Source of the DNA: a virus
DNA length: 40,689 nucleotides
Direction: 5' to 3' (one strand)
IMG/VR virus record: IMGVR_UViG_3300027111_000004
Coordinates: 1-40,689 of that record
Shown here: piece by piece, positions 1 through 40,689 of the stretch
How positions within the stretch are numbered: the first letter of the stretch is position 1
Layout of the letters: each line of letters begins with the position of its first letter
Position numbers and translations under genes: made by a program
Notes under the pieces: generated by a model
The model's database searches: none
The model's input: the letters and a program-made list of their open reading frames with translations, nothing else
What the model was told of the DNA's origin: nothing

Positions 1-127
1 AGTGATGACAGCGCGATCATCACCTTGAAGGGGGCCGCCGAGTTCGGCGGCATCAAGGTCGACAAGCTGACCATGCGAGCGCCGACGGTACGTGACACGC
101 GTGCCGCAACTGCCACGGCAAAGGGTG
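1..127. repeat. Terminal overlap: bases 1-127 are identical to 40563-40689 (closure of a 40,562-bp circular or terminally redundant unit)
   Basis: Read directly: AGTGATGACAGCGCGATCATCACC...GCCACGGCAAAGGGTG occurs at both window ends. An ORF runs through the junction. Confidence 0.95.
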
Positions 128-264
128 ATTACGAGCAGATCGAAATCAACATTCTGTGCAGCCTGCTCGGTGCGACCGAAAAGGAAATTGCTGCCCTGAC
201 TCAGCGGAACTACAACCGCTTGCAGGCTGGCTATTTTCGCCTGGTCGAAGAGGACGAGCTTTAA
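1..264 (+). CDS. Tail assembly chaperone, P2 gpE-like (3' part; the ORF starts at ATG 40515 and crosses the junction; 103 aa in total)
   Basis: Frame 1 is open from base 1 (SDDSAIITLKGAAEFGG...) and continues in frame from ATG 40515. It lies between the tube gene and the tape measure gene, as in P2 (FII-E-T). Confidence 0.8.
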   Translation, partial: SDDSAIITLKGAAEFGGIKVDKLTMRAPTVRDTRAATATAKGDYEQIEINILCSLLGATEKEIAALTQRNYNRLQAGYFRLVEEDEL

Positions 265-376
265 CACCGAGACCCAACGGGTAGCGGCCAAGACCTTGGC
301 GAGAGAGACGGGTTTCTCTGCCGCCGAGATTGAGGCCATGCCCTTTGACCGGATGCTGTGGTGGCTCAGGGATTGA
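200..376 (+). CDS. E' extension frame of the tail chaperone (frameshift product gpE+E', about 140 aa). This is the +1 frame relative to gpE.
   Basis: The +1 frame is open 200-373 and encodes ...LARETGFSAAEIEAMPFDRMLWWLRD*, which resembles the conserved P2 GpE/E' C-terminal motif. The -1 frame hits TAG at 280-282. Candidate shift site is TAT-TTT-CGC at 232-240. Confidence 0.55.
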   Translation, partial: LSGTTTACRLAIFAWSKRTSFNTETQRVAAKTLARETGFSAAEIEAMPFDRMLWWLRD

Positions 377-410
377 GCCGCTTTTAACTCGGCGAACATA
401 GGGCACGCAC

Positions 411-3134
411 ATGAGCAAGAAACTAGCGCTCGGTCTGGTGATTGGCGGGGCTGTCAGTTCGACGCTGGGAGCGGCGTTCAAGGACGCCACCGGCCGAATC
501 AAGAAGCTGGAAGAGACCGGCAAAAAGGCCCGGGTTCTCGAAAAGACCATTGGCGAAACCATGCGTCTGCAAGCCGAGTTTCGAAAGGCTCACATGGCCG
601 GCGAGAAGGGTGCCGAGGATCTGCGCAAGAAGCTGGAAGCCAACTTGGCCGCGCTGAAAAAGCAGGGCGTTGAGGTTCGCAACCTCGGCAAGGCCTATAC
701 ACAAATGGGCAAGATTGCGCAGGGCGCCGAGCTGAAGGCCAAAGGGCACATGCAGCTCGACGAAGGCAAGCAGCAGATGCGCAGCAGTATCGGGCAGGCA
801 ACGGCCGCCACGGCGTTGATGGCCATTCCCACAAAGATCAGCGCGGACTACGGCGCGATCATTCGTGACATTGCGATCAAGTCCAACATTGCCAACACGC
901 CCGAAGAGGCGAAGCTGTCCAAGACTGTGATCGACACGTCGCGCGATACCGGCATGGCGCGCAATCAGGTGGCCGAAGTGGTCAACGCCCTGGTAGGCGC
1001 TGGCATGGAACTGGACAAGGCGCTGGCCTACGCACCGACAGCGGCCAAGTTCTCTGTTGGGCAGGGTTCGGACGGCACCGAAACCGCCAAAATGATCAAT
1101 GCCCTGGGGCAAAACGCCAAGATCACCGATCCCGCAATGATGCAAAAGGCGCTTGAGGCGATCGCCTATCAAGGGCAGGCGGGCAGCTTTGAAGCGGCCG
1201 ACATGGCGCGCTGGTTCCCGGAACTGCTCGCGGGTATGGGCAAGCTGGGCATTACCGGCATGGACTCGGTGACGCAACTGGGTTCGATGCTTCAGGTGCA
1301 GATGAAGACGGCTGGCGGTTCCGACGAGGCGGCAAACAACCTCAAGAACTGGATGGAAAAGATCGGTTCCGGTGACACGGTGAAGGCCTACGAAAAGGCC
1401 GGTATCGATTATCAGGCTTCGATGAATACCGGGCTGCAAAATGGCAAGTCCACCTTGGAATCCAGCTTTGCGCTGGCCCAAAAATACATTGAGGCGACCG
1501 ACCCCAAGAAGGCCGCCGAAATGGCCAAGGCGACGGCCGCAATCAGTAAGGAATCGGACCCCGAGAAAGCCAAGGCCATGATCGCCTCGCTGGAATCGGC
1601 ATTGCGTACCGGCGACCTGTTTGCAGATATGCAGGTCAAGGGCGCCTTGACTGCGTACATGCAGAACAAGGACCTGTACGACAAGCTTAAAAAGGAGTCG
1701 GCCAGCGCGACCGGGATTCTGGATAAGAACCTGGAAGAACGCCGCCAATCTTCGGCGCAGAAACAGTCGGAAATGGTGCAGAGCCTCGACGACTCGATGC
1801 GCGCGATCGGCGACGCCATGCGCCCGGTGACGGACGCCGTGGTAGACGGGATCGGTTCTGTCGCGCGCGGGCTGGCCAAGCTGTCCGACGAGTCGCCGCG
1901 ACTGGTGTCCGCGATCGGGCTGGCCACTGCCGGCATCCTTGGCCTGTCGACGGCCATGAGCGGCCTCAAGATGGCCAAAGGGCTGATGAACATCGGCCGT
2001 GGCTCGCTGATGGGTAACCCGAACATCCCGCAAAAGGTGATTGTGACCAACCTGCCGGCAGGCGGTGCGGGTGGTGGGCTGGACGGCGGCGACGTCGATG
2101 CCGGCGACGGCAAAAAGGACAAGGGCGGCAAGGGGAAAGGCAAGGGCGGCGGTCGCGGTTTCGGCCGTGGCATTGGCATCGGATCAGCGGTCAAAGGCAC
2201 GGCGGTTCTCGCGGTGGCTGACGCTGGTTTCAAGGCCTATGACACCTATCAGAACGCCGAGACTCAGGACGAGAAAGCCGAGGGCTACGGCTCAGCGGCC
2301 GGCGGTTTGGCGGGCACCCTCGCCGGTGCGGCGGCCGGTGCTGCGATCGGCTCGGTGGTGCCTGTGATCGGTACGGCGATCGGCGCCTTGATCGGCGGCG
2401 TGCTGGGTAACATGGGCGGCGACTCCCTGGGTGGCTTTGTCGGCAAATCGCTGTTCGGTGCCGATGACGCGGCGAAGAAAATGCCGGACGCCGGGCCGTT
2501 GATGATGGCCAACGCCGGCAAGGACATTGCGCCGGTGATGGGCGATATCGCCAAGTCATTCGCCAAGCCGGCCGCGCCGTTGATGATGGCGGCCCCCTCG
2601 ATCGCGCCAGTGGGTGCGCCGGCGGCGAAGGAGTCGGCAAAGGTTGGCGATGTTGGCCGGACGGTGCTGCGCTCTGATGCCGCCGCAGACGGCAAGGCGG
2701 TGCCGATGGCTAAGCCGGTGCCTACAGCGCCGCCGGCAGGTGAGGCGGCCAAGGTTGGCGATGTTGGCCGAACGATGCTGCGCCCTGATGCCGGCGCAGG
2801 CGACAAGACGGTGCCGATGGCTAAGCCAGCGCCTACAGCGCCGCCGGCAGGTGAGGCGCCAAAGCCCGGCGACGTGGCCCGCTCGATGATGCTGCCCGAG
2901 GCCAGTGCCGACGCCAAGCTGGGACCGTTGGCCAAGGCCGCGCCGGCCAGAGCGCCGGCGCCAAAGGTCGAGTCTAACGTGGCGATCAACGCGCCGTTCT
3001 CGCTGACGGTCAACGGTGACGTCAAGGACGGCAATCAACTGTTCGCGCAGATCAAGCCGCAGCTCGATCAGTATTACCGCGAGATGGCCAAGCAGCAGGA
3101 AAGCCGCAATCTGTTCGATGCGCCGCACGTGTGA
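411..3134 (+). CDS. Tail tape measure protein (907 aa)
   Basis: Very long Ala/Lys/Gln-rich helical protein directly after the E/E' pair. It has a Gly-rich segment (GGKGKGKGGGRGFGRG) and a glycine-zipper hydrophobic segment (AAGAAIGSVVPVIGTAIGALIGGVLG). Confidence 0.9.
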   Translation: MSKKLALGLVIGGAVSSTLGAAFKDATGRIKKLEETGKKARVLEKTIGETMRLQAEFRKAHMAGEKGAEDLRKKLEANLAALKKQGVEVRNLGKAYTQMGKIAQGAELKAKGHMQLDEGKQQMRSSIGQATAATALMAIPTKISADYGAIIRDIAIKSNIANTPEEAKLSKTVIDTSRDTGMARNQVAEVVNALVGAGMELDKALAYAPTAAKFSVGQGSDGTETAKMINALGQNAKITDPAMMQKALEAIAYQGQAGSFEAADMARWFPELLAGMGKLGITGMDSVTQLGSMLQVQMKTAGGSDEAANNLKNWMEKIGSGDTVKAYEKAGIDYQASMNTGLQNGKSTLESSFALAQKYIEATDPKKAAEMAKATAAISKESDPEKAKAMIASLESALRTGDLFADMQVKGALTAYMQNKDLYDKLKKESASATGILDKNLEERRQSSAQKQSEMVQSLDDSMRAIGDAMRPVTDAVVDGIGSVARGLAKLSDESPRLVSAIGLATAGILGLSTAMSGLKMAKGLMNIGRGSLMGNPNIPQKVIVTNLPAGGAGGGLDGGDVDAGDGKKDKGGKGKGKGGGRGFGRGIGIGSAVKGTAVLAVADAGFKAYDTYQNAETQDEKAEGYGSAAGGLAGTLAGAAAGAAIGSVVPVIGTAIGALIGGVLGNMGGDSLGGFVGKSLFGADDAAKKMPDAGPLMMANAGKDIAPVMGDIAKSFAKPAAPLMMAAPSIAPVGAPAAKESAKVGDVGRTVLRSDAAADGKAVPMAKPVPTAPPAGEAAKVGDVGRTMLRPDAGAGDKTVPMAKPAPTAPPAGEAPKPGDVARSMMLPEASADAKLGPLAKAAPARAPAPKVESNVAINAPFSLTVNGDVKDGNQLFAQIKPQLDQYYREMAKQQESRNLFDAPHV
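2640..2960 (+). repeat. In-frame 111-bp (37-aa) tandem repeat inside the tape measure gene: two near-identical copies plus a degenerate third
   Basis: Copies at 2640-2750 and 2751-2861 both start AAGGTTGGCGATGTTGGCCG (KVGDVGRT.LR.DA...PMAKP.PTAPPAGEA). The third, from 2862, reads KPGDVARSMMLPEASADAKLGPLAKAAP. Confidence 0.9.
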
Positions 3135-3146
3135 TCAGGGGGAATT

Positions 3147-3992
3147 ATGGAAGCATTGGGGCAGTTGCAGTCGGGGATTAAATACTTGGCCTCGGCCGGG
3201 GAGACGGGCCGGCGCAGCCTTGACGGCATGATGGCGCCGGTTAATGGCGCGATCGGGGAAATCACCGGCGCCGCGTCCGAGCTGGAGGGCTTGCCCTTTG
3301 TCGGTCCGGCGATCGGGGCCAAGCTTCAGCGCGCCATGCGCGGGATCAATGCCGCCCAGGCGCAAGTCGGGCGGGTGGTGTCGATGTACGGCACAGCCAC
3401 GCGCGCGGTGGCGCAGATCGACGAGCGGCTGGGGGTGCTGAAGGAACAGGCCGGCCGCGCAGCCACGGCGATCAACAAGATCGCCGGCAAGGCCAGCCCG
3501 GCGTTGGCTAACATCGTGCCCACCGGTGCCTTTGCCACGGATCAGACGCCGGCGCCGGAAGCGGTGAAGCCGTTCCCGCACTTGCTGATCATTCAGCCGC
3601 AGGACCCGAAGGCGCCGCAGTACACGTTCAACCTCGACACCGCTGCGTTTGACGAGCTGCGCCGCTCGACCGAATTCCGTTGGGCCTCGCAAGAGCGCTT
3701 GGGGCGGCGGCCGGCGCAGCAGGGCGTGGGCATGGGCGACGAGAAAATCACGCTCAAGGGGGTGATCTTCCCGGGCTTCAAGGGTGGCTTAAAGCAGCTC
3801 GACACGCTGCGCACGCTGGGCGCCCAGCTTCAGCCGCTGACCTTGACCACCGGCTATGGCGACGTGCTGGGAACGTGGTGCCTCAAAAGCGTCGACGAGG
3901 AGCAAAGCTCGCTGATGGCCGGCGGCATTCCGCGCAAACAGGCCTTTACCTTGGAGTTTGTCCGCTATGGCGACGACATGCAGAACGTCTGA
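3147..3992 (+). CDS. Tail protein, P2 gpU-like C-terminal domain with an extra ~130-aa N-terminal extension
   Basis: The C-terminal half (FRWASQERLGRRPAQQGVGMGDEKITLKGVIFPGFKGG...GYGDVLGTWCLKSVDEEQS...FTLEFVRYG) fits the gpU pattern. It sits directly after the tape measure gene. Confidence 0.7.
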   Translation: MEALGQLQSGIKYLASAGETGRRSLDGMMAPVNGAIGEITGAASELEGLPFVGPAIGAKLQRAMRGINAAQAQVGRVVSMYGTATRAVAQIDERLGVLKEQAGRAATAINKIAGKASPALANIVPTGAFATDQTPAPEAVKPFPHLLIIQPQDPKAPQYTFNLDTAAFDELRRSTEFRWASQERLGRRPAQQGVGMGDEKITLKGVIFPGFKGGLKQLDTLRTLGAQLQPLTLTTGYGDVLGTWCLKSVDEEQSSLMAGGIPRKQAFTLEFVRYGDDMQNV

Positions 3993-4173
3993 CGGGGATC
4001 TGCTCGATACCATCTGTCACAACTTCTACGGGCACTTGAATGGCAGCGTCGAGGCGGTGCTGGGCGCCAATCAAGGGTTGGCCGACGAGGAACAGCCCTA
4101 CCGCGCCGGCGTGGTGATCGTGCTGCCGGATCTGCCGCACCCAGTCACCGAGGCCGTGACCTTGTGGGACTGA
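3967..4173 (+). CDS. Tail protein X (P2 gpX-like, LysM-like)
   Basis: MATTCRTSDGDLLDTICHNFYG...VEAVLGANQGLADEEQPYRAGVVIVLPDL matches the gpX pattern (GDTLD...VL.AN.GLA...LP.G..I.LP). ATG 3967 overlaps the end of the upstream gene. Confidence 0.7.
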   Translation: MATTCRTSDGDLLDTICHNFYGHLNGSVEAVLGANQGLADEEQPYRAGVVIVLPDLPHPVTEAVTLWD

Positions 4174-4204
4174 CCCCGTCCGGACACGCCGCCGGCGTCC
4201 GCTC

Positions 4205-4220
4205 GCGTTACGCGTAACGC
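4205..4220. repeat. Dispersed palindrome copy (CGTTAC-N1-2-GTAACG family)
   Basis: GCGTTACGCGTAACGC is a perfect 16-bp palindrome. It is intergenic (gpX/gpD), 12 bp upstream of a terminator hairpin. Confidence 0.9.
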
Positions 4221-4231
4221 TTCAATCCTTG

Positions 4232-4256
4232 GCCCGCCCTGTGCGGGCTTTCTTTT
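4232..4256 (+). terminator. Rho-independent terminator-like hairpin
   Basis: GCCCGC-cctgt-GCGGGC followed by TTTCTTTT. Confidence 0.6.
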
Positions 4257-4267
4257 GGAAAAAATCC

Positions 4268-5317
4268 ATGACCCCCCGATTCCGCATTGTTGCCGATGGC
4301 AACGACATCACGGCGCTGCTGAACGATCGCCTGATTCAGTTGAGTGTCACCGACAAAGTCGGGATGGAGTCCGACGAATTCGAGCTGCGTATTGATGACC
4401 GTGACGGGCTGGTGGTACTGCCTTCCCGGGGCGCGGGGATCGAGGTCTACCTGGGCTATCTGGAGACGTCGCTGGCCCGGTTGGGCCGCTATGTGGTTGA
4501 TGAAATCACGGTATCCGGTCCGCCGGATACGATCGTGATCACGGGCAAGGCCAGCGACATGCGCGGCAGCGGCAAAACCATTCGCAGCGGTAGTTGGGAA
4601 AACGTGCCGTTGTCCAAGATCGTCGCCGACGTCGCTGCCCGCAACGGCTGGGCGCCGGTGTGTCCGGTCAACACGAAAGTAGTGCGTGCCGATCAGCTCA
4701 GCGAGTCCGATTTTAATTTCATCACGCGGCTGGCCAAGCAGTACGACTGCACGGCCAAGGTCGCCGACGGCAAGCTGTTGGTGATGCCGCGTCAGGGCGG
4801 GCAGAGTGCGAGCGGCAAGGCCTTTGCGCCGATCGTGATCACGCGTGAAGACGTCAGCCGCTGGCAGTTCCACCTTGGCGATCGCAGCACCCACAAGGCG
4901 GTCGGGGCCAAGCATCAGGACAAGAAGACCGGCAAGCTTGCCGTGGTGTCGCTGGAGAACGACGACGCCCCGGACGGCCTGCCGGCGGTGCATACCGATC
5001 GCCATATTCACCCGAACAAGACAGCAGCCGAGGCGGCGGCGAAAGCCCGCTTGGCTGCGTTCAACCGGTCCACCGCCGGCGTGCGGCTGGAAATGGCCGG
5101 GCGTACAGATCTGTTTGCCGAACGATCGATCATCGCCCAGGGCTTCAAGGTTGGACTTGATGGCGAGTATCTGGCCGAGTCGGTGCAGCAGACCTACACC
5201 CAAGCCGGTTGGACCACCGTTGTCGAGTGCAACGGCGGCAAGAATGGCAAGGCCAAAGCCAAAGGCAAGAAGGGCAAAAAGCCCGCCAAGCCGGTCAAGG
5301 TCGTGAGCCTCAAATAG
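4268..5317 (+). CDS. Tail protein, P2 gpD-like (late control D family)
   Basis: MTPRFRIVADGNDITALLNDRLIQLSVTDKVGMESDEFELRIDDRDG is the typical gpD N-terminus. ATG 4268 follows the terminator. The C-terminus is a lysine-rich tail. Confidence 0.85.
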   Translation: MTPRFRIVADGNDITALLNDRLIQLSVTDKVGMESDEFELRIDDRDGLVVLPSRGAGIEVYLGYLETSLARLGRYVVDEITVSGPPDTIVITGKASDMRGSGKTIRSGSWENVPLSKIVADVAARNGWAPVCPVNTKVVRADQLSESDFNFITRLAKQYDCTAKVADGKLLVMPRQGGQSASGKAFAPIVITREDVSRWQFHLGDRSTHKAVGAKHQDKKTGKLAVVSLENDDAPDGLPAVHTDRHIHPNKTAAEAAAKARLAAFNRSTAGVRLEMAGRTDLFAERSIIAQGFKVGLDGEYLAESVQQTYTQAGWTTVVECNGGKNGKAKAKGKKGKKPAKPVKVVSLK

Positions 5318-5338
5318 CGCGAGAGCGCACCCCATCCC

Positions 5339-5359
5339 GCCGCCTTGAGCGGCTTTTTT
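5339..5359 (+). terminator. Weak terminator-like hairpin after gpD
   Basis: GCCGC-cttga-GCGGC followed by TTTTTT. The stem is only 5 bp. Confidence 0.4.
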
Positions 5360-5374
5360 GTGCCTGGAGTTTGT

Positions 5375-6034
5375 ATGCCGATCACTCAGCAGCAATTGCT
5401 GCAGATCCTCCCCAACGCCCGCCCAGTCGCGGGCGTTTTTGTGTCTGCGCTGGTCACGGCCATGGCGCGGTTTCGCATTACCTCGCCGGTGCGCGAGGCG
5501 GCGTTTGTCGCCCAGTGCGGGCACGAGTCGCAGCACCTGACCAAGTTGTCGGAAAGCCTCTACTACCGGGACGCCGAGCGCGTCGCGCGCTTGTTCAAGT
5601 CGGGGTTCGATGACAACCGTAACGGCCGAGCGGATCCGGCCGAGATCGAGGCCGCAAAGGCGTATCTGTGCAACTCGGAAAAGCTGGCCAACCGCGTCTA
5701 TGCCAATCGCATGGGCAACGGTCCCGAGGCCTCGGGCGATGGCTACCGCTATCGAGGGCGCGGCCTGATCCAGATCACCGGGCGCGACAACTACCGCCTG
5801 TGCGGTCAAGCGCTCGGCCTGCCGCTGCTCGATCGGCCCGAGCTGCTGGAGCAGCCGGACTATGCCGCGCTGTCGGCGGCCTGGTACTGGTGGGATCGAG
5901 GTCTTAACGATCTGGCCGACGCCGGCCTGTTCGACGGCATCAGCCGGAAAATCAACGGGGGCGACGTCGGTCTGGCCGATCGCCGCGAGCTATGGGCCAA
6001 GGCCAAGGCGGTGCTATGTCAATCCTCGATCTGA
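5375..6034 (+). CDS. Endolysin, glycoside hydrolase family 19 (chitinase-like) type
   Basis: Motifs AAFVAQCGHESQ, LANRVYANRMGNG and YRGRGLIQITGRDNY. GGAG RBS lies before ATG 5375. Confidence 0.85.
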   Translation: MPITQQQLLQILPNARPVAGVFVSALVTAMARFRITSPVREAAFVAQCGHESQHLTKLSESLYYRDAERVARLFKSGFDDNRNGRADPAEIEAAKAYLCNSEKLANRVYANRMGNGPEASGDGYRYRGRGLIQITGRDNYRLCGQALGLPLLDRPELLEQPDYAALSAAWYWWDRGLNDLADAGLFDGISRKINGGDVGLADRRELWAKAKAVLCQSSI

Positions 6035-6564
6035 TCCCGGCACCGGTGCGACCCTGGGCGATCGCCCTGGTACTGCTGTCGATCGCCGGCGCCGGAGCTG
6101 CCGGCAGTTGGGCGATACAGGACTGGCGTTACGGTAACGCGCTAGCCGAGCAGGCCCGCCAGTCCGCCGACGTGGCCCGGGCGGCCGCCGAGGCGACGGT
6201 GGGCGCGTTGGTGATCGAGCAGGACAAGCGCCTGGCGCTGGAGCAGCGCCTGAAAGACAACGACCAAACCCATTACAAGGATCTATCCGATGCGCAAACA
6301 GCTCAGCAACGCCTGTCTGATCGCCTTGCCACTGCTGATGTCCGGCTGTCAGTCCTACTCAACGCCGGCAGCGCTGCCGGCCGTTGTGACGGGGTGTCAG
6401 CCCCTGCCAGCGCCGGCGGCGTGGTTCATGGCCCCGCAAGAGCCGAACTTGACCCAGCGCATGCTCGGCGAATTATCGGCATCACCGACGCCGGCGATCG
6501 CGGATTGATCGCCTTGCAGGCGTGCCAGGGTTACGTCAGGGCGTTGTCCGTCGGGCGCAATTAA
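6016..6564 (+). CDS. Rz: i-spanin (Rz-like)
   Basis: N-terminal TM segment (WAIALVLLSIAGAGAAGSWAI) followed by a coiled-coil-like region. It overlaps the endolysin stop and contains the nested lipoprotein ORF. Confidence 0.75.
   Translation: MSILDLIPAPVRPWAIALVLLSIAGAGAAGSWAIQDWRYGNALAEQARQSADVARAAAEATVGALVIEQDKRLALEQRLKDNDQTHYKDLSDAQTAQQRLSDRLATADVRLSVLLNAGSAAGRCDGVSAPASAGGVVHGPARAELDPAHARRIIGITDAGDRGLIALQACQGYVRALSVGRN
6126..6140. repeat. Dispersed palindrome copy
   Basis: GCGTTAC-G-GTAACGC with 7-bp arms. It lies inside the i-spanin gene (codons W-R-Y-G-N-A). Confidence 0.9.
6290..6508 (+). CDS. Rz1: o-spanin (Rz1-like lipoprotein), fully nested in the +1 frame of the i-spanin gene
   Basis: Signal peptide with lipobox (MRKQLSNACLIALPLLMSG-C) and a Pro-rich mature part. 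This is the classic embedded Rz/Rz1 arrangement. Confidence 0.8.
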   Translation: MRKQLSNACLIALPLLMSGCQSYSTPAALPAVVTGCQPLPAPAAWFMAPQEPNLTQRMLGELSASPTPAIAD

Positions 6565-6671
6565 CTGGATAGGTATATCCGACAGAGGGATAGCTGCCCT
6601 TTGTCGCATGTCCGGTAGCATGCGCCCGATCGATAATCAAAACGCCACTACTGTTTATATATCCAGTATTA

Positions 6672-6693
6672 GGCGATTCTAGATAGAATCGCC
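6672..6693. promoter_or_regulatory. Operator-like inverted repeat upstream of ORF 6729
   Basis: GGCGATTCTA-ga-TAGAATCGCC: 10-bp perfect arms in an A/T-rich spacer, 36 bp before the ATG. Confidence 0.4.
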
Positions 6694-6728
6694 GCACTCG
6701 AACGACTGTTGTAGGAAGGAACCCCCCT

Positions 6729-6911
6729 ATGTCGGATACACCCTCTGTAAATCCTTTGATCAAAAGTGACCAAGCGTCTACTATCGACGCGATATATCAG
6801 TACCTTGCGTGGATGTGTCTTCAGAAAGGCAATGACCCGGAAGCGCATCCGGGCGAGTGGCTGCACCTGGAAACGGTGCGGTTGGCCGTTGCTTCGCTCA
6901 AGAATGTGTAA
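6729..6911 (+). CDS. Hypothetical 60-aa protein. It occupies the position that copB holds in IncFII replicons.
   Basis: AGGAAGGA RBS 8 nt before the ATG. It lies in a low-GC region between the lysis genes and repA. No motif recognised. Confidence 0.5.
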   Translation: MSDTPSVNPLIKSDQASTIDAIYQYLAWMCLQKGNDPEAHPGEWLHLETVRLAVASLKNV

Positions 6912-6920
6912 ATTTACACA
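6905..6920. promoter_or_regulatory. Perfect 16-bp palindrome built from the immunity-operator half-sites in reversed order
   Basis: TGTGTAAATTTACACA (GTGTAA-at-TTACAC). It overlaps the TAA stop of ORF 6729-6911. Confidence 0.45.
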
Positions 6921-7015
6921 AAATGTGGACGAGCAAAGGCGGGCGCGTTATTCTGAGCGCCGTCAGCCCCTTGGGGGCTAAGCAGTTAGAAGAATTAGAG
7001 AATTTCGGCAGGCTT

Positions 7016-7050
7016 AAAAAAGAAAACCCCCGACCTTGGCGGGACGGGGG
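7016..7050 (-). terminator. Strong hairpin terminator, best on the minus strand (bidirectional)
   Basis: CCCCCG-12 nt-CGGGGG. On the minus strand it is followed by TTTTCTTTTTT, on the plus strand by TTTCT. It lies in the leader region upstream of repA. Confidence 0.55.
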
Positions 7051-7257
7051 TTTCTGGTAATCAGCACAAATTGGCTTCAAACCGGGCAGGTAGAAGTCTA
7101 TTAGCTGATCACCGCATAAGCAAGCCCTAGCCATTAGGGATGTTTGGATGATCGGCGAAGCCTCAGCAGAAGGCCGCCCCGGCATTATGCGGGGGCGTAT
7201 AGATTTGCAGCCCCCGGCTCGCGTCCAGCGGCTGGCCTTGGCTGTTGGTGGCGCGCT

Positions 7258-8151
7258 ATGAAGCGGGTCAACCAGTTTTTGCCCAGCTCTGTTGAGGCTG
7301 CCGCATACGCCGGCCTTGATGCCATCCCGGATATCCTGACCAAACGCCCAAAACTTCCACCGCGTGACCGCACCGGTCAAAAGCGGCGCCTTACTGGCGT
7401 CACTGAAGATCAAGGCCGGATGTTCGGTGGCCTGTTCAAGAAGGCGATCGCCCGAGTTCACGAAGAGGCCGACAAGCGCGAGGGTAAATTCCTGCGCCGC
7501 TTCGACGATATCAACGACTCGCGCACGTATCAGCAGCGCTGGGACGCGCTCGCCGAGCTGATTGGCCCGCTGTGCGCGCGCCTGGATCTGGCTCAGATGG
7601 TGGTTGGCTGGATGGACAAGCATGGAAAAATGCACGTCAACCGTCAGCGCAAGTTGTGCGAGGACTCGGGCGTTCGCGAGTGGACGCTGTCGCGGCTGCT
7701 CAGCGACCTTGAGCGCGCCGGTTATGTGCGCCGCAAGTTCCGCCGGATCTTCTACAAGGGTAAAAAGTGGATCACCCGCGTCACGATTCACGTTCGCCGG
7801 CGGTTCTTTATCGATTTGGGGCTGGGCCATGAGCTGGCCGAGGCTCAAACCCGCAAGCGCGTAGAGCGTCGCACCGTCTTGGGCGTGGCGCAGGCGCGCA
7901 CTCGGCAATCCTTGGAAAAGGAAGCGGCCGAGGCCAAGGTGCGCAAAGACTCGCACGACGCCGCCCAGCGCGCCGTCCGGCAAAAGCAACACCAGCAGAA
8001 GCAGCTCGACAAGGTCGAGTATAAAAGAGCCTGGACGGCGGCCTGGGTGGCATTTGCCCAAGCCAATGCAGACCTTGGCCGGCTCCAGCTCTCCCAGGCA
8101 TTCGCCCGGGCGCACCCTCACTTCGCTATACATCCCGACTCGCTGCCCTAG
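7258..8151 (+). CDS. repA: Plasmid replication initiator, IncFII RepA-like (297 aa)
   Basis: The core KLCEDSGVREWTLSRLLSDLERAGYVRRKF...KWITRVTIHVRRRFFIDLGLGHELAEA parallels the R1/R100 RepA segment (LAIECGL...SITRATRAL.FLSELGLI...IPTDITFT.ALF..L.VS.E). The C-terminus is basic and Gln/Lys-rich. Confidence 0.7.
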   Translation: MKRVNQFLPSSVEAAAYAGLDAIPDILTKRPKLPPRDRTGQKRRLTGVTEDQGRMFGGLFKKAIARVHEEADKREGKFLRRFDDINDSRTYQQRWDALAELIGPLCARLDLAQMVVGWMDKHGKMHVNRQRKLCEDSGVREWTLSRLLSDLERAGYVRRKFRRIFYKGKKWITRVTIHVRRRFFIDLGLGHELAEAQTRKRVERRTVLGVAQARTRQSLEKEAAEAKVRKDSHDAAQRAVRQKQHQQKQLDKVEYKRAWTAAWVAFAQANADLGRLQLSQAFARAHPHFAIHPDSLP

Positions 8152-8289
8152 CGCACCTCTCCCCAGCACCGCCACCGGCGGTGCCTTCGCTCGCCTGCGC
8201 CCTGCCAGCGCCCTCTCGGGTGCCTTCGGCGACCTCACCCCCCTCGATTTGTCCTCTTTGGCACCCACATTTCCGACGAAATCGCCCCT

Positions 8290-8440
8290 GAAAAAGTCGG
8301 CGCGCCGATCGAGCAGTTAGCTGCTTTTGAATATCTGCAAGATTAGTCGTTCACTGGTACCGAAGGGCTTTAAAAGATCCGCTTTAAAGCTCAATAACCG
8401 TGCCATTTGTGCATGACGAGCTGACGAAATAGATATGCCT
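8290..8440. other. Candidate replication origin (oriR-like A/T-rich patch downstream of repA)
   Basis: This is the only A/T-rich stretch after repA. It has a GCTTTAAA(A)G direct repeat at 8367 and 8381 flanking a GATC, and a DnaA-box-like TGTGCATGA. Position matches IncFII oriR. Confidence 0.3.
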
Positions 8441-8793
8441 GCCCACTTCGCGCCTGGAGGCGCGGGGCAAGGAAACAGCTCTGCGGTCACCCCGCCGCCG
8501 TTCCTTCAGTGAGGCGCCTTCCAGTCGCTGTGGGACGTTCCAAGCTCGCGCTCGACTCAATCCCTGGTCGACGTCCCTTCGCTCCTTCACGCGCCGCCTG
8601 CGGCCAGTCGGTCGCGCAAGCGCTCCAGTGGTCAGGTCGGGGGCTGCCCTGCGTTCGGTGTTCTGCCTGTTGCCTCCGCGTTGCCTGTATCAGCGATTAC
8701 AGGCGACAGCGAAGGCCGTGGCCGCGCTCGGCGCTTGTCGCAGCTCTGGCGGCCTTGTGGTGCGTTTGGCGACTGGGCGCATAATGAGCGTAT

Positions 8794-8825
8794 TAACGAA
8801 ATAACGAATTGACGAATTAACGAAA
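8794..8825 (+). repeat. 8-bp periodic array 1 (4 units)
   Basis: TAACGAAA TAACGAAT TGACGAAT TAACGAAA. Confidence 0.9.
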
Positions 8826-8837
8826 CGCGAATAAGGT
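8809..8837 (+). promoter_or_regulatory. Putative promoter embedded in array 1
   Basis: TTGACG-17 nt-TAAGGT. The -35 is created by the TGACGAAT variant unit. It lies 50 bp upstream of ATG 8888. Confidence 0.35.
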
Positions 8838-8887
8838 TCGTCCCAAGGCCGGGCATTACGTCAAGGCCGCACTCCGGGATAAAACCG

Positions 8888-9202
8888 ATGACTAAACAAG
8901 CACCGCATGTGGTCGCTTTGAAAAAAGCGTTCTTCGATCGTTACGCAATTCAACTCAATGTTCGTATGGCTGGGGGGGCGCAGCGCGATTGCCTAGTGCT
9001 GGCGGTACCGGAATTTCGCAAGCTGCCCGAGGTCGACCGTGTGCAGTTGGTGGATATCGGTATCTGGCTAGAGGCTCAAGGCTACTATTCGTGCGAGGAT
9101 TACGGCCGCGTTGGGTTGCTGGCGTCCCCGTCTGGCTGGACGTGCTGGCATGGCGGGGCCTCGGTCAAGGTCAGGTACTGCCCTGATCGATTAACGAAAT
9201 AA
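8888..9202 (+). CDS. Hypothetical protein (104 aa)
   Basis: ORF preceded by array 1. Its last codons (R-L-T-K-stop) are encoded by array 2. Confidence 0.55.
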   Translation: MTKQAPHVVALKKAFFDRYAIQLNVRMAGGAQRDCLVLAVPEFRKLPEVDRVQLVDIGIWLEAQGYYSCEDYGRVGLLASPSGWTCWHGGASVKVRYCPDRLTK

Positions 9203-9223
9203 CGATTTAACGAAATAACGACA
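9192..9223 (+). repeat. 8-bp periodic array 2 (4 units)
   Basis: TAACGAAA TAACGATT TAACGAAA TAACGACA. Confidence 0.9.
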
Positions 9224-9224
9224 A

Positions 9225-9247
9225 CCGCCGGCACTGCCGGCGGTTTA
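9225..9247 (+). terminator. Hairpin after ORF 8888-9202
   Basis: CCGCCGGC-act-GCCGGCGG (8-bp perfect stem) followed by TTTA. The U-tract is weak. Confidence 0.4.
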
Positions 9248-9264
9248 GCATTGGAGGCTGATGG

Positions 9265-9678
9265 ATGTTTGCTTTGTTGCGGCGTGACGGGTCACGCGAG
9301 GAATTCGACGCGCCGGATATGTGGGAGGCGATGCGCGCAGCGCTGCGTCTGGACGCCGCTCAACTGGAAGTGCCGGGTGATCCCCCGCGTTCGATGACTG
9401 CTGACCAAGTGCGCCAGGAGCTGGCTCTGAATCGCCCCGGGTTGTTTGATGCTTTTGCGCCTGGGTGGATGCCTCCTACGGTTGAGGAATTCCGCGAGCT
9501 GTTGCGTGTGACCGGGTTGCCGGCAAGTGCGGCCGGGCTGCTGGTAGGTGTTTCACAGAAAAAGATCCGCAAGTGGGCCGGTGGCGAGGGGGACGTGCCT
9601 TACGCTGTCTGGCGCCTGCTGAGCATTTATGCCGGGCTGGCCAAGCCGTCAGTCCGTGGTGACGAATTAACGAAATAA
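9265..9678 (+). CDS. Hypothetical protein with a C-terminal XRE-type helix-turn-helix (137 aa)
   Basis: GGAGG RBS. EFRELLRVTGLPASAAGLLVGVSQKKIRKWAGGEGDVPYAVWRLL is HTH-like. The last codons (E-L-T-K-stop) are encoded by array 3. Confidence 0.6.
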   Translation: MFALLRRDGSREEFDAPDMWEAMRAALRLDAAQLEVPGDPPRSMTADQVRQELALNRPGLFDAFAPGWMPPTVEEFRELLRVTGLPASAAGLLVGVSQKKIRKWAGGEGDVPYAVWRLLSIYAGLAKPSVRGDELTK

Positions 9679-9699
9679 CGAATTGACGAATTAACGAAA
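9660..9699 (+). repeat. 8-bp periodic array 3 (5 units)
   Basis: TGACGAAT TAACGAAA TAACGAAT TGACGAAT TAACGAAA. Confidence 0.9.
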
Positions 9700-9711
9700 C
9701 GACTTTAAAGT
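9683..9711 (+). promoter_or_regulatory. Putative promoter embedded in array 3
   Basis: TTGACG-17 nt-TAAAGT. The layout matches that at 8809-8837. Confidence 0.4.
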
Positions 9712-9763
9712 CTGCTCCAAGGCCGGGCAATTTCCCGCCAAGGCCGCCCACCGGAGCAGACCG

Positions 9764-9964
9764 ATGACCACCGCGCAACAATCAGCCATGCAGGCCGTGG
9801 CCAACCAACTCCCAACTTCCCGTTTGATTGAGGCCGTCCGTTTTGTGGGTGGTGCCGTTTTGCCGCCCTCCGAAAACATGGCCCGTGCTGCATTACTGAC
9901 GTCCTATCAGGAGCGTGAAGGCGATGACGCGTTAGACGCGCTCATGGATGAAATCGGACTTTAA
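9764..9964 (+). CDS. Hypothetical protein (66 aa)
   Basis: ORF downstream of the duplicated array/promoter module. It is followed closely by the next gene's AAGGAG RBS. Confidence 0.5.
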   Translation: MTTAQQSAMQAVANQLPTSRLIEAVRFVGGAVLPPSENMARAALLTSYQEREGDDALDALMDEIGL

Positions 9965-9977
9965 AGGAGCGTTGGCC

Positions 9978-11345
9978 ATGGCCCGCAAGAAACCCGCTGC
10001 ACACCTCGCCCGTGACGAACGGCCGGAATTCCTCGCGCTGGTGGCTGAGCTGGCCGACGTGCCCGCCGAACAGTTCCCGGCGCTGGCCAAGCAGGCCGCC
10101 GAGCAGTACCACGATGCGGTACTGGCGGGCCACGTCGACGCGCTCGATCGGGCCGAAGATGCCTATACCGCACTGGTCTACAAGCTCAACGGTGACAGCC
10201 TTCGCGGTTGCAAGGCCGATGCCGACAGCGCCGGTCATGTGCTGGCCCGTGCGGTCGCGGCGCAGCCGGGGCAGGTGCCGGGCTGGGGGCAGGCGGGCGA
10301 GTTCCTGCTGGAGGTCGACGGTTTGCGGGTGTGGGTGGTGGTGCCCCATCACATGCTGGGTAATCACCGGTTTTGTGACTTTCGCGCGGTGGATCTGGAC
10401 AAGCCGTTTGTCTCCGAAACCGGATACCGGTCCGTGACCCTGACCGCGACGTCGAGCATTGGCGAAACCGTGGATCAGGCTGCGCGCCGCGAGGTGCTGG
10501 AGTTGATCCAGGCGGCGGGCAAACTCAAAACGATCGAGGGCGAGTATGTCGATCGCCGGGGTGCAGACAAGCGCCCGGCATGGCTGGTCGACGCATTGGC
10601 CGGCGTGCGCGCTGACGGTCAGTTGGCCATGTTCGGTGATGCCCCTAAAGACCCGAATGCCAAGGCGCCCTTGACCAACGCCCAGCGGCAGAAAGCCTTT
10701 CGCGAGCGCAAGCGCGCCGAAAAGGAGGCTGCCAAAGAGGAAGGGCTGGTGTCGTTGTCGCTGGGGCGTGATGACCTCAGCTATATGTGGTGGGCCATGA
10801 GCGTGTTTCTGACTGCGCGGCGCGACCTTGAACACCTCAAGCAACCGTATGTGCGCGAGCGGCTGGCCAAGATTTTTGGCGGGTTGCCTTTCTGGACGCC
10901 CGATGCGATCGAAAAGCTGGATCAGGATCAAGGGATTTTGAACGGCGAAAAGCGCGTGGAATCAGAGCGCAAGCGCGGTTGGGAGGAATACGAGAAGTAC
11001 CGCAAGATCGCCGCCGCCCAGGGCAAGGAGCTGGCCGAGGCGCGGGCGGAAATCGAGCGCCTGAAAAACGGCTTGCAGGCGATAGCGGCCGAAGTCAGTG
11101 GCACGCCGGCGCCGATCGGGGCGGCAGTATCGGCCGCCGTGCCCAAGGCTGACGAGGTGGCCACGTTGCGCCGTCAGGTCGCGGCGCTGGAGCGTGAAAA
11201 CGCCCTGCTCGAAAGCGAGCGCAACAAGGCGCACATGGCGATCGGTACATGGGAGCAGCGTCTGCGCGCGGCCGGCCAGTCGACCGACTACCGTGCGTTG
11301 CCGGGCGAACCGGGTCACGTTACCGTAACGCCGGACAAGGATTGA
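9978..11345 (+). CDS. Hypothetical protein (455 aa) with a basic segment and a C-terminal coiled coil
   Basis: AAGGAG RBS 9 nt before ATG 9978. It has a basic motif LTNAQRQKAFRERKRAEKEAAKEE and heptad-like ELAEARAEIERLKNGL...LRRQVAALERENALLESE. Confidence 0.7.
   Translation: MARKKPAAHLARDERPEFLALVAELADVPAEQFPALAKQAAEQYHDAVLAGHVDALDRAEDAYTALVYKLNGDSLRGCKADADSAGHVLARAVAAQPGQVPGWGQAGEFLLEVDGLRVWVVVPHHMLGNHRFCDFRAVDLDKPFVSETGYRSVTLTATSSIGETVDQAARREVLELIQAAGKLKTIEGEYVDRRGADKRPAWLVDALAGVRADGQLAMFGDAPKDPNAKAPLTNAQRQKAFRERKRAEKEAAKEEGLVSLSLGRDDLSYMWWAMSVFLTARRDLEHLKQPYVRERLAKIFGGLPFWTPDAIEKLDQDQGILNGEKRVESERKRGWEEYEKYRKIAAAQGKELAEARAEIERLKNGLQAIAAEVSGTPAPIGAAVSAAVPKADEVATLRRQVAALERENALLESERNKAHMAIGTWEQRLRAAGQSTDYRALPGEPGHVTVTPDKD
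11318..11330. repeat. Dispersed palindrome copy
   Basis: CGTTAC-C-GTAACG inside the 3' end of 9978-11345 (codons H-V-T-V-T-P). Confidence 0.9.
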
Positions 11346-11349
11346 GCTG

Positions 11350-12000
11350 ATGACCGATGAACACGACAGCGAATCGGGCGCGGTTTTCGACGATTGGCAG
11401 CCGCTGACCGATGCTGAGGTGCGCGCCGGCGCGCGGCCGGGCGAAAGCTGGGCGCAGGCCCGCCGCCGCTTGGAAGGCTTGAGCAAGGCCGAGACGGCCG
11501 TCGGGCTTTCGCAGTGGTGGCACGATCGCCGGCCGGAGTATTTGCAGCCGCGTGCGTCGTTGCCGCGCGGGTTGCGCGATCCGGCCCAGTTGGCGGCGCA
11601 GTTGGCCGACTGGCAGGCGTATCACCGTCTGAGTTCGCGCGAGCGCTTCAACCTGCGCAACCCCGGCGTGCGTTGGCCGACCTATGACGAGTTGCTGGCC
11701 AGCCCGTTGGCTGATGCGCCGCGCGACTGGGTGGCCTGCGCCGAGCGCCTGCCGCACACCCACAACACGGCGCTGCGTTATCTGGTCCACACCGCGCATG
11801 ATCAGCGCGTGACGCTGGTGCGTTATGCCGGCAATGGCATGTGGTCGCGGGTCAGTGACGGGACGTTTATCAGCCGTGCCCGGCATTGGCGGGTTGCCCT
11901 GGAGCATGAGCAGGCGCAGGGCGAGCGCTCGGCCACTCGCGACGAGTGTTATCTGCTGGCCCGCCTGAGCCGGCTGCACGGGCGCTGCCCGTTTGCGTGA
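11350..12000 (+). CDS. Hypothetical protein (216 aa)
   Basis: ATG lies 4 nt after the upstream stop, so the genes are tightly packed. No confident motif. Confidence 0.6.
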   Translation: MTDEHDSESGAVFDDWQPLTDAEVRAGARPGESWAQARRRLEGLSKAETAVGLSQWWHDRRPEYLQPRASLPRGLRDPAQLAAQLADWQAYHRLSSRERFNLRNPGVRWPTYDELLASPLADAPRDWVACAERLPHTHNTALRYLVHTAHDQRVTLVRYAGNGMWSRVSDGTFISRARHWRVALEHEQAQGERSATRDECYLLARLSRLHGRCPFA

Positions 12001-12041
12001 CGGTGTTGGTCGTCTCTTCTATTACTGCAAGGAATTCCCCC

Positions 12042-12482
12042 ATGATCGAGCAGCCCCCGAAATTCCCCGACAACCCCAACCATGCCAACGGTACGTGTGA
12101 AGACTGCGGCGCGCCGTGTCAGGTCTACGGTTGCCGCTGGTGCCCGGCCTGTTACGACGCCGGCAGTGCGCGGATCCGCGACAGCGGGCGCCTGTCCCTG
12201 GTGCAGACGGCGGCCGAATGGGCGGCCTCGTTCAAGCCGCTGAGCGCGCCGATCGACACTCAGGCGCCGCCGGCGCCGTGGCAGCGCGAGGCGTTGGCCG
12301 CCGTGGTCCGGCCGGCGCTGGAACGGCTGGCCGGGCTGCCGCTGGTGGTCGATGACAACGTGCCGGCCGCGAGCGTGCTGGTGTGGTCGGCGCGCACGGG
12401 GCGCACGCCGGAGCAGGTCCGCGCGGTGTGCCTGCTGCTCGATGACGTCGACGCAGACGAGGCGCCGCCATGCCAGCCTTGA
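12042..12482 (+). CDS. Hypothetical Cys-rich (zinc-ribbon-like) protein (146 aa)
   Basis: AAGGA RBS. The N-terminus reads CEDCGAPCQVYGCRWCPAC. Confidence 0.6.
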   Translation: MIEQPPKFPDNPNHANGTCEDCGAPCQVYGCRWCPACYDAGSARIRDSGRLSLVQTAAEWAASFKPLSAPIDTQAPPAPWQREALAAVVRPALERLAGLPLVVDDNVPAASVLVWSARTGRTPEQVRAVCLLLDDVDADEAPPCQP

Positions 12483-12829
12483 GCGAGGTGCTGGACGTCG
12501 GCCCGCTGCTGTCGCTGGATGACGTGCTGAACATCCGCGACGCGGCGACCTATCTGGTGCGCGTCGAGGGCGAGAGCATGCAGGGGGCCGGCATTTTCGA
12601 CGGTGACCTGCTGGTGGTGAACAAGGGGCTGGAGCCGGTGCGCGGGCAGATCGTGATTGCCGTGGTCAACGGTGAGCCGCTGTGCAAGCGCCTGGACTTT
12701 TGCGCCCAAGGCCCGGTGCTGCGTTCGGAGAACCCGCGTTTCCCGCCGCGTTACGTGCTGGAGGGCGAGGATTTTTCCGTGTGGGGCGTGGTGACGCACA
12801 GCGTGCGCAGCCATGTTCACCGTGTTTGA
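12470..12829 (+). CDS. umuD: UmuD'-like S24 peptidase-fold protein (119 aa), with no HTH domain and no N-terminal cleavable arm
   Basis: ATYLVRVEGESMQGAGIFDGDLLVVNKGLEPVRGQIVIAVVNGEPLCKRL...FSVWGVVTHSVRS aligns by eye with E. coli UmuD ([26 protein letters not shown]...GDIVIAAVDGEFTVKKL...VFGVVIHVVK), starting after the UmuD cleavage site. Confidence 0.8.
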   Translation: MPALSEVLDVGPLLSLDDVLNIRDAATYLVRVEGESMQGAGIFDGDLLVVNKGLEPVRGQIVIAVVNGEPLCKRLDFCAQGPVLRSENPRFPPRYVLEGEDFSVWGVVTHSVRSHVHRV

Positions 12830-12929
12830 GTCGCTGGCCATGCTGGCCGGCAACTTCGGAAGCGTCCGACATATTCGCGCGACGTGCGCCGCTACACTCG
12901 CCGTTTTCTACCAGACAGGAGTCCCAAGC

Positions 12930-13142
12930 ATGCACCAGACGCCATCGGCCCCCCGGGGTTATCAGCTGATCGACGGCCCGCTGGCCGGCAATTTTTCCGC
13001 CTGTGAGGGTCAGCAGTTCGCCGTGGTGGTCGGTCAGCCGCCGCTACAAACGCAGGTCATTTACCGGCGCAGCCAGCACGACGGCCAGACCGTCTGGCGT
13101 TGTGGCGTTGAGCCGTGCCTTTCCCCTGATGAGCCGAACTGA
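12930..13142 (+). CDS. Small protein, paralog 1 of a 3-member tandem family (70 aa)
   Basis: Shared motif: LIDGPLAG...C......F.VV.G.......Y......G..VWRCG. Confidence 0.6.
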   Translation: MHQTPSAPRGYQLIDGPLAGNFSACEGQQFAVVVGQPPLQTQVIYRRSQHDGQTVWRCGVEPCLSPDEPN

Positions 13143-13156
13143 AAGGAATCCCCACC

Positions 13157-13375
13157 ATGACGACCGAACAACGCCGCGACCCGCTGCAATCCTTTGAGGT
13201 GATCGACGGCCCGCGCGCCGGCGAGTGGTTTGCCTGTGAGCGTGACAACTTCGACGTGCTGACCGGTGACCCCACCAACGGCACCGAGGCGCGTTACACG
13301 TACCACCTGACCCGAGAGGGTGACGGGCATGTCTGGCGGTGCGGTATCAAGACGGCCGCGCGCCGTCCGGACTGA
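13157..13375 (+). CDS. Small protein, paralog 2 (72 aa)
   Basis: VIDGPRAGEWFACERDNFDVLTGD...YTYHLTREGDGHVWRCG. GAAAGGAA RBS. Confidence 0.6.
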   Translation: MTTEQRRDPLQSFEVIDGPRAGEWFACERDNFDVLTGDPTNGTEARYTYHLTREGDGHVWRCGIKTAARRPD

Positions 13376-13381
13376 CCCGGC

Positions 13382-13395
13382 CGTTACCCGTAACG
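13382..13395. repeat. Dispersed palindrome copy
   Basis: CGTTAC-CC-GTAACG, intergenic between paralog genes 2 and 3. Confidence 0.9.
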
Positions 13396-13420
13396 AATCC
13401 CCCTGAAAGGAACCCGATTT

Positions 13421-13639
13421 ATGTTGACCGAACAGCCGTTCCCGCAAGTGCGCACCACCGTGCGCGATCCGATGAAAACGCTGATGGTGATCGACGGCCC
13501 GCTACAGGGGCAGGAGGTCGGCGCTGCGCATGACTGCTTTGAAGCCTTTGATGTGCTGACCGGCGAATCGCTGAAGGTCTGGTATCGCCTGAAGGCCCAG
13601 GGTGAGGATTTTGTGTGGTCATGCGCCGCGAGGGAGTGA
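13421..13639 (+). CDS. Small protein, paralog 3 (72 aa)
   Basis: VIDGPLQGQEVGAAHDCFEAFDVLTGESLKVWYRLKAQGEDFVWSC. GAAAGGAA RBS. Confidence 0.6.
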   Translation: MLTEQPFPQVRTTVRDPMKTLMVIDGPLQGQEVGAAHDCFEAFDVLTGESLKVWYRLKAQGEDFVWSCAARE

Positions 13640-13643
13640 CCGC

Positions 13644-13659
13644 GCGTTACCAATAACGC
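13644..13659. repeat. Dispersed palindrome copy (one arm mismatch)
   Basis: GCGTTAC-CA-ATAACGC, just after the stop of 13421-13639. Confidence 0.8.
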
Positions 13660-13673
13660 CGTTTATGTAAAAC

Positions 13674-13712
13674 GACCCCCACCAGTCAGGCGACCGGCGG
13701 GGGTCTTTTTTT
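13674..13712 (+). terminator. Rho-independent terminator
   Basis: GACCCCC...GGGGGTC stem followed by TTTTTTT. Confidence 0.65.
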
Positions 13713-13724
13713 ACGTCTGCGGTT

Positions 13725-13763
13725 CCCACTTTGCGCATAAGTGGGTGCCCACTTTGCTATCAT
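13725..13763 (+). promoter_or_regulatory. Operator repeats plus an extended -10 promoter for the 13812-16146 operon
   Basis: CCCACTT-tgcgcat-AAGTGGG inverted repeat. CCCACTTTGC is a direct repeat (13725, 13748). TGcTATCAT is an extended -10 at 13755-13763. Confidence 0.45.
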
Positions 13764-13811
13764 CTGGTTTTACGCAATACCCGCCCATTACTCGCAAAGG
13801 AGAACCCCGGC

Positions 13812-13991
13812 ATGGCGACCATCGCCGAAATCCGTCAGATGCTCGAAAAGGGCGAGCCGGTAACGATGCAGCGCCGCTATGTGGCTGCCGTGCTGGAAGG
13901 GCTGGCCGCGCAGCCGCGAGGCACCGAACAGTTCCGCGTCGTGCCCCTGCCCAACAACATGAGCGAAATCATTCTGGAGCGCCGAGGCTAG
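13812..13991 (+). CDS. Hypothetical small protein (59 aa)
   Basis: AAGGAGAA RBS before ATG 13812. It is the first gene after the promoter/operator. Confidence 0.55.
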   Translation: MATIAEIRQMLEKGEPVTMQRRYVAAVLEGLAAQPRGTEQFRVVPLPNNMSEIILERRG

Positions 13992-14045
13992 CGCTGTGAC
14001 GGTATGACGGTCGCCAGTAATGCGGCGCCGTCTGGCCCAACTGAG

Positions 14046-14095
14046 CGGCGCGTGACGCGTCACAACCTACGAAAGAAAGGAGATTCAACGCGATG
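14046..14095 (+). repeat. Repeated leader element, copy A (24-nt exact core with palindrome GTGACGCGTCAC, plus a shared RBS block)
   Basis: CGGCGCGTGACGCGTCACAACCTA ... AAGGAGATTCA.CGC.ATG. The same element recurs at 14479-14527. Confidence 0.9.
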
Positions 14096-14488
14096 AAAAA
14101 CAGCCACGGCCTCGACGTCGATTACTTCAGCCGCAAGATGGAGCGCATGCTGAACGGCGCGGGCAGCTACACCCGCGAGGAATGGGCACGCGAGTGCGCG
14201 CGCATGGCCAAGGTCGCCGATCCGGCGGTGCTGCTGGAGGCCGAGTTTGTCGGCGAGCCGGCACCGTTTGCCGGCAAGGTCGTCAGCAAGTTACAGCGGT
14301 TTTGGGCCTGCGCCGAAGACAACCAGGGCGCCGATATCGGCCGCCACTGGTTCGACCTGCTGACGCGGTTGGGTTTGTTGAACCGCGTGCAACGCAGCCC
14401 GGCGCTGTGGGAGCTGTCGCAGCAAGGCGAGGATCTGCTGGAGGCCGAGCGGGTGCGTGCGGTTCTTCTGGAAAAGTCCGGCGCGTGA
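14093..14488 (+). CDS. Hypothetical protein (131 aa)
   Basis: AAGGAG RBS within repeated leader A. No motif recognised. Confidence 0.65.
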   Translation: MKNSHGLDVDYFSRKMERMLNGAGSYTREEWARECARMAKVADPAVLLEAEFVGEPAPFAGKVVSKLQRFWACAEDNQGADIGRHWFDLLTRLGLLNRVQRSPALWELSQQGEDLLEAERVRAVLLEKSGA

Positions 14489-14527
14489 CGCGTCACAACC
14501 TATCGAGATAAGGAGATTCACCGCATG
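14479..14527 (+). repeat. Repeated leader element, copy B
   Basis: Has the same 24-nt core and the AAGGAGATTCA block as 14046-14095. The palindrome GTGACGCGTCAC (14485-14496) contains the TGA stop of the upstream gene. Confidence 0.9.
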
Positions 14528-14836
14528 AACACCCCTGATTTGATCCTGCCGCGCGTCGCCGTCGAAGGCGACGAGCTGGTGATTCGCATCACCCTCGACA
14601 TGCTCTGTCACTCCGTGACCATGGGCGACAACTGGCCAACCCACGGCGACGGCACGTCGGCCGCCACCATCGTCGACCGCGAGCTGTTCGCCCAGGAGCT
14701 GACCGGCGAGCTGCTGCGCGAAGACGAGCAGGGCGCCACGCCGTTGCTGCGCCTGTTTGACGACATGGCCCTGGAAGTGCTCGAGCAGAGCGGCGAGTCG
14801 ATCGAGCTGCACGAAGACGAGGACGACGACCAATGA
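14525..14836 (+). CDS. Hypothetical strongly acidic protein (103 aa)
   Basis: AAGGAG RBS in leader B. About a quarter of residues are Asp/Glu. The C-terminus is ELHEDEDDDQ. Confidence 0.65.
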   Translation: MNTPDLILPRVAVEGDELVIRITLDMLCHSVTMGDNWPTHGDGTSAATIVDRELFAQELTGELLREDEQGATPLLRLFDDMALEVLEQSGESIELHEDEDDDQ

Positions 14837-15171
14837 GCGGCCCGACGAATGTAGATGTGCCGGCGTGGCGTTGCCTGTCGAACCTTCTGGCTCTGGCCGA
14901 TCGCATGGACAACCCGCCGGCGGCCGCGCCGCTGGGCGCGTATTGGGTGGGTGAGCATGACGTCTATGCCGCGCACTCGCCCGAGCAGGCGCTGGAGCTG
15001 TGCGAAGGGCATTCGGGCATGCCCGACACCTTCGACATGGACGACGTGCGCGAGGTCAGTGCCGAGGATCTGGACAAGCCCATGGTGGAAGAGGACGGCA
15101 CGCCGTGCGGCAGCATGCGCACGTTGCTGGCCGCCATGACCGCGCCGGGCGAACTGGTGAGTTTCGAATGA
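14833..15171 (+). CDS. Hypothetical acidic protein (112 aa)
   Basis: ATGA start/stop overlap with the upstream gene. Confidence 0.6.
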   Translation: MSGPTNVDVPAWRCLSNLLALADRMDNPPAAAPLGAYWVGEHDVYAAHSPEQALELCEGHSGMPDTFDMDDVREVSAEDLDKPMVEEDGTPCGSMRTLLAAMTAPGELVSFE

Positions 15172-15593
15172 GCGGCCAAGCGAAGGTGTGCACGGCCACG
15201 AACGTGACCCTGTACGTCGACGGAGAAGAGTTGCCGTCGGTGGCCATCGGTTCGGCGCCGATCGGTCATGCTCCGCTGTTTACCGGCGTGATCGAGCTGG
15301 GCGGCCGGCTGTCGGCGGTGACGCTCGGGGAGGCTGACCCACTGTTGCCGGCGGTCGCGCGCTGGGTCGCGGCGCGGCCCTTCACCGGCCCCGGGGCAGT
15401 TCGGCGGCGGTTCGGCGTCGGCCTGCATCGAGCGCGCCGGCTGCTGACGGTGCTGGTCGAGCGGCGGCTGTTGCGTGGCCACTGGTGCCGGGTGGCGTCG
15501 ATCGCCTTTGTGGCCGGCAGTGAGGAATGGGCCTTTCGCATCTACCGGGTGCAGCCGTGGGCATGGGCGGATCTGCAAGGCGGTGCGTTATGA
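15168..15593 (+). CDS. Hypothetical protein with an FtsK-gamma-like winged-helix segment (141 aa)
   Basis: ATGA overlap. DPLLPAVARWVAARPFTGPGAVRRRFGVGLHRARRLLTVLVERRLL parallels the FtsK gamma domain (DPLFDQAVQFV....[30 protein letters not shown]). Confidence 0.55.
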   Translation: MSGQAKVCTATNVTLYVDGEELPSVAIGSAPIGHAPLFTGVIELGGRLSAVTLGEADPLLPAVARWVAARPFTGPGAVRRRFGVGLHRARRLLTVLVERRLLRGHWCRVASIAFVAGSEEWAFRIYRVQPWAWADLQGGAL

Positions 15594-15600
15594 GTAACGC
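15585..15600. repeat. Dispersed palindrome copy (one arm mismatch)
   Basis: GCGTTAT-GA-GTAACGC. It spans the ATGA stop/start overlap at 15590-15593. Confidence 0.8.
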
Positions 15601-15838
15601 GATTATCGGCATCGCCTTGCCGGCCAACGTGGTCGACGTGGTCCGGTGGATGCTTGAGGATCTGAGCCGGGCGCCGAACGAGCTTTCGGTGGCATATAAG
15701 CTGGGTGAGCTGCAAGGGGCCATAATGACTTTGGAGCGCTTGCAGCGTCTGAGCCGTGCCAATGCCGGGCGGCTCTGCCAGCATGCGAATGGTGTGGCCA
15801 GGCAGCGCGAGGTCGCGCTACAGGAGAAGCCGCAATGA
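15590..15838 (+). CDS. Hypothetical protein (82 aa)
   Basis: ATGA overlap with the upstream gene. Confidence 0.55.
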   Translation: MSNAIIGIALPANVVDVVRWMLEDLSRAPNELSVAYKLGELQGAIMTLERLQRLSRANAGRLCQHANGVARQREVALQEKPQ

Positions 15839-16146
15839 CGTTGCCGTTAGGGCCAGAGTTTGAACAGGATCTGCGCGACCTGCGTGCGCTGTCGCCCGAG
15901 GTCGCGGAGCTGGCCGAACGGATCGCCCAGGCAGTGCGGCCGGAGGCGACCGAGTCCGGCGCCTCGGTGTTGACCTGGGCGTTGTTTGAGCTGATGGACG
16001 CACTGGCCCAGGACTGGCCGAACAGCGTGCGCGTGACCTGTTCGTGGTTGGGGGATTTGCGCGTGTTGGGTGCGCTGACGAGCGCCGAGGTGGAGGGCTT
16101 CAAAGTCGAAGTGCGCCGCCTCGGCGGCAATTCGGCGTTACTGTAA
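15835..16146 (+). CDS. Hypothetical protein (103 aa)
   Basis: ATGA overlap with the upstream gene. It is the last gene of the translationally coupled block. Confidence 0.55.
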   Translation: MTLPLGPEFEQDLRDLRALSPEVAELAERIAQAVRPEATESGASVLTWALFELMDALAQDWPNSVRVTCSWLGDLRVLGALTSAEVEGFKVEVRRLGGNSALL

Positions 16147-16149
16147 CGC
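16135..16149. repeat. Dispersed palindrome copy
   Basis: GCGTTAC-T-GTAACGC with 7-bp arms. It contains the TAA stop of 15835-16146. Confidence 0.9.
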
Positions 16150-16263
16150 TTCGTTCATCTGGTAGTCTGCCGCCATTGGCGGGCCGTGCAGGTAAGAGGG
16201 GGTAGCGGTGGCATTTTCGTATGTAGGGCCGGCCGTGCTGCGGTTCACTGGCGCGGGGCAAGC

Positions 16264-16518
16264 ATGAAGCGCAAGGGTTACGAGGAGGGCAACTTTCTGG
16301 ATTTGGTGCGCGCCGGCGCGGTTCGCGAGAGCAAGGCGGCGCGAGTGACAACCCGTAAGGGCGAGCAATGGGCCTTCTATTTTCGCCTTGGCGGTCCCGC
16401 GTCTGATTGGCATGCGATCCGCTCCAAGCGCGAGCCAGTGCGCACCTGGGCGAAGCTGGACACGCTCGCGGAGTTTGCTGACAAGGCCGGTGTGCGAGTG
16501 TTTGCTGTCGAGCAGTAG
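16264..16518 (+). CDS. Hypothetical basic protein (84 aa)
   Basis: ATG 16264 (MKRKGYEEGNFLDLVRAG...). It is followed by a strong bidirectional terminator. Confidence 0.5.
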   Translation: MKRKGYEEGNFLDLVRAGAVRESKAARVTTRKGEQWAFYFRLGGPASDWHAIRSKREPVRTWAKLDTLAEFADKAGVRVFAVEQ

Positions 16519-16534
16519 CGGAAACGCCGGGCAC

Positions 16535-16616
16535 AAAAAAGCCGCCTCTATAGGGCGGCTTTTTCTTTGGTAGACCGGTTACTAAGCGTTCTACCTGTCT
16601 CACAGGAAGCATTGAC
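16535..16616 (-). ncRNA. Predicted ~80-nt sRNA with an 18-nt 5' antisense seed (antitoxin-like)
   Basis: Minus-strand promoter TTGCGC-17-TATTCT (-35 at 16647-16652, -10 at 16624-16629) places +1 at G 16616. The 5' end GUCAAUGCUUCCUGUGAG is complementary to 16905-16922. Next come hairpin GGTAGA...TCTACC (16569-16595), an A-rich linker, and terminator GCCGCC...GGCGGC plus a U-run. Confidence 0.4.
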
Positions 16617-16904
16617 GTAAAGAAGAATACTATTGCGCAACACTGCGCGCAAGTTATTGCAACTATGTACAACATGGCGCGCAGCCAGTATCGGCGTGGG
16701 TTTGCGCAATCTATTCACATTTAGACGAGCACCAAGCTCCGCTTTTGAGCCGATACGCCGCACCACATTCCAGATTTTTGACGTAAGATAAGCCCGTTGA
16801 ATGTGAATCGTGATGTGGGTCGGGTTGCTAAACGAATTCTGGACCAAGGGCGCGGACTACTAACCCGCGCGGATGAAACCTGAGGCCCTTTAACCCGGCT
16901 GAAC

Positions 16905-16922
16905 CTCACAGGAAGCATTGAC
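16905..16922 (+). repeat. Second copy of the exact 18-nt direct repeat CTCACAGGAAGCATTGAC (first copy at 16599-16616)
   Basis: Both copies were read directly. This one lies 69 nt upstream of the 32-codon ORF, within non-coding low-GC DNA. Confidence 0.95.
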
Positions 16923-16990
16923 ATGTTCCGAGGGCGTCATGTGTTCCGGAAAAGCGCCTGGGGTTAGGTCGGACTTCAGAGACCTAAAGT

Positions 16991-17089
16991 ATGAAGCGCA
17001 AGCCGAATGCACTGAAGGGGTTGATGATCCGGTTGATGGGTAACCTCATCTACGAATTCATCCGCGACAATTGGGACGATTGGCTGTAA
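16991..17089 (+). CDS. Unlisted 32-codon ORF (candidate small toxin-like peptide)
   Basis: MKRKPNALKGLMIRLMGNLIYEFIRDNWDDWL: basic N-terminus followed by an amphipathic/hydrophobic helix. A perfect 10-bp-stem terminator follows. No clear RBS or promoter was found. Confidence 0.35.
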   Translation: MKRKPNALKGLMIRLMGNLIYEFIRDNWDDWL

Positions 17090-17114
17090 CAGCAATCAGA
17101 CTGAGCGACGTGCG

Positions 17115-17146
17115 CCGCTCTAACTTCGGTTAGAGCGGTTTTTTTT
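17115..17146 (+). terminator. Rho-independent terminator
   Basis: CCGCTCTAAC-ttcg-GTTAGAGCGG followed by TTTTTTTT. Confidence 0.8.
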
Positions 17147-17152
17147 GCCCAT

Positions 17153-17177
17153 AAAAAAGCCCCGTCAGATGCGGGGC
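17153..17177 (-). terminator. Rho-independent terminator of the par operon (minus strand)
   Basis: GCCCCG-7 nt-CGGGGC. On the minus strand it is followed by TTTTTT. Confidence 0.7.
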
Positions 17178-17198
17178 TTTGCTTTGGTATTGGTCGAC

Positions 17199-17486
17199 TT
17201 ATTTGGTGCGTGGCTCGACCAAGTCTTTTAGGTCGCCAATGTCAGTTCCGTGCCGTTCCATGAACTCAAGTACCGCGGTGATCATGATGCGCGTGGATGA
17301 TGTTTTGTGCTGGTGGGCAAAGTCGTCTAGCGCATCCTTGAAGCGGCTTTCCGGCTTGAAGTTGAGCGGGACGCGCTTATGAGGATCTGGCTTTTCGGTG
17401 GCGTTGCCGAGGACTGGCGATGCCGAACCGCGCTTAGGTGGCTCGCCTTTGCCGGCGGCGGATGGTTTTTTAACGATGGCGACCAT
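17199..17486 (-). CDS. parG: Ribbon-helix-helix centromere-binding protein (ParG-like, 95 aa)
   Basis: Flexible basic N-terminal tail, then KRVPLNFKPESRFKDALDDFAHQHKTSSTRIMITAVLEFMERHG (beta-strand/helix/helix RHH pattern). It lies directly downstream of parA. Confidence 0.7.
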   Translation of the reverse strand: MVAIVKKPSAAGKGEPPKRGSASPVLGNATEKPDPHKRVPLNFKPESRFKDALDDFAHQHKTSSTRIMITAVLEFMERHGTDIGDLKDLVEPRTK

Positions 17487-17499
17487 GCGTCTTACTCCG

Positions 17500-17523
17500 A
17501 TTCTTTAATTCTTCAATTCGTTA
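17500..17523 (-). repeat. 8-bp periodic array 4 (3 degenerate units, minus orientation), between parA and parG
   Basis: Minus strand reads TAACGAAT TGAAGAAT TAAAGAAT. Confidence 0.75.
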
Positions 17524-17524
17524 T

Positions 17525-18166
17525 TTATTTAGACAGCTTAGTAAGCATGCTGTCAATTGCCGTTATCAGGCTGTCTGCTTGTTCGCGCGGCCCGGCGAAC
17601 TGAGTTTCGACTATGGATTTGCCGGCATCTTGGGCGCGGCGATAGCAGTCCTGTTCGTACAGCGAAGGCAGCAGGGTGTAGTCGGTTTGCATCAAAAAGT
17701 TACGGCACTCGACCAGCTCTTTGCCGCTATTGCCTACGTGATTCAATACAAGGGCAATGCGTGAAGGATCTACGCCATGCTTGTCTACCAGCGTATTGGC
17801 CAAGCGGACTGTCGGCCGCATATCAGTCTTCGCCATGCCGGTCGGCAGGATTATTAAGTCGCAAACCTTGGCCAGTTCGACGGTCATGCTTGAGGCCAGT
17901 GGGCGGCCATCAAAAATAGTGAGGTCGTATTTGTCGGAAGCCTTCAGTGCGCTTGCAGCGGTGCCAAAGGCCTGCACATTGATCGGGGCAAGCTTTGGAT
18001 TTTGCAGGCGATCAAGTAGCCATTCGTAACTTGAGGACTGGTCGATATCCAAATCTGCAAGGAGTACGTCCCAACCGCCGAGGGTGTAGGTGGCCGCGAG
18101 CGCCTCGCAAATCGTTGTCTTGCCTACACCGCCTTTCTGTGAAAAAGCACCAATACGCTTGCCCAT
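17525..18166 (-). CDS. parA: Partition ATPase, type Ib ParA/ParF-like (213 aa)
   Basis: Deviant Walker A at the N-terminus (GAFSQKGGVGKTT). It is small and has no N-terminal HTH. Confidence 0.9.
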   Translation of the reverse strand: MGKRIGAFSQKGGVGKTTICEALAATYTLGGWDVLLADLDIDQSSSYEWLLDRLQNPKLAPINVQAFGTAASALKASDKYDLTIFDGRPLASSMTVELAKVCDLIILPTGMAKTDMRPTVRLANTLVDKHGVDPSRIALVLNHVGNSGKELVECRNFLMQTDYTLLPSLYEQDCYRRAQDAGKSIVETQFAGPREQADSLITAIDSMLTKLSK

Positions 18167-18181
18167 GCGAACCCCTAGTTA

Positions 18182-18205
18182 ATTCGTTAATTCTTCAATT
18201 CGTTA
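18182..18205 (-). repeat. 8-bp periodic array 5 (3 units, minus orientation)
   Basis: Minus strand reads TAACGAAT TGAAGAAT TAACGAAT. It lies between the parA promoter and the parA start. Confidence 0.9.
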
Positions 18206-18215
18206 ACACAGGGCG

Positions 18216-18244
18216 AGTATAGGCCGGCGTGAAACGACTATCAA
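18216..18244 (-). promoter_or_regulatory. parA promoter, near consensus, bracketed by arrays 5 and 6
   Basis: Minus strand TTGATA (18244-18239), a 17-nt spacer, then TATACT (18221-18216). Confidence 0.65.
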
Positions 18245-18249
18245 GAAAA

Positions 18250-18273
18250 TAACGAATTAACGAAATAACGAAT
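18250..18273 (+). repeat. 8-bp periodic array 6 (3 units, plus orientation)
   Basis: TAACGAAT TAACGAAA TAACGAAT. It is inverted relative to array 5. Confidence 0.9.
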
Positions 18274-18276
18274 CGA

Positions 18277-18693
18277 TCAGACCGAAAGAAGGCAGCGCGA
18301 AGGCGGGCCGCCGGCCGAAGCTGGAGAGGTGCGCACGGTCCGCGAAAATTCGGTAAGGGTGCGACTGCGGCGCTGGGAGCGGGGGCGGTTGAAATCCGTG
18401 TCTACTTCCATGACTGCGATCAGGCACAGCATGAAGCACAGCGCTTGCGGGGCCAGTACGCCCAGCGTGAAGCCGCGAGTGATCATGTGCGCCTTGTTCT
18501 TTGCGCCGAGCTTGCTGAGGATGTTGCGCTCGACCATGCGCATGCCGGCATCATCCAGTTGCAGCTCGCTCGCGATAACCGGTGTCGGGAAGCCCTCGGC
18601 AGTCTTGACCAGAACGAACAGTTCGCTGTCCGACAGGTTCTGTCCCGGGTAGCCGATAACTTCCTCGCCGTGGATCTGGACGCGGGCATTCAT
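18277..18693 (-). CDS. LuxR/GerE-type HTH protein without a sensor domain, with a hydrophobic C-terminal segment (138 aa)
   Basis: AGGAAG RBS. LSDSELFVLVKTAEGFPTPVIASELQLDDAGMRMVERNILSKLGAKNKAHMITRGF fits the GerE HTH pattern. This is followed by ALCFMLCLIAVM. Confidence 0.65.
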   Translation of the reverse strand: MNARVQIHGEEVIGYPGQNLSDSELFVLVKTAEGFPTPVIASELQLDDAGMRMVERNILSKLGAKNKAHMITRGFTLGVLAPQALCFMLCLIAVMEVDTDFNRPRSQRRSRTLTEFSRTVRTSPASAGGPPSRCLLSV

Positions 18694-18730
18694 GGGGTGC
18701 GCTTCCTTGCGAAATAACGGGGAGGGGGTG

Positions 18731-18982
18731 TTAGTTGGAAAGGTCGAGGCGGATAGCGTCCAGTTGACGGCGCAGCATGCCAAGCAAGTCGGCCATCTGT
18801 TCCATGTGTTCAACGGTGACGTGTCCCTGGTCAATGCAATACAGGGCTGTGGTTTGCATTGAGCCTGCCAGCGAATGGACTTCTTTAATCGCGACTACGC
18901 GGCGGCGCTGAATGGCCACTGCGCCGCCGATTTGGCTGATGGAGTGCGGGGTGATGTGGGAAACGTCGCTACCTTGCTGCAT
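18731..18982 (-). CDS. Hypothetical protein (83 aa)
   Basis: AGGAAAGG RBS before ATG 18982. An operator-type palindrome lies just upstream. No motif recognised. Confidence 0.5.
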   Translation of the reverse strand: MQQGSDVSHITPHSISQIGGAVAIQRRRVVAIKEVHSLAGSMQTTALYCIDQGHVTVEHMEQMADLLGMLRRQLDAIRLDLSN

Positions 18983-19016
18983 GGGGGAACCTGCCTTTCC
19001 TAAGTTGCGTGGCATG

Positions 19017-19033
19017 TTACACGCAAAGTGTAA
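19017..19033. promoter_or_regulatory. Operator TTACAC-N5-GTGTAA (copy downstream of cI, upstream of gene 18982)
   Basis: TTACACgcaaaGTGTAA with perfect 6-bp arms. Confidence 0.55.
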
Positions 19034-19044
19034 ATCTGAGCAAT

Positions 19045-19067
19045 AAAAAAGCCCTTAGACTAAGGGC
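19045..19067 (-). terminator. Terminator after the repressor gene (minus strand)
   Basis: GCCCTTA-gac-TAAGGGC. On the minus strand it is followed by TTTTTT. Confidence 0.7.
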
Positions 19068-19074
19068 GGTTTTT

Positions 19075-19740
19075 CTATCTATCGTGCGATATGCGTACTA
19101 CGCGGCCGACGATATCCAGCTTTTCAAGGGCTTCAGGTGTCAAAGTGCTATCAGCGTACTGGGAACTGTCACCCGCTTTCAAGGTGAAAGTGCCGTCCAG
19201 TTCGGGGCAGATCCAGCGAATCCAGATGTTGCCGGCAACAATGATCCCGAAAAGGTCAGCGCCGCGCACGGTGGTTTGCTCGCCATCAAGCAGCAACTCG
19301 TCACCCTCAACGATCATCGGGGCCATGCTGGCATCGATCTGTTTGATGCAAAGCAGTTTATTGCGGTTCATGCCGCGCGCTTCGATATAGCTGACGCTGA
19401 ACGCGGTGCTGTCTGTGGCCTGGGTCAAAGGTACGGCCCCGGCTTTGGTTTGAATGCTGGTTGGGTTGGCCGTCACATAGTCGGACGTAACCGCATTCAG
19501 ACTGTCGTTATCGGTGTAGCCATTGATCCAAGCCGGAGTTTTCCCGAAGACTTTGGCGAGCAGCAAAACCATGTCGCTCGGCGGCATGCGCGAGGCCTGT
19601 TCCCAATTGGAAAAGCGGGAATAACCGAAGGGCTGGCCGGATGCTTGAGACAGGCGATCGGCCGTCTCTTCAAGCGTCCAACCCTTTTCCGCGCGACACT
19701 GCCTAATCCGTTTGGCCACAATTTCCATTAATTCAGACAT
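19075..19740 (-). CDS. cI: CI-type prophage repressor (XRE HTH plus S24 LexA-like autopeptidase domain, 221 aa)
   Basis: N-terminal HTH (IRQCRAEKGWTLEETADRLSQ...FSNWEQ). C-terminal S24 motif (DASMAPMIVEGDELLLD, later LKAG). It is divergent from a Cro-like gene. Confidence 0.85.
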   Translation of the reverse strand: MSELMEIVAKRIRQCRAEKGWTLEETADRLSQASGQPFGYSRFSNWEQASRMPPSDMVLLLAKVFGKTPAWINGYTDNDSLNAVTSDYVTANPTSIQTKAGAVPLTQATDSTAFSVSYIEARGMNRNKLLCIKQIDASMAPMIVEGDELLLDGEQTTVRGADLFGIIVAGNIWIRWICPELDGTFTLKAGDSSQYADSTLTPEALEKLDIVGRVVRISHDR

Positions 19741-19816
19741 GCGCAATCTCTCATTCGGCGCCGTGAGTTTTCACGCCTTGGCAATAGATGGATATTATCC
19801 GTAACCCGAATAAATA

Positions 19817-19831
19817 TACACTTTAAGTGTA
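19817..19831. promoter_or_regulatory. Operator in the cI/cro intergenic region
   Basis: TACACTT-t-AAGTGTA with 7-bp arms. Confidence 0.6.
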
Positions 19832-19878
19832 GATACTGCGAAAAAAAGCTTGAGGAATGGGATCCAGTCGAAATAGAC

Positions 19879-19895
19879 TTACACTATTCGTGTAA
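19879..19895. promoter_or_regulatory. Operator in the cI/cro intergenic region
   Basis: TTACACtattcGTGTAA. It overlaps the candidate cro promoter TTGAGG-18-TAGACT (19850-19879). Confidence 0.6.
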
Positions 19896-19909
19896 AGGGG
19901 TTTCTATTC

Positions 19910-20173
19910 GTGGAACTAAATCAGTGGATTGAAAGCGTCGGTGGTGTGTCGGTGCCGGGCAAGTTGAGCCTAGGCGCTATCACCGCCGTTGCCACTCTGC
20001 TCGAAGAAGAGCCGCGCACGGTTTCCTCGTGGTATCGCAAAGAGCGGCGGCCGTCTTTCAATGCCGGCATGAACATTCTTTCCAAGTCCGGCGGTGTCGT
20101 GGACTGGAACGGCATTTATGCGCCGTTCGCCTTGGAAGTGATGAAGGCCCGGGTGAAGAATGTCAGGGCTTAG
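19910..20173 (+). CDS. cro: Cro/YdaS-like small HTH regulator (87 aa, GTG start)
   Basis: Divergent from cI. AITAVATLLEEEPRTVSSWYRKERRPS is an HTH-like segment. Confidence 0.6.
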   Translation: MELNQWIESVGGVSVPGKLSLGAITAVATLLEEEPRTVSSWYRKERRPSFNAGMNILSKSGGVVDWNGIYAPFALEVMKARVKNVRA

Positions 20174-20726
20174 CCTGCCGTCCGGATTCTCCACGTTGCC
20201 GATCGTTCTAAAGGTCGAGCAGCGATTTGGTGTTGCCGGGTTCGCCCGCTTGATCAAGCTGCTGGAGCAGTTCGCCGCCAGTCCCTCGCGTGCCGCCGGC
20301 GTCGTCGAGCTGGACGGCAGCGATTGGCGCGAGGCGTTGCAGATAGGCCCGCTTGAACTAAGCGTGTTCATGACTTACCTCGCGGCCGACGGCTTTCTGT
20401 GCCTCGATCAGCCGCCCGAACCAAACTCCCCGTTACGCGTAACGCTTTCGGACTTCCAAGCATTCTTGCCGGCTTCGCCGCTGCCCCGCGTCGCCAATGA
20501 ATGGCGACTGTGGTTCATCGCTGAGGCGCAAATGCCTGAAGACCAAGGCAAAGACCCTTATATCCAATCTTTGTTCCGTCGTTGGTGTGCTTCCAATACG
20601 ACGGTCGAGGAAATGAGAGCCGCCATAGAGCTGGCCAGCCAGGAGGGGGCGGACAAGTCGCCGGCCACCCTGCATAACTATTTGATGACTGTGCGCAAAG
20701 AAAAATTAGAAGTGGCGCGCCGCTGA
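20160..20726 (+). CDS. Hypothetical protein, possibly a replication organiser (weak DUF4373/DnaD-like N-terminus)
   Basis: Overlaps the cro stop. FSTLPIVLKVEQRFGVAGFARLIKLLEQFA resembles the Lin1244-type N-terminal motif. The function call is weak. Confidence 0.6.
   Translation: MSGLSLPSGFSTLPIVLKVEQRFGVAGFARLIKLLEQFAASPSRAAGVVELDGSDWREALQIGPLELSVFMTYLAADGFLCLDQPPEPNSPLRVTLSDFQAFLPASPLPRVANEWRLWFIAEAQMPEDQGKDPYIQSLFRRWCASNTTVEEMRAAIELASQEGADKSPATLHNYLMTVRKEKLEVARR
20431..20444. repeat. Dispersed palindrome copy
   Basis: CGTTACGCGTAACG is a perfect 14-bp palindrome inside 20160-20726 (codons P-L-R-V-T-L). Confidence 0.9.
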
Positions 20727-20730
20727 TGGC

Positions 20731-21210
20731 GTGCCCAAGGGGAATTCCTTGTTATTGATTGCACTGTCTGGCGGCCACCCAAAAGAGCGCACCGAAATCG
20801 CCGATCGCCTTGTTTCCTCTGGAAAGGCGCGTTTGGCTGCGTATTCCATGCGTTCGCCCAGCGAGAAAAATGCCGGCCGTCGAGTCGAGCTGCTGCGCGC
20901 CTTCTTGGATGGTCCGGCCGACGCCGCGCGTGATCCGTCGCCTGTTGACGGGTTGGTGATTGCGAACTGCCTGAGTGAGCTGGAGGCGGCCGAGATTCGC
21001 CGCCGTGGCGGTTTCGTTTGGCACCTATACAGTCGTCCCTCGGGGTCTGTGAGCATTCGCCGTGGTGATTTGATCGTGACTGATGGGACCGCCGGTTTTG
21101 CGCATGTGTGCGAGCCGCTGGAGGCGCTTTCTGAGTCGTGCATGGCCTACTTGGCGGCAAATGGGAGCGTGCGTGCAGTGCTTGAGGATCTGGCGCATGG
21201 GCCTCAATAG
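20731..21210 (+). CDS. Hypothetical protein, dNMP-kinase-like fold with a degenerate P-loop (159 aa, GTG start)
   Basis: LLIALSGGHPKERTEIADRL sits where a Walker A would be. LVIANCLSELEAAEIRRRGGFVWHLYSRP resembles the phage dNMP kinase block (VI.DVRF.NEA..IR..GG.V..V.RP). Confidence 0.5.
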   Translation: MPKGNSLLLIALSGGHPKERTEIADRLVSSGKARLAAYSMRSPSEKNAGRRVELLRAFLDGPADAARDPSPVDGLVIANCLSELEAAEIRRRGGFVWHLYSRPSGSVSIRRGDLIVTDGTAGFAHVCEPLEALSESCMAYLAANGSVRAVLEDLAHGPQ

Positions 21211-21409
21211 TCGCGCGTTGCCGGGGTATGCCTACGGCGATCCCGCGAAGATTGTCGAGGCGCAGGAGCTGCGCGCGCTGGGCTGCAAGGTTTGCGTGCG
21301 TGCCGAGAGCATTTTTGGCCTGTCGGTGTGTACTAGCGGCCTCAAGTTTCCAGCCTGCAAAAACATGCCGCGCACCGGTTACAGGCTGATGCCCGAGGCC
21401 GGCGGCTAA
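21197..21409 (+). CDS. Hypothetical Cys-rich small protein (70 aa)
   Basis: GAGGA RBS. CKVCVRAESIFGLSVCTSGLKFPAC has four Cys and may bind zinc. Confidence 0.45.
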   Translation: MGLNSRALPGYAYGDPAKIVEAQELRALGCKVCVRAESIFGLSVCTSGLKFPACKNMPRTGYRLMPEAGG

Positions 21410-21419
21410 GGGGGCTTCA

Positions 21420-21845
21420 ATGGCGAGAAGGAAAGGTAACAATCGCTTGGATAGCGCCCTTGAGCTATGGGCGCGCTGGAGCTGGCCGGAAAGTGGCGGC
21501 GGCACCAGTGGAAAATCCATGCTCGCCAAGCTGATCGACAATAAAGGTGAGATCTTTTTCGGTGGTTCTGGTCCGTCTGGCGGCCCTGTCGATGGGCTGG
21601 AAAGCAAGATCGAGGCGGCCGTGCTGGGCATGTTTGTCGAGAACGCGCTGCGCGCTGACGTCCTGCGGCTTGAGTACGGGGCGAACTGGTGGGCAGTGGC
21701 TCAGCGCCGAAAGATCGTCGGTTATGAGCAGGATGGTATCGGCCAGTTTGAGAAGGCCGACGCGCTGGGTGTGAGCTTGAGAACGTACCGCAGCCGCCTC
21801 GCTGAGGCGCGCGCAACCATTGAATCACTGTTGGGGATCAAATGA
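21420..21845 (+). CDS. Q: Late-gene antiterminator, phage Q-like (141 aa)
   Basis: LELWARWSW...GKSMLAKLIDNKG...LESKIEAAVLGMF...ADVLRLEYG...ADALGVSLRTYRSRLAEARATIESLL follows the Phage_antitermQ pattern (LE.WG.W...ML..LI...D...ID..V..L...VL...Y....A..LG.S...Y...L..A...V...L). Confidence 0.6.
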   Translation: MARRKGNNRLDSALELWARWSWPESGGGTSGKSMLAKLIDNKGEIFFGGSGPSGGPVDGLESKIEAAVLGMFVENALRADVLRLEYGANWWAVAQRRKIVGYEQDGIGQFEKADALGVSLRTYRSRLAEARATIESLLGIK

Positions 21846-22114
21846 ACTTCCACCCTTTATTTGCCGGGTTCCGTGGGGAGGATCCCTACGCCGTCGGGGC
21901 CGCCCTGGGCTTCGCTATTCATGTCGAGACGGCGCGGGGTGTTCTGCCGGCCGCGCTCAATCCGGCCCAGCGCTCGCGCATGGACCACGGCGGGGATCTG
22001 GTCGGGTTTCGGTTTGCCGGTGGCTGGGGTGCGCCGGGCGTCTATTGCCTGATGTTCGCCAAGCCCTTGACCACTGTGGCCGCGAAGATGTGGCAGGCAG
22101 GCCTCCCCGAGTAA
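21842..22114 (+). CDS. Hypothetical protein (90 aa)
   Basis: ATGA overlap with the Q-like gene. Confidence 0.5.
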   Translation: MNFHPLFAGFRGEDPYAVGAALGFAIHVETARGVLPAALNPAQRSRMDHGGDLVGFRFAGGWGAPGVYCLMFAKPLTTVAAKMWQAGLPE

Positions 22115-22122
22115 CGCGTTAA
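22111..22122. repeat. Palindrome with the same half-sites in reversed order
   Basis: GTAACGCGTTAA (TAACGCGTTA is a perfect 10-bp palindrome). It contains the TAA stop of 21842-22114. Confidence 0.6.
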
Positions 22123-22265
22123 GGCTGTCGCGCAAGGCGCCAGTTCGGCTCTACCCGTTCCAACCAATCAATTTATGGGCATCGTCGCGCCTGCGGCCTT
22201 GCTTTGCCTGAAGAAAGACAACGCCGCCCGCCGGCACGGCCGTGGGCACCATTGAGGCACGCACC

Positions 22266-23531
22266 ATGGCAACACTCACGGTTCCTATCTCTGACGCGGT
22301 GATCAAGCGGCACGCCGAAGATCCGCACGTCACCGAGTTGAACGACCCACGGCACCCGCTGCGCTTTCGTTACCGTAACGATCGCAGCAAAGGCAGTTGG
22401 CATCTGGTGCGCTACGACAACGGCCCGAAGTGGCGCAAGGCGGCGAACTGGCCCGACGTGCCGACGCGGCTGATGATCGACAGCGTGCCCGACGTGCTGG
22501 CCCGTCTAATGACCGATCCGACTGCGGTGGCCACCGTCGATGGCTGGGAGCGCGTTGGCCAGGTGCTGGACTGGTACGTCGAACGTCTGAAGGCTGACCG
22601 GGCATTATCCAGTGAGCGCCGGGCGTCCTCGATGTCGGCGATCACTCGCCAGTTGCTGCCCGCCCTGAGCGACTTGGCGCTGTGCAAACTCAACCCCGAC
22701 ACCCTCGATCGCCATTTGATTTGGCATATGCAGGCCGAGTACAGCCTGGGCTACGTCAAATCAACCTTGGACGTGCTGAAAGTCGTTTTCAGTCGCGCGC
22801 TGGCCCTGAAGAAAATCACCGTCAACCCGATGGCGGGCATCACGTTCGGCAACTTCACCAAAGCGAAGATCAGGCCCAAGGGGGCGCGCTTGCGTCATGT
22901 GGCCGTTGTGGATCTGCTGGCCGACTGGGCTGAGTTCTTCGCCAAGGATCCGGCCGGCGTCGCGCTGATGGTGTTGATGCTGACCCATGCCACGCGCATC
23001 ACTGAAACCCGTTTGGCCAAGTGGAAGAACATTCATCTGGACGCGGGGGAGTGGTTCCTGCCCGGGGCTGACACCAAATCCAAGCGCGACCATGTCCTGC
23101 CACTGACCCCGCAAGCCGTGGCCTTTCTGCGTCGTTACCGTGAAGACCAAGAGGCGAGGGGGTACACCGGGGCTTACCTGTTTCCATCGTCTGTGCGTGC
23201 CGGTCGACCTATGTCACGCAGTCAGGCCTTTGCGGTGTTCACCCGTTACGGCGCCGGCGAATGGACCAGTCACGACCTGCGCAAACTCGCGCCTTCTATA
23301 TGGGCAAACCTTGGCGTGGATCCGCTGGTGGGCAAGCTGCTGCTCAACCACGCGACCAGCGAACTGGAACGCACCTACTTCCAAGCCATGGGCGAACAGG
23401 TCAAGCGCAACGCCCTGGAACGGTGGCACGCATGGCTCGACGCGCAGGGTTTTGACGCGTTGCAGGACAAGACAGGAGCAAGACGCGCCGTTAAGCCGAT
23501 CGCCGTAGACCCCTCGGGCTGGCTGGCCTGA
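22266..23531 (+). CDS. int: Tyrosine integrase, P4/CP4-57-like (421 aa)
   Basis: Arm-binding-type N-terminus (LNDPRHPLRFRYRNDRSKGSWHLVRYDNGPKWRK). Catalytic residues lie in LMLTHATRITE, SHDLRKL, LLNHA and LERTYFQ. Confidence 0.9.
   Translation: MATLTVPISDAVIKRHAEDPHVTELNDPRHPLRFRYRNDRSKGSWHLVRYDNGPKWRKAANWPDVPTRLMIDSVPDVLARLMTDPTAVATVDGWERVGQVLDWYVERLKADRALSSERRASSMSAITRQLLPALSDLALCKLNPDTLDRHLIWHMQAEYSLGYVKSTLDVLKVVFSRALALKKITVNPMAGITFGNFTKAKIRPKGARLRHVAVVDLLADWAEFFAKDPAGVALMVLMLTHATRITETRLAKWKNIHLDAGEWFLPGADTKSKRDHVLPLTPQAVAFLRRYREDQEARGYTGAYLFPSSVRAGRPMSRSQAFAVFTRYGAGEWTSHDLRKLAPSIWANLGVDPLVGKLLLNHATSELERTYFQAMGEQVKRNALERWHAWLDAQGFDALQDKTGARRAVKPIAVDPSGWLA
22367..22381. repeat. Dispersed palindrome copy
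   Basis: TCGTTAC-C-GTAACGA with 7-bp arms, inside integrase codons R-Y-R-N-D. Confidence 0.9.
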
Positions 23532-23571
23532 GCCGTACAACCCAAATTAATCATATAAGAGGATTTTAAAC

Positions 23572-24018
23572 ATGACTGACGTGCCGACGTTGCCAGCGGT
23601 GGTGGGGGGCTTGGACGTGGCGACCGATCGCGTCGAAGGCCCGTTGATTGATCTTGTGACGCGTCACAGCGCTGAGGAAAGCGGCGAGAGTGCGGCGGCG
23701 CAGCGCAAGCGGGAGCAACGGGAACGCGACGCGGCGGCCGGGGTTGTGGAGTTGCGCGCCAGAATTGGGCCGATAGAGGCGGCGCAATTGGCTGAGGCCC
23801 TTGTATTCCGGGCCTCTGGAGCCGAACCGTATACCGCAACCGAATACGTGTTGACGCTGATCCGGCGTGACGCGGATTTGATCAAACAGCAGCGTGGAGT
23901 TGTTGAAAGCAAAAGCTGCGCACACTGCCGAAAGCCTTTGCCACGGGGCTGCGGCGGGGTTTGGGCGGGGGAATTGCCGTGCGTTTTGCCGCAACTTGAA
24001 CGGGCGCTGTGGCTGTGA
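23572..24018 (+). CDS. Hypothetical protein (148 aa)
   Basis: AAGAGGA RBS in an A/T-rich spacer. It has a basic AAAQRKREQRERDAAA segment and a C-terminal CAHC...C cluster. Confidence 0.55.
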   Translation: MTDVPTLPAVVGGLDVATDRVEGPLIDLVTRHSAEESGESAAAQRKREQRERDAAAGVVELRARIGPIEAAQLAEALVFRASGAEPYTATEYVLTLIRRDADLIKQQRGVVESKSCAHCRKPLPRGCGGVWAGELPCVLPQLERALWL

Positions 24019-24056
24019 TCGAGGCCAAAAATCGAAGGGTTGACAGGGTAGGGCGT

Positions 24057-24073
24057 TTACACGTTTAGTGTTT
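24057..24073. promoter_or_regulatory. Operator-like site at the late-region promoter
   Basis: TTACACgtttaGTGTTT (left arm 6/6, right arm 4/6), plus an extra TTACAC half-site at 24076-24081. It overlaps the spacer of the candidate promoter TTGACA (24040)-18-TTTAGT. Confidence 0.45.
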
Positions 24074-24089
24074 TTTTACACGAAAAGAG

Positions 24090-24118
24090 TTGACCCCCTT
24101 TGCAGTTTCCCCTATCGT
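24090..24118 (+). promoter_or_regulatory. Candidate late promoter (pR'-like)
   Basis: TTGACC-17 nt-TATCGT. A terminator follows about 60 nt downstream, and then the holin gene. Confidence 0.4.
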
Positions 24119-24174
24119 TTGCGTCATTGTGGTGTTGTTCCGGCCACGATACTCATCGCAAAACAGTCAATTCA

Positions 24175-24206
24175 GCCCCCGGCCCTCACAGGTCGGGGGT
24201 TTTTTT
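24175..24206 (+). terminator. Terminator between the late promoter and the first late gene (tR'-like)
   Basis: CCCCCG-12 nt-CGGGGG followed by TTTTTTT. Confidence 0.65.
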
Positions 24207-24240
24207 ATGCCTATTCCCCGTGATCGGGAGAACAAACGAG

Positions 24241-24567
24241 ATGCCGAACATGCCCCCAGAAAAAGACCCGACTTTCTGGGTCATTGTTGCCGCTGCACTC
24301 AAGGATCACGGCTTGGCCGGCTTGCTGGCCTTCGTCCTGAGTTATCTGCGGATTCTCTACGAAGCCAAAGAACCGCGCTGGGATCGCCAGTTGTTAGAGG
24401 CCGCGCTGGGCGGTGTTCTGGTGTTCCTGGTCGGTATCGGCGCTGAGAAAGCCGGTTTGGGTGGTGGCTGGTCTTATGGCGTCGGTGGCGTGGTCGGTGT
24501 CCTCGGCGTTGAGCAGGTGCGCCTGTTCGCCCGGCGCTGGGCTGAGCGCAAGGCGGAGACGCTGTGA
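24241..24567 (+). CDS. Holin, three hydrophobic segments (108 aa)
   Basis: GGGAGA RBS. PEKDPTFWVIVAAALKDHGLAGLLAFVLSYLRILYE...LLEAALGGVLVFLVGIGA...GVGGVVGVLGVEQVRLFARRW resembles 3-TM phage holins. It is the first gene after the tR'-like terminator. Confidence 0.6.
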   Translation: MPNMPPEKDPTFWVIVAAALKDHGLAGLLAFVLSYLRILYEAKEPRWDRQLLEAALGGVLVFLVGIGAEKAGLGGGWSYGVGGVVGVLGVEQVRLFARRWAERKAETL

Positions 24568-24692
24568 TGTTCCGGCCGCTGCGGCTGGTTCTGGTTGTTC
24601 TGGTGGCGTTCGCCGTTTCGGCGCATGTCGAGTGTCGGGAATCTGAGGCCTGCAAGCTGCCGGCCGTTACGCATAACGAGGGGTTCGCATGA
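24567..24692 (+). CDS. Unlisted 41-codon ORF encoding a signal-peptide/TM-like peptide, coupled at both ends
   Basis: MFRPLRLVLVVLVAFAVSAHVECRESEACKLPAVTHNEGFA. Its ATG overlaps the holin TGA (TGATG) and its TGA overlaps the next ATG (ATGA). Confidence 0.45.
   Translation: MFRPLRLVLVVLVAFAVSAHVECRESEACKLPAVTHNEGFA
24665..24678. repeat. Dispersed palindrome copy (one arm mismatch)
   Basis: CGTTAC-GC-ATAACG inside the 41-codon ORF. Confidence 0.8.
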
Positions 24693-25069
24693 GCAAGGCT
24701 GAGAGTGCAGGAAAATGGGTTTGGAACGTTGTTCCTGATGTTGGTGGCGATCCTTTGAAAGTGACTGCCGGTCAAATGGAGGTCGATAGCAATGGCGTTC
24801 ACCTCTGTGCCGGTCCGGGTTATTGCGGCGGTCTGATCGCATCGTTTCCGCTCGGCACGCTGGTATGGCGTGAGGAAGCGCCGGTGTCTTCGGCTTCGCC
24901 GGGTGTCGAGCTGGTGGCGGGGGAGTTGGCTCAATTTGATCAGTCTCCCCGCGTCGAAATCGGCGCTATCAATATCACCGTGACTTCCCGTGAGGATGTT
25001 GCGCCGGCTCTCAATGCTGCCCTGCGCGCGCCTTGGCGTATTCGTCCTGGGTTGTTCTGGCCGTTCTGA
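24689..25069 (+). CDS. Hypothetical protein (126 aa)
   Basis: ATGA coupling to the upstream small ORF. No motif recognised. Confidence 0.55.
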   Translation: MSKAESAGKWVWNVVPDVGGDPLKVTAGQMEVDSNGVHLCAGPGYCGGLIASFPLGTLVWREEAPVSSASPGVELVAGELAQFDQSPRVEIGAINITVTSREDVAPALNAALRAPWRIRPGLFWPF

Positions 25070-25087
25070 TTTGCGTAAGGGGGTGGC

Positions 25088-25828
25088 ATGTTCAAGGTCG
25101 GTTTTGATTTGGATTCAGCCACTGCCCTGTTGCAGTTGGACGATATCGAGCGTCGGCAAATCCCGTTCGCCCAGGTATTGACCGCGACCCGGCTGGCCCA
25201 GCGGGTCAAGAAAGGCGTGCTGCCGGTGATGAAGGCCCGGCTTGATCGGCCGACACCGACCACGCTTAACAGCCTTTTTACGAAAGCGGCCTCTACGACC
25301 GGTAAGCCGGCCGAGGTCTATTTTAAGGATTCGTGGGCCTCTGGCATTCCTGCTGACGTTTACCTTCAGCAGGCGGTAACCGGCGGCCTGCGTCCGCATA
25401 AGCGCTTTGAAAAGGCGCTGATCGCTCGCGGCGTCATGCAGGCCAACGAATACGCGGTGCCTACTGCGCCATTCATGAACCAGTACGGCAACGTGTCGCG
25501 CGGCACCATGACCAAGATCCTGTCAGGCATGGGGGCTGCGTCATTGCGTGCGGGGTATCAGGCCAACGCCACGAACAGCCGGCGAAGCAAGGCCAAGGGC
25601 AACGCCCATCGCTATTTCTCTGCTGAGGTCGACGGTACGCGCGGCGTGTGGGAGCGCGTTTCGATGGGCATGGGTGATGCGGTGCGGCCTGTCTTTATCT
25701 TCAGTGCCTCGGCCCCGCGCTACCGCACCATTTTCCCGTTCTTCAAGATCGGCGAGAACATCGTGAAGGCGAACCACGCGGCCGAGTTCGCCCAGGCATT
25801 CGCTGATGCCAAGGCGACGGCGCGCTGA
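25088..25828 (+). CDS. Hypothetical phage protein (246 aa), possibly virion-associated
   Basis: AAGGGGG RBS. It lies just upstream of the packaging genes. There is only a vague resemblance to gp10/gpZ-type completion proteins. Confidence 0.6.
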   Translation: MFKVGFDLDSATALLQLDDIERRQIPFAQVLTATRLAQRVKKGVLPVMKARLDRPTPTTLNSLFTKAASTTGKPAEVYFKDSWASGIPADVYLQQAVTGGLRPHKRFEKALIARGVMQANEYAVPTAPFMNQYGNVSRGTMTKILSGMGAASLRAGYQANATNSRRSKAKGNAHRYFSAEVDGTRGVWERVSMGMGDAVRPVFIFSASAPRYRTIFPFFKIGENIVKANHAAEFAQAFADAKATAR

Positions 25829-25845
25829 TCAGGGGGGCAAGGGTG

Positions 25846-25880
25846 CGAAAGGGCGACGAATGGTCGCCTTTCGTGCCCTT
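25846..25880 (+). terminator. Hairpin/terminator-like element
   Basis: CGAAAGGGCGAC-gaatg-GTCGCCTTTCG (one bulge) followed by TGCCCTTTTCG. Confidence 0.45.
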
Positions 25881-26009
25881 TTCGCTTGACAGGGGCGGGG
25901 GGAGCAAATCCAAAAGGTACTCCCGGACCCCACCCCCATTGGGGGTAATTCGGGCCCCGCTGCTTCGCTACATATGACCCATTTTTGAATCGAGGTTGTT
26001 GTTTCAATC
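25881..26009. other. Candidate cos region
   Basis: Non-coding stretch just upstream of the Nu1-like gene, with G/C runs (GGGGCGGGGGGAGC, CCCCACCCCCATTGGGGG). Lambda-type Nu1/gpA terminases cut at cos next to Nu1. Confidence 0.3.
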
Positions 26010-26564
26010 ATGACGACGAAGTCCATTGCTCAGCAGCCGGGGTGGCTGAACAAGTCGCGCATGGCGGCGAGCCTCGGAATTTCCGTGCAGGCCTTTGATA
26101 AATGGAAGGTTGACCCGGTCCAGCGCATCGGCCGCGAGGCGTTCTATGACGCCAAATCGGTGTTGGCCAATCGGCTCAAACATCAGGGCGCAAAAGATCA
26201 ACCTGTCGACGATGACGGTAATCCGATCGATCCGCTCATTGAGTACAAGCAGGCACAGCAGAAATTGCGCCTGACAACCGAGCAAGCCGATGGGCAAGCG
26301 ATGCGAAATCAGGTCAAGGCAAAAAAGCTGGTGCCGGTTGATTTTGCCGTGTTCGCCCTGGGCAAGTTGAGCGCAATGCTCGGCTCAACCCTCGACACCG
26401 TGCATGCCAAGGTCAAGCGCAAATGCCCGGACATCGAACCGCGACACCTTGAGGCTATCCAGCGCGAGGTCGCCATAGCGCGAAACGACGCCGTCAAGTT
26501 GGCGGACAAACTGCCGGAGTTACTTGATGAGTTCGTCGATTCCTTGGATGAGGGCGCTGATTGA
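26010..26564 (+). CDS. nu1: Terminase small subunit, lambda Nu1-like (184 aa)
   Basis: N-terminal wHTH (LNKSRMAASLGISVQAFDKWKVDPVQRIGREAFYD) as in Nu1. It lies directly upstream of, and overlaps, the large subunit gene. Confidence 0.75.
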   Translation: MTTKSIAQQPGWLNKSRMAASLGISVQAFDKWKVDPVQRIGREAFYDAKSVLANRLKHQGAKDQPVDDDGNPIDPLIEYKQAQQKLRLTTEQADGQAMRNQVKAKKLVPVDFAVFALGKLSAMLGSTLDTVHAKVKRKCPDIEPRHLEAIQREVAIARNDAVKLADKLPELLDEFVDSLDEGAD

Positions 26565-28605
26565 GAGTGTCCGCAAGGGGCTGGAAGGGCTTTACAAAGA
26601 GCCGCCGCTGACCGCGACGGAATGGGCAGACAAACACTTTTATCTGTCGTCCGAATCGTCCTACCAAGAGGGCAAGTGGACCACCGCCCCGTTTCAAGTC
26701 GCGATCTTGAACGCGATGGGCAACGACCTGATCCGTGAAGTCAACGTGCTGAAGTCGGCCCGGGTCGGCTATACGAAAATGCTGGTAGCCAACATGGGCT
26801 ACAAGATCCAGCACAAGAAACGCAACGTCCTGACATGGTGCCCGACTGACGGCGATGCTGACGGGATGATGAAGCGGCACATCGAAACGATGATCCGCGA
26901 CGTTCCGGTGGTGAAGGCCTTGGCGCCTTGGCTCGGCGTGAAGCATCGAGATAACACGCTCGATGAAAAGCGTTTCGATAACGCGAAAATGTTGTGGTGC
27001 TTGGGCGGAACGGCGGCGAAGAATTACCGCGAGAAAAGCCCGGACGAAGTGATCTACGATGAGCTGTCGAAGTTCGACGCGGACATTGAAGGCGAGGGCG
27101 CCCCGACCATCTTGGGCGACAAGCGTCTGGAAGGCGCCACGTTCAAGAAGTCGATTCGCGGATCCACCCCGACGACCATTGTGCCCGCTGCTGAAGGCGA
27201 GGAAACGACGGGCGAGGGCTGTCAGATCACGCGGGCGGCGGATGATTCCCCGCACCTGCTGCGCTTCAACATCAAGTGCCCGCACTGCCAGACGGAACAG
27301 CATCTGAAGTGGGGCGACCCCGAAACGCCGTTCGGCATCAAGTGGCTGCTCAACGACCTCAAGCAGGTCGAAAAGGCGTGGTACGCGTGCGAGTCAGGAC
27401 ACGGTTGCACGTTCGAATATCACGAAATGATCGCGGCGTCGGCCAGTGGTCGCTACATCTGTGAGCGTTCCGGGATCTGGACGCGTGACGGCATGGAATG
27501 GTTTACCAGTGCGGACAAGCCCATGCAGGCGCCGCGATCGGTGACGTTCCATATCTGGACGGTGTATTCCGAGTTTGTCACCTGGGCGGAAGTCGTCAGC
27601 GAGTGGATTAAGGTCAAGAAGGACCGGGGCAAGCTCAAGACCTTTATCAACACCACGTTGGGCGAGGCTTGGGAGGAAGATCAGGGCGAGCAGTTGGAAT
27701 GGCAGCAGCTACAGGCGCGCCGCGAGGTATACGCCGAGGTGCCGCCGTGGGTGGTCGCCATCTTCGGCGGCATCGACACGCAGGACGATCGTTACGAGGG
27801 TCGGTTTTGGGGGTTCGGTGCTGGTGAGGAAGCCTGGTTAATTCACAAGTTCATCCTGACGGGTGATCCGGCCAGCGTCGAGCTGCGCAAGAAGGTCGGA
27901 CTTGAGCTGAAAAAGCGATTCATTCGTGAGGACGGAACAGTCCTCACGCTTGAACGAGCCTGCTGGGACCAAGGCGGGCACTACTCGGACGAAGTGCGAG
28001 AGGAAAGTATCAAGCACGGCGTTAACTGGATCATTCCTGTTTTCGGTGCGTCGACCTACGGCAAGCCGATCGCGACGTGGCCCCGCACTAAAACCAAGGT
28101 CAAAGGCGGCCGTGTGTATCTGGTCGAGGTCGGGACGGATAACGCGAAAGAGCTGATTTATAACCGTCTGACTATTCAACCGGACACCTCAGGCGCTCGC
28201 GTTCCAGGGTGCGTTCATTTGCCAGCAAACGACCTGTTGTGCGGTGAGGACGAATTACGACAACTCACGGCCGAGAGGCGCAAGTGGGTGATCGTCAAGC
28301 ATCGGCGCGTGCAGCGCTGGGACGCAGGCGGTCGCCGCAACGAAGCGCTTGATTGCTTTGTGTATGCGCTCGCCGCGTTACGCATAACGCAGCAGCGGTT
28401 CGGTATGAACCTCGATTTACTCGCGCAGCAGTTGCCGTCCGGCATCTGGCATGTGCCGGACGTTTCCAGTCCACAAGATCAGGCGCCCGAAACGGAGCCG
28501 GTGCCGATTGTGGCGCCGGGTCCCGTCGACGTGCCCAAACCATCACCAGCGCCGCCCCGAGAACCAGAGGTGTGGCTCGAAACGGAGAACAACGGATGGC
28601 TATAA
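26548..28605 (+). CDS. Terminase large subunit, lambda gpA-like
   Basis: MRALIESVRKGLEGLYKEPPLTATEWADKHFYLSSESS parallels the lambda gpA N-terminus (VRAGLRSLFRPEPQTAVEWADANYYL). The start could instead be 26527. Confidence 0.9.
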   Translation: MRALIESVRKGLEGLYKEPPLTATEWADKHFYLSSESSYQEGKWTTAPFQVAILNAMGNDLIREVNVLKSARVGYTKMLVANMGYKIQHKKRNVLTWCPTDGDADGMMKRHIETMIRDVPVVKALAPWLGVKHRDNTLDEKRFDNAKMLWCLGGTAAKNYREKSPDEVIYDELSKFDADIEGEGAPTILGDKRLEGATFKKSIRGSTPTTIVPAAEGEETTGEGCQITRAADDSPHLLRFNIKCPHCQTEQHLKWGDPETPFGIKWLLNDLKQVEKAWYACESGHGCTFEYHEMIAASASGRYICERSGIWTRDGMEWFTSADKPMQAPRSVTFHIWTVYSEFVTWAEVVSEWIKVKKDRGKLKTFINTTLGEAWEEDQGEQLEWQQLQARREVYAEVPPWVVAIFGGIDTQDDRYEGRFWGFGAGEEAWLIHKFILTGDPASVELRKKVGLELKKRFIREDGTVLTLERACWDQGGHYSDEVREESIKHGVNWIIPVFGASTYGKPIATWPRTKTKVKGGRVYLVEVGTDNAKELIYNRLTIQPDTSGARVPGCVHLPANDLLCGEDELRQLTAERRKWVIVKHRRVQRWDAGGRRNEALDCFVYALAALRITQQRFGMNLDLLAQQLPSGIWHVPDVSSPQDQAPETEPVPIVAPGPVDVPKPSPAPPREPEVWLETENNGWL
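28375..28390. repeat. Dispersed palindrome copy (one arm mismatch)
   Basis: GCGTTAC-GC-ATAACGC inside the terminase large subunit gene (codons A-L-R-I-T-Q). Confidence 0.8.
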
Positions 28606-28808
28606 GCGCGCAAGAGATGCTGGATAAGTATCTGGAGGCAGAAGAAGCCATTTTGCTGGGGAAGACCACGATTTTCATGGGTCGCACTCACACGATGGCG
28701 GAACTGCCGCAAATCCAAGCCGGGCGGCGCGAGTGGGAGCGCAAGGTTAACGCCCAGCGTAACGCCGCACAGGGTAGCCCGGGTTATTCCCTGGCTACGT
28801 TTCCTTGA
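28596..28808 (+). CDS. Head-tail joining protein, lambda gpW-like (70 aa)
   Basis: Small ORF between the terminase and portal genes, as in lambda. Its ATG overlaps the terminase stop region. Confidence 0.65.
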   Translation: MAISAQEMLDKYLEAEEAILLGKTTIFMGRTHTMAELPQIQAGRREWERKVNAQRNAAQGSPGYSLATFP

Positions 28809-30331
28809 ACGCCTTGGACCGCCTGATTGCGGCGGTAAGCCCTGCCGCCGGGCTTAAGCGTCTAGCGGCGCGCAGCGGCATTCAGGCTTTTGAGGCGGCC
28901 AAGATCACCCGCACGCACAAAGCGGCACGTCAAACCCGGAGCGCTGACAGTTCGCTTCAGCAAGACGCCGAATCATTGCGGGGGCAGTCCCGCAAGTTGG
29001 ACGAGGACCACGATCTGGTCACCGGGATTTTTGACCGGCTGGAAGAGCGTGTGGTGGGCGGTGCGGGCATTGCGGTTGAGCCGCTGCCGCTCGACCACGC
29101 GGGAAACATTCATTTGGGGTTCGCGGCGCAAATCAAGGATGCGTGGGCCGAGTGGTCGCTGCGGCCGGAAACTTCGGGCGAGTTGAGCCGGGCGCAGATG
29201 GAACGGCTGGTGTGCCGTACATGGTTGCGCGACGGTGAGGCGCTGGCTCAGTTGCTGATGGGTACGGTGCCGAACTTCAAGCATCTGCACGCGGTTCCGT
29301 TCTCCCTGGAGCTGCTGGAGCCGGATTATTTGCCCTGGAACTACAACGATGAAGCGAAGGGCATTTGTCAGGGCATCACCCGGGACGCTTGGCGGCGGGT
29401 CAAGGGCTACAACCTGCTGAAGCGACACCCGGGCAGTGCCTTGGGTTTCAGCATGTCCACGGATACCAAGTTCGTGCCGGCCGAGCAGATGTTGCACATC
29501 GCTTACCGCAAGCGCTTGGGGCAGAACCGAGGACAGCCGCTGTTGCATGCCGTGCTGACGCGGCTGGCGGACATCAAGGATTACGAGGAAAGCGAGCGTG
29601 TTGCCGCGCGGATCAGTGCTGCCCTGGCGATGTTCATCAAAAAGGGTTCCACGGATGACTATGTCGTGGCTCCCACAACCGCTGGCAAGGACGGTCAGGC
29701 CACCGGCGCCCGGAGTATTCCGATCGCTCCGGGCATGGTGTTTGACGGGCTGCTGCCCGGCGAAGACGTGGGGATGATCGAAAGCAACCGGCCAAGCCAG
29801 TTTGTCGAGAGTTTCCGTAACGGCCAGTTGCGTGCGGTTTCGGCCGGTACTCGTATCGGCTATTCGACCGCGACGCGCAGCTATGACGGCACGTATTCCG
29901 CGCAGCGTCAGGAGTTGGTCGAGTCACAACTGGGCTACGACCTGCTGCAACGTGAATTCATCGACTACTGGTCGCGCAAGGTTTACCGGACGTTTATCCA
30001 GATGGGCTTGCTCAGTGGAGTGTTGAAGCCACCGGGTGATGTGAACATGGATTCGGTTTTCAGCGCGGTTTATCAGGGGCCGGTGATGCCTTGGATCAAC
30101 CCGGTGCATGAAGCGAATGCGTGGGAAGCGCTCGTTAAGGCCGGTTATGCAGATGAAGCCGAAGTGGTGCGGGCGCGGGGACGCAACCCGCAAGAGCTTA
30201 AGCGCTCGCGCGAATCTGAAATTGCCAACAACCGGGCAAAGGGACTGGTTTTCAGTTCGGACGCCTATCACCAGTTCTACGGGAAGACGACTATCAATGC
30301 AGACCTTTCAGGCACGAAAAAACAAACGTAA
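28805..30331 (+). CDS. Portal protein, lambda gpB family (508 aa, TTG start)
   Basis: MNALDRLIAAVSPAAGLKRLAARSGIQAFEAAK...RSADSSLQQDAESLRGQSRKLDEDHDLVTGIFDRLEERVVG is the typical lambda-family portal N-terminus. Gene order also fits. Confidence 0.85.
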   Translation: MNALDRLIAAVSPAAGLKRLAARSGIQAFEAAKITRTHKAARQTRSADSSLQQDAESLRGQSRKLDEDHDLVTGIFDRLEERVVGGAGIAVEPLPLDHAGNIHLGFAAQIKDAWAEWSLRPETSGELSRAQMERLVCRTWLRDGEALAQLLMGTVPNFKHLHAVPFSLELLEPDYLPWNYNDEAKGICQGITRDAWRRVKGYNLLKRHPGSALGFSMSTDTKFVPAEQMLHIAYRKRLGQNRGQPLLHAVLTRLADIKDYEESERVAARISAALAMFIKKGSTDDYVVAPTTAGKDGQATGARSIPIAPGMVFDGLLPGEDVGMIESNRPSQFVESFRNGQLRAVSAGTRIGYSTATRSYDGTYSAQRQELVESQLGYDLLQREFIDYWSRKVYRTFIQMGLLSGVLKPPGDVNMDSVFSAVYQGPVMPWINPVHEANAWEALVKAGYADEAEVVRARGRNPQELKRSRESEIANNRAKGLVFSSDAYHQFYGKTTINADLSGTKKQT

Positions 30332-32381
30332 ACGGCCGCTGATGATGCCTCGGGCGTCGGTGGCTGCATCGGTTACGGCGGTAATTTCCGCCGCGAATCA
30401 GCCGGTTGAAAGCTGGTATTCGATGCGGGCCATGGCGCGCGGTAGCGTCGAGATTCTGCTGTATGACGAGATCGGCGCGTGGGGCATTACTGCCAAGCAG
30501 TTCGCGCAGGATCTGGCGGCATGCGGTGACGTGTCACAGATCAATTTGCGCATTCATTCGCCCGGTGGCGACGTGTTCGCCGGCATGGCGATTTACAACA
30601 CGCTCAAGGCGCATCCGGCTCGCGTCGACGTCTATATCGACGGCTTGGCCGCTTCGATGGCCAGCGTTATCGCGATGGCGGGTGACAAGGTGTACATGCC
30701 CACCAACGCCATGATGATGATCCATAAGCCTTGGGGTGCCCAAGGCGGGGATGCGGAAGCCATGCGTCAGTACGCCGATCTACTCGACAAGGTCGAGGGC
30801 ACGCTGGTGCAGGCGTATGCCAGCAAAACGGGGAAAACCCCGGAAGAAATTCACGCACTGCTCAAGGCAGAAACGTGGATGGATGGTAGCGAAGCGGTGG
30901 CAGCCGGTTTCGCTGATCAGTTGATTGACCCCCTGGTGGCTGCCGCACAACTCAATTCGAAACGCATGCAGGAGTTTGAACACATGCCGGCAGCAGCCTA
31001 TAGCAACCTGATGAACCCGCGTAACCAAGTGCCGGCCCCGGCACCTGCCCCCGCGCCTGCACCGGCGCCGAACAACGCCGCGACAACTGAGCAGATCCGC
31101 GCTCAGATCATCGCGGAGGAAAACGATCGCCGTACCGGTATCACCAACGCTTTCGGTGGGTTTGCCTCCGGCCACCCTGAACTGCTGGCGGCCTGCATCG
31201 GTGACATGGGCTGCACCGTTGAAAGTGCCCGGGCGCAACTGCTGGCCAAGCTGGGCGAGCAGACAACCCCGTCCAACCTGCCGGGCCTGCATGGCCATAT
31301 TTCCAACGGCAATCTGGTCGGTGATTCGGTGCGCGCCTCGCTGGAGGCGCGAATTGGTATCGCCGAAATTGAGGCCAGCAACGGTCTCAATCACATGCGC
31401 CTGAACGAGCTGGCCCGGGCCTCGCTGACCGAGCGCGGCATTCTCGTGGCGACCCTGAACCCGATGCAGATGGTCGGGCTGGCCTTCACTCACGGTTCTA
31501 GCGACTTCGGTCAGATCCTGCTCGACATCGCCGGTAAATCGGTTCTGTCGGGCTGGGAAGAGGCGCCGGAGACGTTCCAGCTCTGGACGAAGAAAGGCCA
31601 GTTGAGCGACTTTAAAACGTCGTCGCGTGTTGGCCTGGGCGAGTTCCCGAGCTTGCGCGAAGTGCGCCCGGGCGCGGAATACAAACACATTACCCTGAGC
31701 GATCGCGGCGAGCCGATCACGCTGGCCACCTACGGCGAACTGTTCTCGATCACCCGTCAGGCGATCATCAACGACGACTTGTCGCTGTTGAGCGACGTGC
31801 CTTACAAGATGGGTCAAGCGGCGCGCGCGACCATCGGTGATCTGGTTTATGCGGTGCTGACCAGTCCGCCAAAAATGCGCGACGGCAAGTCGTTGTTTGA
31901 TGCGTCGCGCAAGAACAACGCGGCCGGCCCGGGATCCGAACTGTCCATTGCCAGCCTGATCGCCGGCAAGACCGCCATGGCCTCGCAAAAAACGCAGGTC
32001 GAGGGTGGCAAAGCGCGCACTCTGAACATTCGCCCGGCCTACGTGCTGACCCCGGTCGCCCTGGAAGATCGCGCTAACCAGTTAATCAACTCGGCGTCGG
32101 TGCCGGGCGCTGATGTCAATTCCGGCATCGTCAACCCGATCCGTGGTTTTGCCAAAGTGATTGGTGAACCGCGTCTGGACGACAACTCTGCGTCGCAGTG
32201 GTACATGGCGGCCAAGCAAGGCAGCGACACCATTGAAGTCGCGTACCTCAACGGTATCGACACCCCGTATGTCGAGCAGCAGAACGGCTTTACCGTGGAC
32301 GGTGTGGCGAGCAAGGTTCGCATTGACGCCGGTGTGGCACCGGTCGACTTCCGTGGTCTGTACAGCGCCGCCGGGAAGTAA
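30297..32381 (+). CDS. Fusion of ClpP-family prohead protease, scaffold-like linker and major capsid protein (694 aa; start uncertain)
   Basis: The N-terminal third has ClpP motifs (INLRIHSPGGDVFAGMAIYNTL, IDGLAASMASVIAMAG, MMMIHKPW). Then comes a (PA)7 linker and helical region. The C-terminal ~330 aa is capsid-like (gpT/HK97-fold type). There is no separate capsid ORF. Confidence 0.8.
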   Translation: MQTFQARKNKRKRPLMMPRASVAASVTAVISAANQPVESWYSMRAMARGSVEILLYDEIGAWGITAKQFAQDLAACGDVSQINLRIHSPGGDVFAGMAIYNTLKAHPARVDVYIDGLAASMASVIAMAGDKVYMPTNAMMMIHKPWGAQGGDAEAMRQYADLLDKVEGTLVQAYASKTGKTPEEIHALLKAETWMDGSEAVAAGFADQLIDPLVAAAQLNSKRMQEFEHMPAAAYSNLMNPRNQVPAPAPAPAPAPAPNNAATTEQIRAQIIAEENDRRTGITNAFGGFASGHPELLAACIGDMGCTVESARAQLLAKLGEQTTPSNLPGLHGHISNGNLVGDSVRASLEARIGIAEIEASNGLNHMRLNELARASLTERGILVATLNPMQMVGLAFTHGSSDFGQILLDIAGKSVLSGWEEAPETFQLWTKKGQLSDFKTSSRVGLGEFPSLREVRPGAEYKHITLSDRGEPITLATYGELFSITRQAIINDDLSLLSDVPYKMGQAARATIGDLVYAVLTSPPKMRDGKSLFDASRKNNAAGPGSELSIASLIAGKTAMASQKTQVEGGKARTLNIRPAYVLTPVALEDRANQLINSASVPGADVNSGIVNPIRGFAKVIGEPRLDDNSASQWYMAAKQGSDTIEVAYLNGIDTPYVEQQNGFTVDGVASKVRIDAGVAPVDFRGLYSAAGK

Positions 32382-32397
32382 TTCCGATAACCCTGAG

Positions 32398-32427
32398 AAC
32401 CCCGCCGAGTGCGGGGTTTGTTGTTTC
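32398..32427 (+). terminator. Terminator-like hairpin after the capsid gene
   Basis: CCCCGC-cgagt-GCGGGG followed by TTTGTTGTTTC. Confidence 0.55.
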
Positions 32428-32448
32428 TGCGTTCTGGAGATTTGAACG

Positions 32449-32763
32449 ATGGCTAAGAATTATCAAGGCGTTGGCATGCAGCGCACTTTCGTATCGCCTA
32501 CGGGCGGCACTGCCGCCGGCGTGCCGGTGGTGATCAATGCGCTGGTCGCGGTCCCGCTGGAGGATACCGTGAAGGGTCAGCCCTTTACTGGCGTGCTGGG
32601 CGGGTCCTGGGTGTTGCCCGTCACTGGCGCGCTGAAGGCGGGCGTCAAGGTCAGTCTGTTGAGTGGCGGGCTGGTGGCTGATGGTACGTCTGACGCGGTG
32701 CCCTTCGGCAAGTTGCTGACAGACGCTGCCGGCGGTTTCGCTGAAGCGTTGCTGATTCAATGA
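32449..32763 (+). CDS. DUF2190-like head decoration/accessory protein (104 aa)
   Basis: GGAGA RBS. A Gly/Val-rich beta-type small protein directly after the protease-capsid fusion, a pairing I recall from prophage annotations. Confidence 0.55.
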   Translation: MAKNYQGVGMQRTFVSPTGGTAAGVPVVINALVAVPLEDTVKGQPFTGVLGGSWVLPVTGALKAGVKVSLLSGGLVADGTSDAVPFGKLLTDAAGGFAEALLIQ

Positions 32764-33146
32764 CGGCCGCCGGGCGCTTTCGTGAGCTGGCGGCCCGCAT
32801 GGACGCCGTGCTGGTCGATCGCTTGGGCGACCCGGCGACGCTGGCCGACGGTCGCCAGATCAAGGGGGCCTTTGCTTCGCCGTTTGTCGGCGCCGAAATC
32901 GGCGGCGGCAAGGGCGGGGCGGTGCGCTTGGGGTCGGCGATCAATGCGGACGCGGTGCTGGAGCCGACTCTAACCGTGCGGTTGGTCGACGTGCCTGATA
33001 TCAAAAAGGGCGACTTTCTTACCATCGATTTGCCGGCCTATTTGGGCGGCGGCCGCTACAAGGTCAGCCGCTTGAAGCCCGACGGTGCCGGCATGGTCGA
33101 TCTGGTGTTGAGTGTGGGCAATGAGCGAACTGACGACATTACATGA
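32760..33146 (+). CDS. Head-tail connector/head completion protein (gpFII/gp16-like beta-barrel type, 128 aa)
   Basis: ATGA overlap. The call rests on position and size, plus ...TLTVRLVDVPDIKKGDFLTIDL...GRYKVSRLKPDG. Confidence 0.45.
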   Translation: MTAAGRFRELAARMDAVLVDRLGDPATLADGRQIKGAFASPFVGAEIGGGKGGAVRLGSAINADAVLEPTLTVRLVDVPDIKKGDFLTIDLPAYLGGGRYKVSRLKPDGAGMVDLVLSVGNERTDDIT

Positions 33147-33633
33147 GGCGATGAAAAGCACGATCGCGGCGGCCATGCCTCGGTTCCTGCACGTCGAGCA
33201 CTTCCCCGAGCTGGGCTCTTTAGTGGAAACGCCGGCACTGCTTTTCGGGGTGACGGACATGACCTTGGGCACCGATCGCGGCGAAGGGAAAACGGCGCTG
33301 ATCGGTCGTTTTCAGTCGTGCATTCTGGTCGACGCAACGCGCAAAAAGGCCTCACTGCAAGCGTCCATTCTGGCGGCGCAAATGACCTCGATCCTGAGTT
33401 ATCAGTATTGGGGATTGGACTTCATCACCGGCCCGCCGGAGAACATCCACGCCCAGCCCGAGGCGCCGATGCCAGACCTTGAGCAGTTCGTTATGTGGTC
33501 GGTGCAGTGGACGCAGGCCTTTGAAATCGGAACGCTTGAATGGCCATGGCCAGACGAGCCGCCGGGTTCGCTGTTGTTTGGCTTCAACGATGACAAGAAG
33601 CCGGAGTTTTTCCCGGCAGAGGATCTGCCGTGA
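33121..33633 (+). CDS. Hypothetical virion protein (171 aa), possibly tail completion
   Basis: Overlaps the upstream gene and is coupled to gpV (GTGA). No motif recognised. Confidence 0.55.
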
Positions 33634-34205
33634 GTTATTCCGGGGGGGAGCATGACCGCATGATTGCGGCCATGGTGATGCCCTGTGCGGTCGTTGGGGT
33701 TGATCTGGCGGCCGGAGCGGTTCGGGTATCGAATGGCGAGTGGACGAGCGCCTGGGTGCGCTGGCACAGCCTCGCGGCCGGCAAGGCGCGGAACTGGCGA
33801 TCGCCGAGCCTGGGCGAGCAGGGGGTTTTGATCAGTCCCAGCGGGCAGGCCGGCATCGGAACGTTTATCCCGGGGCTGTACGGCAACGCCGGCGCCCAGC
33901 CCGACAACCGCGATCACGTCGAGGTCTGGCGCTTTGATGATGGGGGTTCGCTGGTCTACGACTGGAAGGCAAGCAGCTACACGATCACCGTGCCCAGCGG
34001 GACCGTGACAATCAAAGTCGGCGGTACCGAACTGGTCGTTACGGATAACGCCGTGACGGTGAAGTCTGGCACGGTTGACATTGAGGCTACGGTGAACATC
34101 AAAGGGCCGGTCAACATCGACGGGCCGTTACACGTAACGGGCAACATCGACGGCGACGCGAACATCATGGCCGCCGGCAATAGCGACAATCACCACAAGC
34201 ATTGA
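33630..34205 (+). CDS. Baseplate central spike, P2 gpV-like (191 aa, GTG start)
   Basis: [35 protein letters not shown]...[11 protein letters not shown] is the gpV OB-fold N-terminus. The C-terminus is repetitive beta-helix-like (VTIKVGG...VTVKSG...[21 protein letters not shown]). Confidence 0.85.
34037..34050. repeat. Dispersed palindrome copy (one arm mismatch)
   Basis: CGTTAC-GG-ATAACG inside gpV. Confidence 0.8.
34125..34140. repeat. Dispersed palindrome copy
   Basis: CCGTTAC-AC-GTAACGG with 7-bp arms, inside gpV (codons P-L-H-V-T-G). Confidence 0.9.
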
Positions 34206-34220
34206 TCAATCAACCATGCA

Positions 34221-34243
34221 GCCCGCCAAGTGCGGGCTTTTTT
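34221..34243 (+). terminator. Terminator-like hairpin after gpV
   Basis: GCCCGC-caagt-GCGGGC followed by TTTTTT. Confidence 0.6.
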
Positions 34244-34260
34244 GTGTCTGGAGGAAACCC

Positions 34261-34476
34261 ATGGCCAAGGCCACTGCAATGCCCGACGCTGATGCGTCGA
34301 CGTCGACGGATCTGCGTTTGAAGTTTCGCGACACGGTATTCACCTCGCGCACCCTGTGCATTCCTGGGAGCAAGCGCACGCTCGCCGTGATCGGCGCCTC
34401 GGTCGACGTCTCGGCGTCCGATGAACAGGCTGTGAAGTTCCTGAAAGCCCATCCCGAACTTGAAGCCCAGGAGTAA
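34261..34476 (+). CDS. Hypothetical small protein (71 aa) inserted between gpV and gpW
   Basis: GGAGGA RBS before ATG 34261. P2 has no counterpart at this position. Confidence 0.5.
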   Translation: MAKATAMPDADASTSTDLRLKFRDTVFTSRTLCIPGSKRTLAVIGASVDVSASDEQAVKFLKAHPELEAQE

Positions 34477-34481
34477 CGCAG

Positions 34482-34808
34482 ATGATCGGAATGGATCGCC
34501 AAACCGGCCAGCCCATTACCGGCATCGACAGCGTTATTCAGTCCATCGGCGACATTCTCAGCACCCCGTTGGGCAGTCGCCGGGAGCGGCCCGACTACGG
34601 CAGCAAGCTACGCACCTATGTGGATTTGCCGGTTAACGCCGGCTGGATCAGTTCGGTACAGGCTGAGGCTGCGCGGGCGCTCGGCCGCTGGGAGCCGCGC
34701 GTGAAGCTCAAGAGCGTCAAGGTGCGGTCTGTGCTGGGCGGGAAAATTGATTTGGTTGTCGCCGGCGAATACCTGGGCGACGACTTTCTGGCCGAGGTGA
34801 GCGCATGA
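34482..34808 (+). CDS. Baseplate protein, P2 gpW / T4 gp25-like (108 aa)
   Basis: GIDSVIQSIGDILSTPLGSRRERPDYGSKLRTYVDLP is the gp25/gpW signature. Confidence 0.85.
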   Translation: MIGMDRQTGQPITGIDSVIQSIGDILSTPLGSRRERPDYGSKLRTYVDLPVNAGWISSVQAEAARALGRWEPRVKLKSVKVRSVLGGKIDLVVAGEYLGDDFLAEVSA

Positions 34809-35692
34809 GTATCTTGGATCTGTCCGCGCTGCCGGCGCCGGACGTGCTGGAGCCGCTGGACTTCGAAGCAACCTATGAAGACAGCTTGAGCATGTTTCGC
34901 GCGAGCATGGGCGACAACTGGACGGCCAACCTTGAATCAGATCCGGTGGTCAAGCTGCTGGAAGTCGGGGCCTATAACAAGCTCGGCAACCGTGCCCGGG
35001 TCAACGACGGCGCCAAGGCGCTGCTGCTGGCCTACGCGACCGGAACTGACCTCGATCAGCTTGGCGGCAACGTCAATCTGCCGCGCCTGGTGATTCAGGC
35101 CGAGGACCTGACGGCGACGCCGCCAGTGCCTGAAGTTTTGGAAGAACACGACGCGTACCGGGAACGCATTCAACTGGCTTATGAGGGCCTGACCACGGCG
35201 GGGCCGCGAAACAGCTACATTCTGCACACGCGTAACGCTTCGGGTCTGGTGGCCGACGCCTCGGCGGAAAGCCCGAAGCCGTGCCACGTTACGGTAACGG
35301 TGCTGAGCGCTGAGGGGAAAGGCGAAGCCAGTGCCGAGCTATTGGACATTGTCCGGTTGGCTCTGGATGACGAGGACACCCGCCCGGTCGGCGATCGGGT
35401 CACGGTGCAAAGCGCCGAAATCCTTGAATACCGGATCGACGCCATCCTGCACATGAGCAGCGCTGGCCCGGAGGGGGACGCCAGTTTGACCGAGGCCAAA
35501 CGACGCCTTGCCGCGTGGATCAACCCGCGCAAACGGCTGGGGGTTGAGGTGGCGCGCTCGGCTGTGGACGCTCAGTTGCACATTGCCGGCGTTTCCCGGG
35601 TCGAGTTGGTGGGCTGGCAGGATCTGGCGCCTACCAAGGCGCAGGCGGCGTGGTGCGCCGGTTACGAAGTGACGATGGCGGGGGCAACATGA
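34805..35692 (+). CDS. Baseplate protein, P2 gpJ-like (295 aa)
   Basis: ATGA overlap with gpW. The N-terminus LSALPAPDVLEPLDFEATYE and overall length fit gpJ. Confidence 0.85.
   Translation: MSILDLSALPAPDVLEPLDFEATYEDSLSMFRASMGDNWTANLESDPVVKLLEVGAYNKLGNRARVNDGAKALLLAYATGTDLDQLGGNVNLPRLVIQAEDLTATPPVPEVLEEHDAYRERIQLAYEGLTTAGPRNSYILHTRNASGLVADASAESPKPCHVTVTVLSAEGKGEASAELLDIVRLALDDEDTRPVGDRVTVQSAEILEYRIDAILHMSSAGPEGDASLTEAKRRLAAWINPRKRLGVEVARSAVDAQLHIAGVSRVELVGWQDLAPTKAQAAWCAGYEVTMAGAT
35287..35299. repeat. Dispersed palindrome copy
   Basis: CGTTAC-G-GTAACG inside gpJ (codons H-V-T-V-T-V). Confidence 0.9.
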
Positions 35693-36291
35693 AAAGCCTG
35701 CTGCCGAGCAATAGCACGCCTCTGGAGCGGGCAATCGAGGCGGCTTTCTACGATCGAACGATTGTCCCGCTGCGCACGCTGTACAACCCCGACACTTGCC
35801 CCGTCGAACTGCTCCCGCATCTGGCGTGGGCATGGTCGGTCGATCGCTGGGATTACCGATGGTCAGAGGCGACCAAGCGCGCGGCCATCAAGGCGTCTTT
35901 CTACATCCACAAGCACAAGGGCACGATCGGCGCGATACGTCGCGTGGTCGAGCCGCTGGGCTATCTGATCGAAATTGTGGAGTGGTTCAAGACCGTGCCC
36001 GAGGGCGTGCCGGGCACCTTCGCACTGAAGATCGGCGTTCTCGATACCGGCATCACCGAAGAAATGTATCTGGAGCTTGAGCGCCTGATTGACGATGCCA
36101 AGCCCGTCACCCGGCACATGACTGGTCTGGCGATCAGCCTGGAAACACAAGGCAATTTGAATGTAGGCGTGACGCTCTACGACGGTGATGAACTCGATAT
36201 CTTTCCGCCGGAAATGCAGGACATTGAAATCACCGGCAGCTTCGGCATGGTCGGCCGTGAACACTCCATAGACATCATGGATATTTATTAA
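35689..36291 (+). CDS. Tail protein, P2 gpI-like (200 aa)
   Basis: MKSLLPSNSTPLERAIEAA...LLPHLAWAWSVDRWD...KHKGTIGAIRRVVEPLGY is the gpI signature. ATGA overlap. Confidence 0.85.
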   Translation: MKSLLPSNSTPLERAIEAAFYDRTIVPLRTLYNPDTCPVELLPHLAWAWSVDRWDYRWSEATKRAAIKASFYIHKHKGTIGAIRRVVEPLGYLIEIVEWFKTVPEGVPGTFALKIGVLDTGITEEMYLELERLIDDAKPVTRHMTGLAISLETQGNLNVGVTLYDGDELDIFPPEMQDIEITGSFGMVGREHSIDIMDIY

Positions 36292-38286
36292 ATGATTGAT
36301 GCGAACTCAAAGTTTTTCGCGATCCTGACGGACGTGGGGGCGGCCAAGCTGGCGAACGCCAATGTTTTGGGCGTGCCCTGGAACATCACGGAAATGGGCT
36401 TGGGCGATGCCAACGACACCGAGCCGCAGCCCAGCGCCAAGCAAACCAAACTGATCAACGAATGGCGCCGCCGTCCGCTGAATCAACTGCGCATCGACCC
36501 GGTCAACCCGGCGGTGATTATTGCCGAGCAGGTTATCCCAGCCGACGAGGGCGGGCGCTGGATTCGTGAAGTCGGTCTGTATGACGCTGACGGGGATCTG
36601 GTGGCGGTGGCCAACTGCGCGCCAAGCTTCAAGCCGGTACTGTCGCAGGGGTCGGGCCGCACGCAAGTTGTGCGGATGAACCTGATTGTTTCCAGCACGG
36701 CGCAGATCAGTCTCAAGATTGACCCGTCGGTGGTGCTGGCGACGCGTGAGTATGTCGATTCGCGCATTCTGGAAGAGCTGAGCAAGCTCGACATTAAGCA
36801 GTCAGTGCGCGCGGCGACCACGGCCAATATCGCCCTGGTCGGTTTGCAGGTCGTCGACGGTGTTTCGCTGAATGCCGGCGATCGCGTGCTGGTGAAGAAT
36901 CAGGCGGCCGCCAAGGATAACGGCCCGTATGTGGTGGCTGTGGGTGCCTGGGCGCGCGCCAAGGATGCCGACAACAACGCGAAGGTCACGCCGAATCTGA
37001 CGGTGGCGGTCGAGGTGGGTGCGACGCAGGCCGACACGATCTGGCAACTGGTGACCGATGGCCCGATTGTCGTGGGCACTACGGCGCTCGCGTTCAAGGA
37101 CATTACAGACGGCTTTGCCCGGCTGTTGTCGCCAAGCTTTGCAGGCAATCCCACGGCCCCGACGCCGGCGCAATTCGACAGCAGCAAGTCGCTCGCCACG
37201 GCGGAGTTTGTAAAGCGTAGTGGTGTCGAGTTCTCTGGCTTCACCACGAACGCCGCGAACTTGGCTCTGGCGGCCATGCACGTCGGTGGCCTTCACAGCT
37301 TTTCCGGTGCGGCGCAGATCCAAGCCACTTTGCCGCCGACGGCAGGTGTCGCGCAGGGCGCTACCATTACGCTTGTTTGTGCTGGCAATGGTGGGTTGAA
37401 AATTGTCCCGGCCGGTGCTGACGTCGTGTACACCTCGACCGGTGTGGCTGGTCCGCTGGTACTCGCCCTGGGCGACACGGCGGAATTCATCCGGCTTGAA
37501 AACCAGTGGCGTCTAATCGGGGGAACGGCGGCGCTCGCCTTCGCCGGTGTGATGGCGGGGCCAAACTTCACGACCCGGCCGCAGTTTGATGATTCCAAGG
37601 CTCTGGCTACTACGGAATTTGTGAGGCGAGCGCTTGGCAATTGCAAGGGGTTCGTTTCGGTTTCTGCCAACACCGTTTTGACACCGGCGCAGGTGGGTAG
37701 CTATGTCACATCGAATGTGGGGGTGGGTGCGGTCAACGTAGGGTTGCCGTTGCTCAGCTCGGTCGCGGCCGGATCGATGTTCACTATCTCCCATTCCTCG
37801 ACATCAATGACATCGTTTGCGGTGGCTATATCTGGCACCGATGCGCTTGTGTTTGAAGGTCTGGAGGGTAGCGCCGCACCTTATGTCATGGCGGTGGGTG
37901 AGACGTTGACTGTCGTATCCACTGGAGTTATTTGGAAAATTGTTGCCAGCAATGGTGGAAGGTTTCTGAAGCATGGCGGCGGGTTTGCTGCTGGGGCCGG
38001 CGTTCAGGGCTATCAGAAGCTGCCGAGCGGAACAATCATCCAGCGGGGCAGTGGCGCGACGGTTGATGGTGTGGGGACGGTGACATTTCCTGTCACTTTT
38101 CCTACCGCTTGCCGTCAGGTTCTGGTGGTGGAGTCGAGCGCTGCGAACTGGGTGGGGTCGAACTTTACGGTTTACGGCGTCGGTGCCAAGACGCAGTCAG
38201 GGGTCACAATCCGATCAATGAACTGGAACGGAAGCGCCTGGGCAGGGAAAAACGGCAACTTCGACTACATCGCAATTGGGGAATGA
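36292..38286 (+). CDS. Tail fibre protein, P2 gpH-like N-terminus with a divergent C-terminal receptor-binding part (664 aa)
   Basis: The N-terminus KFFAILTDVGAAKLANA...ITEMGLGD...IREVGLYDADGDLVAVAN is the conserved fibre attachment domain. Two collar-type motifs occur (PAQFDSSKSLATAEFVKR and RPQFDDSKALATTEFVRR). Confidence 0.85.
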   Translation: MIDANSKFFAILTDVGAAKLANANVLGVPWNITEMGLGDANDTEPQPSAKQTKLINEWRRRPLNQLRIDPVNPAVIIAEQVIPADEGGRWIREVGLYDADGDLVAVANCAPSFKPVLSQGSGRTQVVRMNLIVSSTAQISLKIDPSVVLATREYVDSRILEELSKLDIKQSVRAATTANIALVGLQVVDGVSLNAGDRVLVKNQAAAKDNGPYVVAVGAWARAKDADNNAKVTPNLTVAVEVGATQADTIWQLVTDGPIVVGTTALAFKDITDGFARLLSPSFAGNPTAPTPAQFDSSKSLATAEFVKRSGVEFSGFTTNAANLALAAMHVGGLHSFSGAAQIQATLPPTAGVAQGATITLVCAGNGGLKIVPAGADVVYTSTGVAGPLVLALGDTAEFIRLENQWRLIGGTAALAFAGVMAGPNFTTRPQFDDSKALATTEFVRRALGNCKGFVSVSANTVLTPAQVGSYVTSNVGVGAVNVGLPLLSSVAAGSMFTISHSSTSMTSFAVAISGTDALVFEGLEGSAAPYVMAVGETLTVVSTGVIWKIVASNGGRFLKHGGGFAAGAGVQGYQKLPSGTIIQRGSGATVDGVGTVTFPVTFPTACRQVLVVESSAANWVGSNFTVYGVGAKTQSGVTIRSMNWNGSAWAGKNGNFDYIAIGE

Positions 38287-38714
38287 TTATGTTGTTTAGT
38301 CCGAGTACGTGCAGTTTTTATGATCCTGCCATCAATGCCGTTTTGCCTTCTGATGCGGTTGAAATCGATGATGATTTTTATGCCGAGCTTCTGCGTGGTA
38401 ACTCTCGCGGGCAGATCATCACGTCAGATAAGCATGGTTACCCCTGCCTTGTTTCACCGGCAGAGCCATCGCCTGATTATTTGGCGGAGCTGGAACGTAC
38501 ATGGCGTAACGGTCAGCTTTTGTTGACGGATCCGCTGGTGTCCCGTCACCGCGACGAGATCGAGGCGGGCGACGCAACATCGCTCACGGCCGACCAGTAC
38601 ACGGAGTTGCAGGCTTACCGCCGGCAGTTGCGCGACTGGCCACAAGGCGAGCAATTCCCGTTGATCGATCATCGCCCGATCACGCCGCCCTGGCTGATCG
38701 AGCAAACCCAATAA
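38283..38714 (+). CDS. Tail fibre assembly chaperone, gpG-like (143 aa)
   Basis: ATGA overlap with the fibre gene. LTADQYTELQAYRRQLRDWPQGEQFP...RPITPPWL is the typical C-terminal motif of tail fibre assembly proteins. Confidence 0.75.
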   Translation: MIMLFSPSTCSFYDPAINAVLPSDAVEIDDDFYAELLRGNSRGQIITSDKHGYPCLVSPAEPSPDYLAELERTWRNGQLLLTDPLVSRHRDEIEAGDATSLTADQYTELQAYRRQLRDWPQGEQFPLIDHRPITPPWLIEQTQ

Positions 38715-38745
38715 ACGCCCCGCACTGACGGGGCGTTTTCTTTTC
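38714..38745 (+). terminator. Rho-independent terminator
   Basis: AACGCCCCG-cactga-CGGGGCGTT followed by TTCTTTTCC. Confidence 0.7.
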
Positions 38746-38758
38746 CGTTACGCGTAAC
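38746..38758. repeat. Dispersed palindrome copy
   Basis: CGTTAC-GC-GTAAC (GTTACGCGTAAC is a perfect 12-bp palindrome). It lies between two hairpins upstream of the sheath gene. Confidence 0.85.
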
Positions 38759-38772
38759 ACGAACACCCTCAC

Positions 38773-38797
38773 AGCCTCGCTTATGCGGGGCTTTTTC
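38773..38797 (+). terminator. Second hairpin/terminator-like element upstream of the sheath gene
   Basis: AGCCTCGC-ttat-GCGGGGCT (one G-U pair) followed by TTTTCG. Confidence 0.45.
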
Positions 38798-38817
38798 GTT
38801 TCTGGAGATTGACCCTT

Positions 38818-39987
38818 ATGGCTGGATCTTTTTTTCACGGCGTGACGACCACGCTGATTGATACCGGTGCGCGCACTATCTCGCTGCCGTCGTCCTCGAT
38901 CATTGGTCTTTGCGACACCTTCACCCCGGGCGTTCTCGGCGGCGGCACGGCCAAGGCCGGCGAACTGATCCTGCTCACGTCCGAGCGCGAGGCCATCGCC
39001 GCATTCGGTGCTGACTCGGCGATCACCAAGGCCGCCCAGGCGATCTACGTGCGCGCCAAGGCGGTAATCGTCGCCGTCGGTGTGCCCAAGCTGGAAGACG
39101 CCGCGCTGCAAACCTCAGCGATCATCGGCGGCGTTCTGGTCGGTGGCCAGCGTACCGGCCTGCAAGCTTTGCTTGATGGCAAGAGCAAGCATAACGCGCA
39201 GCCCAAGTTGCTGATCGCCCCGAAACATTCCGCCACTCAGGCCGTGGCGACCGCCATGGACGCACTGGCTGCCAAGCTGCGCGCAATCGCGATTGTCGAC
39301 GGCCCGAACACGACCGACGAGGCGGTGCTGGCCTACGCCCAGGAGTTCGGCAGCAAGCGCGTTTATCTGGTTGATCCGGGTGTGCAGTATTGGGACACCG
39401 TGACCAGCGCGACGATCGATGCCCCCGGTTCTGCCTGGGTGGCGGGCCTGTTCGCGTGGACCGATGCGACTTACGGCTACTGGGCTTCGCCGTCGAACAA
39501 AGAGTTTGTCGGCATCACCGGCACCAGTCGCCCGATTGAGTACCTGGACGGCGACGAAACCTGCCGGGCCAACCTGCTCAACAACGCCAATGTCAGCACG
39601 ATCATTCGTGACGGCGGCTATCGCCTGTGGGGCAACCGCACGCTGTCGAGTGATCCGAAGTGGTCGTTTGTCACTCGCGTTCGTACCTGCGACATCCTGA
39701 TGGATGCGATCCAGGCGGGGCACAAATGGGCGGTCGACCGCTCGATCACCAAAACCTACGTCAAGGACGTGACCGAGGGCCTGCAAGCGTTCATGCGCGA
39801 CCAGAAGGCCGCCGGCGCAATCATCAACTTTGAAGTCTACCCGGACACCGAAATGAACACGGCCAGCCAGCTCGAACAGGGCAAGGTTTATTGGCGCATC
39901 CGTTTCACCGACGTGCCGCCGGCTGAAAACCCGAATTTCCTGATCGAGGTCACCAACGAGTGGCTGACCGAAGTGCTTGAAGCCTAA
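38818..39987 (+). CDS. Tail sheath protein, P2 gpFI-like (389 aa)
   Basis: GGAG RBS 10 nt before ATG 38818. MAGSFFHGVTTTLIDTGARTI... is the typical sheath N-terminus. Size and position before the tube gene also fit. Confidence 0.9.
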   Translation: MAGSFFHGVTTTLIDTGARTISLPSSSIIGLCDTFTPGVLGGGTAKAGELILLTSEREAIAAFGADSAITKAAQAIYVRAKAVIVAVGVPKLEDAALQTSAIIGGVLVGGQRTGLQALLDGKSKHNAQPKLLIAPKHSATQAVATAMDALAAKLRAIAIVDGPNTTDEAVLAYAQEFGSKRVYLVDPGVQYWDTVTSATIDAPGSAWVAGLFAWTDATYGYWASPSNKEFVGITGTSRPIEYLDGDETCRANLLNNANVSTIIRDGGYRLWGNRTLSSDPKWSFVTRVRTCDILMDAIQAGHKWAVDRSITKTYVKDVTEGLQAFMRDQKAAGAIINFEVYPDTEMNTASQLEQGKVYWRIRFTDVPPAENPNFLIEVTNEWLTEVLEA

Positions 39988-39999
39988 GGGGGCTTACCG

Positions 40000-40503
40000 A
40001 TGATTCCTCAAGTTCTGAAGAACATGAACCTGTTTGTGGACGGCGTCAGCTTTTCCGGCGACGTGCCCACCCTGACGCTGCCGAAACTGACCCTCAAAAC
40101 CGAGGACTATCAGGGCGGCGGCATGTTCGCCCCGATCGAATTTGCCGTGGGCATGGAAAAGATCGAATCGGCCTTTAGCACCAACGGCGTGCGCCGCGAG
40201 GCGCTGAAATTCTTCGGTTTGGCTGACCAGACGGCCACGAGCCTGACGTTTCGCGGCGCCTTCGCGGATCTGAAAGGCCGCATTACGCCGGTGATCGTCA
40301 CCATGCGCGGCGGCGTGAAAGAAGTGGACATGGGCGACTGGAAGCCGGCCGGCGTGGGCGAAATCAAGCACGCCGTGAAGCTCACGTACTACAAGCTCGA
40401 AATCGACGGTCGCCTTATGTACGAGATCGATCCGCTCGCAATGATCATGGTTGTCGATGGTGTAGACCAGTTGGCCGCCGAACGTTCGGCCCTCGGCCTG
40501 TAA
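40000..40503 (+). CDS. Tail tube protein, P2 gpFII-like (167 aa)
   Basis: MIPQVLKNMNLFVDGVSFSGDVPTLTLPKLTLKTEDY is the typical tube N-terminus. Confidence 0.9.
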   Translation: MIPQVLKNMNLFVDGVSFSGDVPTLTLPKLTLKTEDYQGGGMFAPIEFAVGMEKIESAFSTNGVRREALKFFGLADQTATSLTFRGAFADLKGRITPVIVTMRGGVKEVDMGDWKPAGVGEIKHAVKLTYYKLEIDGRLMYEIDPLAMIMVVDGVDQLAAERSALGL

Positions 40504-40514
40504 GGAAATAGAAC

Positions 40515-40689
40515 ATGACTCAAGAAAACGCAGAACAGAAATTGCCGTCGTGGCTGGCCGTGAGTGATGACAGCGCGATCATCACCTTGAAGGGGGCCGC
40601 CGAGTTCGGCGGCATCAAGGTCGACAAGCTGACCATGCGAGCGCCGACGGTACGTGACACGCGTGCCGCAACTGCCACGGCAAAGGGTG
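40515..40689 (+). CDS. Tail assembly chaperone gpE-like, 5' part (continues at base 128 of the window via the terminal overlap)
   Basis: ATG 40515 (MTQENAEQKLPSWLAVSDDSAIITLKG...). From 40563 on, the sequence is identical to bases 1-127. Confidence 0.8.
   Translation, partial: MTQENAEQKLPSWLAVSDDSAIITLKGAAEFGGIKVDKLTMRAPTVRDTRAATATAKG
40563..40689. repeat. Terminal overlap, second copy (identical to 1-127)
   Basis: Read directly. Confidence 0.95.

Follow-up and report, generated by a model that had tools for sequence, protein, structure and literature searches.

The genome of a circular Pseudomonas phage-plasmid of ~40 kb, of which pPL-38ph is a closed relative, raises the question of why a short palindrome, CGTTAC-N1-2-GTAACG, recurs as single copies inside genes as well as between them, and of which molecule reads it. 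The whole stretch analysed, 40,689 nt in length, is referred to below as the window.

Two families of palindromes in the window

A pattern search of the window recovered all of the roughly 15 copies that a preliminary description had listed, nine of them perfect and six with one mismatch, all in the plus-strand listing (Table 1); the sites are real, although several of the positions given for them were 1 nt too low. A further copy with reversed half-sites, reported at 22111, is an imperfect reversed pair with zero spacer (GTAACGCGTTAA) and probably a chance occurrence. No exact reversed-order copy is present in the window, and a search of spacers from 0 to 11 nt rendered none besides those of 1 and 2 nt. 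Because five of the six mismatches fall on the innermost arm base, the core of this family, named A, can be written as CGTTAY-N1-2-RTAACG.

A sister family, named B (GTGAC-N1-2-GTCAC) and missing from the preliminary description, is represented by five copies with a 2-nt spacer, against 0.03 expected, and one variant, so that A and B together amount to about 21 sites. Mixed A/B sites are not found, the 14 other GTxAC..GTyAC combinations being all absent from the window. The zone from -70 to +5 around gene starts, which makes up 10.5% of the genome, holds 9 of the 21 A and B sites (p = 1.4e-4).

Table 1. Palindromes of families A and B in the window and proteins proposed to read them
Feature	Coordinates	Strand	Sequence	Context
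A site, perfect, N2	4206..4219		CGTTACGCGTAACG	22 nt 5' of gpD-like tail gene; kept in many tail modules
A site, perfect, N1	6127..6139		CGTTACGGTAACG	within spanin gene
A site, perfect, N1	11318..11330			3' end of KlcB-family gene; next start 31 nt on
A site, perfect, N2	13382..13395			intergenic; follows second of three small paralogous genes
A site variant, one mismatch	13645..13658		CGTTACCAATAACG	intergenic
A site variant, one mismatch	15586..15599		CGTTATGAGTAACG	overlaps stop codon and next ATG
A site, perfect, N1	16136..16148			on stop codon of last gene of rightward accessory block
A site, perfect, N2	20431..20444			mid-ORF 20160-20726 (position after cro); kept in relatives
A site, perfect, N1	22368..22380			integrase N-terminal coding region; kept in relatives
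A site variant, one mismatch	24665..24678			23 nt 5' of ORF 24689
A site variant, one mismatch	28376..28389			terminase large subunit gene; ALRITQ coded with TTA/ATA
A site variant, one mismatch	34037..34050			baseplate gpV-like gene
A site, perfect, N2	34126..34139			baseplate gpV-like gene
A site, perfect, N1	35287..35299			gpJ-like gene
A site variant, one mismatch	38746..38759			intergenic; 62 nt 5' of tail sheath gene
B site	9284..9295		GTGACGGGTCAC	19 nt inside ORF 9265-9678
B site	14052..14063		GTGACGCGTCAC	41 nt 5' of ORF 14093; within 24-nt direct repeat
B site	14485..14496			second copy of 24-nt repeat; 40 nt 5' of ORF 14525
B site	23656..23667			in gene 23572-24018, codons V-T-R-H, just 5' of its basic helix
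B site	30526..30537			protease/capsid fusion gene; many relatives have a B site at corresponding offset from terL
B-type variant	40291..40301		GTGATCGTCAC	tail tube gene
KlcB-family protein, proposed A-site reader	9978..11345	+	NAQRQKAFRERKR	basic helix coded at 10677-10715
148-aa protein (phrog_536), proposed B-site reader	23572..24018	+	AAAQRKREQRERD	basic helix coded at 23692-23730

Selection on the DNA of the element

Dinucleotide shuffles of the window give expectations of 0.03 and 0.07 A sites for the two spacings (~0.1 in total) and never rendered more than one, while the eight A sites located wholly within genes compare with a mean of 0.35 and a maximum of 3 in 1000 runs of a codon-preserving shuffle, so that the enrichment claimed beforehand holds against both kinds of control. 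It could still be argued that the palindromes are a host-wide repeat, the target of a host factor (uptake, REP-like or nucleoid protein), or a by-product of codons, peptides or restriction-modification. Codon-preserving shuffles do expect more sites than dinucleotide shuffles, because peptides like VTRN are common, and GNVTGNVTGN repeats in tail fibres of unrelated phages make the same DNA for coding reasons. However, the excess within genes is left standing by these effects, 7 of the 15 A sites are not wholly within any gene of the list used in the analysis, and relatives that encode the same peptide do so with different synonymous codons, without forming a site. The sites are also specific to the element: four chromosomal loci of the P. 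fluorescens group, 83.6 kb in all, contain no A site, against ~31 expected at the density of the window. As to restriction-modification, a variable spacer of 1-2 nt misfits a type II site, and no methyltransferase was detected within the window. All of these origins are highly improbable.

Relatives of the element, in which the sites reach a density of 2-4 per 10 kb, keep A sites at orthologous positions by means of synonymous or rare codons. The AVTRN peptide at the TerS site is coded GTT ACG CGT AAC in more than 10 lineages and GTG..AAT in a motif-poor one, whereas the A site of TerL is built from the rare codons TTA/ATA; in a sister lineage whose TerL is 81% identical, sites have been lost via synonymous changes. 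Selection on the DNA itself, and not on the coding sequence, maintains the palindromes, which bears out what the preliminary description had deduced from the letters of a single genome.

A further possibility is that the sites act mainly as short homology or recombination boundaries for the swapping of small gene cassettes between related elements. Many sites are indeed located at gene junctions of the variable accessory block, the ORF at 14093-14488, patchy among relatives, is flanked by the 24-nt direct repeat with its B site, and a site follows each tandem small paralogue. But at 13-14 bp the sites are short substrates for homologous exchange, half of them occupy fixed positions in conserved structural genes, and the covariation with a protein residue described below would be left unexplained. 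Such a main function is very unlikely; it is more likely that cassettes bring binding sites with them, the association being a by-product.

Origin iterons and the candidate readers

Contrary to the statement that no known class of feature resembles these palindromes, the same units are tandem iterons in replisome-organiser genes of many phages. A palindromes form contiguous 12-bp head-to-tail arrays inside organiser genes (Phage_rep_org_N, 'MAGDWIKMR') beside DnaB, and B-palindrome arrays were found in 16 contigs; such arrays inside organiser genes are origin iterons. A few codons upstream of them a basic helix is encoded, N-x3-Q-x2-[F/Y/H]-R-x-R, in which the residue before the conserved Arg is F, Y or H in 30 out of 30 A-array proteins, and E/E/Q/E/K/L/K in B-array proteins, except for one H (roughly 1 in 8-9). 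Aromatic residues or His thus go with GTTAC, and K/R/Q/E/L with GTGAC (30/0 versus 1/8, Fisher p = 1.5e-7, for counts tabulated by eye from printed sequences and entered by hand, in sets that are phylogenetically non-independent).

The two helix-bearing proteins of the window (n=2) have F (KlcB-family protein) and Q (148-aa protein) at this position. Within the family of the 148-aa protein, members with RKREQRER encode VT[GR]H, and with it a B site, within their gene, a member with IRQERYR has GTT ACG GGT AAC, an A site, in its gene, and the locus of a member with IRQERHR has A sites only. Likewise, KlcB-like proteins show SN.xRQxx[FHY]R in genomes with A sites and SGAERQKRRR in B-only genomes. 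There are exceptions: in L176 an A array goes with Ala in place of the helix Asn; in L328 B arrays go with His; L117 has no sites in spite of its His; and two A and two B sites occur on a P. aeruginosa plasmid whose variant is SGAERQKRRR.

The KlcB-like protein is the only one common to three replicon types with GTTAC-type sites. The conjugative plasmid pA506, which lacks B sites but has 6 A sites where 0.16 would be expected, has in common with the window only this protein and three others, two of which pPL-38ph lacks while the third did not show there; pA506 has no homologue of the 148-aa protein. In relatives with a different early-gene module and integrase, which still hold 2-3 A sites in tail genes, no KlcB-like gene was seen within the DNA covered. 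In a structural model of the KlcB-family protein, a globular domain at the N-terminus is followed by a disordered linker, then by the basic helix and finally by long helices at the C-terminus. The KlcB of RP4 has been described as lacking predicted DNA-binding ability (PMC2665229).

The only PDB sequence match of the window's helix is the bZIP protein Pap1 (NRAAQRAFRKRK), which is not significant (E = 3.6); a profile of the helix matched nothing but tails of ribosomal L18, and Pfam gave no bZIP hit. Pap1 binds the same half-sites, GTTAC|GTAAC, tolerates two spacings that differ by 1 bp and has the signature N-x3-Q-x2-F-R-x-R-K in common with the window's helix, and the TGAC half-sites of CRE type parallel family B. 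The 1GD2 paper reportedly describes the roles of Gln and Phe of the Pap1 helix. In contrast to bZIP proteins, the half-sites of the window are 1-2 bp farther apart than in any bZIP site and no leucine zipper follows the helix. The likeness is probably convergent.

Our preferred reading, with a probability of roughly 0.55, is that both palindrome families are double-stranded docking sites for the element's own short-basic-helix proteins. The A sites would most likely be bound by a dimer of the KlcB-family protein and the B sites by the 148-aa protein, variants of the above helix being the putative DNA-reading part of both. A dimeric DNA-binding protein, as proposed in the preliminary description, is still the best reading of the sites; we infer the helix as the DNA contact, the dimeric binding itself and the effect of binding, which may be silencing, copy control or tethering. 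The KlcB-family and 148-aa proteins, missing from the list of candidates drawn up beforehand, are better candidates than those on it, and the earlier interpretation as a whole is partly supported.

Among the proteins on that list, the LuxR/GerE-type one (18277-18693) deserves consideration, since its gene sits with parAB in the maintenance operon and was found in every motif-bearing relative whose region was covered. L110 and L117, both free of A/B sites, nevertheless have homologues 46-49% identical, GerE-like proteins ~46% identical accompany both A+B and B-only site sets, and pA506, with its A sites, has none. This candidate is only disfavoured, whereas nothing ties the FtsK-gamma-like, 9265-9678 and Cys-rich proteins, patchy among relatives, to the sites. 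That any of these regulators reads the palindromes is unlikely.

Hairpins or cruciforms had been put forward as the alternative to a binding site; formed in single-stranded DNA or RNA, they might serve, for example, as processing, priming or recombination signals. The change from T:A to G:C between A and B would then be a compensatory covariation preserving the stem, and it fits that the two families differ by exactly one complementary pair without mixed sites in the window, that the spacer varies in both length and sequence, and that variants of the inner pair are unequally represented on the sense strand (C..A 34, T..G 5). But the stem is limited to 5-6 bp, and its inner pair has to open for the loop to form; folding is energetically weak (-2.5 to -6.7 kcal/mol, z-scores mostly > -1.5), and at two sites the minimum-energy fold differs from the motif hairpin. 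Rfam has no match for the sites, terminators are not consistently associated with them, the remaining stem positions are all invariant, the units also form contiguous 12-bp arrays like typical double-stranded iterons, and the variable base covaries with a protein residue. Hairpins are accordingly a quite improbable explanation.

Dispersed sites in other replicons and a possible role

Partition offers a precedent for dispersed sites. The SopB sites of N15 are dispersed, and the difference between them and the clustered sopC of F (12 x 43 bp) mirrors that between the single copies of the window and the 8 x 52-53-bp tandem repeats, with a palindrome in each, of relatives L140 and L314. The palindromes might be a dispersed centromere for ParA/ParB, as in N15 or RK2, the element being a plasmid-prophage that encodes ParA and a small RHH-type ParB, and the pentamer CGTTA being common to the A site and the par repeats. 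The par-operator of the window, however, consists of its own 8-bp repeats, TTCGTTAW, and such repeats vary among relatives independently of A/B content: TTCGTTAW also in L081 and L085, TTAGCTAA in L103 (A+B) and in L105 and L111 (B only), and a GATATC type in pPL-38ph. ParA is just 28-47% identical across relatives with the same A motif, and ParB at best weakly similar. The chances of a centromere are very slim indeed. The CI-type repressor is not supported as a reader of the sites either; it has separate operators, TTACAC-N5-GTGTAA.

IncP-1 plasmids (RK2/RP4) resemble the window in having short palindromes dispersed round the plasmid, both in promoters and within genes or in the gaps between them, namely 12 copies of the 13-bp KorB palindrome OB plus KorA and KorC operators, which are read by plasmid-encoded dimers, as would be the case here. 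The KlcB of RP4 links them to the window, as it has a KorA/TrbA module contacting KorB (PMC2665229; PMC3597684). The window differs in lacking a KorB/ParB-HTH protein, its partition adaptor being small and of RHH type with its own repeats, in a spacer that varies by 1 nt, in its two sister specificities and in being a phage-plasmid. In cluster A mycobacteriophages, the stoperators are asymmetric sites that follow the direction of transcription and are bound by a monomeric immunity repressor, whereas the sites of the window are palindromic and differ from the CI operators. Stoperators are like the window in comprising about 20-30 short genome-wide sites, many of them at the borders of genes; site and reader evolve together, and roadblock silencing of a lytic genome is a plausible common logic (PMC9283540, PMC6550527).

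A further parallel is with origin iterons in phage initiator or organiser genes (lambda O/ori-lambda, SPP1 G38P/oriL, Phage_rep_org_N), with the identical unit GTTAC-NN-GTAAC or GTGAC-NN-GTCAC, dyad symmetry, and a location inside the gene of a protein with the same basic helix or only a few codons away from it. In the window, by contrast, the sites occur one by one across 40 kb, without a tandem array beside an AT-rich region, and the helix protein has a KlcB-type N-terminal domain instead of an organiser domain. Ordinary phages with an organiser have their sites confined to the rep gene, so that dispersal in this lineage would need a separate explanation.

The iterons of other phages may have been dispersed in this Pseudomonas phage-plasmid lineage as ~21 single sites, distributed over the long rightward transcription unit, in many cases 20-60 nt 5' of start codons, where selection on synonymous codons keeps them. 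They could constitute a genome-wide regulatory or silencing and copy-control network comparable to IncP-1 KorA/KorB operators or phage stoperators, which is the role that we prefer, or else provide extra initiator-loading or titration sites.

Two palindrome families in a circular phage-plasmid

The window has the same architecture as pPL-38ph of P. lundensis, a closed relative annotated as a circular plasmid of 38,377 bp, and the element appears as separate contigs of ~40 kb in two Pseudomonas whole-genome assemblies; these two findings identify the window as a circular phage-plasmid belonging to the P. fluorescens group. Its head module is of the lambda type (a large terminase with GpA-type domains, a lambda-family portal and a protease/capsid fusion) and its tail genes are P2-like. 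Further genes encode lysis functions, a CI-type repressor, a tyrosine recombinase, a ParA ATPase with a small adaptor, and a LuxR/GerE-type protein (18277-18693, minus strand; GerE-like protein).

Pattern searches recovered all 15 copies of the palindrome (A sites, see table) listed in the preliminary description, against 0.03 and 0.07 copies expected for the two spacings in dinucleotide-preserving shuffles. Spacers other than 1 or 2 nt between A arms are absent from the window, and a spacer of 0 never occurs. Since the mismatch lies at the innermost arm base in five of the six variant copies, the core of the A site is CGTTAY-N1-2-RTAACG. Variants of this innermost pair are skewed on the sense strand of the window and its relatives (GTTAC..ATAAC in 34 unique contexts vs GTTAT..GTAAC in 5, in window orientation), counts that are not independent, as the terminase site contributes many. 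An additional copy at 22111, described as having its half-sites in reversed order, proved to be an imperfect GTAACGCGTTAA, and the exact reversed arrangement does not occur in the window.

The existence of relatives without the A motif led to an unbiased tally of short palindromes in the window, which revealed a second family (B sites). Of the 16 possible combinations of GTxAC..GTyAC, T..A and G..C alone are present in the window, and mixed sites, with one half-site of each type, are absent from it.

Positions of the A and B palindromes and of other repeated or dyad elements in the window
Feature	Copies	Positions	Source
A site, perfect CGTTAC-N-GTAACG	5	6127, 11318, 16136, 22368, 35287	Pattern search
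A site, perfect CGTTAC-NN-GTAACG	4	4206, 13382, 20431, 34126	Pattern search
A site, one mismatch	6	13645, 15586, 24665, 28376, 34037, 38746	Pattern search
B site, GTGAC-NN-GTCAC	5	9284, 14052, 14485, 23656, 30526	Unbiased short-palindrome count; expected 0.03
B-type variant	1	40291	Short-palindrome count
8-bp repeat arrays, TTCGTTAW / WTTCGTTA and complement		17492-17531, 18174-18205, 18247-18275, 8784-8831, 9182-9221	
Dyads TTACAC-N5-GTGTAA and TACACT-TTA-AGTGTA	3	19017-19033, 19829-19843, 19879-19895	

Gene-start zones (-70 to +5), which account for 10.5% of the genome, contain nine of the 21 sites (p = 1.4e-4), and the sites outside these zones are intragenic, including sites in terminase, integrase, capsid, baseplate and tail genes (12/21 within genes). 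They are single sites throughout, the nearest neighbours being 89 and 263 bp apart. All are located in the 36-kb stretch outside 16149-20430, which is mostly transcribed rightward; the leftward cI-gerE-parAB maintenance operon contains no A or B site, a gap that is statistically unremarkable. Scans for promoters and terminators gave no consistent tie to the sites.

When synonymous codons were permuted within each gene in 1000 runs, a mean of 0.35 intragenic sites (maximum 3) was obtained vs 8 observed. No A site was found in 83.6 kb of host DNA, made up of four chromosomal loci of P. fluorescens-group genomes, in which ~31 would be expected at the density of the window; B-like matches in this sample numbered two, both degenerate. 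These true chromosomal loci replaced an earlier sample, integrase-upstream DNA from relatives, which had been taken as site-free host flank and was withdrawn, as it has no sign of a tRNA or attB and the contigs continue as phage DNA. A host-wide repeat and a coding artefact are excluded by the codon-preserving shuffle together with the lack of A sites in the host sample.

Relatives fetched via the terminase, the GerE-like protein and tail protein D carry both motifs at 2-4 per 10 kb, and the motif is kept at orthologous positions in the genes for the small and large terminases. The small-terminase peptide AVTRN is coded GTT ACG CGT AAC in >10 lineages, and GTG ACG CGT AAT in a sister lineage (large terminase 81% identical) that is nearly site-free throughout; the large-terminase site, read as ALRITQ, uses the rare codons TTA and ATA, and site-less relatives have CTG CGC ATC AGT. 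The preliminary description had proposed selection at the DNA level, and both the codon-preserving shuffle and this synonymous coding back it. A literature search for the exact site sequences returned unrelated primers only.

Operators of the element and neighbouring features

The 8-bp repeats flank the parA promoter (TTGATA-17-TATACT, 18244-18216, minus strand), occur in the interval from parA to the small adaptor gene and are found on both sides of ORF 8888-9202; their probable function is as operator or centromere of the partition adaptor, a 95-aa protein that matches no family and whose counterpart in a relative (L402) belongs to PF21432 56B_RHH. The window par repeat TTCGTTAW and the A site have CGTTA in common, as would suit a reading of the A and B sites as a ParB-type centromere, a reading rejected because the par repeats are TTAGCTAA or of the GATATC type in relatives with the same A and B content. 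Two of the three dyads lie in the cI-cro intergenic region and one just 3' of the cI terminator, before the operon of a 94-aa ORF, gerE and parAB; all three are presumably operators of CI/Cro, and CI was discarded as the reader of the palindromes on account of these different dyads, TTACAC-N5-GTGTAA.

Several other features were observed in these regions. The GerE-like gene is directly upstream of parA in most relatives, and its product, with a conserved hydrophobic stretch (LGVLxPxALCxxLxxI) after the HTH and with a basic tail, may be a regulator anchored in the membrane. About 1 kb with low coding signal (16150-17200) holds strong terminator-like hairpins at 16536-16564 and 17114-17180, with CTCACAGGAAGCATTGAC present twice (16599 and 16905) as an exact 18-nt repeat; a plasmid replicon or small RNAs may reside here, and Rfam gave no match, this stretch included. 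The product of 21420-21845 is a possible late-gene activator, with weak matches to sigma-70 region 4 and to the PA0613 family (R/F-pyocin regulatory cluster of P. aeruginosa). ORF 14093-14488 lies between two exact 24-nt direct copies of cggcgcGTGACGCGTCACaaccta (14046-14069 and 14479-14502); its distribution is patchy among relatives, so that it may be a cassette travelling with its B site. Three tandem small paralogous genes (12813-13639; IDGP..G..F.C motif) have an A site after the second and the third, and A sites at intervals of ~250-330 bp in relatives (e.g. L087 10692/10978/11266) are consistent with such a paralogue-site arrangement.

Tandem arrays in other phages and the candidate readers

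Besides relatives, which made up most of the matches, a search of viral contigs with the exact 14-mer brought up contigs that have head-to-tail copies of the palindrome at a 12-bp period (GTTACGCGTAAC, GTTAYGCRTAAC and others), within ORFs adjoining DnaB helicase genes. Two of these ORFs match Pfam Phage_rep_org_N and others belong to a very large 'MAGDWIKMR' family. An origin located inside the initiator gene is a known arrangement, e.g. in lambda O and SPP1 G38P. Dedicated scans yielded 78 tandem-A stretches (63 with distinct local context) and 16 tandem-B stretches, about half of the tandem-A matches being coding-driven false positives from GNVTGNVTGN repeats of tail fibres, which were left out of the residue table described below; long repeats of this kind in tail-fibre-like proteins (L337, L338, L341, L345, L349 and others) produce tandem GTTACNGGTAAC through their coding sequence and can mislead motif scans. 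Within organiser-type ORFs, a basic motif, R-[QVK]-x-x-X-R-[EQD]-[KR], comes a few codons before the start of the array, and in many of them an Asn is found three residues ahead of the motif.

The surroundings of 78 organiser homologues (1.17 Mb) have A sites almost exclusively within the rep gene, so that the scattering of A sites is a special trait of the present phage-plasmid lineage and, less so, of the conjugative plasmid pA506. Two relatives, L140 (8378-8756) and L314 (13614-14104), have eight tandem repeats of 52-53 bp, each with CGTTACGCGTAACG, and these clusters are the clustered counterpart of the dispersed copies of the window. In L140 the array is non-coding, with a Dam-type methylase gene on one side and umuDC on the other.

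Two proteins of the window carry this basic motif: a KlcB-like protein of 455 aa (9978-11345), with PLTNAQRQKAFRERKR, and a 148-aa protein (23572-24018), with AAAQRKREQRERD. The 230 N-terminal residues of the former are homologous to IncP-1 KlcB, its close homologues are named 'KlcB family protein' by NCBI, and tblastn gave 39-41% identity over residues 22-221 to annotated klcB genes, in line with a KlcB domain homologous to that of RK2/R751. AlphaFold predicts both basic motifs as alpha-helices. In the KlcB-like protein, the N-terminal domain (9978-10600) is modelled confidently (pLDDT 81-91), and the predicted helix (234-254) follows a disordered linker and ends ahead of a loop, with long helices from residue 318. 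A PDB fold search with both candidates gave nothing significant, the weak top matches of the KlcB domain including PUR-alpha/Whirly single-strand-binding folds (E ~0.5). Each candidate has one site in its own gene, an A site at 11318 (3' end of the KlcB-like gene) and a B site at 23656 (within 23572-24018), and the other 19 sites lie elsewhere.

Gene content points to the first of these proteins for the A sites. The plasmid pA506, which is not a phage, encodes a full-length KlcB-like protein (SNAERQRRHRQR) and has six A sites vs 0.16 expected, and no B site. Homologues in pA506 were found for four window ORFs only: the KlcB-like gene, 7144-8151, 11350-12000 and the UmuD-like gene. In pPL-38ph, which has A and B sites, there are no homologues of 7144-8151 and 11350-12000, nor is a UmuD-like match shown, which leaves the KlcB-like protein, as judged by sequence comparison, as the only predicted product common to the three A-site replicon types. 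The GerE-like protein co-occurs with the motif but was rejected as a reader, being present in motif-less relatives (L110, L117) and absent from pA506, in which the window-ORF comparisons gave no homologue of 23572-24018 either. The RepB of pA506 has no similarity to window ORF 16186-16518, and a correlation of gene presence and absence over terminase-centred loci was uninformative, since these loci span only part of each genome. A hicA-hicB toxin-antitoxin pair directly follows the KlcB-like gene in pA506 (L482 15376-17733) and pPL-38ph (L238 3162-5410); the window is without it.

The residue preceding the conserved Arg of the basic helix (X in N-x3-Q-x2-X-R-x-R) covaries with the type of site. 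It is F, Y or H in 30 of the 30 tabulated proteins with A arrays or A-rich genomes, and E, E, Q, E, K, L and K in proteins with B arrays, with H in one (Fisher p = 1.5e-7, from hand-entered counts of 30/0 vs 1/8). The same trend is seen within families. Members of the 148-aa family with RKREQRER carry in their own gene a B site, read as VT[GR]H; a member with IRQERYR has GTT ACG GGT AAC, an A site, and the locus of one with IRQERHR has three A sites but lacks B sites. The helix of the KlcB-like protein reads SN.xRQxx[F/H/Y]R in genomes with A sites and SGAERQKRRR in B-only relatives. Such a pairing would make chemical sense, with a hydrophobic or aromatic X set against the thymine methyl and Lys, Arg or Gln against guanine. 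The idea, put forward in the preliminary description, that the palindromes are sites of a dimeric DNA-binding protein is supported as a prediction, and the particular proteins that it named as readers are not.

That description had offered a cruciform or hairpin as the alternative. The predicted energies are weak (-2.5 to -6.7 kcal/mol, z-scores mostly above -1.5), and the lack of mixed sites, to which a hairpin could appeal, is equally explained by two specific readers. REP and hairpin elements, moreover, form stable stem-loops and are host-wide and mostly intergenic, unlike the sites of the window.

Relation to known systems and possible role

The feature is classed here as a variant of iterons and of dispersed plasmid and phage operators, with a DNA-reading module that may be new. 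Phage origin iterons share with it the basic helix and 12-bp units identical to the window sites, but come as three or more tandem repeats, whereas arrays are found in other phages and in L140 and L314 and the window has single sites only. Stoperators of cluster A mycobacteriophages are likewise dispersed and enriched at gene boundaries; they are, however, asymmetric, with a fixed orientation to transcription, and serve as the operator of the immunity repressor at the early promoter, while the window sites are palindromic and no A or B site is present in its cI-cro region. Dispersed centromere-operators of ParB/KorB systems (RK2 OB, N15) covary with the adaptor, but the sites of the window do not match the changes in par repeats, and such systems encode a ParB-family HTH protein, which the window adaptor does not resemble.

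The signature of Pap1/YAP bZIP proteins (N-x7-R, with Q at +4 and F at +7) is present in the window protein as NAQRQKAFRERK; in our alignment the Asn (N234) and the +4 Gln (Q238) are nearly invariant, and R237 and R242 invariant. Pap1 recognises AGGTTACGTAACC and tolerates half-site arrangements of 7 bp as well as 8 bp (PMC3111461). Pap1 (1GD2) was also the only PDB match of the window helix in phmmer, a non-significant one (E = 3.6) with N..Q..FR.RK in common. In bZIP proteins, however, the basic helix runs straight into a leucine zipper, and none follows the predicted KlcB-like helix; bZIP half-sites abut or overlap (7-8 bp core), those of the window being 1-2 bp further apart. Since, in addition, Pfam bZIP did not match the helix protein at E <= 10 and a basic-helix profile found in PDB only ribosomal L18 tails and no bZIPs, membership is not claimed, and the resemblance is one of working like a bZIP protein.

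We favour for the dispersed sites, on analogy with KorA/KorB operators and stoperators, a putative genome-wide role in regulation, silencing or copy control; titration of the initiator, or multiple loading sites for it, would be the alternative. In a joint reading, to which we assign a probability of roughly one in three, a compact bZIP-like single-helix module of bacterial mobile elements would have been grafted on unrelated scaffolds (replisome organisers, KlcB-family proteins and a small protein without assigned fold), residue X setting the middle base of the GT(T/G)AC half-site (T for aromatic residues or His, G for Lys, Arg, Gln or Glu). In one Pseudomonas phage-plasmid lineage, two readers would have turned former origin iterons into ~20 genome-wide self-marks that would serve to silence or tether the element, or to count its copies, in plasmid-state lysogeny.

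If this reading is true, it would provide a role for the KlcB family, whose RP4 member has been listed as 'function unknown' since the 1990s and which has homologues on hundreds of conjugative plasmids (343 PLSDB records). The low-complexity 'NVT.NVT' stretch, widespread in phage replisome organisers, would then be an iteron footprint, and, with a code of one residue to one base, sequence alone could suffice to predict the origins and regulons that phages and plasmids have. The ~20 selected putative binding sites point to a layer of genome-wide control in phage-plasmids, the maintenance biology of which is little known outside P1 and N15.

Follow-up and report, generated by a model that had tools for sequence, protein, structure and literature searches.

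In plasmid TP228, one ParG dimer binds each of a set of 4-bp boxes that are separated by 4-bp AT spacers and lie in mixed orientations, and the operator OF doubles as a centromere (PMC3130281). In pSM19035, the RHH protein omega binds contiguous, non-palindromic repeats of mixed orientation, one dimer per repeat, and its arrays overlap several separate promoters, so that it acts both as a partition adaptor and as a global repressor; ParA activation needed at least four units, three contiguous repeats being insufficient (PMC9499535). The partition protein of N15 SopAB binds separate sites, IR1–4 (PMC7205306), and the sop system has been linked to late gene expression according to a paper cited in PMC11652158. 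The stretch of DNA analysed here (40,689 nt; hereafter, the window) is a circularised phage-plasmid of 40.6 kb, with the Pseudomonas plasmids pHN2 and pPAC1.3b among its relatives. Sequence comparison indicates that one small partition protein recognises all six of its arrays of an 8-bp repeat, those at par and the distal ones. We assign a probability of roughly 0.8 to the reading that the window encodes a type Ib partition system whose RHH protein binds the par arrays and also represses distal operons, as suggested by sequence, a predicted fold and analogy.

All six arrays that the original prediction had placed in the window are present (Table 1). The window has 20 exact copies of TRACGAAW, where shuffles give 3.07 ± 1.87 and none of 100 reaches 20; a two-unit pattern allowing up to 3 mismatches is found 23 times, compared with 1.52 ± 1.28. 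Tandem Repeats Finder gives period 8 at all six sites, and the same period is found in all relatives; lone single units at 8422, 13391 and 22365 are no more than expected by chance. The units, which lie in both orientations, yield a position frequency matrix (23 units) of WT, RACG, AA. The relatives set the register: the AAWT spacer is constant, and common to the window and two groups with other box types, and the 4-bp box varies. The predicted TP228-like architecture stands as to its 4-bp boxes and 4-bp spacers (PMC3130281), with the correction that the box is RACG or RAAG, not ACGA. At par, array 6 stops 5 bp upstream of the −35 box, and array 5 follows the −10 box, ahead of the parA ribosome-binding site. 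Array 4, which may have a fourth degenerate unit (TAAATAAA) that would extend it to 17531, comes after the stop codon of parA and before the ribosome-binding site of the parG-like gene. Array 4 has a counterpart in about 18 of the 19 related loci printed, with L019 and L020 as the named exceptions. Each par-proximal array contains three units, a number of contiguous repeats that did not suffice to activate ParA in pSM19035 (PMC9499535).

Table 1. Positions of the arrays, genes and other elements in the window.
Feature	Position	Strand	Description
Rep-like gene	7258-8151	+	297 aa from ATG; start in the ORF list is TTG at 7144
Conserved non-coding block	8435-8646	.	between Rep-like gene and array 1
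Array 1	8794-8825	+	four 8-bp units: TAACGAAA TAACGAAT TGACGAAT TAACGAAA
Putative promoter P1	8809-8837	+	TTGACG, 17-bp spacer, TAAGGT; read from sequence
Leader motif CCAAGGCCGGGCA...CAAGGCCGC	8843-8870	+	conserved, downstream of P1
orf104	8888-9202	+	no assigned role; last codons RLTK-stop inside array 2
Array 2	9192-9223	+	four units: TAACGAAA TAACGATT TAACGAAA TAACGACA; no TTG variant
Hairpin AACCGCCGGC-ACT-GCCGGCGGTT	9223-9245	+	GC-rich, 3′ of array 2
HTH137	9265-9678	+	137 aa, helix-turn-helix-like C-terminal half; ELTK-stop inside array 3
Array 3	9660-9699	+	five units; fourth unit TGACGAAT gives a −35 box
Putative promoter P3	9683-9711	+	TTGACG, 17-bp spacer, TAAAGT; 9/12 consensus matches
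Leader motif CCAAGGCCGGGCA...CCAAGGCCGC	9717-9747	+	conserved, downstream of P3
orf66	9764-9964	+	first gene downstream of P3
KlcB-like gene	9978-11345	+	35-50% identical to genes with precomputed Pfam KlcB_N / KlcB_3rd hits
ParG-like protein	17199-17486	-	95 aa; predicted disordered tail (residues 1-36), then predicted RHH domain
Array 4	17500-17523	-	three degenerate units: TAACGAAT TGAAGAAT TAAAGAAT
Small ParA ATPase	17525-18166	-	213 aa, without N-terminal DNA-binding domain
Array 5	18182-18205	-	three units: TAACGAAT TGAAGAAT TAACGAAT
par promoter	18216-18244	-	TTGATA, 17-bp spacer, TATACT; 10/12 consensus matches
Array 6	18250-18273	+	three units; inverted relative to parA
GerE/LuxR-like protein	18277-18834		predicted DNA-binding
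cI-like repressor	19075-19746		predicted DNA-binding

The genes beside arrays 4 to 6 have the composition of a type Ib partition module: a small Walker-type ParA (the class spans about 200–220 aa and has no type Ia N-terminal domain), a downstream 95-aa ORF that begins 39 bp past parA and encodes an RHH protein by prediction, and an upstream array overlapping the operon promoter. This promoter is the near-consensus one that had been expected between arrays 5 and 6; the arrangement is kept in relatives, TATACT and the flanking arrays being conserved in most RACG and AGCK loci printed. ParA matches Pfam CbiA and AAA_31 over residues 3–183, a ParA-like PHROG (2e-27) and NCBIfam ParA_partition, the last with positions 2–189 of 203 aligned at 89 bits, below the 180-bit cut-off. 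For the 95-aa protein, the AF2 model, a predicted monomer in which DSSP calls no strand, has a disordered tail, an extended strand or segment and two helices, with pLDDT 89–96 over residues 41–90. Nearly all of its Foldseek matches are RHH proteins, led by CopA_SO (target-normalised TM-score 0.74–0.80, probability 1.0); given so small a domain, their E-values are weak (0.12 or higher). The family (93 clusters) adds a profile match to 2kel SvtR (E=1.2e-4) and weak 56B_RHH and RHH_10 matches among its members, and in a 62-sequence family alignment, conservation of the core-facing strand residues V39 and F43 is at least 90%. By analogy with solved RHH–DNA complexes, other strand residues would face the DNA, and these putative contacts differ between box-type groups. 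We therefore predict from the model an RHH protein with a disordered N-terminal tail.

At the distal locus, the variant unit creates the two TTGACG −35 boxes that had been foreseen ahead of the ORFs at 8888 and 9764: it is the third unit of array 1 (TGACGAAT) and the fourth of array 3, and array 1 encloses the −35 box of P1 and the greater part of its spacer. Despite their different repeat sequences, the RACG and AGCK groups both retain this geometry, with TTGnnn inside the array, a 16–17-bp spacer and TAnnnT as the −10 box; P3 is conserved in L013, L014 and L015 and also in the AGCK group, where its −35 box reads TTGCGC or TTGTGC. Both P1 and P3 are putative promoters, identified by their consensus matches. 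They belong to duplicate modules of about 100 bp, again as predicted (8780–8895 and 9654–9771, 86% mean column identity), which share the array, the −10 box, CCAAGGCCGGGCA, CAAGGCCGC and CCGATGAC. The leader motif downstream of P1 is independent of box type, and RNAalifold finds essentially no covariation in the leader motif. As also foreseen, the last codons of orf104 and HTH137 lie within arrays 2 and 3.

Array 1 has homologues in L014 (13980–14011) and L015 (17683–17714). Array 2, at the 3′ end of orf104 and immediately 5′ of a hairpin, is kept in position in the same two loci (13576–13607 and 17278–17309), in which the orf104 homologues are 77–87% identical. The hairpin was flagged by the scan on the minus strand, and its plus-strand role as a terminator or attenuator would be weak because just TTT follows. 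No family match was obtained for orf104 in Pfam, PHROG or NCBIfam; HTH137 matches phrog_8351 (4.6e-10). The KlcB-like gene owes its name to its similarity to genes with precomputed hits; a Pfam profile search, which returned no KlcB match even for relatives with such hits, does not bear on it. It is probably part of the P3 operon, and same-strand ORFs run on after it to about 16.1 kb. The proposal that the arrays control small genes is upheld in that putative promoters lie in the distal arrays and amended in that P3 probably serves not just a small gene but the KlcB-like gene and further ORFs as well.

The same layout is common to 20 related loci, with two arrays around the parA promoter, usually one in the gap that separates parA from the small gene after it, and 2–5 arrays per locus at distal promoters. 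Three types of 4-bp box occur: RACG (the window and L013–L016), AGCK (pHN2 type; L001, L002, L004–L012, L017 and L021) and YAAG (Azotobacter type; L019 and L020). In a cross-scan, one type clearly predominates at both par-proximal and distal arrays in 18 of the 20 loci; in L018 counts are low and RACG ties with AGCK, and in L014 the types overlap somewhat. Each box type is paired with a distinct lineage of ParA and the small protein: within the RACG group, ParA is 83–92% and the RHH protein 75–84% identical, versus about 41% and 26% to the AGCK group. The linked targets cross these boundaries, orf108 of L015 (RACG array) being 92% identical to that of pHN2 (AGCK array), and orf66 79% identical to its homologue in L005, behind an AGCK-type array. 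As judged from these comparisons, box type follows the ParA/small-protein module, and not the Rep-like gene, the HTH, GerE-like and cI proteins or the cis-linked targets. This co-variation is strong but comprises few independent events, because three box types represent few evolutionary switches. Together with the predicted fold and the conserved embedded promoter, it supports the proposal that one RHH protein serves both loci.

The concerted changes also bear on whether any protein is needed. The arrays are AT-rich islands at promoters in a genome of about 63% GC, and the repeats could be promoter or curvature elements that are AT-rich and need no protein, or low-complexity sequence arisen by chance. 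We give this practically no chance: the 8-bp phasing is exact, exact units far exceed the roughly 3 expected, and AT-richness alone is insufficient because the box shifts at all sites of an element together while the spacer and the promoter hexamers stay unchanged.

The original prediction had described the distal arrays as adjoining a RepA replicon. They do lie near a Rep-like gene, a candidate for RepA. Its product has no significant match in Pfam, PHROG or NCBIfam; an AF2 model (pLDDT 84.7) predicts a winged helix and, after it, a coiled coil of some 80 aa. The winged-helix matches from Foldseek are weak and include the N-terminal domain of staphylococcal RepA (4pt7/4pql). Homologues are carried by 29 Pseudomonas/Azotobacter plasmids and by no phage records. 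We infer a replication role for it. The distal arrays lie 640 bp downstream of this plasmid-only winged-helix protein and, as tandem direct repeats, resemble iterons, an alternative that the original prediction had itself raised: the distal arrays would then be sites of the Rep-like protein for origin or copy control, with their similarity to the par arrays secondary. Iterons are typically about 17–22 bp long, not 8 bp, and the same units surround the parA promoter. Moreover, the repeat does not co-vary with a cognate Rep: Rep type and box type assort independently, L013 combining RACG with a pHN2-type Rep and L010–L012 combining AGCK with a window-type Rep, and no similarity is detected between the two types of Rep (E=0.17). 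Iteron function is thus extremely improbable. The distal arrays also fire away from the Rep-like gene, so that control of a replication initiator is not implied. Between that gene and array 1, a block that is 75–83% identical across loci of both Rep types and both box types has a predicted structure of 33 pairs (96.7% of cells paired; 14 compensatory cells versus 5.2 ± 1.6 in shuffles). It has no Rfam match and is a candidate origin element or structured RNA.

Another regulator encoded by the element could instead bind the arrays, since HTH137, the GerE/LuxR-like protein and the cI-like protein are all predicted to bind DNA and the genes for the first two abut arrays. The distribution of these proteins makes this very improbable: HTH137 is missing from six array-bearing loci (L013, L004, L005 and L010–L012), the GerE-like protein is absent from L009–L012, and L013, which has RACG boxes as the window does, encodes a cI-like protein with just 31% identity to that of the window. 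Contiguous 8-bp units in head-to-tail order are, moreover, known as targets of RHH proteins and not of HTH dimers (PMC3130281, PMC9499535).

In the mechanism that we propose, dimers of the RHH protein would bind and cooperatively coat the arrays, one dimer per 8-bp unit of a 4-bp box (RACG or RAAG) and a 4-bp AAWT spacer. At arrays 6 and 5, which flank the par promoter, binding would autoregulate parA and the parG-like gene and form the partition complex for ParA, conferring centromere activity, with array 4 placed between the two genes. The same protein would occupy arrays 1 and 3, 8 kb away, over the −35 box and spacer, and would repress P1 (orf104 and probably HTH137) and P3 (orf66, the KlcB-like gene and downstream genes), whereas array 2 would be a site without a promoter at the end of orf104. 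Every proposed step has an experimental precedent in TP228 ParG/parH-OF and pSM19035 omega (PMC3130281, PMC9499535).

A narrower possibility, which we find rather unlikely, is that the distal arrays are operators only, partition proceeding through the par-proximal arrays with no role for the distal sites in stability. Arrays 1 and 3 lie exactly on the −35 box and spacer, which is enough to explain their conservation, and the centromere of type Ib systems, TP228 included, normally adjoins the par operon. However, the operator arrays of TP228 and pSM19035 are proficient centromeres; array 2 has no promoter, yet its position is conserved; and the distal arrays have 4–5 contiguous units against 3 in the par-proximal ones, ParA activation in pSM19035 having needed at least four.

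Dispersed operator arrays of a partition protein are known from other plasmids and are undescribed for the family of the window. In the KorB/IncC system of RK2 (IncP-1), the partition protein KorB is also a global repressor with dispersed operators, and klcB is part of the kil-kor regulon of RK2; a putative target operon in the window encodes a KlcB-like protein. KorB is a large HTH ParB on 13-bp palindromes, and the window differs in both protein class and site architecture. N15 is, like the window, a phage-plasmid with several separate sites for its partition protein (predicted ones in the window), but its system is type Ia: SopB is a large HTH ParB that has single palindromic sites and spreads, in contrast to the small, predicted RHH protein and the tandem 8-bp arrays of the window.

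In both TP228 ParF/ParG and the window, a small ParA precedes a small RHH protein whose N-terminal tail is flexible (fold and tail by prediction in the window), and the sites consist of 4-bp boxes and 4-bp AT-rich spacers with an 8-bp period, in direct and inverted orientation, and overlap the par promoter. The box is ACTC in TP228 and RACG or RAAG in the window; TP228 has 20 contiguous boxes at one locus, and the window about 23 units in six arrays at two loci 8 kb apart. Unlike TP228, the window is a phage-plasmid, and two of its arrays hold the −35 boxes of unrelated operons. The comparison with ParF/ParG drawn by the original prediction extends to site architecture and not to sequence: Pfam ParG models match neither the window protein nor seven family members (E up to 1), ParG chains are absent from PDB sequence searches and from the top 50 Foldseek matches of the 95-aa protein, and no ParF chain is among the PDB matches of ParA. 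With no match to Pfam ParG or solved ParF, the window can be said to work like TP228, not to belong to its family.

The delta/omega system of pSM19035 (inc18) is the closer analogue of the array network. Its parS sites lie at PcopS, Pdelta and Pomega, and the window likewise has arrays at several (predicted) promoters, including that of par. The 7-bp WATCACW heptads of pSM19035, in arrays of 7–10, are not found in the window, which has an 8-bp period and 3–5 units; the targets are copy control and toxin–antitoxin genes in a Firmicute plasmid, versus the putative targets orf104/HTH137 and the orf66/KlcB-like operon in a Pseudomonas phage-plasmid. No sequence similarity to omega was detected, and no omega chain among solved structures matches the 95-aa protein. 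On these analogies, our best reading is a system that would work like TP228 ParG/parH and pSM19035 omega, yet is a sequence member of neither family.

All six predicted 8-bp arrays were found in the window at the positions originally assigned to them, three distal and three close to parA and parG, the gene of a 95-amino-acid (aa) ParG-like protein; array 4 may extend into a fourth, degenerate unit. The exact unit TRACGAAW occurs 20 times, against 3.07 ± 1.87 expected from dinucleotide-preserving shuffles (0 of 100 reach 20), and a two-unit pattern with up to three mismatches occurs 23 times against 1.52 ± 1.28 expected. Tandem Repeats Finder returned a period of 8 at six of six array sites. 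The duplicated modules of approximately 100 bp and the two open reading frames (ORFs) that end in ...LTK-stop inside arrays were likewise confirmed. Single units at 13391 and 22365 and a two-unit site at 8414–8429 were examined and taken as chance or marginal. Array 2, which is without the TTG-creating variant unit, lies at the end of orf104 with a GC-rich hairpin directly after it, a position also kept in two related loci, L014 and L015.

Features of the window and of related elements, with coordinates in the respective record
Feature	Coordinates	Strand	Remarks
Tandem repeat	2616–2944		tail region
Rep-like gene	7258–8151	+	
Conserved block	8435–8646		non-coding, Rep-like gene to array 1
Array 1	8794–8825		distal
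P1	8809–8837		putative promoter TTGACG-17-TAAGGT, before orf104
Leader motif, first copy	8843–8870		
Array 2	9192–9223		distal
HTH137	9265–9678	+	
Array 3	9660–9699		distal
P3	9683–9711		putative promoter TTGACG-17-TAAAGT, before orf66
Leader motif, second copy	9717–9747		
orf66	9764–9964		followed by KlcB-like gene
parG (95-aa protein)	17199–17486	−	downstream of parA
Array 4	17500–17531		par-proximal; possible fourth unit at its end
parA	17525–18166	−	
Array 5	18182–18205		par-proximal
Array 6	18250–18273		par-proximal
GerE/LuxR-like gene	18277–18834	−	ends 4 bp from array 6
cI-like gene	19075–19746	−	
pPAC1.3b (L017), array/promoter module	727–790		intact
pPAC1.3b (L017), transposon	37206–42774		Tn3 family
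L019 (Azotobacter type), distal arrays	14415–14446, 16118–16143		box YAAG
L020 (Azotobacter type), distal arrays	14268–14299, 15978–16003		box YAAG

At least the first 100 bases of the window repeat from 40563 to its end, with an overlap of approximately 127 nucleotides (nt) (1–127 = 40563–40689), which makes it a circularised contig of approximately 40,562 bp, probably a complete element. Besides ParA, its genes specify tail, lysis, terminase, integrase and cI-like functions. Megablast of 6500–20000 gave no match in phage records and, among plasmids, only pHN2 of Pseudomonas sp. HN2 (10% covered), the sole DNA-level relative in curated collections; pPAC1.3b, a complete circular 42.8-kb Pseudomonas aeruginosa plasmid, is a relative at the protein level. 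The combination of phage functions, ParA and these plasmid relatives identifies the element as a phage-plasmid. Rfam and tRNA scans of the window returned nothing. Its tail region carries a 111-bp (37-codon) tandem repeat in 2.2–2.7 copies of 80–88% identity. In pPAC1.3b, the Rep-like gene is separated from the first array-controlled gene by an inserted Tn3-family transposon that carries a RelE/ParE toxin module.

Since DNA-level relatives are scarce, the comparison was built on 20 related loci anchored on ParA and the 95-aa protein, drawn from the GTDB genome collection, IMG/VR, Logan/JGI/NCBI assemblies and PLSDB. Nearly all share one layout, in which two arrays surround a conserved par promoter, one separates parA from the small gene, and another two to five lie several kilobases off, ahead of a same-strand gene block. 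In the register W-T-[4-bp box]-A-A, the loci have the AAWT spacer in common but vary in the box: RACG or RAAG in the window and L013–L016 (the RACG group), AGCT or AGCG in pHN2, pPAC1.3b and eleven others (the AGCK group), and CAAG, AAAG or AACG in two Azotobacter-type loci (YAAG). A cross-scan with three-unit probes found a single box type clearly dominant at both par-proximal and distal sites in 18 of the 20 loci, the exceptions being L018, with low counts and a tie between RACG and AGCK, and L014, with some overlap between types.

Box type tracks the ParA/small-protein module and nothing else examined. In a tblastn matrix, identity within the RACG group is 83–92% for ParA and 75–84% for the small protein, against approximately 41% and 26% when the RACG group is compared with the AGCK group. 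Neighbouring genes do not follow this division: orf108 of L015 (RACG array) and of pHN2 (AGCK array) are 92% identical, and orf66 of the window and of the related locus L005 are 79% identical, with arrays of different type directly upstream in both cases. The arrays thus co-evolve with a product that the par module supplies in trans and not with their neighbours. The possibility that they are iterons of the Rep-like protein was rejected because box type and Rep type assort independently: L013 combines RACG arrays with a pHN2-type Rep and L010–L012 combine AGCK arrays with a window-type Rep, the two Rep types being unrelated (E = 0.17). A search of 6560–8800 for iteron-like repeats found none. 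Other candidate binders were set aside on distribution or divergence, as HTH137 is missing from six array-bearing loci, the GerE-like protein is missing from L009–L012, and the cI-like repressor of L013 is just 31% identical to that of the window.

The name RepA in the original prediction is unproven; the protein comprises a winged helix and a long coiled coil, its homologues are plasmid-only, and a fold search went no further than these two elements, with weak structural matches that include a staphylococcal RepA N-terminal domain. The non-coding block beyond this gene is 75–83% identical across both Rep types and both box types. Thirty-three pairs make up its predicted long-range structure, in which 96.7% of cells are paired; compensatory cells number 14 (5.2 ± 1.6 in shuffles), and conserved stems enclose a variable segment of approximately 35 nt. 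The block has no Rfam match and may be an origin element or a structured RNA.

Searched alone against Pfam, PHROGs, NCBIfam and PDB, the 95-aa protein gave nothing significant, so a family profile and structure prediction were needed. The profile search gathered 93 clusters, which with few exceptions lie on contigs of the kind expected for such elements (mostly 35–45 kb), and some members weakly match the Pfam families 56B_RHH and RHH_10. The AlphaFold2 model, from a 62-sequence alignment, has a disordered N-terminal third, an extended segment (residues 38–45) and helices at 47–59 and 64–78, with mean pLDDT of 89–96 over residues 41–90. Foldseek matches in the PDB are almost only ribbon-helix-helix (RHH) proteins (CopA_SO, CopG, ORF56, Arc, SvtR and AmrZ), CopA_SO with a target-normalised TM-score of 0.74–0.80 and probability 1.0, and the family profile matches SvtR (2kel) with E = 1.2e-4. 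In solved RHH–DNA complexes, strand residues alternate between core-facing and DNA-facing. By this analogy V39 and F43 would face the core; both reach at least 90% conservation in the 62-sequence alignment, and L41 is replaced by other hydrophobics (I, F, C) in some members. The residues that would face DNA read R-P/S/T-N-K with RACG boxes, L-D-G-K with AGCT and L-D-N-K with AGCG or CAAG, group differences in which a T at box position 4 is paired with Gly and a G with Asn. Box position 4 correlates with the residue aligned with Asn42, which is Gly with T (AGCT boxes; pHN2 type and L021) and Asn with G (RACG, AGCG and CAAG boxes; the window group, L017, L018 and L019/L020). A conserved tail pattern, K-P...G-x-P-P...G-N-x-T, is a candidate ParA-interaction segment by analogy with ParG. 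ParA itself is a 213-aa Walker ATPase without an extra DNA-binding domain. A phmmer search of ParA against PDB sequences returned TAL-effector repeat proteins with whole-sequence E-values down to 5e-10 (residues ~107–188); no single stretch is significant alone, and these summed weak repeat matches are probably an artefact.

The three predicted promoters are present: the par promoter, TTGATA-17-TATACT, between arrays 5 and 6, and the putative P1 and P3. One unit of arrays 1 and 3 reads TGACGAAT, which with a preceding T creates TTGACG; one more unit fills the spacer, and the −10 box TAAGGT or TAAAGT follows at 17 bp. The arrangement is the same in the AGCK group, where TTGCGC, TTGTGC or TTGAGC is followed by a 16-bp spacer and then by TAGAAT or TAAACT. 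Conservation of the composite although the operator sequence has changed argues that operator and promoter functions are both under selection. P1 and P3 are directed away from the Rep-like gene, and control of the initiator is therefore not implied. Expression of three small genes had been proposed as the target, but the regulated set is probably larger, since behind P3 lie the KlcB-like gene and a same-strand ORF run to approximately 16.1 kb that includes an S24 peptidase. The KlcB-like label rests on precomputed hits of relatives, as our Pfam search gave no KlcB match even for those relatives.

Array-controlled genes have a leader motif, CCAAGGCCGGGCA...(C)CAAGGCCGC...CCGGAG, between their −10 box and start codon, kept whatever the box type in the window, L001, L005–L008, L014 and L015. 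As an RNA structure it gained no support after P1 and P3 (RNAalifold covariation term −0.08), and it may be a second-regulator site or a translation signal. The GerE/LuxR-like gene shares its strand with the upstream cI-like gene and downstream parA, which would allow transcription of the immunity operon to run on into parA and parG, besides transcription from the par promoter.

On sequence evidence, this phage-plasmid carries a real and well-supported network of putative operators and centromeres, belonging to a type Ib-like partition system. The 95-aa protein would coat all six arrays, autoregulate parA and parG, repress P1 and P3, and form complexes on which ParA acts; the functional centromeres may be the four- to five-unit distal arrays, the three-unit par-proximal arrays or both. 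In the Azotobacter-type loci, the genes downstream of the distal arrays have Bro-N or ORF6N domains, as is typical of phage antirepressors, a hint that in some members the partition protein may touch lysis–lysogeny circuitry. We give about one chance in five to a broader joint reading, that the partition protein acts beyond housekeeping repression as a developmental or copy-number sensor gating plasmid–prophage operons. Occupancy of distal arrays would then gate operons of the plasmid–prophage state (the KlcB-like operon in the window, antirepressor-like Bro-N/ORF6N genes in the Azotobacter-type relatives), and a change in copy number or partition-complex state would dilute or titrate the protein and so act on the choice between plasmid maintenance and phage development. 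This reading also takes in the distal arrays, in place of the par-proximal ones, as possible functional centromeres, and the three box types, with matching changes at putative DNA-facing strand residues, as a readable RHH recognition code.

Our analysis names a likely centromere-binding protein and all candidate sites for an unstudied family of Pseudomonas and Azotobacter phage-plasmids. It also provides a natural specificity series, in which scaffold, promoter geometry and AAWT spacer stay the same and three box types come with matching changes in putative DNA-facing residues, usable for studying RHH–DNA recognition and incompatibility of related elements and for orthogonal repressor/operator pairs. 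The mechanism is conceptually not new: partition proteins that double as global repressors are already known from Firmicute inc18 and IncP plasmids, a design extended here to phage-plasmids of Gram-negative bacteria. On plasmid TP228, ParG binds as one dimer per 4-bp box and coats its arrays cooperatively; the operator has centromere activity, as does parH (PMC3130281). On pSM19035, the copS, delta and omega promoters are overlapped by contiguous 7-bp repeats to which the RHH protein omega binds, and ParA activation takes an uninterrupted run of four or more such repeats (PMC9499535). The proposed likeness to TP228 stands for site architecture and fails for sequence membership of the ParG family in Pfam and PDB searches; the window system, a sequence member of neither family, resembles ParG/parH in how its sites are built and omega in the logic of its network.
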